Source of the DNA: an uncultured Clostridia bacterium
GTDB lineage: Bacteria > Bacillota > Clostridia > TANB77 > CAG-508
Direction of reading: 5' to 3'
Length of the DNA: 64,000 bases
Assembly: GCA_910589185.1 (NCBI GenBank)
Contig: CAJUSU010000001.1
Coordinates: 1,191-65,190 of the forward strand
Shown piece by piece: positions 1 through 64,000 of the stretch. Under the pieces are notes generated by a model. That model was not told the origin of the DNA. It ran no database searches and saw only the letters and a list, made by a program, of their open reading frames with translations. Position 1 is the stretch's first letter. The number at the start of each line of letters is the position of its first letter. The translations under genes and the position numbers were made by a program.

Positions 1-2091
1 CTTACGAAGGAAATGACAAGTGGATTTGATAGTAGTAAAGAATACTTAAACAATTCTTTAACGATTACTGTAACTTATACAGAAAATAATGTAACTCCTG
101 CCCCAACAACGAGTTACAAAGCAACTGTAACAGATACAGTAGCAAGTATCAAAATCACAACATTCCCAAAACAAGATTACAAATACAATGAACCACTAGA
201 TGCAACAGCAGGAAAATTAGAAATCACAAGGTCAAGTGGACAAAAGGCAACAGTAAATATGACAAATGCTATGATAACTTCTACCTTTGATCCACAGAAT
301 ATAGCAGAACAAACCTTAACCGTTACTTATGGAGGACAAACCACAACCTATAAAGTTACAGTTCGAGATTACGTAACAGGAATTACGGTAAATCCAAATA
401 CCTTAACAGGAACTTATAACACAAGCTTAGCAGACCTAATTCAAAACGTAAAATATGAAGTAACATACAAAGCAGCAGGACCACAGGGAGAACAAAACTT
501 AACAACAGGAATGGTAAGTGGATATACTCCAACAAGTATTCAAACACAAAACTTAACAGTAACTTATACAGATACAGACACAAATAGCGGAAGTAAAGAT
601 GAAAACTTCACAGCAAACTTAACTGTAACACTATCCAATGGTGTAACAGGAGCAAGAATTACAAAACCAACAAACGCAAAATACAATCACGGAGCAAGCT
701 TAGATACAGGTACACTTACTTTAATCAATGCAGACGGAAGCGAAACAACAGGAAATTGGGCAGATGTTACAATTACTGAAGCAGACGGAAGCAGCGTCAA
801 TATGAACCCAACAGAAGACGAATATAAAGCAAGTAACCATAAGATAAGCAAAACATTGAAATTAAACTATAGCAAAGATGGAATTACAGCAGATGAGGTC
901 GAATACCCAATCGAAATCATCAATGACATTAAATCAATTGCTATGTATACCTACCCTAAACAAACTTATAGTGTAAATGACAGCATTGATGTTACAGGAG
1001 GAGAAATCATGGTAACAAGAGCGGTTGGAACAGAAGCAATCGCACTTACAGAAAGTATGACAAGTGGATTTGACTCAAGTCAAGAATACCCAGACAATTC
1101 ATTAGTAATTACCGTAACTTATACAGAAAACAATGTAACTCCTGCCCCAACAACGAGTTATACTGCAACTGTAACAGATACAGTATCAAAAATTACAATG
1201 GGTAATACACCAAAAACAAATTACAAGTACAATGAACCACTAGATACAACAGGAGGAACCTTAACAATTACAAGATCAAGTGGAGAAACAGCAACAGTAG
1301 ATATTACAGAAGCTATGGTAAGTGGATATGATCCACAAAATATAGCAGAGCAAACCTTAACCGTTACTTATGGAGGACAAACAACAGAATATAAAGTTAC
1401 AGTTAAAGACTATGTAACAGGAATTACAGTAACACCAACAGAAGTAGATGGAACTTACAATCAAGAATTAGCAGATTTAATCATAAATAAAAACATTATG
1501 TATACAGTTACTTATGCAAAAGCAGGAGCAAAAGACCCAGTTGCACCTACTGAAGGCATGGTAACAGGATACAATAAAACAGACTTAGGTGATAGGAATA
1601 TCACAATCACTTATACAGACACAGATGCCGATAGTGCCACAAATGGAGACACATTCCCAGCAACTGTAAAAGTAAAAACACCAAATGCAATTTCAGGAGC
1701 AGTCATTACTGCACCTAGCAAAACAACATACAATGACAGTGAAAACTTAGCAGAAGGAACGATTACTCTAACTTATGCAAACGGAGATACTATTTCAGGA
1801 AATTGGTCAGATGTAACCATCACAAATAGTGATGGAACCCCATACACTATGACCGCAACTGAAGATGAGTATAAAGCAAGTAACCATAAGATAAGTAAAA
1901 CTTTAAAACTAAACTATACAAAAGATGGTGTAACAGCAGCAGAAGTTGAATACAGCATTGACATCATCAATAATGTAAAATCAATTAGTATGTATCAAGA
2001 GCCAAAAACAGAGTACAACATAGGAGATACAATAGAAGTTATAGGCGGAGAAGTATTAATTACAAGAGCTGTTGGAAATGAAACCATAGCA
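1..2091 (+). repeat. In-frame tandem super-repeat inside the surface-protein gene. Two units of 1044 and 1047 nt each encode 4 Ig-like domains.
   Basis: The string cttac(g/a)..atgacaag(t/c)ggatttga recurs at nt 1, 1045 and 2092. Long identical runs are shared between units, e.g. gtaacttatacagaaaa.aatgtaactcctgccccaacaacgagtta and the TEDEYKASNHKISKTLKLNY-coding block. A third unit starting at 2092 diverges quickly. Confidence 0.85.
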
Positions 2092-4359
2092 CTTACAGAA
2101 AGTATGACAAGCGGATTTGACTCAACAGCAGAACATAAAGATTTAGCAATTCAAGTACAATACACAGAAAACGGAATTACACAAAACACAAGCTACAACA
2201 TTAATGTAAAAGATGATGTAAGTAGTGTAACCTTAAAAACAGATCCAAAAACTGATTATCTATATGGAGAACCATTTGATATCAGCGGAGGAGAATTAGA
2301 AGTCACAAGACCAAGTGGAAATGTAACCATTCCATTAACAACAGATATGATAACTTCTACCTTTGACCCACAACAATTAGGAGAACAAACCATAACCATT
2401 GAATATGGTGGATTTACACTAGATTACAAAGTCAATGTAAAAGATTATCAAACAGGAATTGTTCTTACACCACCAACAAAAACAGAATACGAGTATGGAG
2501 AAGCTTTAGACTTAACAGGAGGTAGCGTACAAAAAGTAATGGCAAGTGGAGCAGCTACAACCCCAGTAGATTTAAGTGATACCACTCAAGTAACTTTAGG
2601 TACTTATGATCCAACTAAGGAAGGAGCACAAACCATTACCGTAGATTATGCAGGAGAACAAGCAAGTTTTGCCGTTACAGTAACTGATAATGTTCAGTCA
2701 ATTGCAATGGTAGACACTCCAAAACAAAAATACAAATATGGAGAACCACTAGATATTAGCGGAGGAACCATATTAGTAACCAGAACAAGTACAAGAACAG
2801 AAAACATTAACTTAGACCCTAGTATGGTAACAGGATTTAATCCTAACCAATTAGGAGAACAAACTTTAACGGTTACCTATAAAGGAGCAACAACAGATTA
2901 TACCGTAGAAGTTGAAGATTATGCAACAGACATTGAAATTACAAGACCAGATAAACAAATTTATAGCTTAGGTGAAGAATTAGACCTAACAGGTGCAACA
3001 GTTAAATTAGTAATGGCAAGTGGAACAACTACTACCCCAGTAGATATGACTGCTAGCATGATTACAGGATTTGACTCAAGCACAGAAGGTGCAAAACTAA
3101 TTACAGTAACCTATCAAGGATTTACAAAAACATTTAGTGTCAGTGTAATGGATAGTGTTAAGGGAATGATTTTAGTAACATTACCAAATAAATTAGATTA
3201 CTTATATGGAGAATCATTAGACTTAACAGGTGGAAGTATAGCGCTTATCAAAGAAAGTGGACAAACTTCACCAATACCAATGACAAAAGATATGGTATCA
3301 GGATATTCCCCAAATATCTTAGGTAACCAAACAATTACAGTAACTTATGAGGAATGTACACAAGAGTTTATCGTAAATGTAAAAGATTTTATTAGTAAAT
3401 TACAAGTAAAAGCACCAACAAAAACAAAATATGAATATGGAGAAGATTTAGACTTGACAGGTGGAACAGTAGGTATCTTAATGGCAAGTGGAAAATTAGT
3501 AGAAGAAACCCCATTAACAGCTTCTATGATATCTATATTCAATAATGAACAAGTTGGAAAACAAACCATAGCGGTTACATATCAAGGATTACAAGGAGAA
3601 TTCCAAGTAACAGTAGAAGATAAAGTAAAAGGTATCTCTATGAACGAATTACCAAATAAGGTAGAATACGAATATAGAGAAAAACTAGATGTAACTGGTG
3701 CAACAATTAATGTTGTAAGGTCAAGTGGAACTACTGTAGTGAAAGTGACAAACAAGATGGTATCAGGATTTAACCCTAGAAAATCCGGAAATCAAGTAGT
3801 TACAGTAACTTATGAAGGAATGAAAACACAATTTGTGGTAATGGTAAATGCACAAGAACAAACAACGCCAGTTATCCCAGTAAGACCAATAAGACCAGTT
3901 ACACCACAAGAACCAGAAAAACCAGTAGAAGAGCCAACACCAGAACCAACCCCAACTCCTATTCCAACACCAGAGCCAGAAAAGCCAACGGTAGTATTAG
4001 GAGAAAAGGACGAAAACAATGGCTTGGATAAGAAAACAGTAGCAGCTATCATTGGCGGATTAGGTATTTTATTACTACTTATCTTAGTTGTTATGAGACG
4101 TCGTAATGTTAAGATTTATGTAGAAGAAGATGGAGAATTCGTATTAGCTGGAACTGAAAAATTAACTAGAAACAATTTAACAATTAACATTGACCAATAT
4201 TTGGATGGAGAAACATACCATAGCAAAGTCATGATTTGCTTAAATGATTCTATTTCGGATAAATTAGATGAAGAAGAAATCGAAATTCAACATAGAGGAG
4301 AAATTGTTAAAGAAAAAATTAAATATCTAGGTGAACCAGTAGAAATCACCTTAGAATAG
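1..4359 (+). CDS. Large cell-surface protein, 5'-truncated by the window edge. It has about 16 tandem bacterial Ig-like (Big_3-like) domains, a Pro/Thr/Glu linker, a single C-terminal TM helix and a ~95-aa tail after the helix.
   Basis: The frame is open from nt 1: LTKEMTSGFD at nt 1-30 matches the internal repeat ALTESMTSGFD, so the ORF-track Met at 13 is internal. Repeats of ~87 aa end in '..G.QT(L/I)TVTY.G.T..Y.V.V.D'. A PT/E-rich linker is followed by the hydrophobic stretch TVAAIIGGLGILLLLILVVM plus RRRN, then ~95 more residues. No LPXTG was seen. Confidence 0.85.
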   Translation, partial: LTKEMTSGFDSSKEYLNNSLTITVTYTENNVTPAPTTSYKATVTDTVASIKITTFPKQDYKYNEPLDATAGKLEITRSSGQKATVNMTNAMITSTFDPQNIAEQTLTVTYGGQTTTYKVTVRDYVTGITVNPNTLTGTYNTSLADLIQNVKYEVTYKAAGPQGEQNLTTGMVSGYTPTSIQTQNLTVTYTDTDTNSGSKDENFTANLTVTLSNGVTGARITKPTNAKYNHGASLDTGTLTLINADGSETTGNWADVTITEADGSSVNMNPTEDEYKASNHKISKTLKLNYSKDGITADEVEYPIEIINDIKSIAMYTYPKQTYSVNDSIDVTGGEIMVTRAVGTEAIALTESMTSGFDSSQEYPDNSLVITVTYTENNVTPAPTTSYTATVTDTVSKITMGNTPKTNYKYNEPLDTTGGTLTITRSSGETATVDITEAMVSGYDPQNIAEQTLTVTYGGQTTEYKVTVKDYVTGITVTPTEVDGTYNQELADLIINKNIMYTVTYAKAGAKDPVAPTEGMVTGYNKTDLGDRNITITYTDTDADSATNGDTFPATVKVKTPNAISGAVITAPSKTTYNDSENLAEGTITLTYANGDTISGNWSDVTITNSDGTPYTMTATEDEYKASNHKISKTLKLNYTKDGVTAAEVEYSIDIINNVKSISMYQEPKTEYNIGDTIEVIGGEVLITRAVGNETIALTESMTSGFDSTAEHKDLAIQVQYTENGITQNTSYNINVKDDVSSVTLKTDPKTDYLYGEPFDISGGELEVTRPSGNVTIPLTTDMITSTFDPQQLGEQTITIEYGGFTLDYKVNVKDYQTGIVLTPPTKTEYEYGEALDLTGGSVQKVMASGAATTPVDLSDTTQVTLGTYDPTKEGAQTITVDYAGEQASFAVTVTDNVQSIAMVDTPKQKYKYGEPLDISGGTILVTRTSTRTENINLDPSMVTGFNPNQLGEQTLTVTYKGATTDYTVEVEDYATDIEITRPDKQIYSLGEELDLTGATVKLVMASGTTTTPVDMTASMITGFDSSTEGAKLITVTYQGFTKTFSVSVMDSVKGMILVTLPNKLDYLYGESLDLTGGSIALIKESGQTSPIPMTKDMVSGYSPNILGNQTITVTYEECTQEFIVNVKDFISKLQVKAPTKTKYEYGEDLDLTGGTVGILMASGKLVEETPLTASMISIFNNEQVGKQTIAVTYQGLQGEFQVTVEDKVKGISMNELPNKVEYEYREKLDVTGATINVVRSSGTTVVKVTNKMVSGFNPRKSGNQVVTVTYEGMKTQFVVMVNAQEQTTPVIPVRPIRPVTPQEPEKPVEEPTPEPTPTPIPTPEPEKPTVVLGEKDENNGLDKKTVAAIIGGLGILLLLILVVMRRRNVKIYVEEDGEFVLAGTEKLTRNNLTINIDQYLDGETYHSKVMICLNDSISDKLDEEEIEIQHRGEIVKEKIKYLGEPVEITLE

Positions 4360-4520
4360 CCTATAAAATGAGTTAACCCCATTAACTACATACAATATAG
4401 GAATAGAAGTAAAAAACGCTTAAAAGCGAAAATACGAGCTCGAAAATTGATACAAGGAAACGTAAATGAATTGTATAAGAAAAATGTAAGCTGTACAGTG
4501 AAAAGTAAATGAAAGCAAAG

Positions 4521-4570
4521 TTGTCAAGCGCGCATACAAAATTTCCAAGTCCCTGACCTAAGCGCGCAGG
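4521..4570 (-). repeat. Possible degenerate member of the GGGAC-core palindromic element family (read on the minus strand)
   Basis: A GC-rich island in an AT-rich 535-nt non-coding spacer. The minus strand reads TGCGCGCTTAGGTCAGGGACTTGGAAATTTTGTATGCGCGCTTGACA. GCGCGC/GCGCGC can pair around a loop containing GGGAC-TT-G..TTT, and the element ends in GACA like the other copies. The core matches only partially. Confidence 0.3.
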
Positions 4571-4894
4571 GCAGAGATAGAGGAAGTTTTGTAGACAACT
4601 TATGCTATATATATTAAATAAAAGTATTAGAATGTTTAGAGTATTCCAACAAACGGATAGTTGGAGCAACTAAAAATAAATTTTTAAAATAGAATAAAAA
4701 AGACACTGAAATTATAAAAACCTCACAAAAAGGTTTATTAGTCGTGTCACAAAAAACAAACTATTGAGAATAGTATATTTTTTGACTGCCATATTTGACA
4801 GTCTATTTGTCGTTGTCTTTTTTTGAAAAAGCATTTACATTTCTAAAACACAATGATAAAATAAAGAAAAACAAACCAAAGAGGAGTATGAATC

Positions 4895-5380
4895 ATGGGA
4901 AGAAGAAGAAAATCTAGAAGTTTAATCAGTACACAGAGCCTACTCATTATTTTATGCCTTTTGCTAATAGCAGTAGCAGTACATATGCTATTTTCAGAAG
5001 ATGACGAAAAAATTGTGGTAGGACAAGCTAAAGAGCAAACACAAGCACAGAATCAAGAGAAAGATCAAGTACAAAACAAGGCACAAACAGAAAATCAAAC
5101 AAAACCTACTACAAATAGCGAAATAAGTAAAAAAGACGAAGTAAAAGTAGTGCAAAGTGGAAATAGTGCAAACGAAATCAATGAGCAAGAAGCAAGAAAA
5201 CTAGCAGTTAAACAATTCAAAGAGTTAAATGAGAGATGGGTAAAAGAAAGAGATTTAGAAGTACTAGAATTTTCAAGAGCAAATGAATATTATTATTATA
5301 TATCATCAAAAGAGAACACAGTAGAAATCAAAAAAGATGGTGGAAAAATTACTAGAATTAATAGTGTGCCAGTACAATAA
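4895..5380 (+). CDS. Small N-terminally membrane-anchored protein with a Q/N/K-rich linker and a PepSY-like C-terminal domain (tentative)
   Basis: RBS AAGAGGAG lies 8 nt upstream of the ATG. The basic N-terminus MGRRRKSR is followed by the TM helix LLIILCLLLIAVAVHML. The C-terminal ~60 aa (EQEARKLAVKQFKEL...EYYYYISSKENTVEIKKDGGKITRIN) resembles the PepSY pattern. Confidence 0.7.
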   Translation: MGRRRKSRSLISTQSLLIILCLLLIAVAVHMLFSEDDEKIVVGQAKEQTQAQNQEKDQVQNKAQTENQTKPTTNSEISKKDEVKVVQSGNSANEINEQEARKLAVKQFKELNERWVKERDLEVLEFSRANEYYYYISSKENTVEIKKDGGKITRINSVPVQ

Positions 5381-5387
5381 ATGATTA

Positions 5388-5418
5388 GAGATATGCAATA
5401 TTAGCATATCTTTTTTTT
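5388..5418 (+). terminator. Rho-independent terminator after the 161-aa gene
   Basis: GAGATATGC-aatatta-GCATATCT followed by a T8 run. Confidence 0.7.
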
Positions 5419-5520
5419 ACCATAAAAAATCTCCATTAAAATCACAAACCTAGTATTCCCTAGCAAAACGCAAAATAGCCCCCTCATTTGTAACACAAAA
5501 GTAAATAAAATGTCAAAAAA

Positions 5521-5549
5521 AGTACTTTCTAAGAAGAAAGTGCTTTTTC
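5521..5549. terminator. Second hairpin with A-run and T-run flanks (bidirectional terminator-like) upstream of the giant gene
   Basis: aaaaaaAGTACTTTCTaagaAGAAAGTGCTttttt. Confidence 0.45.
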
Positions 5550-5597
5550 CGTATATTTATCTACTTATATTTATATGTAATATAGAATTTAGTAGTA

Positions 5598-5626
5598 TTG
5601 AAAAAATAAGCTAAAGAGAATATATA
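5598..5626 (+). promoter_or_regulatory. Candidate sigma-A promoter for the giant gene
   Basis: TTGAAA, a 17-nt spacer, then TATATA, about 55 nt upstream of ATG 5683. The -10 is weak. Confidence 0.3.
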
Positions 5627-5682
5627 TATTATATTATTAAAAACGGCTATGAATGTAACCGAGAAATTGTGAGGGAAAACAA

Positions 5683-5793
5683 ATGAAACTAAGCAAAAAA
5701 CTAAGGAAAAGACGAAACAAAAAACTATTAACACTCCTCGTTGGAGCAGTAGCAACCACAGGAATTGTAGCTGCAACACAGCTAACAGGCTTT
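5683..5793 (+). other. Signal peptide or N-terminal membrane anchor of the giant protein
   Basis: MKLSKKLRKRRNKKLLTLLVGAVATTGIVAATQLTGF has a strongly basic n-region followed by a hydrophobic h-region. I could not call a clear cleavage site by eye. Confidence 0.7.
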
Positions 5794-8700
5794 AAAACGC
5801 TAACAGAAAATTTATCCAGACTTGGAATGCAAAGAGAAAATAATGCATACCAACTTTTAAGCGATAGTAAAAATACTACCGCTAATTTGCCAACCCTCAC
5901 AAATTCGGCAAAAGAAAATATCACAGTAGCAGCAGGAAATAACTTCACAGCCGTGCTAAAAGCAGATGGCACTGTATGGACATGGGGTAACAACAACTGT
6001 GGCCAATTAGGTAATGGAGAAATTGAAAATGTCGCAACCTATGAACTAACACAAGTTATTGGAGTAGGTGGAGTTGGATACTTAGAAAATATTAAACAAA
6101 TCGCAGTAGGAACTAGCGAAGTATATGCATTAACCAGGGACGGAAAAGTAATTGCATGGGGAAGAAATAACTATGCACAACTTGGTAGAGGTGCCACAGG
6201 AAATTCAGGAACACCAGAATATGTGTTGACACAAGTAGACATAACAGACGAAGAAGGTAACGAAACAACACAAGATGTACCACTAGAAAATATCAAACAA
6301 ATCGCAGCAGGGGAGAGACACGCTTTAGCAATTGACAATAATGGAAATGTATGGGCATGGGGCTTAAACCATGTAGGACAATTAGGACTTAATGTCATAT
6401 CAACCACAGCTAGCAATGCAAATTACAAAAAAGCTTATGCAGTCAAAATGCAAAAAGAAGTAGAAGTGACAGATGATGAAGGGAACATAATAACACAAAC
6501 TGTAAACCTTGACAATGCAAAACAAGTATCAGCAGGAAATGATTTTTCTGTCATTCTAACCAATGACGGAAAAGTATATTGTACAGGAATTGGAACTTCA
6601 GGACAAATTGGAAATAATGCAGCAGTAAATGTCATGATACCAACACAAGTACAAGACTTAGAAGATGTTAAGAAAATAGATGCAGGTGGTTCACATACCC
6701 TTGCACTAAAGAATGATGGAACAGTATGGGCATGGGGACTTAATCGATATGGGCAATTAGGAATTAATACAGCAAGTACCACTAGCAGTAATGCCGCATA
6801 CAAAAGAATTTATCCAGTACAAGTATTAGAAGCAGCAGGAGTACCACTAGAAAATATTGCAGATATTAGTGCAGGTTTAGAAACTAGCTATGCTATCACA
6901 GAAGAAGGAGACCCTTTTGGTTGGGGACTAAACACCTCAGGACAAATAGGAGATAGCACAGCAACCAACAGACTAATTGCAACACCAATTAAAAAAGCAG
7001 CAGGAGAATACCTTACCGGAATTAAAATGCTATCTGTTGGGCAAAACACCAATAGCCACTACATGATAGACGAAAAAGGCGATATTTATGGAAGCGGACT
7101 ATCTACTTCTTACCAAATGCTAAGTGATAGAGTAACTATCACCAATATTGCCACTAGACTAGATGAAACCTATTTGAAATTAAGCCATAACCAAGCCTAC
7201 CTAGAAGTAGGAAACACCTTAGATTTACAACTAGGATATCATAATGGATTGAATGTACTAGACAGAAGATTAGTTCCGGGAAATGTAACTTTCAGAAGTT
7301 CTAATGAAGACATTGCCACAGTAAGTGCAAGCGGAACTATCACAGCAAAAGCAAAAGGTTATGTCACTATCATAGCAGAAGACACCACCAATGGATACAC
7401 AGCACAAAGTATCATCAATGTAGTAGCAAAAGGTGCTAACGCACTTCCACAAGTAGCCAGTGGAACTCTAGCTACTGTTTACTTAAAAGAAGACGGAACT
7501 GTTTGGACCTCAGGAGATGGTACAAATGGAATGCTAGGAAATGGTTACACTAAAATTATCAATAAACCAGTACAAGTAAAAATTGGAACAGATGAATATT
7601 TAACAGATATTAGAAAAATAGAAGTAGGAACAGAACACGTAGTGGCACTTAGAAAAGATGGTACAGTATGGGCATGGGGACTTGGAACCTCAGGACAATT
7701 AGGAGATGGAGCAAATGTTACACATCATTATGCCACTCAAGTAGTAGATGAAACAGGAGAAGACTATTTACAAAACATCGTAGATGTAGCAGCAGGAATA
7801 GACTATTGTTTAGCATTAAAACAAGATGGCACTGTTGTAGGTTGGGGAGTTGGAGCTAACCACTCACTAGGTGTCAATAGCACTGCTAATAGAGCAATGC
7901 CTATCAAAATGCACGATAGCTATAACATTATACAAGTACAAGGTGGTTCAGACACAAGTACAGTGCTAAAAGCAGATGGAACTGTACAAGCAGTTGGACT
8001 TGGAACCTCAGGACAATTAGGAGATAACACAGCTACAACAAAAGCAGAATTAGTATATGCCATCAATGAAGACTTAGATGGAAAACTAACCGGAGTTGTT
8101 AGAATTGCCACAGGTAGCCACCACACGATAGCATTAAAAGAGGATAAAACCGCATGGATATGGGGTTACGACAATTATGGACAAATTGGTATGAACAATA
8201 CCACCAACTATAAACACGCTATTCCACTTAAAAACGTAGGAAACACAGATATTATGCAAAACATCAAAGACATTGCAACAGGTCCAACAGCTACTTATGT
8301 ATTAGACACACAAGGAAATGTATATGCAGTAGGACTAAATACAACAGGGCAATTATCTATTGGAAATGCAACAACTGTCAAAGTATTTACAGTAGCCAAA
8401 GATGAAAATGGAGATCCATTAACAGGAGTTGCCACCATTTCTAGTTCTAAAAATACTACTTTTGGATTTGCATTTGAGGACGGAACTGTTGGTATAACAG
8501 GGCTTGGAACTAGTGGACAACATGGAAATTGGACTTTAGCCAATAGCAATAAAATGACAAGAATAGAAGGAGCAGTATTAGATGCAGGTAACATTTATGA
8601 AACTTATGTCAACAATACTGTCAAACTAAATGTTAACATAAAACCAGCATTTAACTTAAATATTGATTATGAAAAGAACTTACAACTAGGAGAATTAACT

Positions 8701-11700
8701 TATCAGTCATTAGATGAAGAAGTTGCCACAGTTTCTACTGATGGAACTGTTATCGGAATGAAAGAAGGAACCACAGGAATTGTGATAACAGACACCACCA
8801 ATGAAATTGAAACAACAGCTTATGTAACAGTAGGACAAAGAGATTTTAGCGACATTTACAAAATAGTAGCAGGATCCAATCATACTGTATTATTAAAACA
8901 AGATGGAACTGTTTGGGCATGGGGTGCTAACAATGTAGGACAAATGGGAAATGGAGAAATATTTAGCAAACAAGCCACACAAGCAGAGCGAGTATTAGCA
9001 CCAGAAGGAACTGGATATTTAACAGATGTCATAGATATTGCAGCAGGAACTAGCTTCTCAGTAGCATTAAAAAGAGACGGAACAGTGGTAGCTTGGGGTG
9101 ACAATACCTATGGACAATTAGGAAACACAAATGGTGTAGCAGAGAGACCAGTTTATGTACTAGATATGTATGGAAACAAATTAACTGGTGTGACAAGTGT
9201 ATCAGCAGCAAGAGACCATGCAGCAGCAGTCAAAGCAGATGGAACTGTTTGGGCATGGGGAAGAAATGACTATGGTCAAATTGGAAACAACTCAAGCTTA
9301 GCAACTTGTGCTTATGCAGTACAAGTATTAGACAGTACAGGAGCAGACTACTTAAAAGATATCAAGCAAGTTAGTGTAGGACAAGCCTTTGTAACTGCCT
9401 TAGCAAAAGACGGAACTGTCTGGAGTTGGGGACTTGGAACTTCAGGACAATTAGGAAACGCAGCAAAAGCAACTAAAAAATTACCAGTACAAGCAACAGG
9501 TGTAACAGATGTCACAAAAGTAGTAGCAGGAAATGCAGGTGTTGCTGTATTAAAAACAGATGGCACAGTTTGGTGCTGGGGTATGAACAGATATGGAACC
9601 TTAGGATATGGAACATTAAGTACTAGCAGTTCAAATGCAAACTATTTAAAAACTACACAAATTCAAGTAAAAATAGATGCCAACACTTATCTAGAAAATG
9701 TAAAAGATATTGGTGGAACTTTTGAAACTAGATTTGCCTTAACACAAGACGGAACCGTATATGGCTGGGGCTTAAATACAACTGGAGAAATAGGAGATAG
9801 CACAAAAGCAAATAAAGCTTATGCCACAAGACCTGTTAGAAGATATAAGGACGAAGTAGAAAATACAATTGTCAAATTAAGCAGTTCAACTTCTGGATAT
9901 ACCAACTATCTCATCAAAGAAGATGGTAGTATTCTAGGAAATGGTAGGGCAACCAATGGACAAATCTTAGAAGGTGGTAACTATACAGAAAGAGCCTATG
10001 TAGATGATGTACTAGTAAGCTATATGGAATTTGCAAATAGAATAGAATATATCAAACAAGGTGCAACTAAAAAGCTAGAGGTAAGAGGAGTAGAAAACCT
10101 AAATGCTTTAGGAAAAGCACCAGAACTTGGTAAACTAACTTGGAAATCTATGAATGAAAATGTAGTTAGCATTGACCAAAATGGAAACATCACAGCAAAA
10201 GAATTAGGACAAGCAACTATTATTGCAACAGAAGATAAACATGGATACAGAGCACAAGCAACTATCTATGTAACAGCTAACAAAGAAGAAGCAATTGCAG
10301 CACCAATGGTAGTACAAGGAACAGGATTTACAGTAGCTTTAAAAGCAGACGGAACAGTTTGGGCGGCAGGACTAAACAACAATGGAGCATTAGGAGATGG
10401 TACTTATACCAATAGAGAAAACTTAGAGCTAGTTAAAATAGATGAAAATACCAACTTAACCAATGTAGTTAGAATTGCAGCAGGAAATTCACACGTGGTT
10501 GCTGTAACAAAAGACGGTTTTGTGTATGCTTGGGGACTTAATGGAAACGGACAACTAGGTATTGGTTCTACTGTAAAACAAAACTATGCACAAAAAGTAT
10601 TAGACGAAACAGGAGAAGACTATTTATCTAACATCATAGATGTAGCAGCAGGTGGGTTACATAGTATTGCCATTGACAACCAAGGAAATGTATATACTTG
10701 GGGAAAAGGTGGAAATTATCAATTAGGAAATTATGCAACAGCCAATAAGACTACCCCAATTAGAGTATGGGATACTTACAACATTGTCAAAGCAGCAGGA
10801 GGAACAGAACATACCATGTTACTTCGTGGAGATGGAGTAGTACAAGGAACAGGACTAAACACAAATGGTTGGCTAGCAATGGGAGACGCAGATACTAGAT
10901 ATACTCCACTAGAAATAGGAAGCAACGCAGAGGCAGCAATTCAAAGAGAAATTTATGATATAGGAGCAGGAGCAAACCATAGTATTTTCCTAAAAGAAGA
11001 TGGCAAAGTATATACCGTAGGATTAAACACCTCAGGACAACTTGCCACAGGAAATGCTACTGCAAGCAATGTTTTAGTAGTAGCACAAACCAAAAACGAA
11101 AAAGACGAATTAGTAGACCTTGAAAATATAGTAAGCGTTAGTGCAGGAAATGCAACCTCTTTTGCCATTAGCAAAACAGGAGAAGTATATAGTGCAGGAC
11201 TTAATACTTCAGGACAATTAGGTTTAGGCAATAGCACATCACCAATCAATACTTTCACAAAAGTATTAGATGATGAAGGAGAAAATCCATTACAAAATGT
11301 TATTGCCAATAGCAATGGTTCAGGAAATACTATCAATAGTGCCTTTATTACCAAAGATGGAGTTTTATACACTTGTGGTAATAACGCAAACGGACAATTA
11401 GGAAATAGCACTTACTTTAACTATAATGTACCAGTCATTGCAGGAGATGCACAATTAAAAATTGCTAATACCCAAATGAAAGTCCAATTAAATCAGGAAG
11501 CACAAATTGATTTAAAATTAGAACAAGGCTTCAATGTATATAACAACACAAAAGAAGTAGGAACCAACCTTACATATGAAGCAACAAATCCAAATGTAGT
11601 AACTGTATCTAATACAGGAAAAGTAACAGGAAAAAGACTAGGAACTACTAGAATTAAAATCACAGATAAAGATAACAAAATTACAGAATATGTCCCTGTC

Positions 11701-14700
11701 ACTGTACTTCACAGCTATGGATTTACAGAAGCTAAAATCGTGTCAGGCTTAAACTTTGCAGTAGCTTTAAAAGAAGACGGAAGTGTTTGGGCATGGGGTA
11801 ATGGAACATCAGGAAGATTAGGAAATGGCTCAACCGCTAACCAAACACAAGAAGTACCTGTGTTAGACCCAAATGGAAAAGACCAATTAACAGGTGTTAT
11901 TGATATCGCAGTAGGACATGACAGCACAGTTGCTTTATTACAAGACGGAACTATGGTAGCTTGGGGAAATAACGCAAACTATAACCTAGGTGATGGAACC
12001 AATGTAGATAGAAGTATTCCAGTATTTGTAGTAGATGCCAATGGGGACAAAATTCAAAACATTACCAAAATTGCAAGAGGAAATGACTATACCTTAGCTT
12101 TAACCAAAGAAGGAGAAGTATATAGTTGGGGTTATAATAAATATGGACAATTAGGAAATGGTGGAACTAGCACAAATGCTACTCCAATCAAAGTAAAAGA
12201 ATCAACAGGTAAAGGAACTTTAAAAGGTATTATTGATGTCAAATGTACCATGTATGCCTCTATTGCCTTAGACGCAGACGGAAGTGTTTGGACATGGGGA
12301 AAAAATGCAAATGGAGAATTAGCTAATGGAACAAAAGATGATATCACTTTACCAAAACTTAGCAAATTAACAGATATTGACCAACTAGCAACATCAGCTT
12401 ACTCTGGAATAGCAATTGACAAAAACGGAGCACTTTGGAGCTGGGGCTGGAATGGCTATGGACAATTAGCAGATGGTACCACAACAGATAGAGCCACACC
12501 AGTTAGTGCAAAATTAAATGCCACAGACCTAGTTACAGATGTTATCGATATTGGAACTTCAGGAGGAACCCACTACATCTTAACTAGCAACTATCAAGTA
12601 TATGCAGTAGGTGGAAATGCACAAGGACAAATAGGAGATAACACCACTACTAACAGAAGTTACTATACACAAGTAAAAGCAAAATATGGCGAAGCATTAA
12701 CAGATAAGATTGTTAAAATCAGTAAATCTATGTCTAGAACAGACAGTAGTACAGATACTTCTACCGCTTATCTAACTAGAGAAGATGGAAGTATTTTAGG
12801 ACTTGGCAAAAACTCAGGTTACCAATTATTTGGTAAAAACCAAGATATCTTAAAATGTGCCAAAGAAATGAAAACTTCTTATTTAGAAATGATAGAAAGA
12901 ATAAACAGAATTAAAATAGGAGAAAATACTAAATTAATTCTTAACATGGTGCAAAACTTTAACATATATAGCAGAACACCAGTAGCAGGAAACATCACTT
13001 GGACCAGTTCTAATGAAAGTATTGCAACAGTTGACCAAAAAGGAACCATTACAGGTTTAAAAGAAGGACAAACTACCATTACTGCCAAAGATGATAAATA
13101 TGGCTATATTGCTACATCTATCATTTATGTTACAAGAAATACAGCAAGCACTATCACCATTCCACAAGTAGCACAAGGCCAAAAATTTACCGTAGTTCTA
13201 AAAGCAGATGGAACCGTATGGGCAACAGGACAAAATAATTATGGACAATGTGGAGCAGATAGTTCAGTAGCAAATATTGGTGAATTAACACCAGTCAAAA
13301 CAGAAAATGGAACACCATTAAACAACATTGTAAAAGTTATATCAGGTTTAGACCATACATTAGCCCTAACCAAAGACAGAAAAGTATATGTTTGGGGACT
13401 AAATAGTAATGGACAACTAGGTATTAACTCAAAAGTAAACCAATATGCAGCAACCTATATGCTAGACGAAGATGGAGAAAATCCTGTTACAGATGTTATT
13501 GACATTGCAGCAGGAGAAAGCTTTAGTACCATTTTAAAAGCCAATGGTGAACTATATGCAGTAGGAAATGGAACATATAGCCAATTAGGAATTGGAAACA
13601 CCACTGCTTACATGACATTAGTAAAAATGGAAGAAATGCAAAATGTGGTACAAGTAGTAAACGGTGGCTATCATACCGTTATGCTTAGAGGCGACCAAAC
13701 TGTATGGACAGTAGGTAGAAACCGTTATGGCGAAATGGGAATTAACAGTATCAAAGATAGCAGTACCGCAACTGCACAAGGAATGGGATATGCAAGACAA
13801 GTTATCAACCAAGACCAAAATGGAGTGCTAAGAAATATTACACAAGTAACAGCAGGTGGATACCACAGTGTAGCTTTAACCAATACCAAAGAAGTATATA
13901 GCTGGGGATATGGAGGAGATGGACAGCTAGGTACAGGAAAAACAGCACATTTTGCTTATCCACAAACGGTTTTATCCTATAAACCAACTGCAGAAGAAGA
14001 TGAAGGAATTTCAGGAATTATCCAAGTTGGAAGTTCAGAAAGAAGTATTTTCTTCTTAACAGAAAACCATGAAGTATATGCAACAGGTGAAAATTCAAAT
14101 TATCAATTATCACAAGACAACACAACAGACCTTTTGACACCAAATGGACTATATGATTACACAGGAGAAAAATATATTGACGAAATTGCCAATATTCCAA
14201 CAGGTTCTAAAAATATCAACAATACAACAGTCATTAAACAAGATGGAACCGTTTGGGTATCAGGTTTAGGAGCAAATGGTCAAATTGGAAATGGAGAATT
14301 TCAAACCGCCACTTTATATACAAGAATGGGAATTGCCAAACTACAAGTAGCAGACAAAATAGTAACTTTAGCACAAGGTGAAACCCATACTCTAGATGTA
14401 TCTGTTAATCAAGGGTTCAATGTATATGAAGGCGAAACAGACAAAGCAGGAAAACTAAACTACACATCTTCTAATACTCAAATTGCAGCTGTTGACGAAA
14501 ATGGAGTCATTACAGCAGGCAAACAAGGCGAAGCTAGAATTACTATCTATGATCCTGTACATGATTGGACAACTAGCACTTTAGTCAAAGTAACAAGAGA
14601 TGCCGAAGATAAAGTAAAAGCAGAGACATCAGTAGGTAGTGCAGGACTTATTCTAAAAACAGATGGCAGTGTTTGGACAGCAGGTGATAATACCTATGGT

Positions 14701-17700
14701 CAAAGAGGAGTAGGAGATAAAGCAAAACATCTAACAGAAACTCCTGTATTAGACCCAAATGGAACAGATAAATTAACAGATGTGATTAGCATATCAGCAG
14801 GACAATATTTTAATGCAGCAGTAAAACGTGATGGTAGAGTAGTAACATGGGGAATTAACACCTATGGACAACTAGGAAACAAGACAAATGTCAATAGTGA
14901 AATACCAGTTTATGTATTAGATATAGACGGAAACCCATTAACCGACATCTTCCAAGTATATTGTGGTGAAAACCATGCAGTAGCTGTAAGAAAAGACGGA
15001 AGTGTTTGGACATGGGGATATAACTATTATGGACAACTAGGAGATAATACAGCAACCAATAGAAATTATGCAATACAAGTAAAAGACCGCTCAGGCTTAG
15101 GCCATTTACAAGGAATTTGCCAAGTTGTTGCAAATCGTAATACTACACTTGCTTTAACAGACACAGGAGAAGTATATGCTTGGGGATATAACTATGATGG
15201 ACAATTAGGAGATGGAACCAGAACCACAGGAAGCAACCCAGGCGGAAGAAGAAAATTACTACCAGTTAAAGCTGTTATTACAGATGTTGCAAGACTTGCA
15301 GGTGGTTTACACTCTACACTAGCACTTAAAAATGATGGAACAATATGGACTTGGGGACTAAATAGATATGGAAGTTTAGGTTATGGTTCATCTTCTACAT
15401 CAGAAGGTACCCATTATGCAAAAGCAACACCAATGCAAGTTAAAATAGATAGTGTTACTTTCTTAACAGATGTAGTAGAAATAGGAACTTCTTATGAATC
15501 AGATTATGCTGTTACCAAAGACGGCAAAGTATATGCATGGGGCTATAATAACGCAGGACAATTAGGTGTTAATAACACTACAAATTATAGCTATGCACAA
15601 CTTATTAAAACAAGATATGGAGAACTTTTAACAGATAAAATAGTAACATTAAGCAAAGGAACAACCGCATCAACCAACTACTTAGTACGAGAAGACGGAA
15701 CTATTTTAGGAGTTGGGTACACAGGTAGTTCACAAAAGCTATTTACTAACAGAACAGCCAATATGGCTACTGTTCAAGAACTAAGACCAGACTTTATGGA
15801 AGTAGACAAAAGAGTTAGCTATATCAAACAAGGTGAAAGCACAAAATTAAATATTCAAATAGCGAAAAACTTAAATGCTTTTACAGGACATATCAAGCTT
15901 GGTAACTTAACATGGACATCTTCTAACCCAGAAATTGCAACAGTTACTAATGACGGAACTATTACAGCAGTAGCATTAGGAGAAACCACGATTACCATAA
16001 AAGACTTAGCACATAACTACCAAGCACAAGCAGTAGTATATGTTATCCAAAATCATGAACAAGCAATTACTATGCCAGATGTATCACAAGGTGATAACTT
16101 CAGCGTATTCTTAAAAGCAGACGGAAGTGTTTGGACAACAGGTCTAAATAGTAGCGGACAACTAGGAGATGGAACTACAATCAATCGCTCTAAACCAGTA
16201 AGAGTAAAAATAAACTCTAAAGAATATCTATCAGGCATTGTGAAAATAGCAGCAGGTTTAGATCATGTTACAGCATTAAGTAAAACTGGCGAAGTCTACA
16301 CATGGGGAACCAATGATGTAGGACAACTAGGTAATGGAGGAACCACAAGAAGCGTATTTGCTAGCAAAATACTAGATAGTAATGGACAAAACCCAATTAG
16401 TAATGTTGTGGACATTAACTGTGGACACAAATTCACTTTAATGTTATTAAATGACGGAACTGTTTGGGGAGTAGGAAGAAATGCTTATGGTGAATTAGGT
16501 ATTTTAAATAATACAAATAAATCTCTACCAGTACAAATGGACGGAATTGCCAATGCTATTAGAGTACAAGCAAATTCATCAGGTTCTAGTATTCAAATTG
16601 CCGATGGAACTGTTTGGACAACAGGATATAACTACTATGGAACATTAGGACAAAATGGAACTAACACAGGTTCTTCAGCAGCATCACAAGGTAGAAATGC
16701 ACCAAACCCAGTTATCAACAATACTAGAAATGCAGTATTAAGAAATGTAGTCAAATTAGTTGGTGGTTTACACCATGATATCGTATTACAAGAAGATAAC
16801 ACTGTATGGGCATGGGGATATAACCATGTAGGACAATATGGAACAGGAAATACTACAAACTTTGCTTACCCAGTAAGAGTACAAATGGGAGGAGAAGAAT
16901 TAACAGACAAAGTAGTAAATGTTGGTACATCAGGATACAACGCACTTCTTCAAACCATAGATGCACAAAACAAGAAACATACTCTTATTACAGGATATAA
17001 CAACAATGGTCAATTAGGAAATGGAACCACTACAAATGCAACCAGTTTTATCCCACTTAACAATAAAGATAATACTGAAGAAGCGGAAAATATAGACATC
17101 TTACCAGATGATACAAGAGGACATTTCACTTTAGGTGTTATTGACACCAATGGAACTGTTTGGACAGCAGGACTTAACAATTATGGACAATTAGGTGATG
17201 ACACAGTTTATAACAGAAAAAATATTGTACAAGTAGGAGAAATTGCACTTAAAGTAGAAGATATTATCTTCACAATGAACCCAAATGACACCAAACAAAT
17301 TAAGGCATATATTGAAGATTCCTTCAATGTGTACATCAAAGAAAACCAAGTTGGCACTTTGAAATTTGAAAGCTTAGATGTAGCGATTGCAGAAGTAAGT
17401 GACACAGGAGTAGTAACAGCTAAAGGAATTGGAGATACTCTAATTCGTGTAATTGACACAAGTAGAAATATCCAATCAGCAGTCTATGTCAAAGTCATCA
17501 AAAAACAAGATGATATGCAATACGAGCCAATGGTAGACGGTGGAACCGCACATTCTGTTGCTTTAAAAGGTGATGGAACTGTATGGACATGGGGATATAA
17601 CAAATTTGGACAATTAGGAAATAACACCACTGTAACAACAGAAATGCCAACACAAGTTCTTGGAAAAGATGCAACTGGATTTTTAACAGACATTCAAATG

Positions 17701-20700
17701 GTAGCCAGTGGAAAAAATCATGTTTTAGCTTTAAAGAATGACGGAACTGTATGGGCATGGGGATATAACAACTATGGACAATTAGGAGATAATACACAAA
17801 TCACAAGATATACACCAGTACAAGTATTAGCAGAAGATGCAAGTAGTCCACTTCAAGACATTATCTATATTGCAGCAGGAGAAGACTACTCAGTAGCTAT
17901 TAACAAAAAAGGTGAAGTATGGACCTGGGGAAAGAATGATTACGGACAACTAGGCGACGGAACCAAAACTGCTAAATACACACCAACAAGAGTAAAAGCT
18001 AACCTTTCAGGCATTATCAAAGTAGCTTGTGGTATTAGACACACAGTTGCTTTAAAAGCAGACGGAAGTATTTACACTTGGGGCGATAATGGAAATGGCC
18101 AATTAAGTGATAATACGAATACACAAAGACTAATTCCAGTCAAAGTATTAGAAACAGCAGATACTTATGTATCAGATGCCATCAGTATTTCAGCAACCAA
18201 TTATAGTACACATATTTTAAAAGCAGATGGAACTGTAAAATCAGTAGGACTTGGAACTTCAGGACAACTAGGAGATGGTGGAAAAGTAAATACAAAACTA
18301 CCAGTAACAGTAGTTGGAGTTGGCGGAACAGATACTTTAGCACAGGTAAAAAGTATCAAATCAGGAGCAAACACAACTTATGCTTTACGAAAAGATGGAA
18401 CCGTAGTTTCTTGGGGACTTGGAACCAATGGAGAATTAGGAAATGAAGCTTTAGCTAACAGCCTATTCCCAGTAGAAGTGGTTAACCATACACAAGACGG
18501 CATTTTAAGCAATATCCTATATATCGGAGCAGGAGCAAATCATGGAATGGCAGTAGAAGACACAGGATATGTAGAAGTTTGGGGCTTAAATAGCCAAAAA
18601 CAAGTGGGAGACATCACAATTGCAAAATCAACTTACCCACTCTATATTGGTTCAAAAATAGTAGCAACACCTAGTGAAGTGACAATGGAAGTTGGAGATA
18701 CTCAAAACTTAAAAGTAGCAATGCAATCTTTCAACTTATTTAGAGCAACAGAAGATGAAACCATGACAAGAGTAACTTACCAAAGCTTAAATGAAGCAGT
18801 AGCAACTGTTTCAAAAAATGGAACAATTACAGCAACAGGAATGGGTATTACCACAATTGTTGTAAATGACCACTTATCTGCTAAAGTAACCACAGTACAA
18901 GTTAGCGTATTAGAAAATAACGCAATTGCTACACCAAAAGTAGTATCAGGAATAAATCATACTATTGCCTTAAAAGCTGACGGAACTGTATGGACATGGG
19001 GATATAACCATCATGGACAATTAGGAGATGGAACGACCAAGAGTAGTTATATACCACAAAAAATCGGACTAACAGATGTCATTGATATTGCAGCAGGAGA
19101 CCACTTCTCAATGGCATTAAAGAAAGACGGAAGTGTATGGGTATGGGGCTTTAATGATAGAGGACAATTAGCACAAGGAAACACAGCAGAAAGCCTAACA
19201 CCAGTACCAGTGAAAGGTGTAAATGGAGATCCATTACCAAGAGTAAAGAAAATTGCAGCTTGTAGATATTCTTGGGTAGCTATATTAGAAACAGGAGAAG
19301 TTGTAGGCTGTGGTGCTAATACACAAGCAATTTTAGGTGACGGAACTAGCACAGACAGATACTTCCCAGTATATATGCTAAATCACAATGGTTCAGCACA
19401 CGTCAAAGAAGTAAAAGACATCACCATTGGTCAATGTGAAACCTTCTTAATTAAAGAAGATGGAAGTTTATGGTCAGTAGGACATAACTGTAATGGTGGT
19501 ATGGGTGTAGGTAATAAAACAGCATACACCAGAATTAGACAAGTACAAGATACCACAGGTACAGGAGTATTAAATAATATTATTCAAGTATCAGGTGGTG
19601 GTTGGTACACACTAGCCTTAGACGCAAACGGAAATGTTTGGGCTATGGGAAGAAATGCAGAGTACGAATTAGGAATTAACAATACCACTTCACAAACTAG
19701 ACCTCAAAAGGTATTAGGAGTAGGAGGCACAGGATATCTAGAAAACATTGTTAGAATTGAAGCAGGTTATTACTCATCTTATGCTGTTGACAAAGCAGGA
19801 GATGTATATGCTTGGGGAGATAACAGACACGGACAATTAGGTATCAATAATGCAACTACTCAAAAAGTACCAAAACAAGTATTAGGTGGAACAGCAGGTG
19901 GAAACTTAGATGATGTAATGCTTGCATCTTCTAATGGATACCATGCAACTTTTGTCAAATATGACGGAACTGTATGGACCACAGGATATAATGGAAACGG
20001 AGAACTGGGAAATGACTCAACTGCTAAAAGATTAACCGTAGAATGTATCAGTAATCCACAATTAGAAGTAGACCAAAAATACTTATTATTTAGTCAAAAT
20101 CTTGGAGAAACCAAAAAGGTAAATGTCAAAGCCAATAGTGGATTTAACCTATTAACAGACACAGCAACAGCAGGTGCAAATACCTTTAAGAGTTTAAATA
20201 CCAGTATCGCAACAGTAGACCAAGACGGAAATATTACTTCAGCAGGAAGCGGAACTACTTATATTAGAATTACCAATGACACCTTAGGATTAACTACCAC
20301 TGTAAAAGTAGTAGTACCATATAGAGATGGTATAGTGGTTCCAAAAGTAGACGGTGGAGCAAACCACTATGTAGCCTTAAAAGCAGACGGAACCGTATGG
20401 ACTTGGGGTTACAATGGCTATGGACAATTAGGTATTGGAAATACAGCAAACCAATTAGAACCAGTCAAAACTAATATGACAGATGTCATTGATGTAGCAG
20501 CAGGTGGAAACTTCACAGCAGTATTGAAAAAGGACGGAACTGTTTGGGTAACAGGACAAAATAACTATGGACAATTAGGACAAAACAACACAACAAACAC
20601 CACCAACTTTATTCAAGTAAAATCAGAAAATGGTTTGGCAAATTTAACGGATATTATTGGTATCACAGCAGGTGAGTACCACATGGCAGCATTGAAATCA

Positions 20701-23700
20701 GATGGAACAGTAGTTGCTTGGGGATATAACGCTTATGGACAACTTGGAAATAACACCAAAACAACCGCTAAATTACCAACAAGAGTAAGACGTGTTAGTA
20801 GTATTATGGAAATTGCAGCTAATGGAAATTACTTAATTATGCTAGTATCAGACGGAACTGTTTGGGCAGCAGGAAACAATAATATTGGACAATTAGGACA
20901 AAATAACACAACAGTTAGCACCATTCCACTTAAAATAAAGAACCCAGCAGGTACAGGAGAAATGACAGGTATTGCCAAAGTAGAAGCAGGTAACGGTCAT
21001 ACCATATTATTAGGTGAAAATGGCAGAGTATATTCAACAGGACAAAATAATTATGGACAATTAGCACAAGGAAATACCACAAATAAAACCTTAATTGTAG
21101 AAGCAAAAGAAGTCGGTGGAGCAGTCATAACTAATGCAGCAGACATTGTTGCAAGAAATTGCACAACTATGATTTTAAGAAAAGACGGAACTGTATATAC
21201 CGCAGGATATAACGCTTATGGTGCAGCAGCTAATGGAACAACAGTTGCAAACAAATACTTTACCAAAATGCTTGGAGAATATGGTGAAGGAGACTTCACA
21301 AATGTTTTATTAGGTGCACAAACCAATAATACAGCCTTAGTAGCTAACAACATAGGAAGTGTATATACCGCAGGATATAACGCTTATGGTCAATTAGGAG
21401 ATAAAACCACCAAGCAATCTAATTACCTAGTAGGTATTAGCCATACATCACTAGAAGTAAAAGAACCAATTATGACAATGCAACAAATTGGTAGTCAAAA
21501 ACAAATAGAATGTAAGTTGAATTTAGGCTTTAACATTTTATATAACAACCTACAAACTGAAAACTATACCTACAAAGTATTAAACAAAGATATTGCTAGC
21601 GTTGACGCAAATGGAGTAGTAACTGCTCTAAAATATGGAAGCACCAGTATTGAAATAACAAATCAAGAAACAGGCAATAAAGCCACTGTTATCTTAAATG
21701 TTGTAAGAGAAGGAGATATTGCTAACCCTAAAGTAGCAAGTGGTGTAGACTACAATGTAGCCTTAAAATCAGACGGAACTGTATGGACATGGGGATATAA
21801 CAATTATGGAGAGTTAGGCTTAGGAGATACAGCAAGAAGATTAGAGCCAACAAAGGTCAATATCACAGGAGTAATTGATATTGCAGTAGGAAACCACCAC
21901 ACCTTATTACTAAAACAAGATGGAACTGTTTGGGCAATGGGATTAAACAATTATGGTCAAATTGGAAACAATACTACCACAAATGTTAGTCAGCCAGTCC
22001 AAGTACAAGGCTTAGAAAATATCATCAGAATTGAAGCAGGAGCAAACCATTCTATTGCATTAAAATCAGACGGAACAGTTTATGGTTGGGGCTATAATGC
22101 TTATGGTCAATTAGGTGATAATACTACAACAAGAAGAAATGTACCAGTGGAAGTAAGAAGAATTAGTGGAATTAAAGATATTGCAGCAGGTAACCACTCT
22201 AGTATGGCATTAGACACAGACGGAAATGTTTGGGTATGGGGCTTAAATACTTCAGGACAATTAGGACTTGGAACCAAAACCAATGCCATTTTACCAACCA
22301 AATTAACTTCTGTTAGTAAAATTGCACAAGTAGAGATGGGAACCAATTATGGTATGGTAGTTACAGAAAATGGAGAAGTATATAGCTTTGGTGTGAATGA
22401 TGTAGGACAATTAGGTATTGGTAATAAAACTAACCAAATTACACCAAAACAAGTATTACAAGCTGATAAAACACCATTAACCAATGTAGAATATGTAGCA
22501 GCAGGAACCAAACACGTTCTAGCCAAAACTAAAAATGGTTTAGCTTATGGTTGGGGACTAGATACAAATTCTCAATTAGGTGATGACCAAACCACAAATA
22601 AACTAAATGCTGTGCCAATTACTTATGCAGGTGGAGCAGATGAAATCACAGAAGTTCTAGAAGTAGCAGCAGGAAATGCACATTCTATCCTTGTTAGAGA
22701 AGACGGAACTGTATGGACAGTAGGAAAGAACAACTATGGACAAATTGGTGATGAAACTACCATCAACAAAAAATCTTGGGTATGCATTAGTGAAATTAGA
22801 ATTAAAGTCAAAGAAACTTCTATTACAATTAATGCAGTAGGAGGAAAATACAACTTAAGTCCAGTATTAGGAGTAGGCTTTAACTTATTATATGATGACG
22901 GAGCAGACGGAGATTTTGCTTTTGCAAGTAAAGACACCACCACTGCTGATGTATCAGAAAAAGGTGTTATCACAGGTGTTAAACGTGGTAAAACCAAAAT
23001 AGGAATTACAGAAACCAATACAGAAAAAACCATTTATGTAGATGTTTATGTATTAGACGAAAAAGATGTTGCCTTCCCACAAATTGTAACTGGTGAAAGT
23101 ACAACAGTAGCCCTAAAAGCAGACGGAACTGTTTGGACTTGGGGACAAAACGACAAAGGACAATTAGGTCTAGGAGACAACAAAAACAGAATTGCACCTA
23201 CAAAAGTAGACATCGATAATGTAATAAAAATTGCAACCAGTGGTAACCACACACTAGCCTTAAAGAAAGACGGAACTGTTTGGGCTTGGGGACAAGGTAC
23301 AGCAGGACAACTAGGTACAGGCTTATTACAAAACTCAAATGTACCAGTACAAGTCAGAGATGAAACAGGTGTCAATGTTCTACAAAACATCAAAGAAATT
23401 GCTACCGCAAACCAATTATCAATGGTAGTAACCAGTGAAGGCAAGGTATATGCATGGGGACTTGGAACTTCAGGACAAATCGGAAATGGAGCAAAAACCA
23501 ACCAAACTATGCCAACCAAAACCCTAGGACTATCTAATATCACCAAAATTGCAGGTGGAAACCTATCAGCTTATGCTATCACAGACGAAGGAGAAGCTTA
23601 CGCTTGGGGATATAACAATAGAGGTCAATTAGGAGATGGAACCAATACTTTAAGAACACAACCAGTTAAAATACCAAACTTAACAGGAATCATAGAAATT

Positions 23701-26700
23701 TCAGCAACAAGCACAGAGCAAGTTATTGCCTTAAAAGATGACGGAACTGTTTGGGGTTGGGGATATAGTACCCTAGGAGCATTAACAGATGTTGGAGGCT
23801 CTACTCCAAAACAAATTGCCGGAAAAACCAATAGAATGAAAGACATTGCTAGTATTTCAGCAGGATATTACGCAGGACTAGCCATTACAGATGAAGGAAA
23901 AGTCTTAGGTTGGGGAACAAATGGCTTTGGCGGACTTGGTAATGGAACAACCACCAATACCGCTACACCTACTCATGTAATGGAAAGTGCTACAAAAGAA
24001 CTAGATCAAATCTTTATTATCGCAATGGGCAAAAATTACAGTGTTTATGCAAAAGAAGATGGAAGTGTATGGGCAACTGGTACTAACGAATTTGGACAAC
24101 TAGGAAATACCTCAACAGTCACCATTCATACACCAGAAAACATCAGTCAAGACTACATCAGTACTAACAAATTAGAATTGGTATTCCATGAATTGAATGT
24201 AGAACAACCAATTAACGCTACTTATAACTTTGGATTTAATTTATATAACAACTCAGCAGACGTAAAATTCACTTATACATCAGAAGATGACACAGTAGCA
24301 GCAGTTGGCGAAAATGGTATGGTAACTTCAAGAAATATTGGCAAAACCTATATCAATATTACCGCAGGAGAGTTAACAAGAAGGGTAGAGGTAAATGTAC
24401 TAGCACCACAAGAAATTGCAGCAATGGACGCACAGGGTGGTTTAAGACATACCTTAGCACTCAAAACAAATGGAACTCTATGGGCATTTGGAGATAATAG
24501 TTATGGTCAATTAGGTTTAGGAAGTGTAGAAAGTACAACTTACCATAAGCCACAAGAAGTAAAATTACCAGAAAATACAAAATTCACCAAAATTGCAGTA
24601 GGTAGCAACCACAACTTAGCATTAGATACAAATGGAAATGTATATGGCTTTGGACTAAACGCAAACGGACAACTAGGTAACAACACAAATACAAACAGCG
24701 GAGAATTAGTCAAAGTAGAAGGTTTAACCAACATTGTTAAAATAGCAGCCTACAAAAATATGAGTATGGCATTAAACCAAGACGGAGAACTATTCGTATG
24801 GGGAGAAGGTTATAGTAAACAACCTGAAAAGGTAGATTTCCACGCAAAAGTCATTGATATGACAGGAAGAATACTCCTATCAGAACAAGGCACAGTATGG
24901 AATATGAAAAACCTAAATGAGAAAACACCAACCTTAACCAATATTGTAGAAATCGCGTCAGGAGATAGCCACAACTTAGCTTTAAAAGCAGACGGAACAG
25001 TATATGGATTTGGAGCAAATAACTACGGACAACTAGGTACAGGAAATACTACTAATGCAGACAAACCAGTAGTGATTTCAAACTTACCAAAAGTAGAATC
25101 AGTCAAAGCTAACCTATACACCTCTTATGTACTAACTAGTGCAGGAGAAGTATATAGCTTTGGAAGAAATACAAAATCAAGCTTAGGACAAAACACAAGT
25201 GCTACTTATAACATGGCTCCTACGAAGATAGATAGCACAAAAGTACAAAGAATTTCAGCAGGTCAAAACTTCGGTATCTATGTCAATGATGAAGGATTTG
25301 TATACTCTTGGGGTAATAATGATTATGGACAACTAGCACAAGACGAAAAAGAAATAATTACTCCTAGCGTAATTGGAACTGTCAAAGTACAAACAGACAA
25401 AGACTACATCACTATCGAAGAAGGAGAAACCAAAGGCATTAGCGCTACTTTAAATAATACCTTCAATTTAAGAAAAGATGTTATCGCAAGTGACGGCTTT
25501 ACCTTTGAAAGTATGAATACAGGAATTGCTACAACACAAGACATTCGAGTAACAGGTGTCAAAGAAGGAATTACTCCTATCGTAATTTCACACCCAGCAT
25601 CAGAACAAAAATCAGCAATTTATGTAGAAGTCGTAAGACCAAACGCAAAATCAGTTATCGACCTAAAAGCAGGTACAGACTTTAACTTAGCACTAAAAGC
25701 AGACGGAAGCTTATGGAGTTGGGGTTCAGGAACTTATGGAAAACTAGGTGTGGGAAGCCTAGACAACCATAATGAACCACAAGTAATTCAAACAGCTTCA
25801 AGAACAAGACAAATTGCAACCGGTTTAGAACACATCGTAGTTTTATCAGAAGAAGGAAAAGCCTATACTGCAGGTAAGAATGGTAACGGACAATGTGGAA
25901 ATGGAACCAGTGTAAATAGTAAAGACTTAACCAATGTGTTAAATGAAAATGGAAAACCATTAGAAAATCTTGTTATGGTAGCAGCACATGGTAATACAAC
26001 CTACTTATTAGACAATGAAGGAATTGTATATGCTTGTGGAGCAGGCTATAACAAAGTAGCTACCAAAATAGCAAACTTACCAAAAATGGCACAAATTAGT
26101 GGTAACTATGGTATCACAATGGATAAGAAAGTATTTGACTTAAGCACAGGAAGCCAAGTTGAAAAATTAGAAAACATTATCAAAATCGCACAAGGCGATA
26201 ACCACACCTTATTCTTAAGCCAAGCAAAAACAGTATATAGCTTAGGAACAAACACCAATGGACAAGGTGGAATTGGTACAAAAACCAATATCATGACACC
26301 AACACAAGTAAAAAACAATGTCGGAACTGGAATTTTAACTGGTGTAGTAGACATTGCAGCAGGAAAGAATTTCAGTATGGCAGTTCTAGACAATGGAACA
26401 GTTTATACTTGGGGTTCAAATGAAAATAACAAACTAGGAACAGACCAAGTAAATGACCAAATCTTACCTAGAAGAAATACCAATATCCAAAATGCAATGA
26501 AAGTAGCAGCAGGAACTAACCATGCAGCCTTCGTAGCAAATGACGGTAGGGTATATGCTTGGGGTAATGGAGAAAATGGTACACTTGGAAATGGTGTAGA
26601 CGCAAACTCTACCCAGCCAGTATTAGTAGGTTCAGAAGAAGTAGTGGTGGACAACCACCATGTAACACTACATATTGATGAAGAAATCACATTAAATGCA

Positions 26701-29700
26701 AATGTCAAATCTTTTAACCTAATTCAAGATTTAGAAAAAGGAAGTTTAACCTATAAGTTAAATGATAATAGTATAGCAACCATTGATAATAATGGAAAAA
26801 TTACAGGAGTAAAAGAGGGAGTTACCTCTGTTACAGTAACACAAGATGGAACTGACCACCAAGCAATTGTACAAGTAACCGTAATTAGAAAAAATGCAAA
26901 TGTTAATCCATTAGTTAAAACTACAAATTCAAGTAATGTTATCCTAAAAGCAGACGGAACTGTTTGGACCTATGGTGCAAACGATAACGGAGAATTAGGA
27001 AATGGAAACAACACAGCTTCTGATAACTTAAATCAAGTAGTATTTAACCCAGAAGTTAAAATCAAAGAAATTGCAGTTGGAGAAAATCATGTGTTAGCAT
27101 TAGACGAAAACGGTGAAGTATGGGCGTGGGGCTCAAATAGCTATTATCAATTAGGAACATCAGAAATAGCAAGTAGTAATCAACCTATCAAACTAGAACT
27201 AGGAAGTAAAGCCATCAAAATAGCAGCAGGTCATAACAGTTCTTATGCAATTACAGCAGACAATAGCTTAATGGCTTGGGGACTAAACACGGACGGACAA
27301 CTAGGACTAGGAAATAATGATAATAGACTATTACCAACTAAAGTAAGAACTTTGAAAAATGTATTAGATGTTACAGCTGGTAAATCACATACGGTCATCG
27401 TAACCACAAATGGAACAGTTTATACAACTGGAAATAACAGTTTTGGAAGTTTAACTGGTGATGACTATAAGAGAAATACTTTCAAGGTAGCTACAAACTT
27501 GTCAAACATTGCATACATTTCAGCAGGGGAATATCACAATATGGCACTAAGTACCAAAAATGAAGTATATGTATGGGGCTATAACGTATATGGTCAATTA
27601 GGTACAGGAAATACAAGCAATATAAACCAACCTGTTAAAGTAGATATTGCCAATGCAAAACAAGTTTCAAGCGGAAAATCACATTCTAGTATCTTAACCA
27701 AAGAAGGTAAGCTATATAGTACAGGACTAAACAGTTTAGGACAACTAGGAACCACTAGCAAAGACAACCAAGTAACCTTTACATTAGTAGACACCATTGA
27801 TGAAGTATATGGAATTGACACAGGAAACACTTATGATATGGCAATCAAAAATGATGGTACTGTATGGGCTTGGGGAGACTATTACCACGGTACAAATGCT
27901 ATTAGAACAAAATCAAATAGTAGAGTACCTACACAAATTGGTATCCAAAATTTCTACCTTGTAGAGAATGACATTAGTGTTAATAAAGACACCAGTAAGC
28001 AGTTACAAGTTAACCCACAATTTGAGTTCAATGTATTTGAAAATAATACATTAGAAAACAATTTCAGCTATATTTCCTTAAATGAAGATATCGCAGTAGT
28101 GGACGAAAACGGAAATGTAACAGGTAAAAAAGTAGGAACCACTTGGGTAAAAGTAATAGAAAACACTAGCAAAGCAGAACAAATTGCTATTATCCGTGTG
28201 ACTGAACCGGGAAATAAAGTAGCACCAAAAGTAGCAGGTGGAATTAACTATGCAGTTGTATTAAAAGCAGATGGTAGTGTATGGAGTTTTGGATATAACT
28301 CAAATGGTCAGCTTGGAGATTCTAGCTTCGTAGCTTCTAAAGTACCAAAAGAAATCAATATCCTAAAATCTTATACAGATATCACAGCAGGAGATAACTT
28401 TACCTTAATTCTAAAGAATGACGGAACAGTATGGAGTGTAGGAGATAACCAATATGGTCAATTAGGACTAGGGGATAGAACCTCACGTCAAACACCAACT
28501 GTCATTCCAAACCTTGAAAATGTTGTTAAAATTGCAGCAGGAAGCAAACATAGTATAGCTCTAACCAAATATGGAGAAGTCTATACATGGGGTGCTAACA
28601 CCAATGGTAAATTAGGAATTGGAAACCTTGATACCAAAGACTTACCAGTCAAAGTAGAAATTCCAGGTGCTAACATTATTGATGTAGCAGCAGGAGAAGG
28701 ATATATTGCCTTAGTAGACAGTAATGGAACAATCTATGTTAGCGGAAAATTAGGAAGTATTGAAAGCAAAGTTCCGGTAGCCGTTAGTGGAATTGCAAAT
28801 AGCGCTAAAGCCGCAGCAGGTAAAGACTTAATCGTACTTACCAAAGAAGGAAATGTAGTTCAAGTTGGGGAACAAACTACTACCCTTTATAGTAGTAAAG
28901 ATGCAGTCGATATCGCAGCAAAAGGAACTAACTATTTAATCTTAAATAACAGCGGAAAACTATTTGACGGAGGCATTAGTAGCAATGGAGAAATCGGAGA
29001 GGTTCTAACTATTGGTAGTGGTATGAATAATACCTACTATATCGCTACAAGCGGTCTAGTTTATAGTAAAGGACAAAACCAATATGGTTCACTAGGAAAT
29101 GATACAACTGATAATTCAGAAGAATATACCCTAGTAGGTAAACGTAGCTTTACCGTATCACCAAACAATATCTTAATGAGTACCAACGACATCAAAGACT
29201 TAACCTTAACTTCAGAAAGATATAATGTGTTAAAACAAGATAATAGAACCATTAACGATTTTGATTGGGTATCAAATGATACAAATATTGTTACAGTCGA
29301 GGCACCTGCTCAAATTAAAGCAATTGCCGAAGGTGAAACAACTATCACAGTGACACAAAAAGACACAGGAGCAGAAGTAGAAGTAATGGTAGTTGTAGAA
29401 CCATTAGAGGCACAGAGGTTAGAAAAATTAGCAGTTAATGAAGTAGATGCACAAGTATCAGGAGCCAAAAAATATGAAGTAACCATTGCAACAGATAAAG
29501 ACAACGGAAGTCTAGTTATTACAACAAAAGACAAAACAGACAAAATTAGTATTGATGGTGGAACAACGTGGTTTGAAAATGGAAGCCTAACACAAGTGGT
29601 TAGCTTACCAAACTCTGTTACACAAATTCCAATTAAAGTACAAACTTCAAATGGAACCGTATTTGATTACACCTTAGATGTTATCAAACAATCTACTATA

Positions 29701-32700
29701 ACGACTTTAGAAAGCCTAACAGTTAATGGCACAGAAGCAACAGCAACAGGTGGAACTAACTACTCTATTGTAGTAGAAGACGCAGACTTAGCAACAGTCA
29801 AAGCAGTTACTACACATCAGCAAGCTAAAGTAGGAATTGATAGCAATAGCGTAAAAGTTCATGAAGCAACTGAAGATTTATCTTTAGTAGATACTTTAAT
29901 TAGAACAGTACCAATTCAAGTCATTGCAGAAAGCGGAAAAGAAGTCAACTATGTATTAACCATTTACAAAAAATCAGCAGTAACAGAATTAGAAAGTGTT
30001 ACAGTTGACGGAAAAGAAGCTACTAAAAATAACCACTTAAATTATAGTATGGTTGTAGAAAAAGACTCTACCCAAGTAGATGTAAAAGCAATAGCACTAT
30101 ATGATTTAGCTAATGTTAACATCAATAACTTAGGAGCAGAGGTCAAAGAAACAACAAGAACCATTACTTTAACAGGAGATGTAACAATTGTTAAAATCAA
30201 AGTTGGAATGGGAGAAGAAGAAAAAGAATATACTTTGACCATTACCAAGAAGGTAGACGGTTCTGACTTAGCTGACTTATTTGTTAATGGTGAAAAAGCA
30301 ACTAAGGTAAGTGACAATCAATATGAGGCAGTTGTAGCAAGTAACAGTCAAACCGCAGAAGTATTGGCAATTGCAGCAGTAAATACAAGTAATGTTCAGA
30401 TTGGAAGCAACGCTCAAGAAGTAGGAAGTTCAAAAGTAGTAGTTGCTACTCCTGACAATAGCAATATTTACACTATTACCATTACAGACGCAGAAGATGT
30501 TAGCAAAACTGCAACTTATACCCTAACCATTAAAAAGCCATCAACAGATAATAGTTTAAAATATATTCGTATTTCTAATAATGAAATATCAGTAGATGCA
30601 ACAAGAGATGCGGGAACCGATACTTATAGAGTAAAAATCAATGAGAAGTACGAGAACTTAACTATTACAGCAGTCGCAAATTATGAATTAGCAGAAGTTG
30701 CCATTGAAACTAACAGTTATCAAGTAAAACAAGACACTTTAGCATATACCTTTAACACAGAAAGCGCAACCTTGCAAATTAAGGTAAAAGCACAAGACGG
30801 AGACGAAAAAACTTATACTTTAATTTTAGAAAAACAGTCAAGCGATGTTACCTTAGAATATGTTAAAGTAAATGGAGCAAATGCTGTTAAATCAGCAGAA
30901 AAAGCAGATACTTATGAAATTACCTTGACACAAAAAGTAGATGACGTAACAGTGGAAGCAAAAACTACTGATGAAGCAGCAGAAGTAGCATTAAACAATA
31001 TTGTTTATGAACTACAAACTATTACGAAACAAATTGCTATGGACGCGAAAGAAATTACTGTTAAAATCAATGTCAAAGCAGAAGATGGTACCACCAAGAC
31101 TTATGACTTAATTATTCATAGTGTACCAGATAACACTAAATTAACAGAAATCACAGTCAATGGTGTAACTGCTGTCTTACAACCATATTCTAATAAATAT
31201 GTGGTCAGAGTACCAAGCAATTTAACAACTTATGCAGTAACTGCAAAAGCAGAAGATAGCTTGGCAATGGTTAAAATAGATAACTTTGATGCTATCTTAG
31301 CACAAAGTACACAAAATATAGCCAAGACAGAGCCAGCACCTACTAAAGTAGCAATAGAAGTTACGGCTCAAGATAAAGAAAGTAAAGAACAATATGAATT
31401 AGAAATCTACCCAAGGTCACAAGATACTATCTTAGCATACTTAAAAGTAGATGAAAGCTTTGTAGAACCAGCAGATGATGGACAATACTATGTCAAAGTA
31501 GTTAACTCTACAACAAGTGTTAAGATTGAGGCAAAGGCTGGGGACGAAAATGCAACAACAGGAATTAACAAAGCAGGAACCACTAATATTGTGACAGAAG
31601 TAGGAACCTTAACAGGAGATGTTACTGTATTTGATATTATAGTTACCGCAGAAGACGGAAATACAAAGACCTACAAGCTAAATGTAGAAAAACTATCTAA
31701 TGATACCAGTATCGTAGGAATTTATGTGGACGGAAATGAGGTAATCGCAGTAGATGGAAAATATGTAGCAAAAATCGGAAATAATACTACCTGCTTAGTC
31801 AAAGCAATTGCTACAAATCCAGATGCAAAAGTATCTGTTGACGGAAACACAGATGCAGTAAAAGAAAATCAAAATACAGTGGACGTTAACGAAGAAGAAA
31901 AAACAATAGAAATTACAGTGACCGCACCAGACGGTACAAAGAAAATCTATCCACTAACACTACAAAGAAATTCAACAGATAATACATTGTTATCTATTTC
32001 AGGAAAAGATGTACCAGAAGATGCAGTAGTTCAAACTTCTGAAACCACTTACCAAATGATCGTATCAAATGAATTAACGAAGTTAGAATTAACCGCAGTT
32101 ACTTCAAGTAAAGTAGCAGAAGTAAAAATTGGGGATAACAGTTATGAAGTAAATACACAAACAAAAGAAGTTACTTTACCAAATGATACCAATACAGTGA
32201 TTATCACAGTAAAATCAGAAAGTGGAGAAGAAAAAGAGTATACATTAACCATTATCAAGAAATATGTTCTAACTTTAGATAGTATTACAGTAGACGGAGT
32301 AGCCGCAGAAAAACAAGAGGACGGAACCTATATTGCATGGGTAGACCCTACAAGCACACAAAGTAATGTGGTGGTAACACCAACCTCAAGTAAAGTACAA
32401 GTAAAAGTAGGAGAAACCATTAACAATATTGGAACTACAAACTATACAGTAGCTACCACAGAAGATGAAACAATTAGCAAAATTATTGTGAAATCACCTA
32501 TTGAAGAAGACCAAGTAGAATATACGTTAAAGATTATGAAAAAATCTCAAGATACTACACTAGAATATGTCAAAGTAGACAGTCAAGTAGGAACAGAAGA
32601 AGATGATGGAAGCTATACTGTCAAAGTGCCAGTACAAGATAATAGTTATACAATGGAAGTAAAAACAACAAGTCCTTATGCTCAGGTTAAAATTGAAGAT

Positions 32701-35700
32701 AACGCATTTGCATTGGGAACAGATAGTTATACTTTAAATTTAACAGGAGTAAATAGTAAGACAGTAACAGTTACTGTAAAGGCACAAGACGGAACAGAAA
32801 AAACTTATACCGTAAATGTACAAAAAGTATCTAGTGATAATACGCTTCAAACCGTTAAAGTCAATAATGTAGAAATCACAGAAGTAGACGGAATTTATAG
32901 AGCGTTTATCAAAGAAGATGTGACAAATGCTAACTTGTATGTAGAAACCACCCATAGTGGAGCAACTATCAAGTTAGGAGAAGATGACGAAAAAGTACAT
33001 ACTGTTACAAAAGATATCACAATGGACCAAACAGAAAAGACAATTGCAATGAAGGTAACTGCTGAAGACGGAAGTGTAAAACAATATACTGTTATTATTG
33101 CAAAAGAATCTTCTGATATTGAAATCCAAAGTGTAAAAGTTGACAATAAAGGTGCTATTGTCGTAGATGAAAGTACTTACTACATTACAGCAACACCGGG
33201 AGCGACAGAGGCAGAAGTAGAAGTTATCGCAGCAAACCAATATGCTGGTGTTCAAATCAATGGAAGCGCAAAACAGACAGGTAAAAACACAGTAAAAGTA
33301 ACCTTACCAGCAAATCAAAAAGTGGTAGCTGTACCAATTGTCATCACAGCACAAAACGGAAAAGATAGTAAAACTTATACTTTAAACATTGAGCAAGTAT
33401 CGAATAATACGAATATCATCAAAGTAACTGTCAATGGAAAAGATGTTACAACTTATGATGAAGAAACAAAAACTTATACACATATTGTAGACTATTCAGT
33501 AGACGAAGCTACCGTTACTGTGGAAACAGAAAATGCGGAAGCAACTGTCAGAATAGAAGCGGGGGCATTTAGTAAACATACTGCTACGGAAAATGTATCA
33601 ACTGCCGGAGAAATCAACGATATTACCATTACAGTAGTTGCAGAAGATGGAACAACAGAAAATAGAACATTAGTCATCAAGAAATTATCACAAGATGCAT
33701 CTATCTTAAAATTATTTGTCAATGATGTAGATATCGCTGCAAATGATGACGGAAGCTATACAGCAGAAGTAGTAGAAAGTGAAACAAAGGCAACTGTAAG
33801 AATTAAAACCACGAATAAAGATGCTCAAATCTTATTAGATGGAACCGCATTAGAAAATAAGGGAGAAGGAACAAAAGAATATACCACAACAGGTACAAGA
33901 CAGATAACTGTTCCAATTAAAATCATAGCAGAAGATGGCATTACAACAAAAGAAACTACTTTGACGATTAACATTGTGTCAGACAACAAGAATTTAGAAT
34001 ATGTCAAAGTAAATGGAGTAGTTGTAACAGAGTATGACGAAGACACTTCTACATATCAAGCATTTATACCAGCAACAGCTGCCACTGCTAGTGTTGAAGT
34101 AAAAGCTATCAGCCCTTATGCTACATTAAATATTGATGGAAATACTGCTACACAAGTAATTACTTACACAGCTACAACAGATGCAGATATTACTTATGTT
34201 TATGTAGATGTCATTGCAGAAAATGATAGTGTAAAAACCTATACAATTGCTATGCAAAAGGAATCAACAGATAATACCTTAAAAGACTTATACAAAGATG
34301 GTACACAAGTAGACCCAGAAGAAGATGAAAACTATATTATCAATGTACCAGAAGATACCTTAGAACTTACCTTAAAAGCAATTGCTAATAATGAATATGC
34401 CACAGTAGCAATTGGTAATGAAACAGCAGAAGTAAAAGAAACCACTAAGACAGTTACCTTAGCAACTGGCAAAACAACTACTGTTAATATTACTGTAACT
34501 GCACAAGATAAATCACAAAGAGTTTATACAGTAACCATTAACAAAGTATCTGCTAATAATAATATAGAATATGTCAAAGTAAATTCAAATGTTATTACCA
34601 ATTATGATGCAGATACCAAAACTTATGAAGCATTTATACCAGCAGGAGCAACAAGCGCTAGCTTGGAAGTTCAGTCTGAAAATGCTTATGCACAAGTCGA
34701 AGTATTAGACGCCATAGGAACACATAATGTTAATACTACCGTAACCATAGATGAGGAGGAAACTCTCGTATCTGCTATTGTTACAAGTGAAACCGGAGTG
34801 GAAGAAACTTACTACATCAGGCTAATCCGAATTTCAACAGATAATAGCATCAAACAAATCTATGTCAATGGTACCTTGATAGAACAAGACGAGGACGGTA
34901 ACTACATTGCAGAAGTTGCAGAAAATAGCAAAGATGCTCTTGTCAAAGTAGTAGCAAACAATAAATACGCAAGCGTTCAAATAGCCAATGGGGAGGCTAA
35001 AACGGAAGCTAGCGAGGAAACTGTAACACTATCTACTGACAAAATCACCAATGTTGCAATTACTGTTACTTCACAAAGTGGAACTGTCGCAAACGAAACT
35101 TTAATTATCAAGAAAGTATCAGATGATACGGGTATTAACACAGTGCTAGTCAATAGCATTGAATGTAAAAACTATGATGAAACTACTAAGACTTACACAG
35201 CCTATATTGGAGCAGATGTAGATCAGTCTGAAGTAGCTGTTATGGCAAATAGCCAAGGGGCAACAGTTACAATTGAAGATGTAACAGGAACAGGAAATGC
35301 TAATAAAACAGTTGCAACTACTGCACAAACTACGAAGTTAGCAGTAACCATTACTTCTGAAACAGGCAAGACAGCAAAATACACTATTCTAATTGTAAAA
35401 GAATCTGCAGATGCAACAGTAGAGTTAATCAAAGTAAATGACAAAGAAGTACAAGCACCTTATGATGTAACCATTAAGAAATTAGACACAAAAGCAAAAA
35501 TCTATGTAAAAGCAACCAATAGTAATGCCATTGTAAAAATAGGAGATGAAGCGGCAGAAAAAGGAAGCAGCGAGGTAACACTTACTATCCCACTAGAACA
35601 AGAGGTTATCGTAGTACCAGTTGTTGTAACTGCTCAAAACGGTGTTGCAAAAGAAACTTATAACATTACTTTAAGAAGAATTAGCAATAATACAGGAATT

Positions 35701-37014
35701 AAACAAATACTAGTCAATGGGGAAGACGTAGATTTAACAACATTTGAACATATTGTGAAAAATGTTAATGAATCAAGTATTGTGATTATTCCAGAAGATG
35801 AAAATGCAACCGTTAAGTTAGATAGTAACACTTCTAGCACAAATGATAATACTTGGAAAGTAGATACTTCTACAACAACTATTAGGGGAATTACAGTGAC
35901 AGCACCAGACGGAACAGAAAAAGAGTATGCATTAACATTGATGAAAAAGGTAACGATTTCAGGAACTATTACAGATGAAAACATCGTGGATAAACATATT
36001 GCCAAAGTCTTTGTTTACCAAACTGATGACACAAGAAAGGAAAGTACCAAAACGGATTTGAATGGTATCAAACTAGACGAAACAAGCGGAACAGTTCAAA
36101 CGAATGTAAGGGAAATTATCGCTGAGGTAGAAACAAAGCCAGACGGAAGTTATGAAATCGTGTTAGAACCAGGAGAATATGATGTAGTATTTACAAAACC
36201 GGGTTACTTAACACATAGAATTACACATATTGATATTTCAAAAGGAAAAGGCGCAGAATTAGACAAAGTAGCAATGCTTGCCGGTGATGTTGTTGAAACA
36301 GGCGAAATTGAATTAGACGACTTAGTAAGCATCAATGAACAATACGGTTTAACAGTAAGCTACGCAGACGGCGTAAATGACGCAAATGTAAAATATGACT
36401 TCAATGGTGATGGTATCGTAGATGCAAAAGATAGAAATATCTTAAAGAAAAACTACGGTAAGAAAGCAAAAACAGTAAAATGGGTTAATCCAGATGAAGT
36501 AGCAAAACAAGAAGCGACAAAAGCAGCAAGAAAAGCTAACAAAATAGTAAGCAGTGAGACTAGGGGAACTTCTGCTTATGAAGGACAATTCGTTTTACCA
36601 CTAAATAGCAAATACACCATTACGTCAAACTATGGGGACAGAATTGGACCTATCACTGAAACAAATGAAAAACACACAGGAATTGATATTGCAGGAGAAC
36701 ATCATGCAGAAGTACTTGCAGTTACTGATGGGGAAGTAACATGGGCAGGTGTACAAAACGGATATGGTAACTGTATTGAAGTGAAACATATTGTTAATGG
36801 GGAAACAATTTACAGCTTCTATGCACACTTATCAGAAATCAGAGTAAAAGTCGGAGATAAAGTAACACAGGGCCAAGTGATTGCTTTAGAAGGTGGAGAT
36901 CCAAGTACTGACCCTAATCCGGGGGACAGTACAGGACACCACTTACACTTCGAAATCAGAACAAAATCTGGTTATGGAAATGATGTGGATCCTACACAAT
37001 TTATCAAGTTCTAG
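5683..37014 (+). CDS. Giant (10,443 aa) secreted or surface-anchored mosaic protein. Order of parts: signal/anchor, 17 x (RCC1 propeller + Big_2), 23 x cadherin-like beta-sandwich, CarboxypepD_reg-like, dockerin-like, M23 peptidase.
   Basis: There is no stop codon for 10,443 codons. A GAGGGA RBS lies ~7 nt upstream of ATG 5683. The N-terminus is basic and followed by a hydrophobic helix. Recognisable domain motifs run along the entire length (see sub-features). Antisense ORFs are all short. Confidence 0.95.
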   Translation: MKLSKKLRKRRNKKLLTLLVGAVATTGIVAATQLTGFKTLTENLSRLGMQRENNAYQLLSDSKNTTANLPTLTNSAKENITVAAGNNFTAVLKADGTVWTWGNNNCGQLGNGEIENVATYELTQVIGVGGVGYLENIKQIAVGTSEVYALTRDGKVIAWGRNNYAQLGRGATGNSGTPEYVLTQVDITDEEGNETTQDVPLENIKQIAAGERHALAIDNNGNVWAWGLNHVGQLGLNVISTTASNANYKKAYAVKMQKEVEVTDDEGNIITQTVNLDNAKQVSAGNDFSVILTNDGKVYCTGIGTSGQIGNNAAVNVMIPTQVQDLEDVKKIDAGGSHTLALKNDGTVWAWGLNRYGQLGINTASTTSSNAAYKRIYPVQVLEAAGVPLENIADISAGLETSYAITEEGDPFGWGLNTSGQIGDSTATNRLIATPIKKAAGEYLTGIKMLSVGQNTNSHYMIDEKGDIYGSGLSTSYQMLSDRVTITNIATRLDETYLKLSHNQAYLEVGNTLDLQLGYHNGLNVLDRRLVPGNVTFRSSNEDIATVSASGTITAKAKGYVTIIAEDTTNGYTAQSIINVVAKGANALPQVASGTLATVYLKEDGTVWTSGDGTNGMLGNGYTKIINKPVQVKIGTDEYLTDIRKIEVGTEHVVALRKDGTVWAWGLGTSGQLGDGANVTHHYATQVVDETGEDYLQNIVDVAAGIDYCLALKQDGTVVGWGVGANHSLGVNSTANRAMPIKMHDSYNIIQVQGGSDTSTVLKADGTVQAVGLGTSGQLGDNTATTKAELVYAINEDLDGKLTGVVRIATGSHHTIALKEDKTAWIWGYDNYGQIGMNNTTNYKHAIPLKNVGNTDIMQNIKDIATGPTATYVLDTQGNVYAVGLNTTGQLSIGNATTVKVFTVAKDENGDPLTGVATISSSKNTTFGFAFEDGTVGITGLGTSGQHGNWTLANSNKMTRIEGAVLDAGNIYETYVNNTVKLNVNIKPAFNLNIDYEKNLQLGELTYQSLDEEVATVSTDGTVIGMKEGTTGIVITDTTNEIETTAYVTVGQRDFSDIYKIVAGSNHTVLLKQDGTVWAWGANNVGQMGNGEIFSKQATQAERVLAPEGTGYLTDVIDIAAGTSFSVALKRDGTVVAWGDNTYGQLGNTNGVAERPVYVLDMYGNKLTGVTSVSAARDHAAAVKADGTVWAWGRNDYGQIGNNSSLATCAYAVQVLDSTGADYLKDIKQVSVGQAFVTALAKDGTVWSWGLGTSGQLGNAAKATKKLPVQATGVTDVTKVVAGNAGVAVLKTDGTVWCWGMNRYGTLGYGTLSTSSSNANYLKTTQIQVKIDANTYLENVKDIGGTFETRFALTQDGTVYGWGLNTTGEIGDSTKANKAYATRPVRRYKDEVENTIVKLSSSTSGYTNYLIKEDGSILGNGRATNGQILEGGNYTERAYVDDVLVSYMEFANRIEYIKQGATKKLEVRGVENLNALGKAPELGKLTWKSMNENVVSIDQNGNITAKELGQATIIATEDKHGYRAQATIYVTANKEEAIAAPMVVQGTGFTVALKADGTVWAAGLNNNGALGDGTYTNRENLELVKIDENTNLTNVVRIAAGNSHVVAVTKDGFVYAWGLNGNGQLGIGSTVKQNYAQKVLDETGEDYLSNIIDVAAGGLHSIAIDNQGNVYTWGKGGNYQLGNYATANKTTPIRVWDTYNIVKAAGGTEHTMLLRGDGVVQGTGLNTNGWLAMGDADTRYTPLEIGSNAEAAIQREIYDIGAGANHSIFLKEDGKVYTVGLNTSGQLATGNATASNVLVVAQTKNEKDELVDLENIVSVSAGNATSFAISKTGEVYSAGLNTSGQLGLGNSTSPINTFTKVLDDEGENPLQNVIANSNGSGNTINSAFITKDGVLYTCGNNANGQLGNSTYFNYNVPVIAGDAQLKIANTQMKVQLNQEAQIDLKLEQGFNVYNNTKEVGTNLTYEATNPNVVTVSNTGKVTGKRLGTTRIKITDKDNKITEYVPVTVLHSYGFTEAKIVSGLNFAVALKEDGSVWAWGNGTSGRLGNGSTANQTQEVPVLDPNGKDQLTGVIDIAVGHDSTVALLQDGTMVAWGNNANYNLGDGTNVDRSIPVFVVDANGDKIQNITKIARGNDYTLALTKEGEVYSWGYNKYGQLGNGGTSTNATPIKVKESTGKGTLKGIIDVKCTMYASIALDADGSVWTWGKNANGELANGTKDDITLPKLSKLTDIDQLATSAYSGIAIDKNGALWSWGWNGYGQLADGTTTDRATPVSAKLNATDLVTDVIDIGTSGGTHYILTSNYQVYAVGGNAQGQIGDNTTTNRSYYTQVKAKYGEALTDKIVKISKSMSRTDSSTDTSTAYLTREDGSILGLGKNSGYQLFGKNQDILKCAKEMKTSYLEMIERINRIKIGENTKLILNMVQNFNIYSRTPVAGNITWTSSNESIATVDQKGTITGLKEGQTTITAKDDKYGYIATSIIYVTRNTASTITIPQVAQGQKFTVVLKADGTVWATGQNNYGQCGADSSVANIGELTPVKTENGTPLNNIVKVISGLDHTLALTKDRKVYVWGLNSNGQLGINSKVNQYAATYMLDEDGENPVTDVIDIAAGESFSTILKANGELYAVGNGTYSQLGIGNTTAYMTLVKMEEMQNVVQVVNGGYHTVMLRGDQTVWTVGRNRYGEMGINSIKDSSTATAQGMGYARQVINQDQNGVLRNITQVTAGGYHSVALTNTKEVYSWGYGGDGQLGTGKTAHFAYPQTVLSYKPTAEEDEGISGIIQVGSSERSIFFLTENHEVYATGENSNYQLSQDNTTDLLTPNGLYDYTGEKYIDEIANIPTGSKNINNTTVIKQDGTVWVSGLGANGQIGNGEFQTATLYTRMGIAKLQVADKIVTLAQGETHTLDVSVNQGFNVYEGETDKAGKLNYTSSNTQIAAVDENGVITAGKQGEARITIYDPVHDWTTSTLVKVTRDAEDKVKAETSVGSAGLILKTDGSVWTAGDNTYGQRGVGDKAKHLTETPVLDPNGTDKLTDVISISAGQYFNAAVKRDGRVVTWGINTYGQLGNKTNVNSEIPVYVLDIDGNPLTDIFQVYCGENHAVAVRKDGSVWTWGYNYYGQLGDNTATNRNYAIQVKDRSGLGHLQGICQVVANRNTTLALTDTGEVYAWGYNYDGQLGDGTRTTGSNPGGRRKLLPVKAVITDVARLAGGLHSTLALKNDGTIWTWGLNRYGSLGYGSSSTSEGTHYAKATPMQVKIDSVTFLTDVVEIGTSYESDYAVTKDGKVYAWGYNNAGQLGVNNTTNYSYAQLIKTRYGELLTDKIVTLSKGTTASTNYLVREDGTILGVGYTGSSQKLFTNRTANMATVQELRPDFMEVDKRVSYIKQGESTKLNIQIAKNLNAFTGHIKLGNLTWTSSNPEIATVTNDGTITAVALGETTITIKDLAHNYQAQAVVYVIQNHEQAITMPDVSQGDNFSVFLKADGSVWTTGLNSSGQLGDGTTINRSKPVRVKINSKEYLSGIVKIAAGLDHVTALSKTGEVYTWGTNDVGQLGNGGTTRSVFASKILDSNGQNPISNVVDINCGHKFTLMLLNDGTVWGVGRNAYGELGILNNTNKSLPVQMDGIANAIRVQANSSGSSIQIADGTVWTTGYNYYGTLGQNGTNTGSSAASQGRNAPNPVINNTRNAVLRNVVKLVGGLHHDIVLQEDNTVWAWGYNHVGQYGTGNTTNFAYPVRVQMGGEELTDKVVNVGTSGYNALLQTIDAQNKKHTLITGYNNNGQLGNGTTTNATSFIPLNNKDNTEEAENIDILPDDTRGHFTLGVIDTNGTVWTAGLNNYGQLGDDTVYNRKNIVQVGEIALKVEDIIFTMNPNDTKQIKAYIEDSFNVYIKENQVGTLKFESLDVAIAEVSDTGVVTAKGIGDTLIRVIDTSRNIQSAVYVKVIKKQDDMQYEPMVDGGTAHSVALKGDGTVWTWGYNKFGQLGNNTTVTTEMPTQVLGKDATGFLTDIQMVASGKNHVLALKNDGTVWAWGYNNYGQLGDNTQITRYTPVQVLAEDASSPLQDIIYIAAGEDYSVAINKKGEVWTWGKNDYGQLGDGTKTAKYTPTRVKANLSGIIKVACGIRHTVALKADGSIYTWGDNGNGQLSDNTNTQRLIPVKVLETADTYVSDAISISATNYSTHILKADGTVKSVGLGTSGQLGDGGKVNTKLPVTVVGVGGTDTLAQVKSIKSGANTTYALRKDGTVVSWGLGTNGELGNEALANSLFPVEVVNHTQDGILSNILYIGAGANHGMAVEDTGYVEVWGLNSQKQVGDITIAKSTYPLYIGSKIVATPSEVTMEVGDTQNLKVAMQSFNLFRATEDETMTRVTYQSLNEAVATVSKNGTITATGMGITTIVVNDHLSAKVTTVQVSVLENNAIATPKVVSGINHTIALKADGTVWTWGYNHHGQLGDGTTKSSYIPQKIGLTDVIDIAAGDHFSMALKKDGSVWVWGFNDRGQLAQGNTAESLTPVPVKGVNGDPLPRVKKIAACRYSWVAILETGEVVGCGANTQAILGDGTSTDRYFPVYMLNHNGSAHVKEVKDITIGQCETFLIKEDGSLWSVGHNCNGGMGVGNKTAYTRIRQVQDTTGTGVLNNIIQVSGGGWYTLALDANGNVWAMGRNAEYELGINNTTSQTRPQKVLGVGGTGYLENIVRIEAGYYSSYAVDKAGDVYAWGDNRHGQLGINNATTQKVPKQVLGGTAGGNLDDVMLASSNGYHATFVKYDGTVWTTGYNGNGELGNDSTAKRLTVECISNPQLEVDQKYLLFSQNLGETKKVNVKANSGFNLLTDTATAGANTFKSLNTSIATVDQDGNITSAGSGTTYIRITNDTLGLTTTVKVVVPYRDGIVVPKVDGGANHYVALKADGTVWTWGYNGYGQLGIGNTANQLEPVKTNMTDVIDVAAGGNFTAVLKKDGTVWVTGQNNYGQLGQNNTTNTTNFIQVKSENGLANLTDIIGITAGEYHMAALKSDGTVVAWGYNAYGQLGNNTKTTAKLPTRVRRVSSIMEIAANGNYLIMLVSDGTVWAAGNNNIGQLGQNNTTVSTIPLKIKNPAGTGEMTGIAKVEAGNGHTILLGENGRVYSTGQNNYGQLAQGNTTNKTLIVEAKEVGGAVITNAADIVARNCTTMILRKDGTVYTAGYNAYGAAANGTTVANKYFTKMLGEYGEGDFTNVLLGAQTNNTALVANNIGSVYTAGYNAYGQLGDKTTKQSNYLVGISHTSLEVKEPIMTMQQIGSQKQIECKLNLGFNILYNNLQTENYTYKVLNKDIASVDANGVVTALKYGSTSIEITNQETGNKATVILNVVREGDIANPKVASGVDYNVALKSDGTVWTWGYNNYGELGLGDTARRLEPTKVNITGVIDIAVGNHHTLLLKQDGTVWAMGLNNYGQIGNNTTTNVSQPVQVQGLENIIRIEAGANHSIALKSDGTVYGWGYNAYGQLGDNTTTRRNVPVEVRRISGIKDIAAGNHSSMALDTDGNVWVWGLNTSGQLGLGTKTNAILPTKLTSVSKIAQVEMGTNYGMVVTENGEVYSFGVNDVGQLGIGNKTNQITPKQVLQADKTPLTNVEYVAAGTKHVLAKTKNGLAYGWGLDTNSQLGDDQTTNKLNAVPITYAGGADEITEVLEVAAGNAHSILVREDGTVWTVGKNNYGQIGDETTINKKSWVCISEIRIKVKETSITINAVGGKYNLSPVLGVGFNLLYDDGADGDFAFASKDTTTADVSEKGVITGVKRGKTKIGITETNTEKTIYVDVYVLDEKDVAFPQIVTGESTTVALKADGTVWTWGQNDKGQLGLGDNKNRIAPTKVDIDNVIKIATSGNHTLALKKDGTVWAWGQGTAGQLGTGLLQNSNVPVQVRDETGVNVLQNIKEIATANQLSMVVTSEGKVYAWGLGTSGQIGNGAKTNQTMPTKTLGLSNITKIAGGNLSAYAITDEGEAYAWGYNNRGQLGDGTNTLRTQPVKIPNLTGIIEISATSTEQVIALKDDGTVWGWGYSTLGALTDVGGSTPKQIAGKTNRMKDIASISAGYYAGLAITDEGKVLGWGTNGFGGLGNGTTTNTATPTHVMESATKELDQIFIIAMGKNYSVYAKEDGSVWATGTNEFGQLGNTSTVTIHTPENISQDYISTNKLELVFHELNVEQPINATYNFGFNLYNNSADVKFTYTSEDDTVAAVGENGMVTSRNIGKTYINITAGELTRRVEVNVLAPQEIAAMDAQGGLRHTLALKTNGTLWAFGDNSYGQLGLGSVESTTYHKPQEVKLPENTKFTKIAVGSNHNLALDTNGNVYGFGLNANGQLGNNTNTNSGELVKVEGLTNIVKIAAYKNMSMALNQDGELFVWGEGYSKQPEKVDFHAKVIDMTGRILLSEQGTVWNMKNLNEKTPTLTNIVEIASGDSHNLALKADGTVYGFGANNYGQLGTGNTTNADKPVVISNLPKVESVKANLYTSYVLTSAGEVYSFGRNTKSSLGQNTSATYNMAPTKIDSTKVQRISAGQNFGIYVNDEGFVYSWGNNDYGQLAQDEKEIITPSVIGTVKVQTDKDYITIEEGETKGISATLNNTFNLRKDVIASDGFTFESMNTGIATTQDIRVTGVKEGITPIVISHPASEQKSAIYVEVVRPNAKSVIDLKAGTDFNLALKADGSLWSWGSGTYGKLGVGSLDNHNEPQVIQTASRTRQIATGLEHIVVLSEEGKAYTAGKNGNGQCGNGTSVNSKDLTNVLNENGKPLENLVMVAAHGNTTYLLDNEGIVYACGAGYNKVATKIANLPKMAQISGNYGITMDKKVFDLSTGSQVEKLENIIKIAQGDNHTLFLSQAKTVYSLGTNTNGQGGIGTKTNIMTPTQVKNNVGTGILTGVVDIAAGKNFSMAVLDNGTVYTWGSNENNKLGTDQVNDQILPRRNTNIQNAMKVAAGTNHAAFVANDGRVYAWGNGENGTLGNGVDANSTQPVLVGSEEVVVDNHHVTLHIDEEITLNANVKSFNLIQDLEKGSLTYKLNDNSIATIDNNGKITGVKEGVTSVTVTQDGTDHQAIVQVTVIRKNANVNPLVKTTNSSNVILKADGTVWTYGANDNGELGNGNNTASDNLNQVVFNPEVKIKEIAVGENHVLALDENGEVWAWGSNSYYQLGTSEIASSNQPIKLELGSKAIKIAAGHNSSYAITADNSLMAWGLNTDGQLGLGNNDNRLLPTKVRTLKNVLDVTAGKSHTVIVTTNGTVYTTGNNSFGSLTGDDYKRNTFKVATNLSNIAYISAGEYHNMALSTKNEVYVWGYNVYGQLGTGNTSNINQPVKVDIANAKQVSSGKSHSSILTKEGKLYSTGLNSLGQLGTTSKDNQVTFTLVDTIDEVYGIDTGNTYDMAIKNDGTVWAWGDYYHGTNAIRTKSNSRVPTQIGIQNFYLVENDISVNKDTSKQLQVNPQFEFNVFENNTLENNFSYISLNEDIAVVDENGNVTGKKVGTTWVKVIENTSKAEQIAIIRVTEPGNKVAPKVAGGINYAVVLKADGSVWSFGYNSNGQLGDSSFVASKVPKEINILKSYTDITAGDNFTLILKNDGTVWSVGDNQYGQLGLGDRTSRQTPTVIPNLENVVKIAAGSKHSIALTKYGEVYTWGANTNGKLGIGNLDTKDLPVKVEIPGANIIDVAAGEGYIALVDSNGTIYVSGKLGSIESKVPVAVSGIANSAKAAAGKDLIVLTKEGNVVQVGEQTTTLYSSKDAVDIAAKGTNYLILNNSGKLFDGGISSNGEIGEVLTIGSGMNNTYYIATSGLVYSKGQNQYGSLGNDTTDNSEEYTLVGKRSFTVSPNNILMSTNDIKDLTLTSERYNVLKQDNRTINDFDWVSNDTNIVTVEAPAQIKAIAEGETTITVTQKDTGAEVEVMVVVEPLEAQRLEKLAVNEVDAQVSGAKKYEVTIATDKDNGSLVITTKDKTDKISIDGGTTWFENGSLTQVVSLPNSVTQIPIKVQTSNGTVFDYTLDVIKQSTITTLESLTVNGTEATATGGTNYSIVVEDADLATVKAVTTHQQAKVGIDSNSVKVHEATEDLSLVDTLIRTVPIQVIAESGKEVNYVLTIYKKSAVTELESVTVDGKEATKNNHLNYSMVVEKDSTQVDVKAIALYDLANVNINNLGAEVKETTRTITLTGDVTIVKIKVGMGEEEKEYTLTITKKVDGSDLADLFVNGEKATKVSDNQYEAVVASNSQTAEVLAIAAVNTSNVQIGSNAQEVGSSKVVVATPDNSNIYTITITDAEDVSKTATYTLTIKKPSTDNSLKYIRISNNEISVDATRDAGTDTYRVKINEKYENLTITAVANYELAEVAIETNSYQVKQDTLAYTFNTESATLQIKVKAQDGDEKTYTLILEKQSSDVTLEYVKVNGANAVKSAEKADTYEITLTQKVDDVTVEAKTTDEAAEVALNNIVYELQTITKQIAMDAKEITVKINVKAEDGTTKTYDLIIHSVPDNTKLTEITVNGVTAVLQPYSNKYVVRVPSNLTTYAVTAKAEDSLAMVKIDNFDAILAQSTQNIAKTEPAPTKVAIEVTAQDKESKEQYELEIYPRSQDTILAYLKVDESFVEPADDGQYYVKVVNSTTSVKIEAKAGDENATTGINKAGTTNIVTEVGTLTGDVTVFDIIVTAEDGNTKTYKLNVEKLSNDTSIVGIYVDGNEVIAVDGKYVAKIGNNTTCLVKAIATNPDAKVSVDGNTDAVKENQNTVDVNEEEKTIEITVTAPDGTKKIYPLTLQRNSTDNTLLSISGKDVPEDAVVQTSETTYQMIVSNELTKLELTAVTSSKVAEVKIGDNSYEVNTQTKEVTLPNDTNTVIITVKSESGEEKEYTLTIIKKYVLTLDSITVDGVAAEKQEDGTYIAWVDPTSTQSNVVVTPTSSKVQVKVGETINNIGTTNYTVATTEDETISKIIVKSPIEEDQVEYTLKIMKKSQDTTLEYVKVDSQVGTEEDDGSYTVKVPVQDNSYTMEVKTTSPYAQVKIEDNAFALGTDSYTLNLTGVNSKTVTVTVKAQDGTEKTYTVNVQKVSSDNTLQTVKVNNVEITEVDGIYRAFIKEDVTNANLYVETTHSGATIKLGEDDEKVHTVTKDITMDQTEKTIAMKVTAEDGSVKQYTVIIAKESSDIEIQSVKVDNKGAIVVDESTYYITATPGATEAEVEVIAANQYAGVQINGSAKQTGKNTVKVTLPANQKVVAVPIVITAQNGKDSKTYTLNIEQVSNNTNIIKVTVNGKDVTTYDEETKTYTHIVDYSVDEATVTVETENAEATVRIEAGAFSKHTATENVSTAGEINDITITVVAEDGTTENRTLVIKKLSQDASILKLFVNDVDIAANDDGSYTAEVVESETKATVRIKTTNKDAQILLDGTALENKGEGTKEYTTTGTRQITVPIKIIAEDGITTKETTLTINIVSDNKNLEYVKVNGVVVTEYDEDTSTYQAFIPATAATASVEVKAISPYATLNIDGNTATQVITYTATTDADITYVYVDVIAENDSVKTYTIAMQKESTDNTLKDLYKDGTQVDPEEDENYIINVPEDTLELTLKAIANNEYATVAIGNETAEVKETTKTVTLATGKTTTVNITVTAQDKSQRVYTVTINKVSANNNIEYVKVNSNVITNYDADTKTYEAFIPAGATSASLEVQSENAYAQVEVLDAIGTHNVNTTVTIDEEETLVSAIVTSETGVEETYYIRLIRISTDNSIKQIYVNGTLIEQDEDGNYIAEVAENSKDALVKVVANNKYASVQIANGEAKTEASEETVTLSTDKITNVAITVTSQSGTVANETLIIKKVSDDTGINTVLVNSIECKNYDETTKTYTAYIGADVDQSEVAVMANSQGATVTIEDVTGTGNANKTVATTAQTTKLAVTITSETGKTAKYTILIVKESADATVELIKVNDKEVQAPYDVTIKKLDTKAKIYVKATNSNAIVKIGDEAAEKGSSEVTLTIPLEQEVIVVPVVVTAQNGVAKETYNITLRRISNNTGIKQILVNGEDVDLTTFEHIVKNVNESSIVIIPEDENATVKLDSNTSSTNDNTWKVDTSTTTIRGITVTAPDGTEKEYALTLMKKVTISGTITDENIVDKHIAKVFVYQTDDTRKESTKTDLNGIKLDETSGTVQTNVREIIAEVETKPDGSYEIVLEPGEYDVVFTKPGYLTHRITHIDISKGKGAELDKVAMLAGDVVETGEIELDDLVSINEQYGLTVSYADGVNDANVKYDFNGDGIVDAKDRNILKKNYGKKAKTVKWVNPDEVAKQEATKAARKANKIVSSETRGTSAYEGQFVLPLNSKYTITSNYGDRIGPITETNEKHTGIDIAGEHHAEVLAVTDGEVTWAGVQNGYGNCIEVKHIVNGETIYSFYAHLSEIRVKVGDKVTQGQVIALEGGDPSTDPNPGDSTGHHLHFEIRTKSGYGNDVDPTQFIKF
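5920..29400 (+). repeat. Array of 17 modules, each an RCC1-type beta-propeller (~7 blades) followed by one Big_2 Ig-like domain
   Basis: The blade motif 'DG(T/S)VW(T/A)WG.N..GQLG.G' recurs in groups. Each group is followed by a Big_2-like block ('..L.(Y/W).S.N..IATV...G.ITA...G.T.I....'). The Big_2 blocks end near nt 7425, 8835, 10275, 11710, 13135, 14597, 16050, 17500, 18915, 20320, 21705, 23055, 24405, 25640, 26890, 28205 and 29400 (about +/-15 nt). The module at ~18915-20060, parsed residue by residue, has exactly seven blades. Confidence 0.85.
29419..35949 (+). repeat. Array of 23 tandem cadherin-like beta-sandwich domains (PF12733-type pattern)
   Basis: There are 23 units of ~90-97 aa. 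The pattern is 'L..(L/I).V.G......(D/G).Y...V......V.(V/I).A......A.V.I.........V.L......I.I.V.A.DG....YT(L/V).I.K.S'. I counted them from the recurring '..K.YTLTI.K.S'-type endings. Confidence 0.8.
35955..36245 (+). other. CarboxypepD_reg-like (carboxypeptidase regulatory-like beta-sandwich) domain
   Basis: ISGTITDENIVDKHIAKVFVYQ...VETKPDGSYEIVLEPGEYDVVFTKPGYLTHRITHIDIS shows the typical 'G.V.D..G.P...A.V.......T..DG.Y.....PG.Y.....K.GY' pattern. Confidence 0.6.
36280..36466 (+). other. Dockerin-like duplicated EF-hand segment
   Basis: GDVVETGEIELDDLVSINEQYG (degenerate first repeat) and DFNGDGIVDAKDRNILKKNYG (a good match to the dockerin D.N.DG.(I/V)D..D...LK..L pattern). Confidence 0.6.
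36589..37011 (+). other. C-terminal M23 (LytM/lysostaphin-family) metallopeptidase domain, predicted active
   Basis: HTGIDI (HxxxD), YAHLS and GHHLHFEI (HxH) are all present in canonical order and spacing. The glycine-rich core 'GYGNCIEVKH' is also present. Confidence 0.85.
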
Positions 37015-37063
37015 TGTCAGTTTGGGGACGTTAGTTTAACTGACATCTGTCCCCTAACTGACA
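37015..37063 (+). repeat. Palindromic intergenic element, copy A (full-length, 49 nt). It begins at the first nt after the giant gene's TAG.
   Basis: TGTCAGTT-T-GGGGACGTTAGTTT-AACTGACA-TCT-GTCCCC-T-AACTGACA. Two alternative folds are possible: an inner 8-bp hairpin, or a 14/15-bp outer stem TGTCAGTTTGGGGAC/GTCCCCTAACTGACA. Confidence 0.85.
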
Positions 37064-37065
37064 TT

Positions 37066-37103
37066 CCTAGAAAAAGACGAGCGACGGCTCGTCTTTTTCT
37101 AGG
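37066..37103. terminator. Strong rho-independent terminator of the giant gene (perfect 17-bp stem, bidirectional A/T tracts)
   Basis: CCTAGAAAAAGACGAGC-GACG-GCTCGTCTTTTTCTAGG. Confidence 0.85.
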
Positions 37104-37120
37104 AATATTTTGTGAAACTC

Positions 37121-37149
37121 TTGCATAAAATATAAGTGTATGCTATAAT
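37121..37149 (+). promoter_or_regulatory. Consensus sigma-A promoter with an extended -10 that has no ORF immediately downstream
   Basis: TTGCAT (37121-37126), a 17-nt spacer ending in TGc, then TATAAT (37144-37149). Confidence 0.7.
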
Positions 37150-37155
37150 AATTAT

Positions 37156-37235
37156 AGCTTAAGCAAATAGCATAAGATTAGGTGCATAAAATAATCCCTC
37201 GTAGTTTGTTCCTACGAGGGGCTTTGCTATTTATG
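37156..37235 (+). ncRNA. Candidate small antisense RNA (type I antitoxin-like). It is convergent with the 30-aa ORF and overlaps that ORF's 3' end. The ends are inferred.
   Basis: It would start ~7 nt after the consensus promoter. It contains the hairpin CCCTCGTAG-tttgttc-CTACGAGGG followed by a U-rich tract. No ORF or RBS is present. Confidence 0.4.
37196..37220. terminator. Bidirectional hairpin terminator shared by the candidate sRNA (+) and the small ORF (-)
   Basis: CCCTCGTAG/CTACGAGGG is a 9-bp stem. The minus strand continues ATTATTTTAT and the plus strand continues GCTTTGCTATTTAT. Confidence 0.6.
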
Positions 37236-37319
37236 TAAGTTTTCTATTAACTCTATTACTAGAGTAATAACATTAACTACAATAGCGATTATCTTTAGTA
37301 GAATTTTTATTAGGTACAT
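37227..37319 (-). CDS. 30-aa hydrophobic peptide MYLIKILLKIIAIVVNVITLVIELIENLHK (type I toxin-like small membrane protein)
   Basis: The RBS GGAGAAAGGAGG lies 9 nt upstream of the ATG at 37319. The peptide is a single TM-length hydrophobic helix with a charged C-terminus. The terminator hairpin follows directly after the stop. The 60-aa ORF-track entry (37227..37409) is an upstream extension of the same frame with no RBS. Confidence 0.55.
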   Translation of the reverse strand: MYLIKILLKIIAIVVNVITLVIELIENLHK

Positions 37320-37367
37320 TGTACTTTGCCTCCTTTCTCCAAGATTTCCTTGAAAAAGGATAATAAT

Positions 37368-37396
37368 AGTATAGCCCATATTTACTATAAAGACAA
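37368..37396 (-). promoter_or_regulatory. Candidate promoter for the 30-aa ORF
   Basis: The minus strand reads TTGTCT, a 17-nt spacer, then TATACT. The ~40-nt 5'UTR can fold CCUUUUUC/GAGAAAGG, which occludes part of the SD. Confidence 0.35.
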
Positions 37397-37445
37397 TATT
37401 TATTAACAAAAATAAGAAAATTTGTTTTGATAAGGAGAAAATAAA

Positions 37446-38216
37446 ATGATAGCATTAGTCACAGGAGCCTCATCAGGAATAGGAAAAGACATTGCTAGAG
37501 AATTAGCAAAGAGAAAATATGATATAATTGCAGTTGCTAGAAATGAAGGAGCATTAAAGGAAGTAAAAGCAGAATTAGAACAAGAATATGACATAAAAGT
37601 AGATATAAGAAGCATGGACTTAATTGATAGAGATGGCTGTAGAAAATTACATGAAGACGTACAAACACAATATGAAACTATAGACATATTAGTCAATAAC
37701 GCAGGATTTGGAACCTGTGGCGAATTTACCAAAACTGACTTAGACAAAGAATTAGGAATGATAGATACTAACATCGTAGCACTTCATATCTTAACCAAAC
37801 TATTTTTAAGAGATATGGTAAAAGAGAATAAAGGGCGTATCTTAAATGTAGCCTCTATTGCAGGCTTTATGCCGGGCCCCCTTATGGCAACCTATTATTC
37901 TACGAAAGCCTATGTGGTAAGGTTAACGCAAAGTATTAGGCAAGAACTATTTATGCAAAAATCCAAGGTGAAAATAAGTTGTTTATGTCCGGGACCAGTT
38001 AAAACTAATTTCAATAAAGTAGCAGATGTAAAATTTAATTTGTTAGAGGCAGATAGTGGAAAAGTTGCAAAATGTGCAGTAAAGCGTATGTTCAAAAATA
38101 GAATTCTAATCTTTCCAGGATTTTTTGTATGGATAGGAAGGCTACTTGCCAAAATATCTCCAGACCAAATTTGTGCATTTTTTTGCTACTTTGCACAAAA
38201 AAGGAAAATTCAATAA
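37446..38216 (+). CDS. Short-chain dehydrogenase/reductase (SDR) family oxidoreductase
   Basis: TGASSGIGKDIA (TGxxxGxG), NNAG and the YSTKAY (YxxxK) catalytic motif are present. The RBS is AAGGAGAAAA. Confidence 0.9.
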   Translation: MIALVTGASSGIGKDIARELAKRKYDIIAVARNEGALKEVKAELEQEYDIKVDIRSMDLIDRDGCRKLHEDVQTQYETIDILVNNAGFGTCGEFTKTDLDKELGMIDTNIVALHILTKLFLRDMVKENKGRILNVASIAGFMPGPLMATYYSTKAYVVRLTQSIRQELFMQKSKVKISCLCPGPVKTNFNKVADVKFNLLEADSGKVAKCAVKRMFKNRILIFPGFFVWIGRLLAKISPDQICAFFCYFAQKRKIQ

Positions 38217-38266
38217 TGCCGCGTGAGGGACGTTAGTTTGTACGACATCCGTCCCTGAGTGCGACA
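38217..38266 (+). repeat. Palindromic intergenic element, copy B (full-length variant, 50 nt). It begins at the first nt after the SDR TAA.
   Basis: TGCCGCGT-GA-GGGACGTTAGTTT-GTACGACA-TCC-GTCCC-TGA-GTGCGACA, followed by TTATTTTTT. It lies between convergent genes. Confidence 0.8.
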
Positions 38267-38273
38267 TTATTTT

Positions 38274-38975
38274 TTAGTTTCTTCTTTTTCCAAATAAAGA
38301 TAGAACTCGGAGGAAAATGTTAATGAAGTCTAAATATAATTCCATAGCGCCATAAACATATAGTTTTTCAGACTCACAAAAGCCCTCTTCACCCATTCTT
38401 TTAATTTTATTCATATCATAAACTGTTAATCCAAAGAAAATAGCTAAAATTGCCCAATCCAAAGCAATGTCTAATGTTGAACTTCTAAGGAAAAGATTAA
38501 TAACTGTCAAAACAAGTCCTATTACAAGTGCAACTGTTAAAACAGTTCCCCAGCTTGATATATCTTTTTCTGTTTTATATCCTAGAAAAGCTAAAGCTCC
38601 AAATAAAGCAGCAGTACCAAAGAAAGCATAGGCAATAGAGCTTAATTCAAATGCTGCAAAAATAACGGATAGGGTAAAGCCATTTAAAAATGCATAAGCA
38701 AAAAACAGAACTGTAACAGCTGTAGGAGATAGTTTTCTAAACATAAGAGAGAAAACTAAAACTACAATTACTTCGGCAATAGCTAAATAGAAAAAGCCAT
38801 TACTTAGAATAAGAGGGATATATAACCCTGAGTAGTAAGCAAAAGCAGCTGTAATACCACTTGCTAGTAATCCTAAAAACATTCTAAAAAATGTATTAGA
38901 AAGAACACCGTTCATATCCATAGTTTGAATAGGGTCATTGTTAATCTCATTGCTAGCATCATAATAATCCATCAT
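38274..38975 (-). CDS. BAX inhibitor-1/YccA family integral membrane protein
   Basis: About seven hydrophobic helices, with a family-typical N-terminal region and C-terminal ...YLDFINIFLRVLSLFG. The start was moved to the ATG at 38975 (MMDYYD...), which has RBS AGGTGGTGA 5 nt upstream. The ORF-track start at 38987 is a GTG inside that RBS. Confidence 0.8.
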   Translation of the reverse strand: MMDYYDASNEINNDPIQTMDMNGVLSNTFFRMFLGLLASGITAAFAYYSGLYIPLILSNGFFYLAIAEVIVVLVFSLMFRKLSPTAVTVLFFAYAFLNGFTLSVIFAAFELSSIAYAFFGTAALFGALAFLGYKTEKDISSWGTVLTVALVIGLVLTVINLFLRSSTLDIALDWAILAIFFGLTVYDMNKIKRMGEEGFCESEKLYVYGAMELYLDFINIFLRVLSLFGKRRN

Positions 38976-39092
38976 AAAAATCACCACCTTTAATATATAT
39001 CATAGCATATTAGATGAAATATATGCAATAGAAAAATAAAGTTAAAAAGTAATTTTATGATAAAGAAAAGCTGGAAAATTAGTTATAATAAG

Positions 39093-39121
39093 TTGACATA
39101 ATGTTAAAAATGCGATATAAT
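39093..39121 (+). promoter_or_regulatory. Consensus sigma-A promoter upstream of the CAP-domain gene
   Basis: TTGACA (39093-39098), a 17-nt spacer, then TATAAT (39116-39121). Confidence 0.65.
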
Positions 39122-39164
39122 ATAATCGTTGTTTGTCAAAAGAGAATAAAAAAGCGCAAATAAA

Positions 39165-39197
39165 CAAATACTAAATGTTAAAAACATTAAGTATTTG
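39165..39197. promoter_or_regulatory. 33-nt near-perfect palindrome in the ~220-nt leader of the CAP-domain gene (operator or RNA hairpin)
   Basis: CAAATACTAAATGTT-aaa-AACATTAAGTATTTG, with 14 of 15 positions complementary. Confidence 0.5.
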
Positions 39198-39348
39198 TAA
39201 AATTTGCATAACTATATTGTAAGGAGCTTTTTAACGCTACGCGGTAAAAATTCCAACAGTATAGAAATTTACAAGGGATAAAATAATTAAACACACAAAA
39301 CTTAGGAAAAAAATATAGAAAAGAGAGATTTTTAAGGGATGTGCAAAC

Positions 39349-39891
39349 ATGAAAAAAATGAGAAGGCAACTTCTTACTGTTTTATTCTTTGTGATTTTTA
39401 TTTTGATGGAAAGTATTTCGCTCGCGACATTTCAAAATGCAAGAGTAGAAGAATTAGATAAAGAAGAAAGAATACAAGAAATGATAATACAAACAGTAGA
39501 ATTATCACAAGAAGAACAAGAAGTATTAGAGCTAGTAAATCAATATAGAAAGCAGAATGGACTAGAAGTATTAAAACCATTAGCTAAGTTACAGCAAACA
39601 GCAAAATTAAAAGCAAAAGATTTAGTTGAAAATGAATATTTTTCACATAGTTCTGAACAATTAGGAACTCCATTTGAAATGCTAAAAGCGAATCAAGTAG
39701 ATTATGATATAGCAGGAGAGAACTTAGCAGGAAACATGACGTCAAAGAAAGCAGTAGAATCTTGGATAAATTCTAAAACACATAGAGAGAACATTCTAGA
39801 AGAAAGATTTAATTATACAGGAGTATGTGTGATAGAAAGTCCTGTTTATGGAAAAATATTTGTACAATTATTTATTGGAATAGAAGAATAG
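39349..39891 (+). CDS. Secreted CAP/SCP/PR-1 superfamily protein (YkwD-like)
   Basis: An N-terminal signal sequence is present. Family-typical motifs seen: 'VNQYRKQNGL..L.....L...A..KA.D...N.YFSH', 'GENLA' and 'W..S..HR.NIL'. Confidence 0.8.
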   Translation: MKKMRRQLLTVLFFVIFILMESISLATFQNARVEELDKEERIQEMIIQTVELSQEEQEVLELVNQYRKQNGLEVLKPLAKLQQTAKLKAKDLVENEYFSHSSEQLGTPFEMLKANQVDYDIAGENLAGNMTSKKAVESWINSKTHRENILEERFNYTGVCVIESPVYGKIFVQLFIGIEE

Positions 39892-39947
39892 AGAATAAAG
39901 TACAACTTAAATATTACAAAAACTTTACAATTTTGTTACAAAATGCC

Positions 39948-39977
39948 TTGACAGCCAGTACAAGACTATGATATAAT
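39948..39977 (+). promoter_or_regulatory. Dedicated sigma-A promoter for rpoB-rpoC (extended -10)
   Basis: TTGACA (39948-39953), an 18-nt spacer ending in TGa, then TATAAT (39972-39977). It lies ~310 nt upstream of rpoB. Confidence 0.65.
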
Positions 39978-40051
39978 TTGACACAATAAATTAAAGGTGG
40001 ATGGAATGGTTGTTAATACAAATTTAGCGATAAAATAAACAAGATAAAACC

Positions 40052-40090
40052 CAGTTGGTAAACATAAATGTGCCAACTGCGTTTTTGTTG
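40052..40090 (+). terminator. Intrinsic terminator/attenuator inside the rpoB leader
   Basis: CAGTTGG-14 nt-CCAACTG followed by CGTTTTTGTTG. Confidence 0.55.
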
Positions 40091-40288
40091 TCTGCCAGAA
40101 AATTCATCACTTACTTATATCAAATCAATAAAAAGAGGAATTGTTCTAATTTAGCTTACGGAAATAATGCTTTGGGAGCAGAAAGCAAAAATTTTAGTAA
40201 ACCTATCTTAGAAGCAAGAAGGACTTTTTATTGGAATTTATATTCTTTATATTTTCAATCTGCTTAATTTAATTTAGGGGTGATTCTT

Positions 40289-43200
40289 TTGTTAAAAGAA
40301 ATTAAGCACGAGAAATGTTCTCGTAAGACCTTTGCTAAAATTGGTGATTCTATCGAAATGCCAAATTTAATCAAAGTTCAAAAAGATTCTTATGATTGGT
40401 TTGTAGAAGAAGGGCTTGGAGAAGTATTAAGAGATATTTCACCAATCATCGATTACTCTGGAAACCTAGTACTTGAATTCTTAGATTACTACATGGAAGA
40501 AAAAACAAAATACACATTGGAAGAAGCAAAAGAGCGTGATGCAACATACTCTACTAGATTACACGTAAAAGTAAGACTTATCAATCGTGAAACAGGTGAA
40601 ATCAAAGAGCAAGTGATTTACTTAGGTGATTTCCCATTAATGACAGATAGTGGTACTTTTATTATCAATGGTGCAGAGAGAGTAGTCGTTAGTCAGTTAG
40701 TTCGTTCACCAGGTTGCTACTATGCATCAGAATTTGATAGCAAAACAGGAAGAAAGATTTATACTTCTACTGTTATGCCTATTCGTGGTGCTTGGATTGA
40801 ATATGAAACAGACGGAAACGATGTATTTTATGCCAGAGTAGATAGAACCAGAAAAATTCCAGTTACGACTTTATTAAAGGCCATTGGAATTGTAACAGAT
40901 GAACAAATTTTACAATTATTTGGAGAAGAAAATAAATTAAAAGAAACTCTTCAAAAGGATCCAATTAAAACACAGGATGAGGCTTTAATTGAAATCTATA
41001 AAAAATTAAGACCAGGAGAACTTCCAACAGCAGATGCTGCTAGAAACTTATTCAATGGATTATTCTTTGATCCAAGAAGATATGATTTAGCAAAAGTAGG
41101 AAGATATAAATTCAATAAGAAATTAAGCCTAGCAACTAGAATTACAGGAAGAATTGCATTTGCTGATATTATTGACCCAGAAACAGGGGAAGTATTAGCA
41201 GAGAAAGATACTATGATTACAGAAGACGTAGCTATTGCTATTCAAAACTCTGGAATCAACAGCGTTGATGTTAAAGTAGAAGACAAACCAGTTAAAGTAA
41301 TTGGTAATGGAACAGTGAATATTCATGAAATGTTACCAAATGTAAAATTAAGTGATTTACATATTAGAGAAATGGTAAGTTATCCAGTTCTAAAATCTAT
41401 TATTGACACAACAGCAGAAAAAGATTTACATGATGTCATCCAAGAACGTATTGACGAATTGATACCAAAATATATTACAAATGAAGATATTTTGGCTTCT
41501 ATTAGTTATTTATTAAACTTAGAACATGGACTTGGAAATGTAGATGATATTGACCATTTAGGAAATCGTCGTATTCGTTGTGTGGGAGAGTTGTTACAAA
41601 ACCAATTTAGAATTGGTTTAACAAGACTCGAAAGAGTTGTTCGTGAAAGAATGACAATTCAAGACTTAGATGTTATTACACCACAAACATTAATTAACAC
41701 AAAACCAATTACATCATCTATCAGAGAGTTCTTTGGAAGTTCACAATTATCACAATTCATGGACCAAACCAACCCACTTTCTGAATTAACACATAAAAGA
41801 AGAATTTCAGCATTAGGACCTGGTGGACTTTCAAGAGAAAGAGCAGGTTTCGAGGTTCGTGATATTCACTATACTCACTATGGTAGACTTTGCCCAGTAG
41901 AATCTCCAGAAGGACCAAACATTGGACTTATCTCAGCATTATCTTCTTTTGCGATTATCAATGAGCATGGATTTGTAGAGACACCATATCGTAAAATAGA
42001 TCATGAAACTGGCAAAATAACAGATGAAATTATCTATATGCCAGCAGATGAGGAAGATAAATATATTATTGCACAAGCATCTGAACCATTAGATGAAGAG
42101 GGAAGATTTGTGAATGAAAGAATTCGTGTACGTCATAGAGAAGAAATCACAATGGTGGACAAAGCACAAGTTGATTTTGTAGACGTATCACCAAAACAAT
42201 TAGTATCTGTTGCAGCAGCTATGATTCCATTCTTAGAGCACGACGACGTAAAACGTTCTCTAATGGGTTCAAACATGCAACGTCAAGCAGTTCCACTATT
42301 AACAACTGATTCACCAATTGTAGGAACTGGTATGGAATATAGAGCAGCAAGAGATTCAGGAATTACTGTTTTAGCAAAGAATGAAGGTATTGTTGAAAAA
42401 GTAACAGGTGACGAAATTCAAATTAGAACCAAGAAAGACGAATTAGATATTTATCATTTAAGAAAATTCAAACGTACCAATGGTGGTACTTGTATTAACC
42501 AAAGACCAGTGGTATCTGTTGGGGAAAAGGTAAAAGAAGGAGAACTTATTGCAGATGGACCAGCTACCCAAAATGGAGAGATGGCATTAGGAAAGAACGT
42601 ACTAATTGCTTTCACAACTTGGGAAGGATACAACTACGAGGATGCAGTTTTAATTAGTGAAAGACTAGTAAAAGAAGATGTATATACTTCTATCCACATT
42701 GAAGAATATGATTGCGAATGCCGTGATACAAAATTAGGACCAGAAGAAATCACTCGTGATATTCCAAATGTCGGTGATGACAGCTTAAAAGACTTAGATG
42801 AAAATGGAATTATCCGTATTGGTGCAGAAGTTAGACCAGGAGATATTTTAGTTGGTAAAGTTACTCCAAAAGGAGAAACAGAACTAACAGCAGAAGAAAG
42901 ATTACTTCGTGCTATCTTTGGAGAAAAAGCGAGAGAAGTAAGAGATACTTCACTTCGTGTACCACATGGAGAGGCTGGAACCATCGTAGATGTTAAGATA
43001 TTTACAAGAGATAATTCAGATGAATTAGGACCAGGTGTTAACCAAGTGATCCGTTGCTATATTGCCACAAAGAGAAAAGTATCTGTTGGTGATAAAATGG
43101 CAGGACGTCACGGTAACAAAGGTGTTATCTCTCGTATTTTACCAGAAGAAGATATGCCATTCTTACCAGATGGAACACCAGTAGATATTGTATTAAATCC

Positions 43201-44053
43201 ATTAGGTGTACCTTCTCGTATGAACTTAGGTCAAGTATTAGAGGTTCACTTAGGTATGGCAGCAAGAGCTTTAGGATTTAAAGTAGCAACACCAGTATTT
43301 GATGGTGCAACAGACGCAGAAATTCAAGAATTATTAAAGAAGGCTGGACTTCGTGAAGATGGAAAAACAGTGGTATATGATGGAAGAACAGGAGAACCAT
43401 TTGATAGCCCAATTACAGTTGGTGTTATGTATATGTTAAAACTTCACCACTTAGTAGATGATAAGATTCACGCTCGTTCAACTGGACCATATTCATTAGT
43501 AACACAACAACCTTTAGGTGGTAAAGCACAATTTGGTGGACAACGTTTTGGAGAGATGGAAGTTTGGGCATTAGAGGCTTATGGTGCAGCTTACACACTA
43601 CAAGAAATGTTAACTGTTAAATCAGATGACGTTGTAGGACGTGTTAAGACTTATGAGTCTATTGTAAAAGGTGAAAATGTACCAGAACCAGGAGTACCAG
43701 AAGGATTTAAGGTATTGATTAAAGAACTTCAATCATTAGGATTAGATATACGTTTATTATCACCAGATAACCAAGAGTTAGAGCTAAAAGAAAATATTGA
43801 TGAAGGAATTGACTTCAATAGTATTGAAGATACTAAGAAATTTGCTGAAGAAGAAGCAGTTGTTGATGAAAATGAACTTGCAGATGGATATGCAGAAGAA
43901 ACTGAAGATATAGCTGACTTAGATGATCTTATGGATACAGACGAAGATAGCTTATTTGAAGATCTTGATGATGATGAAATTTTACTAGATGATACAGATT
44001 TGGGAGAAGATAATTTGTTAAATGACCAAGATTTGCTAGATGAGAATGAATAG
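40289..44053 (+). CDS. rpoB: DNA-directed RNA polymerase subunit beta
   Basis: The RpoB sequence is unmistakable ([15 protein letters not shown]..., [23 protein letters not shown]...). The start is set to TTG 40289, 6 nt after RBS AGGGGTGA. The ORF-track GTG at 40280 overlaps that RBS, so the start is uncertain by 9 nt. Confidence 0.95.
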
Positions 44054-44071
44054 TAAAATAATTTAATAGCC

Positions 44072-44143
44072 TTCACAAAGGAACTTAAGGCTTGACCAGA
44101 GGGAATTGCACAGCAGTGGATAAGCCTTAAGGAACATTGTGAA
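44072..44143 (+). promoter_or_regulatory. Long imperfect stem-loop in the rpoB-rpoC spacer (possible RNA processing or stability element)
   Basis: TTCACAA..CTTAAGGCTT (44072-44093) pairs with AAGCCTTAAG..TTGTGAA (44122-44143). This gives 10-bp and 7-bp helices separated by an internal loop. Confidence 0.45.
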
Positions 44144-44178
44144 AACCAAAAAAATAAATATAGTAGGGGGCTAAATTC

Positions 44179-47100
44179 GTGGATGAATTAGAAATCTTTA
44201 ATAAAATTAAAATTGGCTTAGCATCTGATGAAAAAATCAGAGAATGGTCAAAAGGTGAAGTAAAAAAGCCAGAAACAATTAATTACAGAACTTTAAAACC
44301 AGAAAAAGATGGTTTGTTCTGTGAGAGAATTTTTGGTCCAACTAAAGACTGGGAGTGCCATTGTGGTAAATATAAAAGAGTAAGATATAAAGGAATTGTC
44401 TGTGACAGATGTGGTGTTGAAGTAACAAAATCAAAAGTTAGACGTGAAAGAATGGGACATATTGAACTTGCTGCACCAGTGGCACATATTTGGTACTTTA
44501 AAGGAATCCCAAGTAGAATTGGTTTAATGTTAGATATTACACCAAGAAACTTGGAAAAGGTAATTTACTTTGCATCCTATATCGTAACAGATAAAGGAAC
44601 AAGCGAATTATCTAAATATCAAGTATTATCTGAAAAAGAGTACCATGATGCAGAAGAAAAATATGGTAGAGGTTCTTTCAAAGCTGAAATGGGTGCAGAA
44701 GCCATTGAAAGGCTATTAAGAGAAGTTGATGTTGATAAATTAACAGAAAAATTAAAGAAAGAACTAGAAAAAGCAAGTGAGCAAAAGAAGGCAAAAATCG
44801 TTAAAAGATTAGATACCGTAGAAGCTTTCAAACTATCTGGAAATCGTCCTGAATGGATGATTATGAATGTGGTTCCAGTTATTCCACCAGACATTAGACC
44901 AATGGTACAATTAGATGGTGGTAGATTTGCAACATCAGACCTAAATGACTTATATCGTAGAGTAATCAACAGAAATAATCGTTTAAAAAGATTACTAGAA
45001 TTAGGTGCTCCAGAAATCATTGTACGTAATGAAAAAAGAATGTTACAAGAGGCAGTAGATGCTTTAATAGACAATGGTAGACGTGGTAGACCAGTAACAG
45101 GTGCTGGAGGAAGAGCGTTAAAATCTTTATCAGATATGCTTAAAGGTAAACAAGGTAGATTCCGTCAAAACCTACTTGGTAAACGTGTTGACTATTCAGG
45201 ACGTTCTGTTATCGTAGTAGGTCCAGAATTAAAATTATATCAATGTGGTGTGCCAAAAGAAATGGCAGTAGAATTATTTAAACCATTTGTTATGAAAGAA
45301 TTGGTAGGACGTGGTATTGCTCATAATATTAAAAATGCAAAAAGAATGGTAGAAAGATTACGTCCAGAAGTATGGGATATCTTAGAAGATGTTATCAAAG
45401 ACCACCCAGTACTTTTAAACCGTGCGCCAACACTACATAGACTTGGTATTCAAGCCTTTGAACCAGTATTAGTAGAAGGTAGAGCAATTAAGCTTCACCC
45501 ATTAGTATGTACAGCCTTCAATGCTGACTTCGACGGTGACCAAATGGCTATACATTTACCATTATCACCAGAAGCACAAGCAGAAGCAAGATATTTAATG
45601 TTATCAGTTAATAACTTGCTTAAACCACAAGATGGTAAACCAGTAACAGTACCAACTCAAGATATGATTTTAGGTGCTTACTACTTAACCATGGAAGTAC
45701 CGGGAGAAATCGGAGAAGGAAATTACTATTCTTCACCAGATGAAGCAATTATGGCATATTATAACCATGACTTAGGACTACATTGTAAAATTTGGGTAAA
45801 AGTGGAAAAAGAGATTGATGGAGAATTGGTAACTGGAAAAATTGAAACAACAGTTGGTAGAATTATTTACAACCAAGGTATTCCACAAAATCTTGGATTT
45901 GTTGATAGAACAAAGAAAGAAAATTTATTGAAACTAGAAATTGATTTCCCAGTTTCTAAAAAGACATTAGGAAAAATCATTGCAAAATCTATTAATGCCA
46001 ATGGATTAAGTGCAACAGCAGAATTACTTGACTACATCAAAGCAACTGGTTTCAAACATTCTACAACTGCAGGTATTACAGTATCTATTGATGATGTTAA
46101 AGTACCAGCAGCGAAAAAGCAGATTTTAGCAGATGCTGACGAACAAGTAAATAACGTATTAAAACAATATAAACGTGGTTTAATAACTAACGAGGAAAGA
46201 TACAATTCTGTTATCAAGATTTGGGAAAAAGCAACAGATGATGTTACAGAAGCCATGAAGAGTAATTTTGAAGAATTAAACCCAGTATATATGATGAGTC
46301 AATCAGGAGCCAGAGGTAATGTAAACCAATTAAGACAGATTTCAGGTATGCGTGGACTTATGGCAAGTACTACAGGTAAAACAGTTGAAATTCCTATTAC
46401 ATCATCATTCCGTGAAGGTCTAGATGCTCTAGAATACTTCATTTCTGCACACGGTGCTAGAAAAGGTTTAACAGATACAGCTTTAAGAACAGCTGACTCT
46501 GGATACTTAACTAGAAGATTAGTAGATGTATCACAAGACATTATCATTCGTGAAGATGACTGTGGAACCCATGAAGGTGTTGAATTAACAGACATTAAAG
46601 ATGGAAACCAGGTTATTGAAAAATTAGAAGAAAGATTAGTTGGTAGATTCCCATTAGAAACCATTATTGACCCAACAACAAAAGAAGTCATTGTTGATAC
46701 AGATACAATGATTACAGAAAGCATGGCAGAAAAGATTAGAGCCATTGGTATGGAGAAGGTTAAAGTACGTTCTGCATTAGGATGCCATACAAAACATGGT
46801 GTTTGCCGTAAATGTTATGGAATGGGATTGGCAACACGTGATTTAGTTAATATTGGTGAATCAGTTGGTATTATTGCTGCACAATCTATTGGTGAGCCTG
46901 GTACACAGCTTACTATGAGAACTATCCACTCTGGTGGTGTTGCAGGTGTAGCAGATATCACACAAGGTCTTCCAAGAGTTGAGGAGCTTTTCGAAGCTCG
47001 TAAACCAAAGGGATTAGCTGTTATTACAGAAATTGAAGGAACCGTCAAAATCTCTGAAGAAAAGAAGAAGAAGGAAGTTATTATTACCTCTAGTGACGAT

Positions 47101-47715
47101 TCTAAAACATATCCAATTCCATTTGGTGCAAAACTAAAAGTAAGAGAAGGAGACTGGGTTGAAGCAGGTGACCCTCTAACAGAAGGTTCTATTAACCCAA
47201 GTGACATTTTTGCTATCAAAGGTGCAGAAGGAGTATTTGAATATTTAGTACAAGAAGTTCAAAAGGTTTACCGTAATCAAGGTGTTGATATCAATGACAA
47301 ACATATTGAAGTAATTGGTAGACAAATGCTTAAGAAGGTAAGAGTAGAAGATAATGGAGATACTGAGCTACTCGCAGGTTCATTAGTAGATATTTATGAA
47401 TTTGAAGAAGCAAACGAAAAGGCAAAAGCAGAAGGAAAGAAAGTAGCAGAGGGAAAACGTCTACTATTAGGTATCACAAAAGCATCTCTTGCAACAGAGA
47501 GCTTCTTATCAGCAGCTTCTTTCCAAGAAACAACAAGAGTATTAACAGAAGCAGCTGTTAAAGGTAAAGTTGACGAATTAATTGGACTAAAAGAAAATGT
47601 TATTATTGGTAAGTTAATTCCAGCAGGAACAGGACTTCCAGTATACAAAAATACACGTATTAACACAGAGGAAAATGAGGAAGAACCAGAAACAGCAAGC
47701 AATATGAATATGTAA
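44179..47715 (+). CDS. rpoC: DNA-directed RNA polymerase subunit beta'
   Basis: GTG start with an AGGGGG RBS. The zinc-binding CHCGKY..C..CGVEV motif, the NADFDGDQM catalytic motif and full-length RpoC similarity are present. Confidence 0.95.
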
Positions 47716-47734
47716 GAAATTAAATATAAAAGGG

Positions 47735-47758
47735 GGCTCTGCATAGCAGGGCCTTTTT
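47735..47758 (+). terminator. Terminator after rpoC
   Basis: GGCTCTGC-ata-GCAGGGCC (one G-U pair) followed by T5. Confidence 0.6.
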
Positions 47759-47761
47759 ACG

Positions 47762-47790
47762 TTGACAAAATGCTAGAAACATAGTATAAT
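47762..47790 (+). promoter_or_regulatory. Consensus sigma-A promoter for gdpP
   Basis: TTGACA, a 17-nt spacer, then TATAAT. Confidence 0.65.
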
Positions 47791-47814
47791 AAAAGAGATA
47801 AAAAGGAGATTTTT

Positions 47815-49812
47815 ATGCCAAATAATACAAAACAAATATTTAAAGGATTAATAGCAAGAACCAAAATATATTTAATTGTAATAGCAGTTTTGTTAATTTT
47901 AATTAGTATTTTAAATGTAAGGTATCTAATACCTGCTATTTTTGTGTATATAGCAGTATTAGTGTATACTTATTGGAGTAATCAAAAACGTGAAAGTGAA
48001 TTATCAGAGCACCTTCAAGATTTAACATTTCATGTAGATAAAGCAGCTAAAAATGCAATGATTAATTCGCCATTTCCCCTTGTTATTGTAGAAACAGATG
48101 GAAATGTAGTATGGAAAAGTAATAAATTTAGCCGAGAATTTGCTAATATTGATATCAAGAATATTTTAAATGATTTAGTAAAGCAAATAAAACTAGAGAT
48201 AGAAAATAACCCCGAAAATCCAGAAAGAGATATTCAAAAAGAAATAGAAATCGGAGAAAAAATTTATCAGATTTTTGGTAAATATACTAAAACAAAAGAA
48301 AAATATATGTTAACTTTATATTTTTTAGAAAATACGGAACATATAGAATTAGAACAAAATTACCAAGATTCCCAAATTTGTGTGGGAGTTATTATGGTAG
48401 ATAATTTTGAAGAAGTGAATCAAAGAATAGAAGATGAAGATAAGCCTGTTTTAATGGCAAAGATAGAAAAAAATATTTATGACTGGGCAGCTACTTTTGA
48501 AGGATTAGTTATCAAATCAGAGAGAGATACTTTTGTCTGTATTTTTGAGCAAAGGCATTTAGTAGAACTAGAAGAAGGAAAATTTAAAATATTAGATACG
48601 ATTAAAGAATTAGAATTATCAGATAAAATTCAAATTACTTTAAGTATAGCTGTTTCAAATGAAGGGGAATCCAACTACGAAAAATATAAATCAGCACAAG
48701 CAGGACTAGATATTGCATTAGGAAGAGGTGGAGACCAAGCAGTTGTTAGAAGAGAAGGAAAGTATACTTTCTTTGGAGGAAGATCACAAGAGGTAGAAAA
48801 ATTAACAAAAGTCAAAGCAAGAATCGTATCTCATGCTTTGGAAGAATTAATTAGCGAAGCAGATAAAATTATGGTTATGGGACATACCAATGGAGATATG
48901 GATTCTATGGGTGCAAGCATGGGAATTTATCGCTTAGCAAAAGCATTAGAAAAAGAAGCTTATGTGGTTTATAATGAGACAGGAGTTAATTTACAAAGTT
49001 TTGTAGATACTGCGAAAGAAGAACCAGAGTATGTAGAAGCTATTATTAATAAGTCAGAGGCAATTTCAAAGATTACACCAGAGACTTTGCTTGTGGTAGT
49101 AGATACTCATAAAACAAATTATGTAGAAGTACCAGAACTTTTAGAAGAAACACATAAAATAGTCATTATTGATCACCATAGAAAAAGTGTAGATTATATT
49201 GAAAATGCTATTTTAACCTTCCATGAAGTATATGCATCTTCAGCATCAGAATTAGTAACAGAGATTTTGGAATATGCAACAAAAGAAGTAGAATTAACTA
49301 CAATTGAAGCTGAAAGCTTATATGCAGGAATCATGATGGATACGAAAAACTTTACTTTTAAAACAGGTGTCAGAACTTTTGAAGCAGCAGCGTATTTAAG
49401 AAAATGTGGAGTAGATATTATTAAAGTAAAAAAATGGTTCCAAAGTGATTTGAAAACATATAATAAAATTTCTAAAATTGTAGAAAAGGCAGAAATGATT
49501 GAAGAAAATATTGCCATTTCTACTTATGACGAAACAGATAAAGACGCCAACTTAATTTGTGCTAAGGCAGCAGATGAACTATTAACAATTAGCGATATTA
49601 CAGCATCTTTTGTTATGGGACAGGTAGGAGATAAAATCTGTATTAGTGGACGTTCTATTGGAGATATTAATGTTCAGGTTATCCTAGAAAAACTAGGTGG
49701 TGGTGGACACATTACCTTAGCAGGAGCGCAAGTAGAAGGAATGACAATGGAAGAAGTAAAACAAGAATTAATTATCCGTATTAATGAATATTTTAGTGAA
49801 ATTTCAAGCTAG
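47815..49812 (+). CDS. gdpP: GdpP/YybT-type c-di-AMP phosphodiesterase (2 TM + PAS-like + degenerate GGDEF + DHH/DHHA1)
   Basis: Two N-terminal TM helices. DHH-family motifs are present: GHTNGDMDSMGA, VVDTH and IIDHHR. The DHHA1 motif GGGGH is present. The position upstream of rplI-dnaB is the conserved one. Confidence 0.85.
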   Translation: MPNNTKQIFKGLIARTKIYLIVIAVLLILISILNVRYLIPAIFVYIAVLVYTYWSNQKRESELSEHLQDLTFHVDKAAKNAMINSPFPLVIVETDGNVVWKSNKFSREFANIDIKNILNDLVKQIKLEIENNPENPERDIQKEIEIGEKIYQIFGKYTKTKEKYMLTLYFLENTEHIELEQNYQDSQICVGVIMVDNFEEVNQRIEDEDKPVLMAKIEKNIYDWAATFEGLVIKSERDTFVCIFEQRHLVELEEGKFKILDTIKELELSDKIQITLSIAVSNEGESNYEKYKSAQAGLDIALGRGGDQAVVRREGKYTFFGGRSQEVEKLTKVKARIVSHALEELISEADKIMVMGHTNGDMDSMGASMGIYRLAKALEKEAYVVYNETGVNLQSFVDTAKEEPEYVEAIINKSEAISKITPETLLVVVDTHKTNYVEVPELLEETHKIVIIDHHRKSVDYIENAILTFHEVYASSASELVTEILEYATKEVELTTIEAESLYAGIMMDTKNFTFKTGVRTFEAAAYLRKCGVDIIKVKKWFQSDLKTYNKISKIVEKAEMIEENIAISTYDETDKDANLICAKAADELLTISDITASFVMGQVGDKICISGRSIGDINVQVILEKLGGGGHITLAGAQVEGMTMEEVKQELIIRINEYFSEISS

Positions 49813-49873
49813 AAAAAAATTTTGAAAAGGAGGAAGTAGAGCTACTTCATAAAAGTATCTCTATGAGAAACGA

Positions 49874-50647
49874 ATGATTCAAATTCTTTATACAAATGAT
49901 TCTTCATATAATGAAAGAATTGCTAGTGCGAGAGAATTTGCTACACAACCAGACTTTTATGATATTCCAAAACGAAAACAAAAAAGAGTGGTAAATAGCA
50001 GTGGAATGATAATAACAAGTTTATTACTAGTAATAGCAGTTTGTACAGTTGTATTAATGGGACTTGGTTCATTAAATATGAAATCAGAAGCTATGTCTCA
50101 AGATGGAAATGTAATAGGTCAATTACCGAATTTCGAACTAAGTATGAAACAGTCGATACAACAAACTGCAACAGCAATGGATAATAATATATTAAAAGAA
50201 GCTAAAGTAGCAGAAAAGAAGCTTGTAGTAAAAAAAACCATTGCATCTGATGGAAAAGCTTATGATGCGGTAGCTTATTTATCTATTCCAAGTTTAGGAA
50301 TTAAGTATCCAGTGTTAGCTAAAACTTCAGATGCTCTCTTAAAAGTATCGTTAAACAAATATTGGGGTGCTAATCCAAACCAAGTGGGAAATATGTGCAT
50401 TGTAGGACATAACTATAATGATAGCAGATTTTTTGGAAAATTAAATCAAATTAAAAATGGAGAAGAAATTATTATCACAGAAATGGATGGCGAGTCAGTA
50501 AGCTATTATGTTTATGAAACAGATATGATAGATCCATATGATACAGCATGTACTAGCCAAAAGACAAATGGAAGAAAAGAAATAACTTTGATTACTTGTA
50601 ATGTAGATGGTTCTCAAAGATTTATTGCAAAAGCAAGGGCAAATTAA
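49874..50647 (+). CDS. Sortase-family transpeptidase (class not resolved)
   Basis: An N-terminal TM anchor is present. The catalytic His is in IVGHN, the catalytic Cys in TLITC, and a conserved Arg lies near the C-terminus (QRFIAKAR). The start codon is uncertain because the RBS is weak. Confidence 0.8.
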   Translation: MIQILYTNDSSYNERIASAREFATQPDFYDIPKRKQKRVVNSSGMIITSLLLVIAVCTVVLMGLGSLNMKSEAMSQDGNVIGQLPNFELSMKQSIQQTATAMDNNILKEAKVAEKKLVVKKTIASDGKAYDAVAYLSIPSLGIKYPVLAKTSDALLKVSLNKYWGANPNQVGNMCIVGHNYNDSRFFGKLNQIKNGEEIIITEMDGESVSYYVYETDMIDPYDTACTSQKTNGRKEITLITCNVDGSQRFIAKARAN

Positions 50648-50678
50648 TGTCCGATTAGGGACGTTAGTTTATCGGACA
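50648..50678 (+). repeat. Palindromic intergenic element, copy C (short form, 31 nt). It begins at the first nt after the sortase TAA.
   Basis: TGTCCGAT-TA-GGGACGTTAGTTT-ATCGGACA. The stem differs from copy A at two positions, and both changes are compensated on the opposite arm. Confidence 0.8.
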
Positions 50679-50686
50679 AAATAGAG

Positions 50687-50721
50687 AAAAAAGTTGTACA
50701 CAAAAATGTACAACTTTTTTT
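50687..50721. terminator. Rho-independent terminator after the sortase gene
   Basis: AAAAAAGTTGTACA-caaaaa-TGTACAACTTTTTT. Confidence 0.8.
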
Positions 50722-50769
50722 CTTGGTTTCATATGTAATTTTAAATTGCTATATATAAAGCAAAAACAC

Positions 50770-50798
50770 TTGAAAAAAAGCCAATTTTAGGGTATGAT
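50770..50798 (+). promoter_or_regulatory. Sigma-A promoter for rplI-dnaB
   Basis: TTGAAA, a 17-nt spacer, then TATGAT. Confidence 0.55.
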
Positions 50799-50833
50799 AT
50801 GTACAGCGAAAAAGAGAAGGAGGCTTAATTTTT

Positions 50834-51277
50834 ATGAAAGTGATTTTATTAGAGAATATAAAAGGGGTAGGAAAGAAAGATGAGGTAATTAACGCAAGTG
50901 ATGGATATGCAAGAAATTTCTTATTCCCTAAAAAATTGGCGGTAGAAGCAAATGCAGAGAATATGAGCAAGCTAAAAGGAAAAAATGACTCCACGGCATA
51001 TAAAAAGTCAGTAGAAAAAGAAGAAGCTCAAAAGATAGCAGAAAAACTAAAAAATATTACATTAAAAATAACTGTTAAAGCAGGAGAAAATGGAAAGATA
51101 TTTGGTTCCATTACTTCAAAAGAAATAGCAGATAATTTGAAAGAACAATACAAAATTGAAATAGATAAGAAAAAGATTGATTTAAAAGAGCCAATTAAAA
51201 CTACAGGTAATTTTTCAGTCAATATTAAATTATATGAAGGTGTTGTTGGAACTTTAAAAATTCAGATTACAGAATAG
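50834..51277 (+). CDS. rplI: 50S ribosomal protein L9
   Basis: MKVILLENIKGVGKKDEVINASDGYARNFLFPKKLA is the canonical L9 N-terminus. The RBS is AAGGAGG. Confidence 0.95.
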   Translation: MKVILLENIKGVGKKDEVINASDGYARNFLFPKKLAVEANAENMSKLKGKNDSTAYKKSVEKEEAQKIAEKLKNITLKITVKAGENGKIFGSITSKEIADNLKEQYKIEIDKKKIDLKEPIKTTGNFSVNIKLYEGVVGTLKIQITE

Positions 51278-51301
51278 TTTTGAAATTAAAGGAGCAAATA
51301 A

Positions 51302-52634
51302 ATGGAACTAGGAAAAATCCCACCACATGATATAGAAGCAGAGCAAGCTGTTATTCGGTAGTATGTTAACCGATAAAGATGCAATTTCATCAGCATTGGA
51401 GGTTTTGAAACCAGAAGATTTTTATTGTGAGGATAATAAACTAATATTTGAGGCAGTTTTGAATTTATATAATCGTGCGCAGCCAGTAGATATTATTACT
51501 TTAAAAACAGAATTACAATCAATGAAACAATTAGAAGCTGTAGGTGGATTAGAATATATTGCAGAGCTTCCAGATAAAGTGCCAACTACTGCCAATGTAG
51601 AGCAATATATTAAAATAGTGGAAGAGAAATCAGCTTTAAGGGCTTTAATTAAAACTGCAAATGATTTAATTAATTTAGGATATGATCAAACACAGGAAGT
51701 AGAAGATATTTTGGATACTGCCGAAAAGAGAATTTTTGATGTTATTCAAAATAGAAATCAAAAAGGATATTCTGCGATTAAAGATATTTTGGTAGATTCT
51801 TTTACAGAATTAGAACAATTATATAATCAAAAGCAGCATATTACAGGTACACCGACAGGCTTTGCGGATTTAGATTATATTACTGCAGGACTACATCCTT
51901 CTGATTTAGTAATTGTTGCTGCAAGACCTGCTATGGGAAAATCTGCTTTTGCATTAAATATTGCTACAAATGCAGCAGTAAGAGCAAATACAGGCGTTGC
52001 TATTTTTAGCTTAGAGATGTCAAAGGAGCAAATGACAAATCGTATTTTATGTAGTGAAGCAATGGTAGATAGTAATAAAGTAAGAACTGGAAAAATAGAA
52101 GATGATGATTGGACAAAATTAGCAGAGGCATCAGGGGCTCTATCGCAAGCACAAATTTTTATTGACGATACACCAGGTATTTCTGTTATGGAAATTCGTG
52201 CAAAATGTAGAAAGCTAAAATTAGAAAAAAATATAGGTTTGGTAGTAATTGACTATATTCAATTGGTTCAGGGAAGTAATAAAAAGAATTCTAGCCGTGA
52301 ACAAGAGATTTCTGAGATTAGCCGTTCCTTAAAAATTTTAGCAAAAGAAATTGGCGTACCAGTTATTGCACTTTCACAATTATCAAGGTCAGTAGAACAA
52401 AGACCAGACCATAGACCAATGCTTTCAGACTTACGTGAGTCAGGAGCAATTGAACAAGATGCTGATATTGTTATGTTTTTATATCGTGATGATTATTATA
52501 ACGAAGATTCAGAAAAGAAGAACATTGCAGAAGTAATTTTAGCAAAGCACAGAGCAGGTAGTACAGGTACAGTAGAACTTGCATGGCTTGGAAGTTATAC
52601 TAAATTTGCTAATTTAGATAAGTATAGAGAATAG
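51302..52634 (+). CDS. dnaB: Replicative DNA helicase DnaB, interrupted by an apparent 1-nt insertion near nt 51354-51356
   Basis: ATG 51302 has RBS AAAGGAG and encodes MELGKIPPHDIEAEQAVIR*, ending at TAG 51359-51361. The +1 frame continues (F)GSMLTDKDAIS... through the Walker A motif ARPAMGKSAF to 52634. Deleting one base in gttattCggt restores the canonical ...AEQAVIGSMLTDKDAI.... The ORF-track entry 51363..52634 is the downstream piece. Confidence 0.85.
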
Positions 52635-52665
52635 TGTCAGTTTGGGGACGTTAGTTTAACTGACA
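52635..52665 (+). repeat. Palindromic intergenic element, copy D (short form, identical to the first 31 nt of copy A). It begins at the first nt after the dnaB TAG.
   Basis: TGTCAGTTTGGGGACGTTAGTTTAACTGACA. Confidence 0.85.
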
Positions 52666-52686
52666 TTTTAGTAAAAATTGGAAAAG

Positions 52687-52735
52687 TGTCAGTCGAGGGA
52701 CAGATGTCAGTTAAACTAACGTCCCCAAACTGACA
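52687..52735 (-). repeat. Palindromic intergenic element, copy E (full-length, inverted orientation)
   Basis: The reverse complement reads TGTCAGTTTGGGGACGTTAGTTTAACTGACATCTGTCCCTCGACTGACA, which is 46/49 identical to copy A. Confidence 0.85.
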
Positions 52736-52751
52736 CATGGGAAAATAAAAA

Positions 52752-53795
52752 ATGAGAGATAGAGATGACTTACAACGAAGGGTTTTAGCAACCATTCAAA
52801 ATTATAATTTAATACAAAAAGGAGACAAAATAGTAATTGGTGTATCTGGAGGTCCTGATTCCATGTGCTTGCTCAATTGCTTATTTTGCTTGCAAAAGAT
52901 TTTAGGAGTAGAATTAGTAGTAGCACATATTAATCACATGCTAAGAGAAGAAGCAGAAGAAGAAACAAAATATGTGCAAGAATTTTGTGATAAGATAGAT
53001 ATACCATGTTTTGTAAAATATGCAGATATTGCAAAATTGTCGCAAGAGCAAAAGCTAGGGACAGAAGAAATGGGAAGAAAGATGCGCTATGAGTTTTTTG
53101 AAGAGGTAGCTAAACAGGCGGAAGCAAATAAAATTGCAACAGCACACAATAGCAATGATAATGCAGAAACAGTATTGATGAATTTGCTACGTGGAAGCGG
53201 TATTTCAGGATTAAAAGGAATTGAAATAAAGGTTGATAGAAATTGGAAACAAGAAGATGGAACAGCAATAAAAGAGAAAAGTATAGAGTACATTAGGCCA
53301 ATATTAGAATGTGATAGAGCAGAAATAGAAGCATATTGTGCAGAAAAAGGTTTAAATCCAAAAATTGATAGAACAAACCTAGAAAATGATTATACTAGAA
53401 ATAAAATCAGAAATCAGCTTATTCCTTATTTACAAAAGGATTTTAATCCCAATGTTATACAAAGTTTAAATCGTTTGTCAGAATTAGCTGGAGAAGAAGA
53501 AGAATATTTCAAGGAAATTATATTACAAACGTATGAAACTTTGAAAATAGGGGAAAATGAAAAAGAAACTATTTTAGATTTGAAAAAGTTTAATCATTTA
53601 CCAAAGGTAATAAAAGCAAGGGTTCTTTTATATACTATTAACAAGGTAATTGGTACAACACAAGGAATTGGAAAAGTTCATATAGAAGATTGTATCAAAC
53701 TATGTGCAAATAATATTGGAAATAAGTATTTAACGCCAAATAAAAATGTTAAAATTTTTGTAAAACAAGGTAATATTTTTGTCAAGAAAATGTAA
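52752..53795 (+). CDS. tilS: tRNA(Ile)-lysidine synthetase (short form, 347 aa)
   Basis: The PP-loop motif VSGGPDS is present, together with AHINHMLR and ATAHNSNDNAETVLMNLLRGSG. Its position upstream of ftsH is the conserved one. Confidence 0.85.
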   Translation: MRDRDDLQRRVLATIQNYNLIQKGDKIVIGVSGGPDSMCLLNCLFCLQKILGVELVVAHINHMLREEAEEETKYVQEFCDKIDIPCFVKYADIAKLSQEQKLGTEEMGRKMRYEFFEEVAKQAEANKIATAHNSNDNAETVLMNLLRGSGISGLKGIEIKVDRNWKQEDGTAIKEKSIEYIRPILECDRAEIEAYCAEKGLNPKIDRTNLENDYTRNKIRNQLIPYLQKDFNPNVIQSLNRLSELAGEEEEYFKEIILQTYETLKIGENEKETILDLKKFNHLPKVIKARVLLYTINKVIGTTQGIGKVHIEDCIKLCANNIGNKYLTPNKNVKIFVKQGNIFVKKM

Positions 53796-53884
53796 AATTT
53801 CTGTTTATAAAGAGATAAATAAACCTTCCGTAGGCAAAACCTTGCTACGTCTAGTTTTGCTAATTGAAAGTTTTGTGAAAATGC

Positions 53885-53913
53885 TTGCATTTCATTTGGG
53901 AGTATGTTATAGT
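53885..53913 (+). promoter_or_regulatory. Sigma-A promoter for ftsH
   Basis: TTGCAT, a 17-nt spacer, then TATAGT. Confidence 0.5.
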
Positions 53914-53953
53914 CTCGAATAGAATAATGGATACCTAGATAGGAGGAAATATT

Positions 53954-55771
53954 TTGAAAAATAGTATAAAAACATTAGCAATGTGGTTGATTATTGGAAT
54001 TATTTTAATTGTATTAATTAGTTCTATTATTGAAAACACTGATAGTAAATTAGCGTATTCTGATTTAATAGCAAAGGTTGAAGCAGGAGAAGTAAAAGAA
54101 ATAACACTAGCTGCAAATGGCAAAAAAGCAGAAGTAAAATTGAAAAATGAAAATTTCACAAAGGAAGTTAATATTCCTAGTGTAGATAATTTAATGGAAA
54201 CATTAACAGATAATATGAAAGCTGGAAGTGTTACAGTAAATGAAAAATCAGAATCTATTTGGATGGTATTTTTAAGTTTACTAACACCATTTGGATTACT
54301 AATCATATTCTTTATTTTCTGGTTCCTATTAATGGGAGGAGCACAAGGAGGCAATGGTGGAAATGGCAAGACTATGTCGTTTGGTAAAAGCCGTGCTAGA
54401 ATGATAAATCCAGCAGATAAGAATAGAATTACTTTTGATAATGTAGCTGGTGTAGACGAAGAAAAAGAAGAATTAGAAGAAATAGTAGAATTCTTAAAAA
54501 ATCCAAGAAAGTTTACTGAAATGGGTGCAAGAATTCCAAAAGGTGTACTATTAGTAGGTCACCCAGGAACTGGTAAAACATTATTAGCAAAGGCAGTTGC
54601 AGGAGAAGCAGGAGTACCATTTTTCTTTATCAGTGGTTCTGACTTTGTGGAAATGTTTGTTGGTGTTGGTGCATCACGTGTAAGAGATTTATTTGAAGAA
54701 GCTAAGAAAAAAGCTCCTTGTATTATATTTATTGACGAAATTGATGCTGTAGGGCGTCAAAGAGGTGCTGGACTTGGTGGAGGACATGATGAAAGAGAGC
54801 AAACTTTAAACCAATTATTAGTAGAAATGGATGGTTTCTCAGCTAATGAAGGTGTTATTGTATTAGCAGCAACTAACAGACCAGATGTATTAGATAAAGC
54901 ATTATTAAGACCAGGAAGATTTGACAGACAAATTGTAGTATCAAATCCAGATGTAAAAGCAAGAGAGCAAATTTTAGAAGTTCATAGCAGAAAGAAAAAA
55001 CTAGCAGATGATGTAGACTTAAAAACAATTGCCAAAAACACTTCAGGTTTCTCAGGAGCAGACCTAGAAAATGTATTGAATGAAGCAGCATTACTTGCGG
55101 CAAGAAGAAATTTAGAACAAATTACGATGCAAGAAGTAGAAGATGCTATGGTAAAAGTAACAATGGGACCTGAAAAGAGAACAAGAGTAAGAAGTGAGAA
55201 AGAGCAAAAGTTGGTTGCTTTCCATGAAGCAGGTCATGCAGTAGTAAGCAGATTTTTGCCAACACAAGACCCTGTACATCAAATTTCGATTATTCCAAGA
55301 GGTATGGCTGGTGGATATACGATGTATCGTCCAACAGAGGATAAGAACTTTATGTCTAGAACAGAAATGGTAGAAAATATTGTTTCACTTCTTGGTGGTA
55401 GAGTAGCAGAGAAATTAGTATTAGATGATATTTCAACAGGTGCAAGTAACGATATCGAAAGAGCAACACAAATTGCTAGAAGTATGGTTACGAAATATGG
55501 TATGAGTGAAAGAGTAGGAACCATTACACTAGGTTCTAACCAAGAAGAGGTATTTTTAGGAAGGGACTTAGCACAAGGAAGAGAATACTCAGAAGAAACA
55601 GCAGGCATTGTAGATGAAGAAGTAAAGAGTATCATTGATTTTGCTTATAGAAAAGCAGAAGAATTATTAAAGGCTCATATGGAGCAATTAACAAAAGTAG
55701 CTAATGTCTTATTAGAGAAAGAAAAGATTGACGGGGAAGAATTTGACGAGATTTTTGGAGAAGAACAATAA
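53954..55771 (+). CDS. ftsH: ATP-dependent zinc metalloprotease FtsH
   Basis: TTG start 7 nt after AGGAGG. Two TM helices, the Walker A motif GHPGTGKT, the second region of homology, and the HEAGHA zinc motif are present. Confidence 0.95.
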
Positions 55772-55780
55772 AAAATAGAA

Positions 55781-55823
55781 CTAGGGGCATTTCATATCTT
55801 TATGAAATGCCCCTAGCTTTTTT
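55781..55823 (+). terminator. Rho-independent terminator after ftsH
   Basis: CTAGGGGCATTTCATA-tctt-TATGAAATGCCCCTAG followed by CTTTTTT. Confidence 0.85.
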
Positions 55824-55831
55824 GTAGAATA

Positions 55832-55860
55832 TTGAAATCTCGATGAAATTATGTTATCAT
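55832..55860 (+). promoter_or_regulatory. Candidate promoter for the 116-aa gene
   Basis: TTGAAA, a 17-nt spacer, then TATCAT. Confidence 0.4.
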
Positions 55861-55949
55861 ATAAATAGTTAATTTTACTATCCTATTTTTCATTATAATC
55901 TTATTGTATAGCAACTATTGTAAAATAATTATTTTAAGGAGGTATCAAA

Positions 55950-56300
55950 ATGAATATTTTATTATCTTTGTTATTTTTGTCACTGGTTGGTGCATTTATT
56001 ATTTTATGGCCTATTTTTGTAATTTGGATTGTGACAAGAATTCACTTTACTTTTGTATATTGGACTAGTTATGTTTATGCAAGAATTTCTTATAAGAAAG
56101 ATCGGTATGAGGCAACAAGAAATTTGCAGGAATTAGAAGAGGAACTTAAACAAATGGAGCATGAAGAATTAAGATTCATTCTCAACAGGTGTTTTGGTAC
56201 TACTCATAAAGTATATTATGATGTAGAGCAACATAATATACTTATTTGGAAAAAACAAGGTTATAAAAAAGGTCTTCAAGTATCAATGCGATGCAAATAG
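55950..56300 (+). CDS. Hypothetical small membrane protein (116 aa)
   Basis: A strong RBS AAGGAGG lies 7 nt upstream. The N-terminal region is hydrophobic (LLSLLFLSLVGAFIILWPIFVIWIV). I recognised no family. Confidence 0.6.
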   Translation: MNILLSLLFLSLVGAFIILWPIFVIWIVTRIHFTFVYWTSYVYARISYKKDRYEATRNLQELEEELKQMEHEELRFILNRCFGTTHKVYYDVEQHNILIWKKQGYKKGLQVSMRCK

Positions 56301-56350
56301 ACTATGGTAATTTATAATAAACTATTAGACATGAAGAAATAAAGATAATA

Positions 56351-56390
56351 ATGCAAGGGAGAAGTGTTTTTTGCTTCTCTCTTGCATTTT
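56351..56390. terminator. Bidirectional terminator between the 116-aa gene (+) and the PBP gene (-)
   Basis: ATGCAAGGGAGAAG-tgttttttg-CTTCTCTCTTGCAT followed by TTTT. There is one G-T mismatch. Confidence 0.7.
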
Positions 56391-56403
56391 AAAGATTTCA
56401 ATT

Positions 56404-58614
56404 TTAATTTCCCATTGTTACTTTGATAATAGTTCCTTCTTCCACAGATGTTCCTTGAATAGGGTCCTGACTGACTACAATGCCAGAGCCAGTAACACTT
56501 AAGTTTAAGTTACTTTTCTTCAATTCTTCTTTTACTTGAGAAAGATTTTTGTTAATTAAGTTTGGTACTTTTTTAGAAACACGAGTATTTTCAGTTTCTG
56601 TATATAGTTTTATAATTGAGTCTTTTGTTAATTGAGAACCTTTTACAGGGAATTGATCTGTTACTAATTCATCAGATTTACCAGAAGTGCTACAAGTAAA
56701 TCCAGCTTTTTCTAATATCTTCTTTGCCTCTGCAACAGTTTTATTTGTTACATTTGGTAAAGTAGTAGTATTACTAGTAGTGTTTTTAGTACTATCCACA
56801 GGAACTTGCATATATGGCAAGATTTCTTTTAACATTTGCTGAGAGGCAATTGCAGCAATAGGGGTACCTACTGAATTAGCATTTCCTTTTGTAGGGTTAT
56901 ATAAAGTAACAAGCATTACTATTTCTGGATTTTCTAATGGAGAAACAGATACGAAGGAAAAGGTAAGTCCTTCATCTGGATTTCCTGGGTCAGGTTCTGA
57001 AGTACCAGTTTTACCGCCAATAGAGTATCCCTTAATTTGTGCATATCTACCTGTACCATTTGTTACAACTGTTTCCATCATAGACAAGACTTCCTCAGCA
57101 GTTTCTTTGGAAATAACTTGTCTTACTTGAACTGGAGAAATAGTAGTAACTGCTCCATTATCTGTATTTTTCATTTCACTTACAATTCTAGGCTTCATAA
57201 GCATGCCATTATTTGCTATACTAGATACTGCTGTAATCATTTGTAATGGTGTAATTTTAAATCTTTGCCCAAATGACATAGTAGCGAGTTCAATAGGCCC
57301 CACATTATCTACATTCCAGAAAATAGGAGAACCATTTTCTTCAGCAGTTTCTATTCCTGTTTTTTGGAAGAGGCCAAAGGCGTCATAGTATTTATAGAAT
57401 GTATTAGCCCCTACCTTTTGTCCTAATTGGATGAAAGATGGGTTACAAGAATGTGCTAAAGCATCTCTTAAACTTTGGTATCCATGTTTAGTACGGTGGG
57501 CACAGTTTATATTAATCCCAGCTACTGTTTGGTATCCTTTACAATAGTATACTTTAGACTTATCGGTACTTGCTTTATCTTCTTCTAAGGCAACAGCAGC
57601 AGATATAATTTTAAATACAGAACCAGGTTCATAAGTGTCTGAAACAGCACGATTACGATAGACAGAATATAATGTTTTTGTTTGGTCTTCAGAAGACATT
57701 TTTTTCCATTCTTTTTCTTTCAAATAACTTGGCATTTCAAAAGGAGTGTTTAGGTTATAGTCAGGGTAGGTAGCCATTGCTAAAATATCACCAGTTTTAG
57801 GATTCATAGCAATTACATTACCACCACGTTCACAACCGTTTTCAATACAGGCCTTTTTTAAGTATTTTTCTACAATGGCTTGAATATTAGCATCAATTGT
57901 TAAAGTAAGGTCATATCCGTTTTCAGCAGGAATATAAGTTTGATTTTCATCTGGTATAAAGTCTTGAAAAGCATCTTGAGAAGTAACTACTTTACCGGGT
58001 GTACCAGTTAAAATATTATCCCAATAAAGTTCTAGACCGTATAGACCTTGATTATCATTTCCGCAAAAGCCAATTAAAGACGAAGCCAAATTTTCATAGG
58101 GATAGGATCTTTTAGTATCTTCTTCAATGTTAATTCCACTTGAACACTGTTCTTCTTTCATCCAAGCTTTTAAAATGTCTACTTTATCTTTATCTACTTT
58201 TCTGACAATAGTCTCATAGGAATTTTCGCTAGATACCTTTTTTAAAACAGTTTCATAGTCTAATTCAAAAATATCTGAAAAAGCTTTTGCAACTTTTTCC
58301 TTTAAAGCCTTAGTAGCGCCTTCATCTAATTTGCCACCATTTAAGGCAACAATACTTTTAGGATTAATGGTGATAGTATCTACTGGTGCACTAACAGCAA
58401 GTGTTTTTCCATTAGTGTCATAAATGGTACCTCTGTGTGGATTAACTAACCTACTAGTAATAAGTTGATTATACATTTGTTCCTTTAAATCAGCACCTTG
58501 TACAAATTGAAGAAAACCAAGACGAATGATTAGTAAAATTAGTAAAGCAAAAAATACTAACATAATTACTGTTAATTTTTTAGAAGTAGTATATAATTTT
58601 TTTACTCTGCTCAT
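56404..58614 (-). CDS. Class B penicillin-binding protein (PBP2B/SpoVD/FtsI-like transpeptidase) with two C-terminal PASTA domains
   Basis: N-terminal TM anchor. SVFK (SxxK), SCN (SxN) and KTGT motifs are present. Two PASTA-like repeats are present (LPNVTNKTVAEAKKILEKAGF..., VPNLINKNLSQVKEELKKSNL...). The RBS is AAGGAGG. Confidence 0.9.
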   Translation of the reverse strand: MSRVKKLYTTSKKLTVIMLVFFALLILLIIRLGFLQFVQGADLKEQMYNQLITSRLVNPHRGTIYDTNGKTLAVSAPVDTITINPKSIVALNGGKLDEGATKALKEKVAKAFSDIFELDYETVLKKVSSENSYETIVRKVDKDKVDILKAWMKEEQCSSGINIEEDTKRSYPYENLASSLIGFCGNDNQGLYGLELYWDNILTGTPGKVVTSQDAFQDFIPDENQTYIPAENGYDLTLTIDANIQAIVEKYLKKACIENGCERGGNVIAMNPKTGDILAMATYPDYNLNTPFEMPSYLKEKEWKKMSSEDQTKTLYSVYRNRAVSDTYEPGSVFKIISAAVALEEDKASTDKSKVYYCKGYQTVAGININCAHRTKHGYQSLRDALAHSCNPSFIQLGQKVGANTFYKYYDAFGLFQKTGIETAEENGSPIFWNVDNVGPIELATMSFGQRFKITPLQMITAVSSIANNGMLMKPRIVSEMKNTDNGAVTTISPVQVRQVISKETAEEVLSMMETVVTNGTGRYAQIKGYSIGGKTGTSEPDPGNPDEGLTFSFVSVSPLENPEIVMLVTLYNPTKGNANSVGTPIAAIASQQMLKEILPYMQVPVDSTKNTTSNTTTLPNVTNKTVAEAKKILEKAGFTCSTSGKSDELVTDQFPVKGSQLTKDSIIKLYTETENTRVSKKVPNLINKNLSQVKEELKKSNLNLSVTGSGIVVSQDPIQGTSVEEGTIIKVTMGN

Positions 58615-58662
58615 TGTACCTCCTTATATCATAAGCAAAATTGCTTATGGTGAATCTTTTGT

Positions 58663-59602
58663 TTAAACTCTCAATTTTTTGATAATTTTAATTTCATCAT
58701 ATAATTGCTTAATAACATTTTGTCTAATTATTAAAGCATTTTTATATTCTTCTAAAATTTGTGTATAGTTTTCGATTGTTTCGCCATCTTGCAATAGTAA
58801 GTGGATGCCCTCTAAATAATATTCTTTCGTTTTTTCCTTATTAGAAGCCTCCGCCTTTTTTTGATAACTTTGCATTAATTCTAAACGTTTGATTTGTTGT
58901 TTTAAATATTCTACATAGTCCATAACGCCACTAATTTCATATAGGGTGTCATCAATAACAACTTTAAAAAGTTTTTTCAAAATTAGCCCATTAATTTTGC
59001 CATCTTTTTCTTTTGATGCTAATTGATCTAAAGCGATGAATTTAGGATCTGGCTGGGCATCTTTGATTAATTCTTTTAATGTTTCAGAGATATTGACGTG
59101 TGTTTTATATTGTCTCTTTGTAATTAAAGCATCATATTCATCTGCAACACGCACGATTTGAGCTTCATAGGGAATATCTTTTTTCTTAATTCCGCTTGGA
59201 TATCCGAGAACCATCTAATGCTTCGTGATGATCTAAAGCAGCTAGAGCATAAGGACGCAATTTTGGTTCTTGCATACATATTTTATAACCTAAAGTAGTA
59301 TGCGTTTTCATAATTTCATACTCCTCTTCAGTTAATTTATCAGGTTTATTTAAAATTTTAGTAGGAATTTGCATTTTTCCAACATCATGCAAATAGCCAC
59401 AAATAGTACAGTGTATAGTAAAAGATTTTTTGCAATGTAAATATTCGCAAATTCTACAACATAGATTTGCTACATTTTCACTATGCTTTCTAGTAAAAAG
59501 ATCAAGTCTTTCTAAAATGTCAAGTTGATAGCGGACAGTTTGCTCTAAATTGTAGGTTTTTAAATCTATAGGACTATAAAAGTCAATTTTTTCATTTTTC
59601 AT
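58663..59602 (-). pseudogene. HD-GYP domain protein split by a 1-nt insertion inside the GYP motif (near nt 59204-59208)
   Basis: The upstream ORF (59186..59602) ends ...HDVGK...HHEALDGSRISKRN*. The overlapping ORF (58663..59214) reads MVLGYPSGIKKKDIPYEAQIVRVADEYDAL.... Removing one base from ggttctCggatat gives the canonical HHEALDGSGYPSGI. Confidence 0.8.
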
Positions 59603-59730
59603 ATTTTCACCTTATCTTCTTTTGTTATTTCTTAATGTAATCATACTATAAAAGAGAAAAATTGGCAAGTGGAAAATAAGGCGGTTCTAATTTTGAAAGA
59701 AATTTGAAATCAAAGTGCTCAATTTTTTAC

Positions 59731-59759
59731 TTGCAACATGAAATAAATTGATATATAAT
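59731..59759 (+). promoter_or_regulatory. Consensus-like sigma-A promoter for the XRE regulator gene
   Basis: TTGCAA, a 17-nt spacer, then TATAAT. Confidence 0.55.
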
Positions 59760-59873
59760 ACCCATATACTTCCTTTTATTTGAAGTGTCATTTTGATATC
59801 ATATTTCCATTAAAGACAAGAGCGAATGGCAATAGAAGCAATTTTTGAACGTTGAAAGAGGGAATATTATAAA

Positions 59874-60209
59874 ATGAGAAAGCAAAAGGAAATTATGATA
59901 GGCGATAAGCTAAAAGCACTTAGGAAAAGCTATGGATATACACAAGAAAAACTATCGGAATCAATTGAATGTTCAACAAGATATATTGGCAATATTGAGC
60001 AAAACAAGTCAAAACCATCTTATGAAATATTAGTGAAAATTTGTAACTTATTTCATGTGGGGACAGATACGATATTTAGTGAATACTTAGAAAAAGCAAG
60101 TAAAAAGAATCAGGATTTGGGACTTGCGGGTTTTGAAAAATTGAAACCAGAAAATCAAGAAATGATTTTACATTTAATTGAATATTTTAATAGGAACAAT
60201 GAAGAGTAA
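59874..60209 (+). CDS. XRE-family helix-turn-helix transcriptional regulator (111 aa)
   Basis: LKALRKSYGYTQEKLSESIECSTRYIGNIEQNKSKPSYEILVKICNLFHV is a typical HTH_3/Cro-C1 motif. A helical C-terminal tail follows. Confidence 0.85.
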   Translation: MRKQKEIMIGDKLKALRKSYGYTQEKLSESIECSTRYIGNIEQNKSKPSYEILVKICNLFHVGTDTIFSEYLEKASKKNQDLGLAGFEKLKPENQEMILHLIEYFNRNNEE

Positions 60210-60414
60210 TTTAAATGAACTAAAAAAGGAAGAAATAGAAAGGTAGGGTGCCATTTTGTGACATCATATTTTTCTATTTTTGTCTATTCTAGGAAGAAAG
60301 ATATCCAAAGGTTCTTTTAGTAAATAAAAGGAAGTCTAGCATAAAAAGCAGAAAAGGGGGAACAGTAGTAATAAGGAGAGGAGGAAGCCTTTCTAGTAAA
60401 AGGCAAGTACAAAT

Positions 60415-60555
60415 ATGAAAGATAGGAAAAAGGAAATCAATGAACTACTAAAAAAACTAGACGAAATGCTAAAAGAAAATAAGCCAAAAGAAGAGACAGA
60501 GAGTGTGATTAACGAACTAGAAAAACTATTAAAAGAATATCTAGAAGAAGAATAA
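60415..60555 (+). CDS. Possible 46-aa highly charged helical protein (Spo0E-like or SinI-like small regulator?)
   Basis: ATG..TAA encodes MKDRKKEINELLKKLDEMLKENKPKEETESVINELEKLLKEYLEEE. No convincing RBS lies at the proper distance. It is below the ORF-track size cutoff. Confidence 0.3.
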   Translation: MKDRKKEINELLKKLDEMLKENKPKEETESVINELEKLLKEYLEEE

Positions 60556-60627
60556 AATGACTTGAAAATAGTAAATAAATTAAATATAATGGGAGCATAA
60601 TAAGAACTAAAAAATGGAGTGAAGAAA

Positions 60628-61926
60628 ATGCAAGATTTATTAATCAAAGGTGGAAGAGTATTACTATTTGAAGATAATGATGTAGTGATAGAAGAAAAGG
60701 ATATACTAATAAAAGATGGTAAGATTGTTCAAATAAAAGAGAAAATAGAAGAAGATAATATAAAAGTAATAGAGGCAGTAAATAATATTGTTATGCCAGG
60801 TCTTATTAATACACACGCTCATATTCCAATGAGCATTTTTAGAGAAACAACAGAAGGGTGCAAGTTATATGAATGGCTAAATGAAAAGATTTGGCCAAGG
60901 GAAGCAAAATTGACGAAAGAAGATGTTTATTGGGCAAGTATGTTGTCCTGTTATGAAATGATTTCAACTGGGACAACGACGATTAATGATCAATATTTTG
61001 TGTCAGAGGGAATTAGAAAAGCAGTAGAGGATTGTAAAATAAGAGCTGTTATTACCAGAACCATTATGGATACGGATACAGATGGTAATTATGAGCAGAG
61101 AGCAGAAGAATTTAAAGAGCTTTATGAAACGAGAGATAAAGATAATGATTTGATTACTTATTCTGTTGCACCGCACAGTTTATATACCTGCTCAGATGAA
61201 TGTTTACAAGCAACTGCAGATTTAGCAAGAGAATATCATTTGCCAATTCATGTACATTTTTTAGAGAGTGTTGATGAAATTCAAGACATTCAAAAGCAAC
61301 ATGGAAAGAAAGCGATAGAAGTATTAAAGCAATATTTTGATGGAATTCATACTATTTTAGCACATGGAGTGCATTTAGATGACGAAGATATTAAGCAATT
61401 AAAAGCAATGGACTGTGGAATTGCCCACAATCCAATTTCAAATTTAAGATTAGGTTGTACAATAGCTGATACTACTAGATACTTGCAAGAAGGAATTAAT
61501 GTAGCACTTGGAACAGATGGACAAGGCTCAGGAAGTAATTTAGATATGTTTGAAGCCATGAGAGTAGCTTGTTTAATTCAGGGTGGTATTCACGAAAACG
61601 AAGAGAGAATCACTGCTAAAGATATGCTCAATATGGCAACTATCAATGGAGCAAAGTTATTAGGATTAGAGGATAAAGTAGGTAGCATAGAAGTAGGAAA
61701 AGATGCAGATTTAATTTTAATAAATGTAGAAGAAAATTTGGATAATATTACTATGTTGCCAAATCTTAATGAAATAGCCAACTTAGTGTACAATACCAGT
61801 GGTAGAAATGTACAGACAACGATCGTAAAAGGTGAGGTACTAATGGAAAATAGGCAGATGAAAATTGGAAATGTGCAAGAAGTAATAGACCATTGCAAGG
61901 AAATTGCGAAGAGAATTGCACAATAA
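60628..61926 (+). CDS. Amidohydrolase-superfamily deaminase (MtaD / 5-methylthioadenosine-S-adenosylhomocysteine deaminase-like)
   Basis: Metal-binding motifs are present: INTHAHIPMS (HxH), HVHFLES, AHGVHL and ALGTDG. The start is set to ATG 60628 (MQDLLIKGG...), downstream of RBS GGAGTGA. The ORF-track GTG 60619 overlaps that RBS. Confidence 0.8.
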   Translation: MQDLLIKGGRVLLFEDNDVVIEEKDILIKDGKIVQIKEKIEEDNIKVIEAVNNIVMPGLINTHAHIPMSIFRETTEGCKLYEWLNEKIWPREAKLTKEDVYWASMLSCYEMISTGTTTINDQYFVSEGIRKAVEDCKIRAVITRTIMDTDTDGNYEQRAEEFKELYETRDKDNDLITYSVAPHSLYTCSDECLQATADLAREYHLPIHVHFLESVDEIQDIQKQHGKKAIEVLKQYFDGIHTILAHGVHLDDEDIKQLKAMDCGIAHNPISNLRLGCTIADTTRYLQEGINVALGTDGQGSGSNLDMFEAMRVACLIQGGIHENEERITAKDMLNMATINGAKLLGLEDKVGSIEVGKDADLILINVEENLDNITMLPNLNEIANLVYNTSGRNVQTTIVKGEVLMENRQMKIGNVQEVIDHCKEIAKRIAQ

Positions 61927-61936
61927 AATTTAACTA

Positions 61937-61965
61937 TTGACAAAAAGCAAATTAATAAGTATAAT
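61937..61965 (+). promoter_or_regulatory. Perfect consensus sigma-A promoter with no ORF downstream
   Basis: TTGACA (61937-61942), a 17-nt spacer, then TATAAT (61960-61965), immediately after the amidohydrolase stop. Confidence 0.7.
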
Positions 61966-61971
61966 AAATAT

Positions 61972-62060
61972 AGAAATAGGAAGCCACAAAAGTGGTCGCC
62001 TGTTAAAATGGTATTAATACACACTCTAATCAGGAAGCAGAGTGTGTATTTGTTTTATTT
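61972..62060 (+). ncRNA. Candidate small antisense RNA (type I antitoxin-like). It ends at the bidirectional terminator and overlaps the 3' end of the 36-aa ORF. The ends are inferred.
   Basis: A ~85-nt transcript is predicted from the consensus promoter to the hairpin AATACACACTCT-11 nt-AGAGTGTGTATT plus TGTTTTATTT. No ORF or RBS is present. Confidence 0.45.
62016..62050. terminator. Bidirectional terminator (perfect 12-bp stem)
   Basis: AATACACACTCT/AGAGTGTGTATT. A U-rich tract follows on the plus strand and a weaker one on the minus strand. Confidence 0.7.
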
Positions 62061-62165
62061 GCTTAATATATGTACAAGTACAATAATTAAGGCAATTGTA
62101 ATGATAGTTACTGACACTAGGCCAGCAAAAAGTAAAATAACTAATTGTAATAACATATCTACCAT
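62055..62165 (-). CDS. 36-aa hydrophobic peptide MVDMLLQLVILLFAGLVSVTIITIALIIVLVHILSK (type I toxin-like small membrane protein)
   Basis: RBS AAGGAGGTGA lies 5 nt upstream of the ATG at 62165. The SD can be sequestered by the adjacent CCUCCU-aaa-AGGAGG hairpin. The peptide is a single TM helix and the terminator follows directly after the stop. It is not in the ORF track because it is under 60 aa. Confidence 0.55.
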   Translation of the reverse strand: MVDMLLQLVILLFAGLVSVTIITIALIIVLVHILSK

Positions 62166-62221
62166 ACACATCACCTCCTTTTAGGAGGCGACACACTCTT
62201 GCATTTCCTATTCCATATAAT

Positions 62222-62250
62222 ATTATACAGATAAGTAAAAAGTAAGTCAA
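62222..62250 (-). promoter_or_regulatory. Near-consensus promoter for the 36-aa ORF
   Basis: The minus strand reads TTGACT, a 17-nt spacer, then TATAAT. Confidence 0.55.
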
Positions 62251-62302
62251 TAATTAAATTAAAAAATAAAACAAATTTTTTGTCGATAAGAAATAAAATC
62301 AC

Positions 62303-62331
62303 TTGCAAATTTTAGTAAAATCCAGTATAAT
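62303..62331 (+). promoter_or_regulatory. Sigma-A promoter for smc
   Basis: TTGCAA, a 17-nt spacer, then TATAAT. Confidence 0.55.
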
Positions 62332-62364
62332 TAACTCGAATTTATAAGAATTTAGGTGAAAAAG

Positions 62365-64000
62365 TTGTATTTAAAAAGAATGGAATTGCAAGGTTTTAAA
62401 TCCTTTGCAGATAAAACAGTATTAGAATTTAAACCGGGTATCACTTCTGTAATTGGTCCAAATGGTTCAGGAAAAAGTAACATTTCAGATGCGATTCGTT
62501 GGGTACTTGGTGAACAAAGTATGAAATCCTTAAGAGGTGCAAAATCTGAGGATATTATTTTTGCGGGAACACAAGCTAGAAAATCACTAGGGTTTGCTGA
62601 AGTTTCTATTGTCATTGACAATTCAGATAGTAAATTACCAGTAGAATATACAGAAGTAACTGTGACCAGAAAAATTTATCGTAGCGGAGAAACAGGGTAT
62701 TTTATTAACAAAACACCTTGCCGTTTGAAAGACATTTTGGAATTGTTCATGGATACTGGAATTGGAAAAGATGGATATAGTATCATTGGACAAGGTAAAA
62801 TTGATGAGATTTTAAGTAATAAATCAGAAGATAGAAGACATATTTTTGAAGAAGCAGCAGGAATTGTAAAATATAGAACGAGAAAAGCGGAGTCTGAAAA
62901 GAAGTTAGAGCAAACAAAATTAAACTTACTTCGTATTAATGACATTTTATCAGAAATAGAGGGCAGCCTTGAACCACTTAAAATGCAAGCTGATAAAGCA
63001 AAGCAATTTCTAGACTTAAGAGAAGAATTAAAGTCTATTGAAGTAGGACTTTTTGTGTATAATATTGCTACTTACAAAGAGAAGTTAGAACAAATTGTAA
63101 AAGACTATGATATTTTAGTTTCTCAAAAAGAGTCAGAAGATACGAAAATGGAGAATTTGCAAGCAGGTAAGGAAGCGTTAAGGCAAGCGATTGATGATAT
63201 TACGAAGCAAATTGAAGAAATGCAAAACTTAGGATTTGAAAGTAGTAATAAAATTGAGAAAATCAATTCTGAAATTGGAATTCACAAAGAGAGAATTCAG
63301 AATAATAACAATAATCAAGAAAGATTAGTTGGAGAAATTGAAGAAGTAAAAACAAGAATTTCAGAATTGCAAGAAGAACAAAAACAAAAATTAGAAAAGA
63401 AAACTAGCTTAGGTTCTAATAAGGAAAAGTTTGAAAAGGAATTGGCAGAAAAGGAAGCCGAGCTTAGCGAATTAACGAAGAAGCTATCAGATAAAGAGTT
63501 AGAAATCGAAGGAAAGAAACAAGCAGTTGAGCAATACACAGATAAAAAATATGAGTTGGCAAGTGAAGTTAATACTTTAGAGGTCAATTTTGAAAACTTA
63601 GAAAAACGTAAAAAACAAGTGCAAAATGAGATTAGTGCTACGATTTCAGAATTGGATAGCACAAGAATGGAAAAGCAAGAGCTTTCAAAAGGATTTTATG
63701 AAATTGAGTCTAAAAGAAATGCAGCAGCGGCCAATTTAGAGAAAAAACAAACAGCTAAAAATGAAAGTATGCAAAAGGTAAAACAGTTTGAAGAAGAAGT
63801 TAGCAAGCTAGAATACAACCAGAGAATGAAACAAGCTAGACATCAATTTTTAGTGGAAACAGAAAAGGAAAAAGAGGGATACAACAAAACCGTCAAATCT
63901 CTATTATTCCATTGTGAAAAAGATAGTAGCTTAAACAAAGGAGTTCATGGAGTTTTAGCGAATTTAGTATCCGTAGACAAAGAATATGAGTTGGCAATTG
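62365..64000 (+). CDS. smc: Chromosome partition protein Smc, 3'-truncated by the window edge
   Basis: TTG start 6 nt after RBS AGGTGA. MYLKRMELQGFKSFADKTVLEFKPGITSVIGPNGSGKSNISDAIRWVLGEQS is the canonical SMC head with Walker A. A long coiled coil follows. The frame is open to nt 64000, which explains its absence from the ORF track. Confidence 0.9.
   Translation, partial: MYLKRMELQGFKSFADKTVLEFKPGITSVIGPNGSGKSNISDAIRWVLGEQSMKSLRGAKSEDIIFAGTQARKSLGFAEVSIVIDNSDSKLPVEYTEVTVTRKIYRSGETGYFINKTPCRLKDILELFMDTGIGKDGYSIIGQGKIDEILSNKSEDRRHIFEEAAGIVKYRTRKAESEKKLEQTKLNLLRINDILSEIEGSLEPLKMQADKAKQFLDLREELKSIEVGLFVYNIATYKEKLEQIVKDYDILVSQKESEDTKMENLQAGKEALRQAIDDITKQIEEMQNLGFESSNKIEKINSEIGIHKERIQNNNNNQERLVGEIEEVKTRISELQEEQKQKLEKKTSLGSNKEKFEKELAEKEAELSELTKKLSDKELEIEGKKQAVEQYTDKKYELASEVNTLEVNFENLEKRKKQVQNEISATISELDSTRMEKQELSKGFYEIESKRNAAAANLEKKQTAKNESMQKVKQFEEEVSKLEYNQRMKQARHQFLVETEKEKEGYNKTVKSLLFHCEKDSSLNKGVHGVLANLVSVDKEYELAI

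Follow-up and report, generated by a model that had tools for sequence, protein, structure and literature searches.

A 10,443-residue protein from an uncultured mouse-gut Clostridia bacterium joins RCC1-like propellers and cadherin-like repeats to a predicted XDoc-M23 end

What does a gut bacterium do with a single polypeptide of more than ten thousand residues, and which of its ends is held at the cell? The question is raised by one gene in a 64-kb stretch of DNA (64,000 nucleotides, hereafter the window) from an uncultured Clostridia bacterium. The gene (5683..37014, + strand) encodes a protein of 10,443 aa with a mass of 1,118 kDa and a pI of 5.0; genes of such size are rare. As originally predicted from the letters alone, it is a single stop-free frame preceded by a ribosome-binding site: there is no internal stop between 5683 and 37014 and no N letter in the window, the nearest in-frame stop upstream is at 5656, and the sequence GAGGG (5671..5675, +), read from the sequence, lies 7 nt 5' of the ATG. 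Given the base composition, the probability of 10,443 stop-free codons is about 10^-358, and the longest open run in the remaining five frames over the gene is 174 codons. Four independent mouse-gut assemblies (GCA_948909005.1, ERZ28659991, ERZ941067 and ERZ27255222) each yield exactly the same 10,443-aa product. In some MAGs the ORF is split (for example into 1091+9379, 6836+3573 or 7211+3220 aa); the split call in locus L112 coincides with a 10-N scaffold gap, calls are also broken in L008/L113 and L009/L116, and further shorter calls stop at contig ends. DNA repeats inside the gene are at most 257 nt long with 60–80% identity, and TRF found no tandem DNA arrays in it; together with the constant length in four assemblies, this largely settles the worry over misassembly that had been raised at the outset. 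The codon usage is native (RSCU r = 0.90 versus rpoB/rpoC/ftsH/dnaB), the flanks carry the housekeeping genes rpoB/rpoC, dnaB and ftsH, and the window contains no phage genes. Our data confirm that the giant gene is real, intact, chromosomal and native to an uncultured mouse-gut Clostridia bacterium.

The largest part of the protein (5941..29406, +) consists of 17 tandem units, each comprised of a seven-bladed RCC1-like β-propeller followed by a Big_2 Ig domain, as delineated by Pfam, a self-HMM and alignment. Units 1–9 start at 5941, 7432, 8842, 10282, 11716, 13141, 14602, 16054 and 17506 and units 10–17 at 18919, 20326, 21712, 23062, 24415, 25642, 26893 and 28210, all on the + strand. The self-HMM recovers 17 of 17 units and the unit alignment agrees. 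Three RCC1-like propeller families were tested at the Pfam gathering threshold (PF00415, PF13540 and PF25390): the RCC1 and RCC1_2 matches exceed 1000 bits and the WD40_RLD matches reach 2227 and 2312 bits (cut-off 150). In the unit alignment each unit shows seven DGTVWxWGxNxxGQLG blade motifs, and units 14, 15 and 17 are partly degenerate with deletions in blades 3–4. An AF2 model of unit 12 (pLDDT 94, pTM 0.86) matched UVR8 in Foldseek with an E value of 4e-36 and a target-normalised TM of 0.90, and also the HERC2 RLD and RCC1. Big_2 (PF02368) matches score 166, 145 and 50 bits (cut-off 22.8), and the C-terminal Ig segment is conserved in all 17 aligned units. The array is followed by 23 contiguous cadherin-like β-sandwich repeats of about 97 aa each (PF12733; aa 7911–10096; 29413..35970, +), which were counted by self-HMM and score 288 bits in Pfam versus a cut-off of 24.2.

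The protein ends in an M23 (LytM/lysostaphin-type) metallopeptidase domain (36598..37011, +), identified by Pfam, PDB sequence matches and Foldseek, which makes up the final 1.3% of the predicted 10,443-aa fibre. Peptidase_M23 scores 82–93 bits, above the Pfam threshold (93 with the C-terminus alone), and no NCBIfam equivalog reached threshold for the domain. Foldseek places it with LytM, lysostaphin and EnpA at target-normalised TM values of 0.80–0.85, and its PDB sequence matches include the phage proteins 9m7n_A and 9k2v. The motifs HTGID (H10331, D10335), YAH (H10382) and HLH (H10420, H10422) supply every residue expected of the predicted-active peptidase, and these zinc and catalytic residues do not vary among 20 sequences and hardly vary among 66. 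The domain shares 61–63% identity with small M23 proteins that stand alone, including at least one from a Clostridia MAG, which fits its recruitment from such a protein. Taken together, the profile searches back the proposed RCC1, Big_2, cadherin-like and M23 assignments above Pfam thresholds, the predicted folds of propeller unit 12 and of M23 match known structures, and the strict domain order and both repeat counts of the original prediction (17 propeller-Ig modules, 23 cadherin-like repeats) are borne out by profile searches, self-HMMs and AlphaFold/Foldseek.

Between the cadherin-like repeats and the peptidase lie a CarboxypepD_reg-like β-sandwich, or X module (aa ~10107–10197; 36001..36273, +), and a dockerin-like module (aa ~10198–10262; 36274..36468, +), delineated by Pfam and by alignment to known XDoc proteins; AF2 models both with high confidence (pLDDT ~95 for the X module). 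These two segments had been proposed from the letters alone, and they fared differently in Pfam: CarboxypepD_reg reaches 37.6 bits (cut-off 32.3, C-terminus scanned alone), while Dockerin_1 (PF00404) stays below threshold with 15 bits versus 22.9 (E 0.029, profile positions 2–54 of 57). Many homologues carry precomputed PF00404 matches. The first dockerin loop, GDVVETGEIELDD (36283-36321, +), is partly degenerate, with no Asp/Asn where these are usual, at positions 3 and 5; the second, DFNGDGIVDAKD (36397-36432, +), is canonical. Both dockerin segments are conserved in the family with invariant Ca-loop residues. Moreover, the X module and both dockerin segments are covered by one alignment to 4wi0_B and 4u3s_B (E 2e-6), which are XDoc chains of the A. 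cellulolyticus scaffoldin, and by a weaker one to the CipA XDoc 2b59_B. By these alignments, the CarboxypepD_reg domain and the dockerin-like segment are predicted to be an XDoc dyad of the cellulosomal scaffoldin type. The dyad is not the end of the protein; after it come a linker of about 43 aa (36469..36597, +), modelled by AF2 as a helix and then a short low-confidence stretch, and the 138-aa M23 domain. To our knowledge, every characterised XDoc protein ends with its dockerin, and we know of no precedent for an enzyme placed after it.

At the other end, aa 1–31 (5683..5775, +) form a probable Sec signal peptide with a basic n-region, a 17-aa h-region and a putative cleavage site VAA|TQ. 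The hydrophobic segment seen in the original prediction is there: aa 14–34 is the sole TM-like segment of the entire 10,443-aa protein, and the pattern is kept in the orthologues P0154, P0155 and P0157 as VAA|T or AVA|K, with small residues at -3/-1. Its proposed role as a membrane anchor is the less favoured one, as the segment has the look of a cleavable Sec signal, and the signal is probably cleaved. The giant protein has no covalent C-terminal anchor of the LPXTG, SLH or TM type; in particular, it ends in ...DPTQFIKF, and the sortase signal of LPXTG, hydrophobic stretch and basic tail is absent.

The search of related genomes proposed at the start did find orthologues. In about 40 loci from about 30 species-representative genomes the frame is open across the whole 10 kb upstream of the XDoc-M23 cassette, with propellers first, then typically 17–29 cadherin repeats, then the cassette. 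These relatives come from uncultured gut Clostridia MAGs of mouse, human, rabbit, goat and deer, and one of them is about 12.6k aa long. Many representatives of 2–7k aa terminate in the cassette, which is also found in a 2,683-aa ALK_LTK_GRD-type paralogue and in cadherin-only proteins, with up to five copies per genome. In the 50%-representative library, from which the window protein is absent, family members reach about 7.2k aa, and a homology search with the N-terminal 560 aa matched proteins of <1,000 aa throughout. A constant XDoc-M23 cassette behind variable N-terminal parts is a typical mark of modules for sorting or anchoring. Compared with a strain that is 1.2% diverged, dN/dS is 0.10; compared with three sister species (89% aa identity) it is 0.09–0.14 in the propeller, cadherin and XDoc regions, with no stops and with the lowest value among regions in the XDoc. 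Relatives at 70% and 58% identity, too, keep the reading frame open. The giant gene is under purifying selection and, judged by homology, belongs to a widespread, barely described family of gut-bacterial giant surface proteins that share the XDoc-M23 end. The original remark that no described protein with serial RCC1 propellers was known is not supported as it stands, given dozens of orthologues and paralogues and the RCC1-type giant genes of West-Roberts et al. 2023 (bioRxiv 10.1101/2023.11.21.568195).

The giant gene looks monocistronic, because two terminator-like hairpins (5387-5413 and 5517-5548; 5387..5548, +) part it from the upstream gene; an intrinsic-terminator-like hairpin with a 20-bp stem (37063..37106, +) lies 49 nt past the stop codon. 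No clear sigma-70 site turned up in 5549-5682 when promoters were sought by a simple scan. The upstream gene (4895..5380, +) encodes a 161-aa protein without a known family that has an N-terminal TM segment and recurs next to large surface-protein genes in 10 loci. A PepSY-/SpoIIIAH-like identity for this protein was rejected, as Pfam gave only an 18-bit SpoIIIAH match over the TM/linker part and NCBIfam gave none. The window opens inside the gene of a membrane-anchored surface protein with Big_3 repeats (2,969 aa), of which it covers the C-terminal half (1..4359, +). The N-terminal ectodomain of this protein was considered as a cohesin, an idea dropped for want of support from Pfam, PDB and a lineage cohesin HMM. 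In the same species a 419-aa protein with cadherin-like and XDoc modules precedes the 2,969-aa protein, and an XDoc protein without M23 is encoded 13 kb upstream of the giant gene. Downstream are a CAP/YkwD-like secreted protein (39349..39891, +), whose gene keeps its synteny with the giant gene's 3' end in 16 loci, and a sortase gene (49874-50647).

A predicted XDoc raises the matter of its cohesin. There is no cohesin gene in the 64-kb window, and none was found that could be tied to the window's own species. In the lineage, locus L047 encodes a protein with a signal, a Cohesin domain (35 bits, cut-off 24) and an LPKAG motif 7.7 kb from the giant gene, and locus L064 encodes a homologue of it with IPYTG directly 3' of the giant gene. 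The latter has no Pfam or PDB matches of its own, and its cohesin-like assignment is given by a pairwise E of 9e-6 to the L047 protein and an identical architecture. LPxTG-type signals are found in 108 of 120 homologues, and a sortase gene adjoins in the contigs of P0475. These genes show that predicted cohesin-sortase systems are present in the lineage. The lineage cohesins are always paired with a gene for an NPCBM-dockerin protein (NPCBM + F5/8 type C + Dockerin_1), and this protein may be their real partner.

In R. flavefaciens, the C-terminal XDoc of ScaB and CttA binds the sortase-anchored ScaE cohesin, and in the systems known, a protein is tied to the wall by its C-terminus through the docking of XDoc on cohesin (PMC5301203). 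We favour the C-terminus of the giant protein as its cell-proximal end because the signal looks cleavable, XDoc modules have this mooring precedent and the cassette is constant across paralogues; the same grounds speak against the N-terminal anchor that had been presumed for a 'lytic or anchoring tip'. If the C-terminus is cell-proximal, the M23 domain would therefore sit at the producer's own wall. We infer signal cleavage, the anchored end, the cohesin partner, the M23 substrate and the ligands, as follows. Sec would export the 1.1-MDa protein and the N-terminal signal would probably be cleaved. The XDoc would then dock on a surface-displayed cohesin, such as those of sortase-anchored single-cohesin (ScaE-type) proteins, which would put M23 no more than a few nanometres from the peptidoglycan of the producer itself, where it may make an opening in the wall or take hold of it and so plant the fibre through it. 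The 23 cadherin-like sandwiches would form the stalk and the 17 propeller-Ig units a long distal multivalent ligand-binding array that may adhere to host mucus or glycans, food particles or other microbes. We put the probability of this reading, a Sec-exported adhesive fibre with its C-terminus held by XDoc-cohesin docking and M23 acting on the producer's own wall, at roughly 0.45. Against this reading are the lack of a cohesin gene in the window, the enzyme placed after the dockerin, the constant pairing of lineage cohesins with the NPCBM-dockerin gene, the sub-threshold Dockerin_1 match with its degenerate loop 1 and the strict conservation of M23 catalytic residues, which a pure anchor does not need.

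That conservation would suit a contact-dependent lytic or 'predatory' fibre, in which the N-terminal signal serves as an anchor and the C-terminal M23, with a reach of about 200 nm, acts at a neighbour's wall, lysing the neighbour or opening its wall for nutrient or DNA access. Across the family the five residues for metal binding and catalysis vary little or not at all, and the fold matches the bacteriolytic lysostaphin, LytM and EnpA. Phage tail fibres with terminal M23 domains exist, and the phage proteins 9m7n_A and 9k2v are among the PDB matches. Adhesion and cell-wall attack have also been proposed for giant bacterial proteins (bioRxiv 10.1101/2023.11.21.568195). However, it is the N-terminal parts that vary here and the M23 end that stays the same, the opposite of polymorphic toxin systems, and no conserved immunity-like gene was found nearby, the recurrent neighbours being the CAP/YkwD and small TM proteins; the locus thus lacks the marks of polymorphic toxin/CDI systems. 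Moreover, the XDoc dyad lies directly ahead of M23, and the h-region is short, at about 17 residues, and has an AxA-like site that is conserved. We consider a lytic fibre less probable than the docked one, but a live rival to it.

Still less probable in our judgement is that the protein is a cargo, either shed or hung through a cohesin on a scaffold in the manner of a cellulosome subunit. As a soluble glycan binder or multivalent agglutinin it would then clump cells or particles, and M23 would have its part in autolysis, in parting daughter cells or in reshaping biofilm. The absence of LPXTG, SLH and TM segments at the C-terminus would agree with such a cargo, and the lineage does pair its cohesins with glycan-binding NPCBM + F5/8 type C + Dockerin_1 proteins; PF12733 domains, too, are suggested by their Pfam annotation to be carbohydrate binders. 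The giant protein, however, carries no glycoside hydrolase or catalytic cargo other than M23, and its rod-like repeat architecture and size are more like those of tethered adhesins than of enzymes. Finally, an artefact or dead gene, whether from repeat-driven misassembly or as a pseudogene without a single full-length product, is suggested by the ORF divisions in some MAGs and is largely refuted by the exact 10,443-aa length in four assemblies, the 10-N gap at the L112 split, internal repeats that are never both long and near-identical, native codon usage and a dN/dS of 0.1–0.3 over the 3' ~3,700 codons in relatives down to 58% identity without stops.

The comparison with known systems helps to place the protein. 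West-Roberts et al. 2023 (bioRxiv 10.1101/2023.11.21.568195, section 12) briefly describe RCC1-type giant genes of Clostridia from gut metagenomes of human, mouse and rabbit. These are assigned to Oscillospiraceae and are reported to encode proteins of >30,000 aa that consist entirely of one repeating domain, with adhesion as the suggested role. The protein studied here resembles them in its gut Clostridia origin, long tandem arrays of seven-bladed RCC1 propellers, predicted extracellular location and lack of TM anchors, and differs from them, by their description, in its length of 10,443 aa, its Big_2 spacers and its final 24%, which is made up of cadherin-like repeats, XDoc and M23. Big_2 spacers, a cadherin-like stalk and XDoc-M23 are unmentioned in that preprint, in which 'M23' occurs 0 times. 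RCC1-type giant genes of gut Clostridia were thus already known, whereas the XDoc-M23 cassette and its family are not in the 2023 preprint.

With CttA and ScaB of R. flavefaciens, the ScaA XDoc (4U3S, 4WI0) and the CipA XDoc (2B59), the protein shares an X module followed at once by a two-segment dockerin, placed close to the C-terminus, as well as a very large size and an extracellular setting, and sortase-anchored single-cohesin proteins occur in its lineage, one of them adjacent to a giant gene. Unlike the cellulosomal XDoc proteins, it has no cohesins, CBMs or glycoside hydrolases, its M23 domain comes after the dockerin, loop 1 is degenerate and docking is a prediction. The M23 fold and the HxxxD / H / HxH zinc and catalytic residues are shared with LytM, lysostaphin, EnpA, ShyA and NMB0315, which are proteins of 130–500 aa with SH3b, LysM or coiled-coil partners, whereas here the domain follows an XDoc. 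S. aureus Ebh, Salmonella SiiE, Marinomonas MpIBP and Pseudomonas LapA are likewise megadalton repeat adhesins, single-polypeptide fibres of about a megadalton with tens of Ig-like repeats, a ligand-binding end and an anchoring end. They differ in their repeat families and in their T1SS retention modules or, for Ebh, a C-terminal TM segment, and we know of no RCC1 propeller array or XDoc-M23 end among the four. Phage tail-associated lysins such as lactococcal Tal and phi29 gp13 are elongated proteins whose C-terminal M23 breaches the Gram-positive wall locally; they differ in being virion components of at most ~1,000 aa, and the window has no phage genes.

It is possible, and we propose it tentatively, that an XDoc combined with an active M23 constitutes a new, self-contained module that marks a large family of megadalton fibres in an uncultured Clostridia lineage associated with mammals, serving either for 'plant-and-hold' wall insertion, in which the dockerin would lock on a sortase-anchored cohesin and the peptidase would cut the producer's own peptidoglycan to let the fibre through, or as a contact-dependent bacteriolytic spear. 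Giant genes are usually fragmented in metagenome assemblies and their pieces annotated as 'partial M23 peptidase' or 'RCC1 protein', and therefore a conserved family in gut Clostridia of mice, humans, rabbits and ruminants stays hidden. As the gene comes from the mouse gut, it lends itself to experiment by gnotobiotic work, metaproteomics and recombinant modules. If the fibres attach to mucus, particles or microbes, they are likely to be major determinants of niche and of cell-cell interaction in an abundant uncultured lineage. The XDoc-M23 end would add a new form of Gram-positive surface anchoring or a new contact-dependent lytic device, and would also carry cohesin-dockerin biology well past fibre degradation; if true, it would give Gram-positive gut bacteria a new way either of displaying proteins at the surface or of attacking other bacteria.

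The giant gene is a single open reading frame at 5683–37014 of the forward strand, comprising 10,443 codons with zero internal stops in a window that contains no N. From the gene's own base composition, the probability of so many codons without a stop is ~10^-358, and the longest open stretch in the remaining five frames is 174 codons. The preceding in-frame stop lies at 5656 and the predicted ribosome-binding site is present, with a Shine-Dalgarno motif, GAGGG (5671–5675), 7 nt 5′ of the ATG. Codon usage correlates with that of rpoB/rpoC/ftsH/dnaB (r = 0.90). Because terminator-like hairpins upstream (5387–5413 and 5517–5548) and a hairpin with a 20-bp stem 3′ of the stop codon (37063–37106) flank both sides, the gene looks monocistronic. 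Two ORFs on the opposite strand within it, at 10953–11411 (152 aa) and 23046–23546 (166 aa), are most probably shadow ORFs that reflect the A-richness of the coding strand. The predicted product has a mass of 1,118 kDa, a pI of 5.0 and a sole TM-like segment, at aa 14–34.

The gene is not an assembly artefact. Exact matches to the SDR protein encoded downstream and to the 161-aa protein encoded upstream traced the same locus in >10 independent mouse-gut assemblies among those publicly available. Exactly 10,443 aa are called in four independent assemblies (GCA_948909005.1, ERZ28659991, ERZ941067 and ERZ27255222), and this shared length and the stop-free frame bear out the single 31-kb ORF of the original prediction. 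Shorter calls stop at contig ends or have the ORF called as two pieces. The split in one locus, L112, falls on a 10-N scaffold gap (~8779) and is the sole split inspectable at its break; of two other split ORFs, whose break points lie beyond the sequence examined, only the L009 3′ piece lies in an N-containing locus. Repeats within the gene's DNA are at most 257 nt and 60–80% identical, and Tandem Repeats Finder returned nothing relevant.

Pfam profiles scored above threshold for WD40_RLD, RCC1, RCC1_2, Big_2, Cadherin-like, CarboxypepD_reg and Peptidase_M23, in agreement with the RCC1, Big_2, cadherin-like and M23 assignments made earlier. A self-HMM built from the protein found exactly 17 propeller-Ig units, and a second found 23 contiguous cadherin-like repeats (aa 7911–10096), the same counts as had been read from the sequence. 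In the alignment each unit, 23–41% identical to the others in amino acids, has seven blade motifs and one Big_2 domain; units 14, 15 and 17 carry deletions. The AlphaFold2 model of unit 12 (pLDDT 94, pTM 0.86) matched UVR8, the HERC2 RLDs, RPGR and RCC1 in Foldseek, with a target-normalised TM of up to 0.90. The model of the C-terminal 347 aa has a pLDDT of 90, and its terminal domain superposes on LytM, lysostaphin, EnpA, ShyA and NMB0315. Residues His10331, Asp10335, His10382, His10420 and His10422 are all present, consistent with the active C-terminal M23 peptidase originally predicted.

The segment preceding the peptidase had been described as CarboxypepD_reg plus a dockerin-like stretch. 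The first part of that description stands, whereas Dockerin_1 is sub-threshold (15 bits, E 0.029). A phmmer search of the PDB aligned aa ~10150–10261 in one piece to the Acetivibrio cellulolyticus scaffoldin X-module and dockerin (4wi0_B, 4u3s_B; E 2e-6), the match to the CipA X-module–dockerin being weaker; because of the one-piece alignment, the segment reads as an X-module–dockerin dyad (XDoc). Calcium loop 2 of its dockerin is canonical and loop 1 is partly degenerate.

A search with the C-terminal 444 aa returned ~2,600 proteins, the best being metagenomic fragments of 250–750 aa with Cadherin-like, CarboxypepD_reg, Dockerin_1 and M23 domains. Two contexts explain these fragments: in them, giant genes run off a contig end or are interrupted by a 10-N scaffold gap. 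Such gaps break giant ORFs in MAG scaffolds also at L001 ~9265–9274 and L002 ~9833–9842, and the pieces are annotated separately as 'partial M23 peptidase' or RCC1 proteins. Scanning species-representative genomes, we found 276 relatives and retained 78 loci, all from uncultured gut Clostridia of mouse, human (Hadza, HGM, UMGS, CAG:440, CAG:343), rabbit, goat and water deer. In about 40 loci (about 30 genomes) the frame is open through the full 10 kb upstream of the XDoc-M23 cassette, typically with 17–29 cadherin repeats (14 in L057) and propeller units before them; one relative totals about 12.6k aa. Several single genomes carry multiple cassette-bearing copies. A second paralogue class with the same cassette combines ALK_LTK_GRD, a glycine-rich domain, with cadherin-like repeats at a near-constant 2,683 aa (2,644–2,658 aa in three loci). 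These paralogues (L001 12128–21452, L041 11706–20907, L059 11458–20659; also L025, L029, L034 and L035) often lie directly downstream of the giant gene, and each is preceded by an ORF of about 436 aa that overlaps it. Cadherin-only proteins also bear the cassette. Against a library of 1.84 billion representative proteins, the cassette profile found 898 proteins at E <= 1e-30, and many library proteins of 2,400–7,200 aa terminate in it. Extracellular RCC1 proteins with SLH, T9SS or dockerin anchors are common too.

The dN/dS ratio is 0.10 against a strain 1.2% diverged. Against three sister species, compared over the last 3,777 residues (89% aa identity, no stops), it is 0.13–0.14 for propellers and cadherin repeats, 0.09–0.13 for XDoc and 0.20–0.25 for M23. 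The frame is also open in relatives at 70% and 58% identity. These ratios indicate that purifying selection maintains the whole compared length.

Housekeeping genes (rpoB, rpoC, gdpP, sortase, dnaB, tilS, ftsH and a PBP) flank the locus. Upstream, the order in this species is a 419-aa cadherin-like protein ending in an XDoc dyad without M23, a 2,969-aa Big_3 protein (both in L111 1–9465, just ahead of the window; C-terminal half of the latter in window 1–4359) and a 161-aa TM protein (4895–5380, forward strand). The Big_3 protein appears membrane-anchored at both ends: a cytoplasmic head of 85 aa precedes its N-terminal TM, and a tail of 100 aa follows its C-terminal TM. Its N-terminal ectodomain, about 190 aa long, matched no family. 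Clustering of flanking ORFs across loci gave three recurrent neighbours: CAP/YkwD-like, small TM and Big_3 proteins. The secreted CAP/SCP (YkwD-like) protein gene (39349–39891, forward strand; TIGR02909 141 bits, below its cut-off) is syntenic with the giant gene's 3′ end in 16 loci from divergent species and follows it in at least 10 divergent loci, within about 2.3–5.6 kb in this clade and about 0.2–1.3 kb past it in L024, L030, L031, L039, L044, L047, L049 and L079. In homologues of the small TM protein (126–191 aa), a low-complexity linker joins an N-terminal TM to a ~70-aa C-terminal domain; they have no Pfam or NCBIfam family, only the TM/linker part matching SpoIIIAH weakly (18 bits), and directly adjoin large surface-protein genes in the window and in L017, L025, L026, L030, L033, L034, L036, L056 and L057. 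The sortase gene (49874–50647, forward strand) starts 12.9 kb past the end of the giant gene; it belongs to the generic family and scores under the cut-off for each NCBIfam class model, and no LPXTG-type substrate was detected among window ORFs >=100 aa. In relatives, other wall-active or surface genes lie close to giant genes: SH3b x3 + NlpC/P60 (L044 16407–17768), GH25 + LysM x3 (L032 16493–17734) and an adhesin with a thioester domain (TED) + DUF11 (L054 4755–8543).

Cohesins occur in the lineage. One, a 282-aa protein of L047 encoded 7.7 kb away from the giant gene, combines a signal peptide with a Cohesin domain (35 bits, cut-off 24) and continues through an Asn/Asp-rich linker to an LPKAG sorting signal; its gene adjoins an NPCBM + F5/8-type-C + Dockerin_1 gene. 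The same layout, with an IPYTG signal, recurs in an L064 protein encoded directly 3′ of the giant gene; its N-terminal domain shares 28% identity with the L047 cohesin (pairwise E 9e-6) but by itself draws no match from Pfam or the PDB. The cohesin-protein family has 226 homologues, all of 145–285 aa, with LPxTG-type signals in 108 of the 120 among matches listed. The cohesin gene is always 3′ of the NPCBM-dockerin gene (1,543–2,172 aa product), with sortase next in one common variant; this arrangement, found in metagenomes and MAGs of gut Clostridia that include several from mouse gut (L047 14350–19856; L091–L110), amounts to a minimal, non-cellulolytic system for cohesin-dockerin display. 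ScaB and CttA of R. flavefaciens dock through their C-terminal XDoc onto ScaE, a sortase-anchored single cohesin (PMC5301203). The lineage's single-cohesin proteins with sortase signals mirror that system; the cohesins here come from relatives' loci and binding is putative.

Across paralogues the C-terminal cassette is constant and the N-terminal parts are variable, a pattern that marks a sorting or anchoring module and not a polymorphic toxin. The N-terminus resembles a signal peptide and has VAA|T or AVA|K conserved. Given the constant cassette, the XDoc within it, this N-terminus and the ScaE-like cohesins, the best-supported model, with a probability of roughly 0.45, is a giant fibre that would be moored by its C-terminus, with M23 located at the wall of the producer itself and the propeller array as the distal part. 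As the M23 active site is strictly conserved, the enzyme is predicted to be active, and the lytic tip originally proposed is plausible, though less likely; a shed or docked agglutinin is plausible at longer odds still.

According to the original prediction, no described protein was known to string about 17 RCC1 propellers in series and end in a peptidoglycan endopeptidase; serial RCC1 propellers as such cannot count as undescribed, because West-Roberts et al. 2023 (bioRxiv 10.1101/2023.11.21.568195) had reported RCC1-type giant genes from gut Clostridia. In the literature we found no description of the propeller-Big_2/cadherin-like/XDoc-M23 order, of the cassette as a family-defining end, of the family's spread across mammalian gut Clostridia or of CAP synteny with the giant gene. 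The giant gene family is solid, conserved and striking; its general class has been flagged in that preprint, its function is putative, and gap-split annotation conceals it in protein databases.

Follow-up and report, generated by a model that had tools for sequence, protein, structure and literature searches.

A probable REP-type hairpin element family packed against gene boundaries in uncultured gut Clostridia, and its association with a RAYT-like transposase gene in related genomes

Five short palindromes in a 64-kb stretch of DNA from an uncultured Clostridia bacterium are most probably copies of a REP-type element family. Where two copies converge they form REPIN-like doublets, the cognate enzyme would be a RAYT-like Y1/HUH transposase encoded at an addA-dnaE locus, and the family would have been mobilised as hairpins in single-stranded DNA. 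We put the probability of this reading at roughly 80%. The whole stretch of 64,000 nucleotides is called the window here. Its elements are members of a family that is dispersed through related genomes and consists of variable, self-complementary arms around an invariant motif.

The window contains the core GGGACGTTAGTTT at exactly five places, at 37025, 38227, 50658 and 52645 on the forward strand and at 52713-52725 on the reverse strand, while 0.77 occurrences are expected by chance and none of 100 dinucleotide-preserving shuffles reached five. The five copies lie where the sequence-only reading of this DNA had placed them, and their sequences read as it described. A covariance model of 60 related long copies, run with filters off, found no sixth copy in the window, where the density is about one element per 13 kb. 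The four forward-strand copies all begin at the first nucleotide after a stop codon, as had been claimed, because the upstream frames in the mechanical ORF list end at 37014 (TAG), 38216 (TAA), 50647 (TAA) and 52634 (TAG). Pfam identifies SDR, sortase, L9 and DnaB among the genes of the window and a PP-loop (TilS-like) gene downstream of the last copy, and it agrees with the earlier naming of the SDR, sortase and dnaB genes upstream of the elements.

The copies differ in length, arm type and surroundings. Copy A (37015-37063, forward strand) is a long form that starts directly after the stop codon (TAG, 37012-37014) of a 10,443-aa open reading frame. It is made up of the left arm TGTCAGTT, the conserved GGGGACGTTAGTTT, the inner right arm AACTGACA and then TCT-GTCCCC-T-AACTGACA, which ends in the outer right arm. 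It scores 72 bits with the covariance model, and a separate terminator hairpin (37063-37106) lies 3' of it. Copy B (38217-38266, forward strand) is a degenerate long form of the GCAC arm type that scores 58 bits; its left arm TGCCGCGT is three transitions away from the consensus TGTCGCAC. It takes up the spacer between two convergent genes, from the SDR stop codon (38214-38216) to the reverse-strand Bax1-I gene ending at 38274. It is the sole hairpin between these genes and is followed by a T-run. Copy C (50648-50678, forward strand) is a short form with a single hairpin and arms of the CGAT type. It begins directly after the TAA of the sortase gene and has a separate terminator (50686-50721) on its 3' side. 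Extra DNA found beside copies B and C in relatives (L013, L060) carries sigma/anti-sigma genes and a secreted-protein gene; it was considered as the site of a transposase, and this was rejected since the genes there are unrelated.

Copies D and E form a doublet. Copy D (52635-52665, forward strand) is a short form of the AGTT arm type that starts directly after the TAG of dnaB, and orthologous copies are present in two related loci (L078 and L080). Copy E (52687-52735, reverse strand) is an inverted long form that scores 69 bits. Its left end at 52735 coincides with the ribosome-binding site (RBS) of the PP-loop (TilS-like) gene, whose ATG (52752) comes 16 nt further downstream. Together copy D, a 21-nt spacer and copy E (52635-52735) make up the whole dnaB-tilS spacer from stop codon to RBS, with D as the left and E as the right half of the convergent pair.

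Both alternative folds that had been proposed for the full-length copies, an inner hairpin and an outer stem of about 15 bp, exist. Folded as single-stranded DNA, long copies pair through the outer stem, which in copy A gives -14.2 kcal/mol (z -6.2). The D-E doublet forms a single long hairpin (-37.1 kcal/mol, z -13.4), and the fold of the degenerate copy B is no better than that of its shuffles (z -1.7).

The family is well represented in uncultured gut Clostridia. A scan of one genome per species for GGGACGTTAGTTTNNNNGACA matched at least 89 stretches, and the matches listed come nearly all from about ten MAGs of uncultured Clostridia from mouse gut (MGBC), rabbit and other gut sources, with one in Candidatus Scatovivens. 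The few isolated matches in unrelated phyla among those listed all lack arms, and the viral contigs scanned for the element pattern gave no match. In the loci fetched and the window there are at least 116 copies whose left arm pairs with the inner right arm, 79 of them perfectly and 26 with one mismatch, and 112 of the 116 lie outside called open reading frames. Contig 1 of MGBC109261 matches the window at 93-96% identity, and the DnaB of the window is found in mouse-gut metagenomes. Rfam has no match in the window at the gathering score, and around the copies it gives only chance-level ones (E > 0.2); at both the gathering score and permissive E-values this is consistent with the earlier statement that the family is not a described one.

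The arms of the element change freely as long as they pair. The overall plan is TGTC-NNNN...NNNN-GACA around the invariant GGGGACGTTAG(TTT). A unit U can be written as TGTC-NNNN-nn-GGGAC, and the basic element is then U-GTTAGTTT-NNNNGACA. Optional extra modules, TGTCNNNNnnGGGAC or its inverse, produce longer nested forms: at the loci among the matches listed, 64 copies have an inverted U on the right, nine have a direct U on the left and two have both. The main arm types are TGTCAGTT/AACTGACA, TGTCGCAC/GTGCGACA, and TGTCCGTT or TGTCCGAT with matching partners. The compensatory change first noticed in the window, TGTCAGTT/AACTGACA in some copies and TGTCCGAT/ATCGGACA in another, is real, and the GCAC arms constitute a third compensatory type found across 60 distinct long copies. 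In those copies the inner helix is paired at 96.9% and the outer helix at 90.8%, three arm columns change on both sides, and the slid controls all drop to 8-50% paired. Behind this covariation are a few switches between subfamilies that copying has multiplied, rather than many independent events; what it shows is that the arms keep pairing while their sequence can vary freely. In chimeric copies, which occur in L019 (forward) and L081 (reverse), an AGTT left arm is combined with a GCAC right arm.

The constant part of the element is internal. GGGGACGTTAG lies in the loop beside the 5' arm, and the termini differ between subfamilies. No conserved GTAG (or CGTC) precedes the stem in the 116 copies, where the left flanks are variable (TAG in 21, TTT in 18, AAA in 15, and others). 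In about 70% of copies TTTT comes after the right end; right ends that face an RBS inside an operon are the exception.

Related genomes contain a gene for a transposase of the RAYT/IS200-IS605 kind, which the sequence-only reading had suggested seeking, with inverted copies of the element on its two sides. This open reading frame of 260-263 aa, RAYT-1, is bracketed in this way in L074, L086 and L088 and, split over two stretches, in L011/L069; the same arrangement is seen again in L107, L110, L114 and L117. Translation and Pfam show that the locus is constant, with an addA-like helicase-nuclease gene, a small S4-domain gene, RAYT-1 and dnaE. The flanks in L086 are inverted repeats of about 55 nt, consisting of the hairpin, CTTT and then the U module GGGGACACATG. 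Copies with AGTT arms flank the locus in five MAGs and copies with GCAC arms in two other lineages. No RAYT gene was found in the 64-kb window by tblastn, and the genome to which the window belongs would be expected to encode the enzyme elsewhere.

RAYT-1 is predicted to be a RAYT-like Y1/HUH tyrosine transposase with a C-terminal HTH domain. It matches Pfam Y1_Tnp with E-values of 1e-12 to 1e-14, and HTH_23, HTH_28 and HTH_29 match at residues 219-257. The best NCBIfam model is REP_Tyr_transpos (NF047646) at 55-56 bits, which is below its curated cutoff of 80, while the IS200 model (NF033573) scores 21-23 bits. The HUH motif is HNHVHLV and the Y---NP motif is RYIHFNP, the latter being the signature of class-2 Y1 transposases (TnpA_REP; PMC6006769). 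H64, Y121 and N125 are invariant in 39 homologues. An AlphaFold (AF2) model with a mean pLDDT of 87 was compared with the PDB by fold. The top match, with E 2e-7 and an rmsd of 2.3 A, is 4ER8, in which the REP-associated tyrosine transposase of E. coli is bound to a REP hairpin; the IS608 (E 1.5e-5) and ISDra2 transposases come after it. A PDB sequence search with RAYT-1 gave no match, and the fold search alone was informative.

A second enzyme in the same genomes is paired with an element of its own. RAYT-2, a paralogue 65% identical to RAYT-1, occupies another fixed locus, with a glucoamylase (GH15) gene on one side and radA on the other. A sister element with the loop GTTCCTTT, consisting of TGTCAGGTTGGGGACGTTCCTTTTTCTGACA plus a U module, lies at either end of the RAYT-2 gene. 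The sister element is also dispersed in these genomes, including as convergent doublets, in loci that had not been selected for it. At least three MAGs contain both paralogues, and the two enzyme/element pairs side by side amount to a natural specificity experiment. The GH15-RAYT-radA locus is constant down to 47% protein identity, and the 47%-identical homologues there have flanking inverted hairpins whose loops begin with GGGGACGTT. Homologues that are 35% identical, in Dehalobacterium, are annotated by NCBI as REP-associated tyrosine transposase and have flanking hairpins whose loops begin with GGGACGGTT. Because the loops of these flanking hairpins share it, the GGGGACG(T/G)T motif beside the 5' arm, and not the arms, is what stays constant across the protein family. 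The occurrence of AGTT or GCAC arms at the same RAYT-1 locus is consistent with this. The RAYT genes are present in one copy per type, at fixed loci across deep divergence, a housekeeping-like distribution in line with vertical inheritance.

Neighbouring elements are nearly always convergent. Among the matches listed, 23 of the 24 pairs within 150 nt have their right ends facing, one is tandem and none is divergent. The doublet spacers are 11-23 nt long with a mode of 21 and clusters at 21 and 11-13, apart from one of 44. No target-site duplication was found, direct repeats at the junctions not exceeding the permutation expectation for k = 2 to 8. Across species with 85-95% identity, many copies are conserved at orthologous positions. 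The arm type differs at about ten of the 27 orthologous site clusters with several members, and all arms of a copy have switched together. In different MAGs an orthologous site can have copies in opposite orientation (L001 and L034), a doublet (L031) or a deletion derivative (L044). The comparisons of orthologous sites yielded no clean empty site, the filled and unfilled cases being messy (L085 and L073, L077 and L053, L014 and L018), and neither a transposition event nor an excision footprint was seen in them. Single copies are read as decay or rearrangement products of doublets, as has been proposed for REPs and REPINs (PMC3116915, PMC3337134).

A mechanism can be outlined by analogy with E. 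coli TnpA_REP and the IS200/IS605 family. The RAYT-like enzyme would recognise the folded single-stranded hairpin via the constant GGGGACGTT motif, and the arms would need only to pair. Its presumed catalytic activity would cut and rejoin single-stranded DNA and spread the doublet without target duplication, and the family may still be mobile today. Deletion, inversion or conversion between the repeated arms would later give rise to single copies. Only harmless sites would allow a copy to persist, and in these compact genomes such sites would be confined to the gap of a few nucleotides that separates a stop codon from the next terminator or RBS. The enzyme gene, present once with inverted element copies on either side, would represent the 'REPtron/TIRtron' arrangement. 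To our knowledge RAYT-driven mobility of REPs has never been directly shown in vivo, model systems included.

The elements are placed at gene boundaries, and exact contact with the stop codon is in excess. Merging orthologous copies at the loci among the matches listed gave 76 site clusters, and 73 of these could be scored. Almost always the left end (TGTC on the GGGGAC side) adjoins a gene boundary. It faces a stop codon at 34 of the 73 sites, 13 of them at distance 0 and 27 at 0-7 nt, and at 26 sites it faces a divergent start codon, mostly 12-18 nt off, which is the position of the RBS. Half of the element ends adjoin an RBS rather than a stop codon. In a deliberately generous null model each unit was placed uniformly in its own spacer, with a doublet treated as one unit and 12 nt kept for the RBS. 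Under this model 3.9 distance-0 sites are expected among the 32 modellable stop-facing sites; the 13 observed were reached in none of 200,000 simulations, where the maximum was 11. The stop codon is TAG at ten of the 13 distance-0 sites, compared with 30% TAG among the long open reading frames of the same loci (p = 7e-4). The excess of exact contact and of TAG is not predicted by a simple model of insertion anywhere harmless.

The nearness to stop codons that had been noticed in the window thus holds as a genome-wide bias in relatives. A target preference is not demonstrated by it, since the bias could also come from selection where spacers are very short: in these genomes the free DNA would amount to a few bases that separate the stop codon from the RBS or terminator. 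A fixed target motif 5' of the left end was considered and rejected. Stop-facing ends mostly follow NTAG or NTAA, and there is no single flank motif because the RBS-facing ends have T-rich flanks. Targeting to the position after the stop codon would resemble the insertion of IS200/IS605 elements 3' of a short guide-matched sequence (PMC8266576). Tentatively, the RAYT-like enzyme might place the doublet immediately 3' of a stop codon, at the first phosphodiester, with a preference for TAG and repeated use of sites, perhaps through its HTH domain or through guide-like pairing with the TTAG of the core; we consider this specific proposal rather unlikely. If it were true, the differing arm subfamilies, orientations and forms at orthologous sites of sister species would be explained. 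It would also mean that a Y1 transposase can target gene ends, and that HTH-bearing 'TIRYT' enzymes, which have had no known hairpin substrate, drive a true REPIN population. The strong placement after stop codons could serve to separate insertion targeting from selection.

Some elements also supply the stop codon. The element carries stops in most reading frames (in the AGTT type the core has TAG and TAA and the extension has TAA), and for this reason it can overlap a gene and end its frame. The addA frame of four MAGs enters the element by 7-8 codons and ends at the TAG of GTTAG. GTAG REPs are already described as often touching or supplying stop codons with their termini (PMC3733652). For annotation, the elements account for many intergenic hairpins in these MAGs and for some odd C-terminal extensions and stops, as in AddA.

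It is unlikely that the element is primarily a structured RNA of 3' UTRs and operon spacers, maintained by selection on transcripts as a stabiliser, a terminator helper, or a processing or protein-binding site. The co-varying arms would fit such a role, and so would the positions of copies A and C, which lie between a stop codon and a terminator and are therefore transcribed. The spacer of copy B, with its single hairpin and T-run, would fit as well, the TTTT after most right ends resembles a terminator, and REPs of E. coli are known to stabilise mRNA. However, orientation relative to the flanking genes is mixed, with 24 left ends facing a stop codon and 12 facing a start codon among independent single copies, and every doublet includes one antisense copy. 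Copies A and C are followed by canonical terminators of their own, the T-run is missing where the right end faces an RBS inside an operon, no Rfam family matches, and the invariant part is a loop motif that also occurs in the flanks of the transposase genes.

The G-U pairs in copy B had been taken as a sign of RNA structure on the forward strand, and this argument fails. Copy B is a decaying copy of the GCAC type whose orthologue in L013 is an intact 70-nt form. Across the family the arm mismatches comprise 17 G.T/T.G, 20 C.A/A.C and 14 others, with no G.U bias for either strand, which is the pattern of unselected transitions on either strand; copies also occur in both orientations. Of the two explanations first offered, the REP/MITE-like mobile element is favoured by the transposase gene flanked by copies, and the structured 3' UTR element is left with a possible secondary, co-opted role.

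An improbable alternative is that the elements are fixed sites, no longer mobile, for a DNA-binding protein such as the RAYT HTH domain or a nucleoid protein, with a chromosome-organising or regulatory function. The many copies at orthologous positions in species 85-95% identical could be taken in this sense, as could the conserved HTH domain and the fixed loci of the RAYT genes across deep divergence, which recall domesticated genes. The different arm types, orientations, doublets and deletion derivatives at orthologous sites are turnover, not conservation, and the catalytic HUH and tyrosine motifs are invariant in the 39 homologues. Fixed binding sites are in any case compatible with mobility, and REP systems are thought to be both. 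A classical MITE of the Correia, RUP or BOX-like kind, moved by a DDE transposase through terminal inverted repeats, is very improbable: the element is small, non-coding and dispersed and its TGTC...GACA termini are inverted repeats, but it is the inside of the element that is conserved while the termini vary between subfamilies, target-site duplications of 2 to 8 nt do not exceed chance, and a Y1/HUH enzyme is the only transposase whose flanks were found to match.

The REP-type reading places the family beside several known systems. It resembles the REP/BIME-TnpA_REP system of E. coli and the REPIN-RAYT systems (groups 2 and 3) of Pseudomonas and Stenotrophomonas in its high-copy short extragenic palindromes, its convergent doublets with a short spacer and its lack of target duplication. 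Further likenesses are the single Y1/HUH gene, which keeps a fixed locus and has inverted flanking copies, the pairing of each transposase paralogue with one element family, copies near or overlapping stop codons, and the fold match to 4ER8. Unlike those systems it has no GTAG 5' of the stem, its invariant GGGGACGTTAG being in the loop by the 5' arm; its enzyme has a C-terminal HTH domain; and its elements are modular, with extra half-units that give nested stems. The hosts also differ, the known ones being proteobacteria and the present one a Gram-positive anaerobe. As far as we know, REP/REPIN-RAYT systems have been studied almost only in Proteobacteria.

IS200/IS605 elements and their miniature derivatives (PATEs) share with the family a Y1/HUH enzyme, subterminal hairpins recognised in single-stranded form and the lack of target duplication, and they insert beside a defined short sequence, which would fix the polarity of one end. 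The family differs from them in having no distinct left and right ends and no TnpB, and in that its enzyme gene is single-copy at a conserved locus and not multi-copy, with 55 bits for the RAYT model compared with 21 for IS200. Mycobacterial MIRUs are repeats in operon spacers, where they directly follow one gene's stop codon and precede the start region of its neighbour; the present elements take the same exact spacer position. MIRUs are direct tandem repeats with small ORFs, whereas the present elements are hairpins, and we know of no dedicated transposase for MIRUs.

The closest known type, judged by domain architecture and not by the phylogeny of Quentin et al., appears to be the TIRYT or 'TIRtron' (Di Nocera 2013, PMC3733652), which is TnpA_REP subclass 2.1 (Quentin 2018, PMC6006769). 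These transposases are likewise longer proteins with a C-terminus like HTH_23/HTH_28 and a Y---NP motif. The terminal inverted repeats (TIRs) of the HTH-bearing TIRYTs share GGGGWSAS (PMC3733652, PMC6006769), to which the modules GGGGACAC and GGGGACAG and the core GGGGACGT correspond here; both modules occur in the RAYT flanks and in long copies. Some TIR families are also repeated and organised as dimers. Quentin et al. reported no REP-like hairpins near subclass 2.1 genes (PMC6006769), whereas the flanking repeats found here are clear hairpins and are dispersed, at about one per 13 kb in the window. Bertels et al. described group 1 RAYTs in Clostridia with modestly repeated flanking 16-mers.

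Overall the REP-RAYT relationship is already known, and what is new is the lineage and the tight packing against stop codons. Uncultured gut Clostridia contain a well-populated family with an HTH-bearing RAYT, a type tied in the literature to 'terminal inverted repeats' and not to hairpin repeats. The family gives clear evidence that the stem sequence is free and the loop motif fixed. It goes beyond an ordinary REP system in its placement directly after stop codons with an excess of TAG and in the wholesale switching of arms at orthologous sites.

A sister REP family accompanies the second RAYT paralogue. This family has the loop GGGGACGTTCCTTTTT together with a U module (the extra half-unit of the long element forms) that reads GGGGACA(C/T)ACCT, and it lies on the flanks of the second paralogue at the GH15-radA locus (related-MAG loci L090, L094, L097-L100, and L105). 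It is also scattered through genomes that carry the main element, with dispersed copies at L001 3273, L010 6606, L031 1848 and 1955, L045 1100 and 1207, L062 1523 and 1630, and others. Zero copies with this loop are found within the window.

RAYT-1, the RAYT-like transposase gene flanked by the main element, varies between lineages. In another lineage (L117-L120) it is shortened to 194 aa and is without the C-terminal HTH (L117 1501-2085), and it is still found at the addA-dnaE locus, immediately adjoining dnaE. In L114 a 257-aa form overlaps the start of dnaE. These short and overlapping forms may mean that in some lineages the transposase gene is decaying.

Comparison of orthologous junctions shows that one site after a stop codon can hold different palindromes. 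In L014 a TAG is followed by the element (6036-6066), while the orthologous position in L018 has TAA and an unrelated 138-nt sequence, which is situated between the stop codon and TTAAGAAAATATTAA and contains long inverted repeats (AAGCTGTAATAGTATTTGTTTT...AAAACAAATACTATTACAGCTT). The two occupy exactly the same position, and thus a single post-stop junction is common to two different palindromic inserts. The L060 orthologue of copy C (4673-4718) has a 15-nt tandem duplication, TAATGTCCGATTAGG, which takes in the left arm as well as the stop codon, so that in this MAG the intact copy begins 15 nt past the sortase stop and not at +1.

Gene insertions of 1.4 kb in relatives directly adjoin copies B and C. 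The insertion by copy B (L013 5075-6526, corresponding to window 38272) encodes a sigma factor and a putative anti-sigma factor, and that by copy C (L060 4762-6130, window 50721-50728) encodes a 362-aa secreted or pilin-like protein. Differences in gene content here coincide with element sites.

Copy A lies immediately 3' of the TAG of a giant ORF (window 5683-37014, + strand), a single 31-kb frame of 10,443 aa whose product is presumably a surface or repeat protein. A 1,448-aa ORF (13-4359) precedes it. The long spacer between the terminator of copy A and the SDR gene contains a strong additional hairpin, TCCCTCGTAG...CTACGAGGG (37195-37221), which resembles a terminator on both strands and is unrelated to the element.

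The element also exists in a long-loop form, in which the loop GTTAGTTT is enlarged by about 80 nt to give GTTA, AGTTAGCTGTTCGAATGCAATGAGTTACAGATAACTTATGCAATTGAGCATAGCGAAATTGTAAACATTGA, and TTT in succession. This variant is found at about 1860-1990 of L008 (- strand), 4385-4510 of L081 (+), 5270-5400 of L058 (-), 630-760 of L114, and 885-1010 of L117. The same insert recurs at several distinct sites, one of them the flank of RAYT-1 on the addA side, and it makes an internal hairpin of its own. The predicted RNA fold of the variant has an energy of -51.7 kcal/mol (z -7.2), and a comparison with Rfam gave no match. The variant could represent a complete version of the element; alternatively, a second element could be nested within the core.
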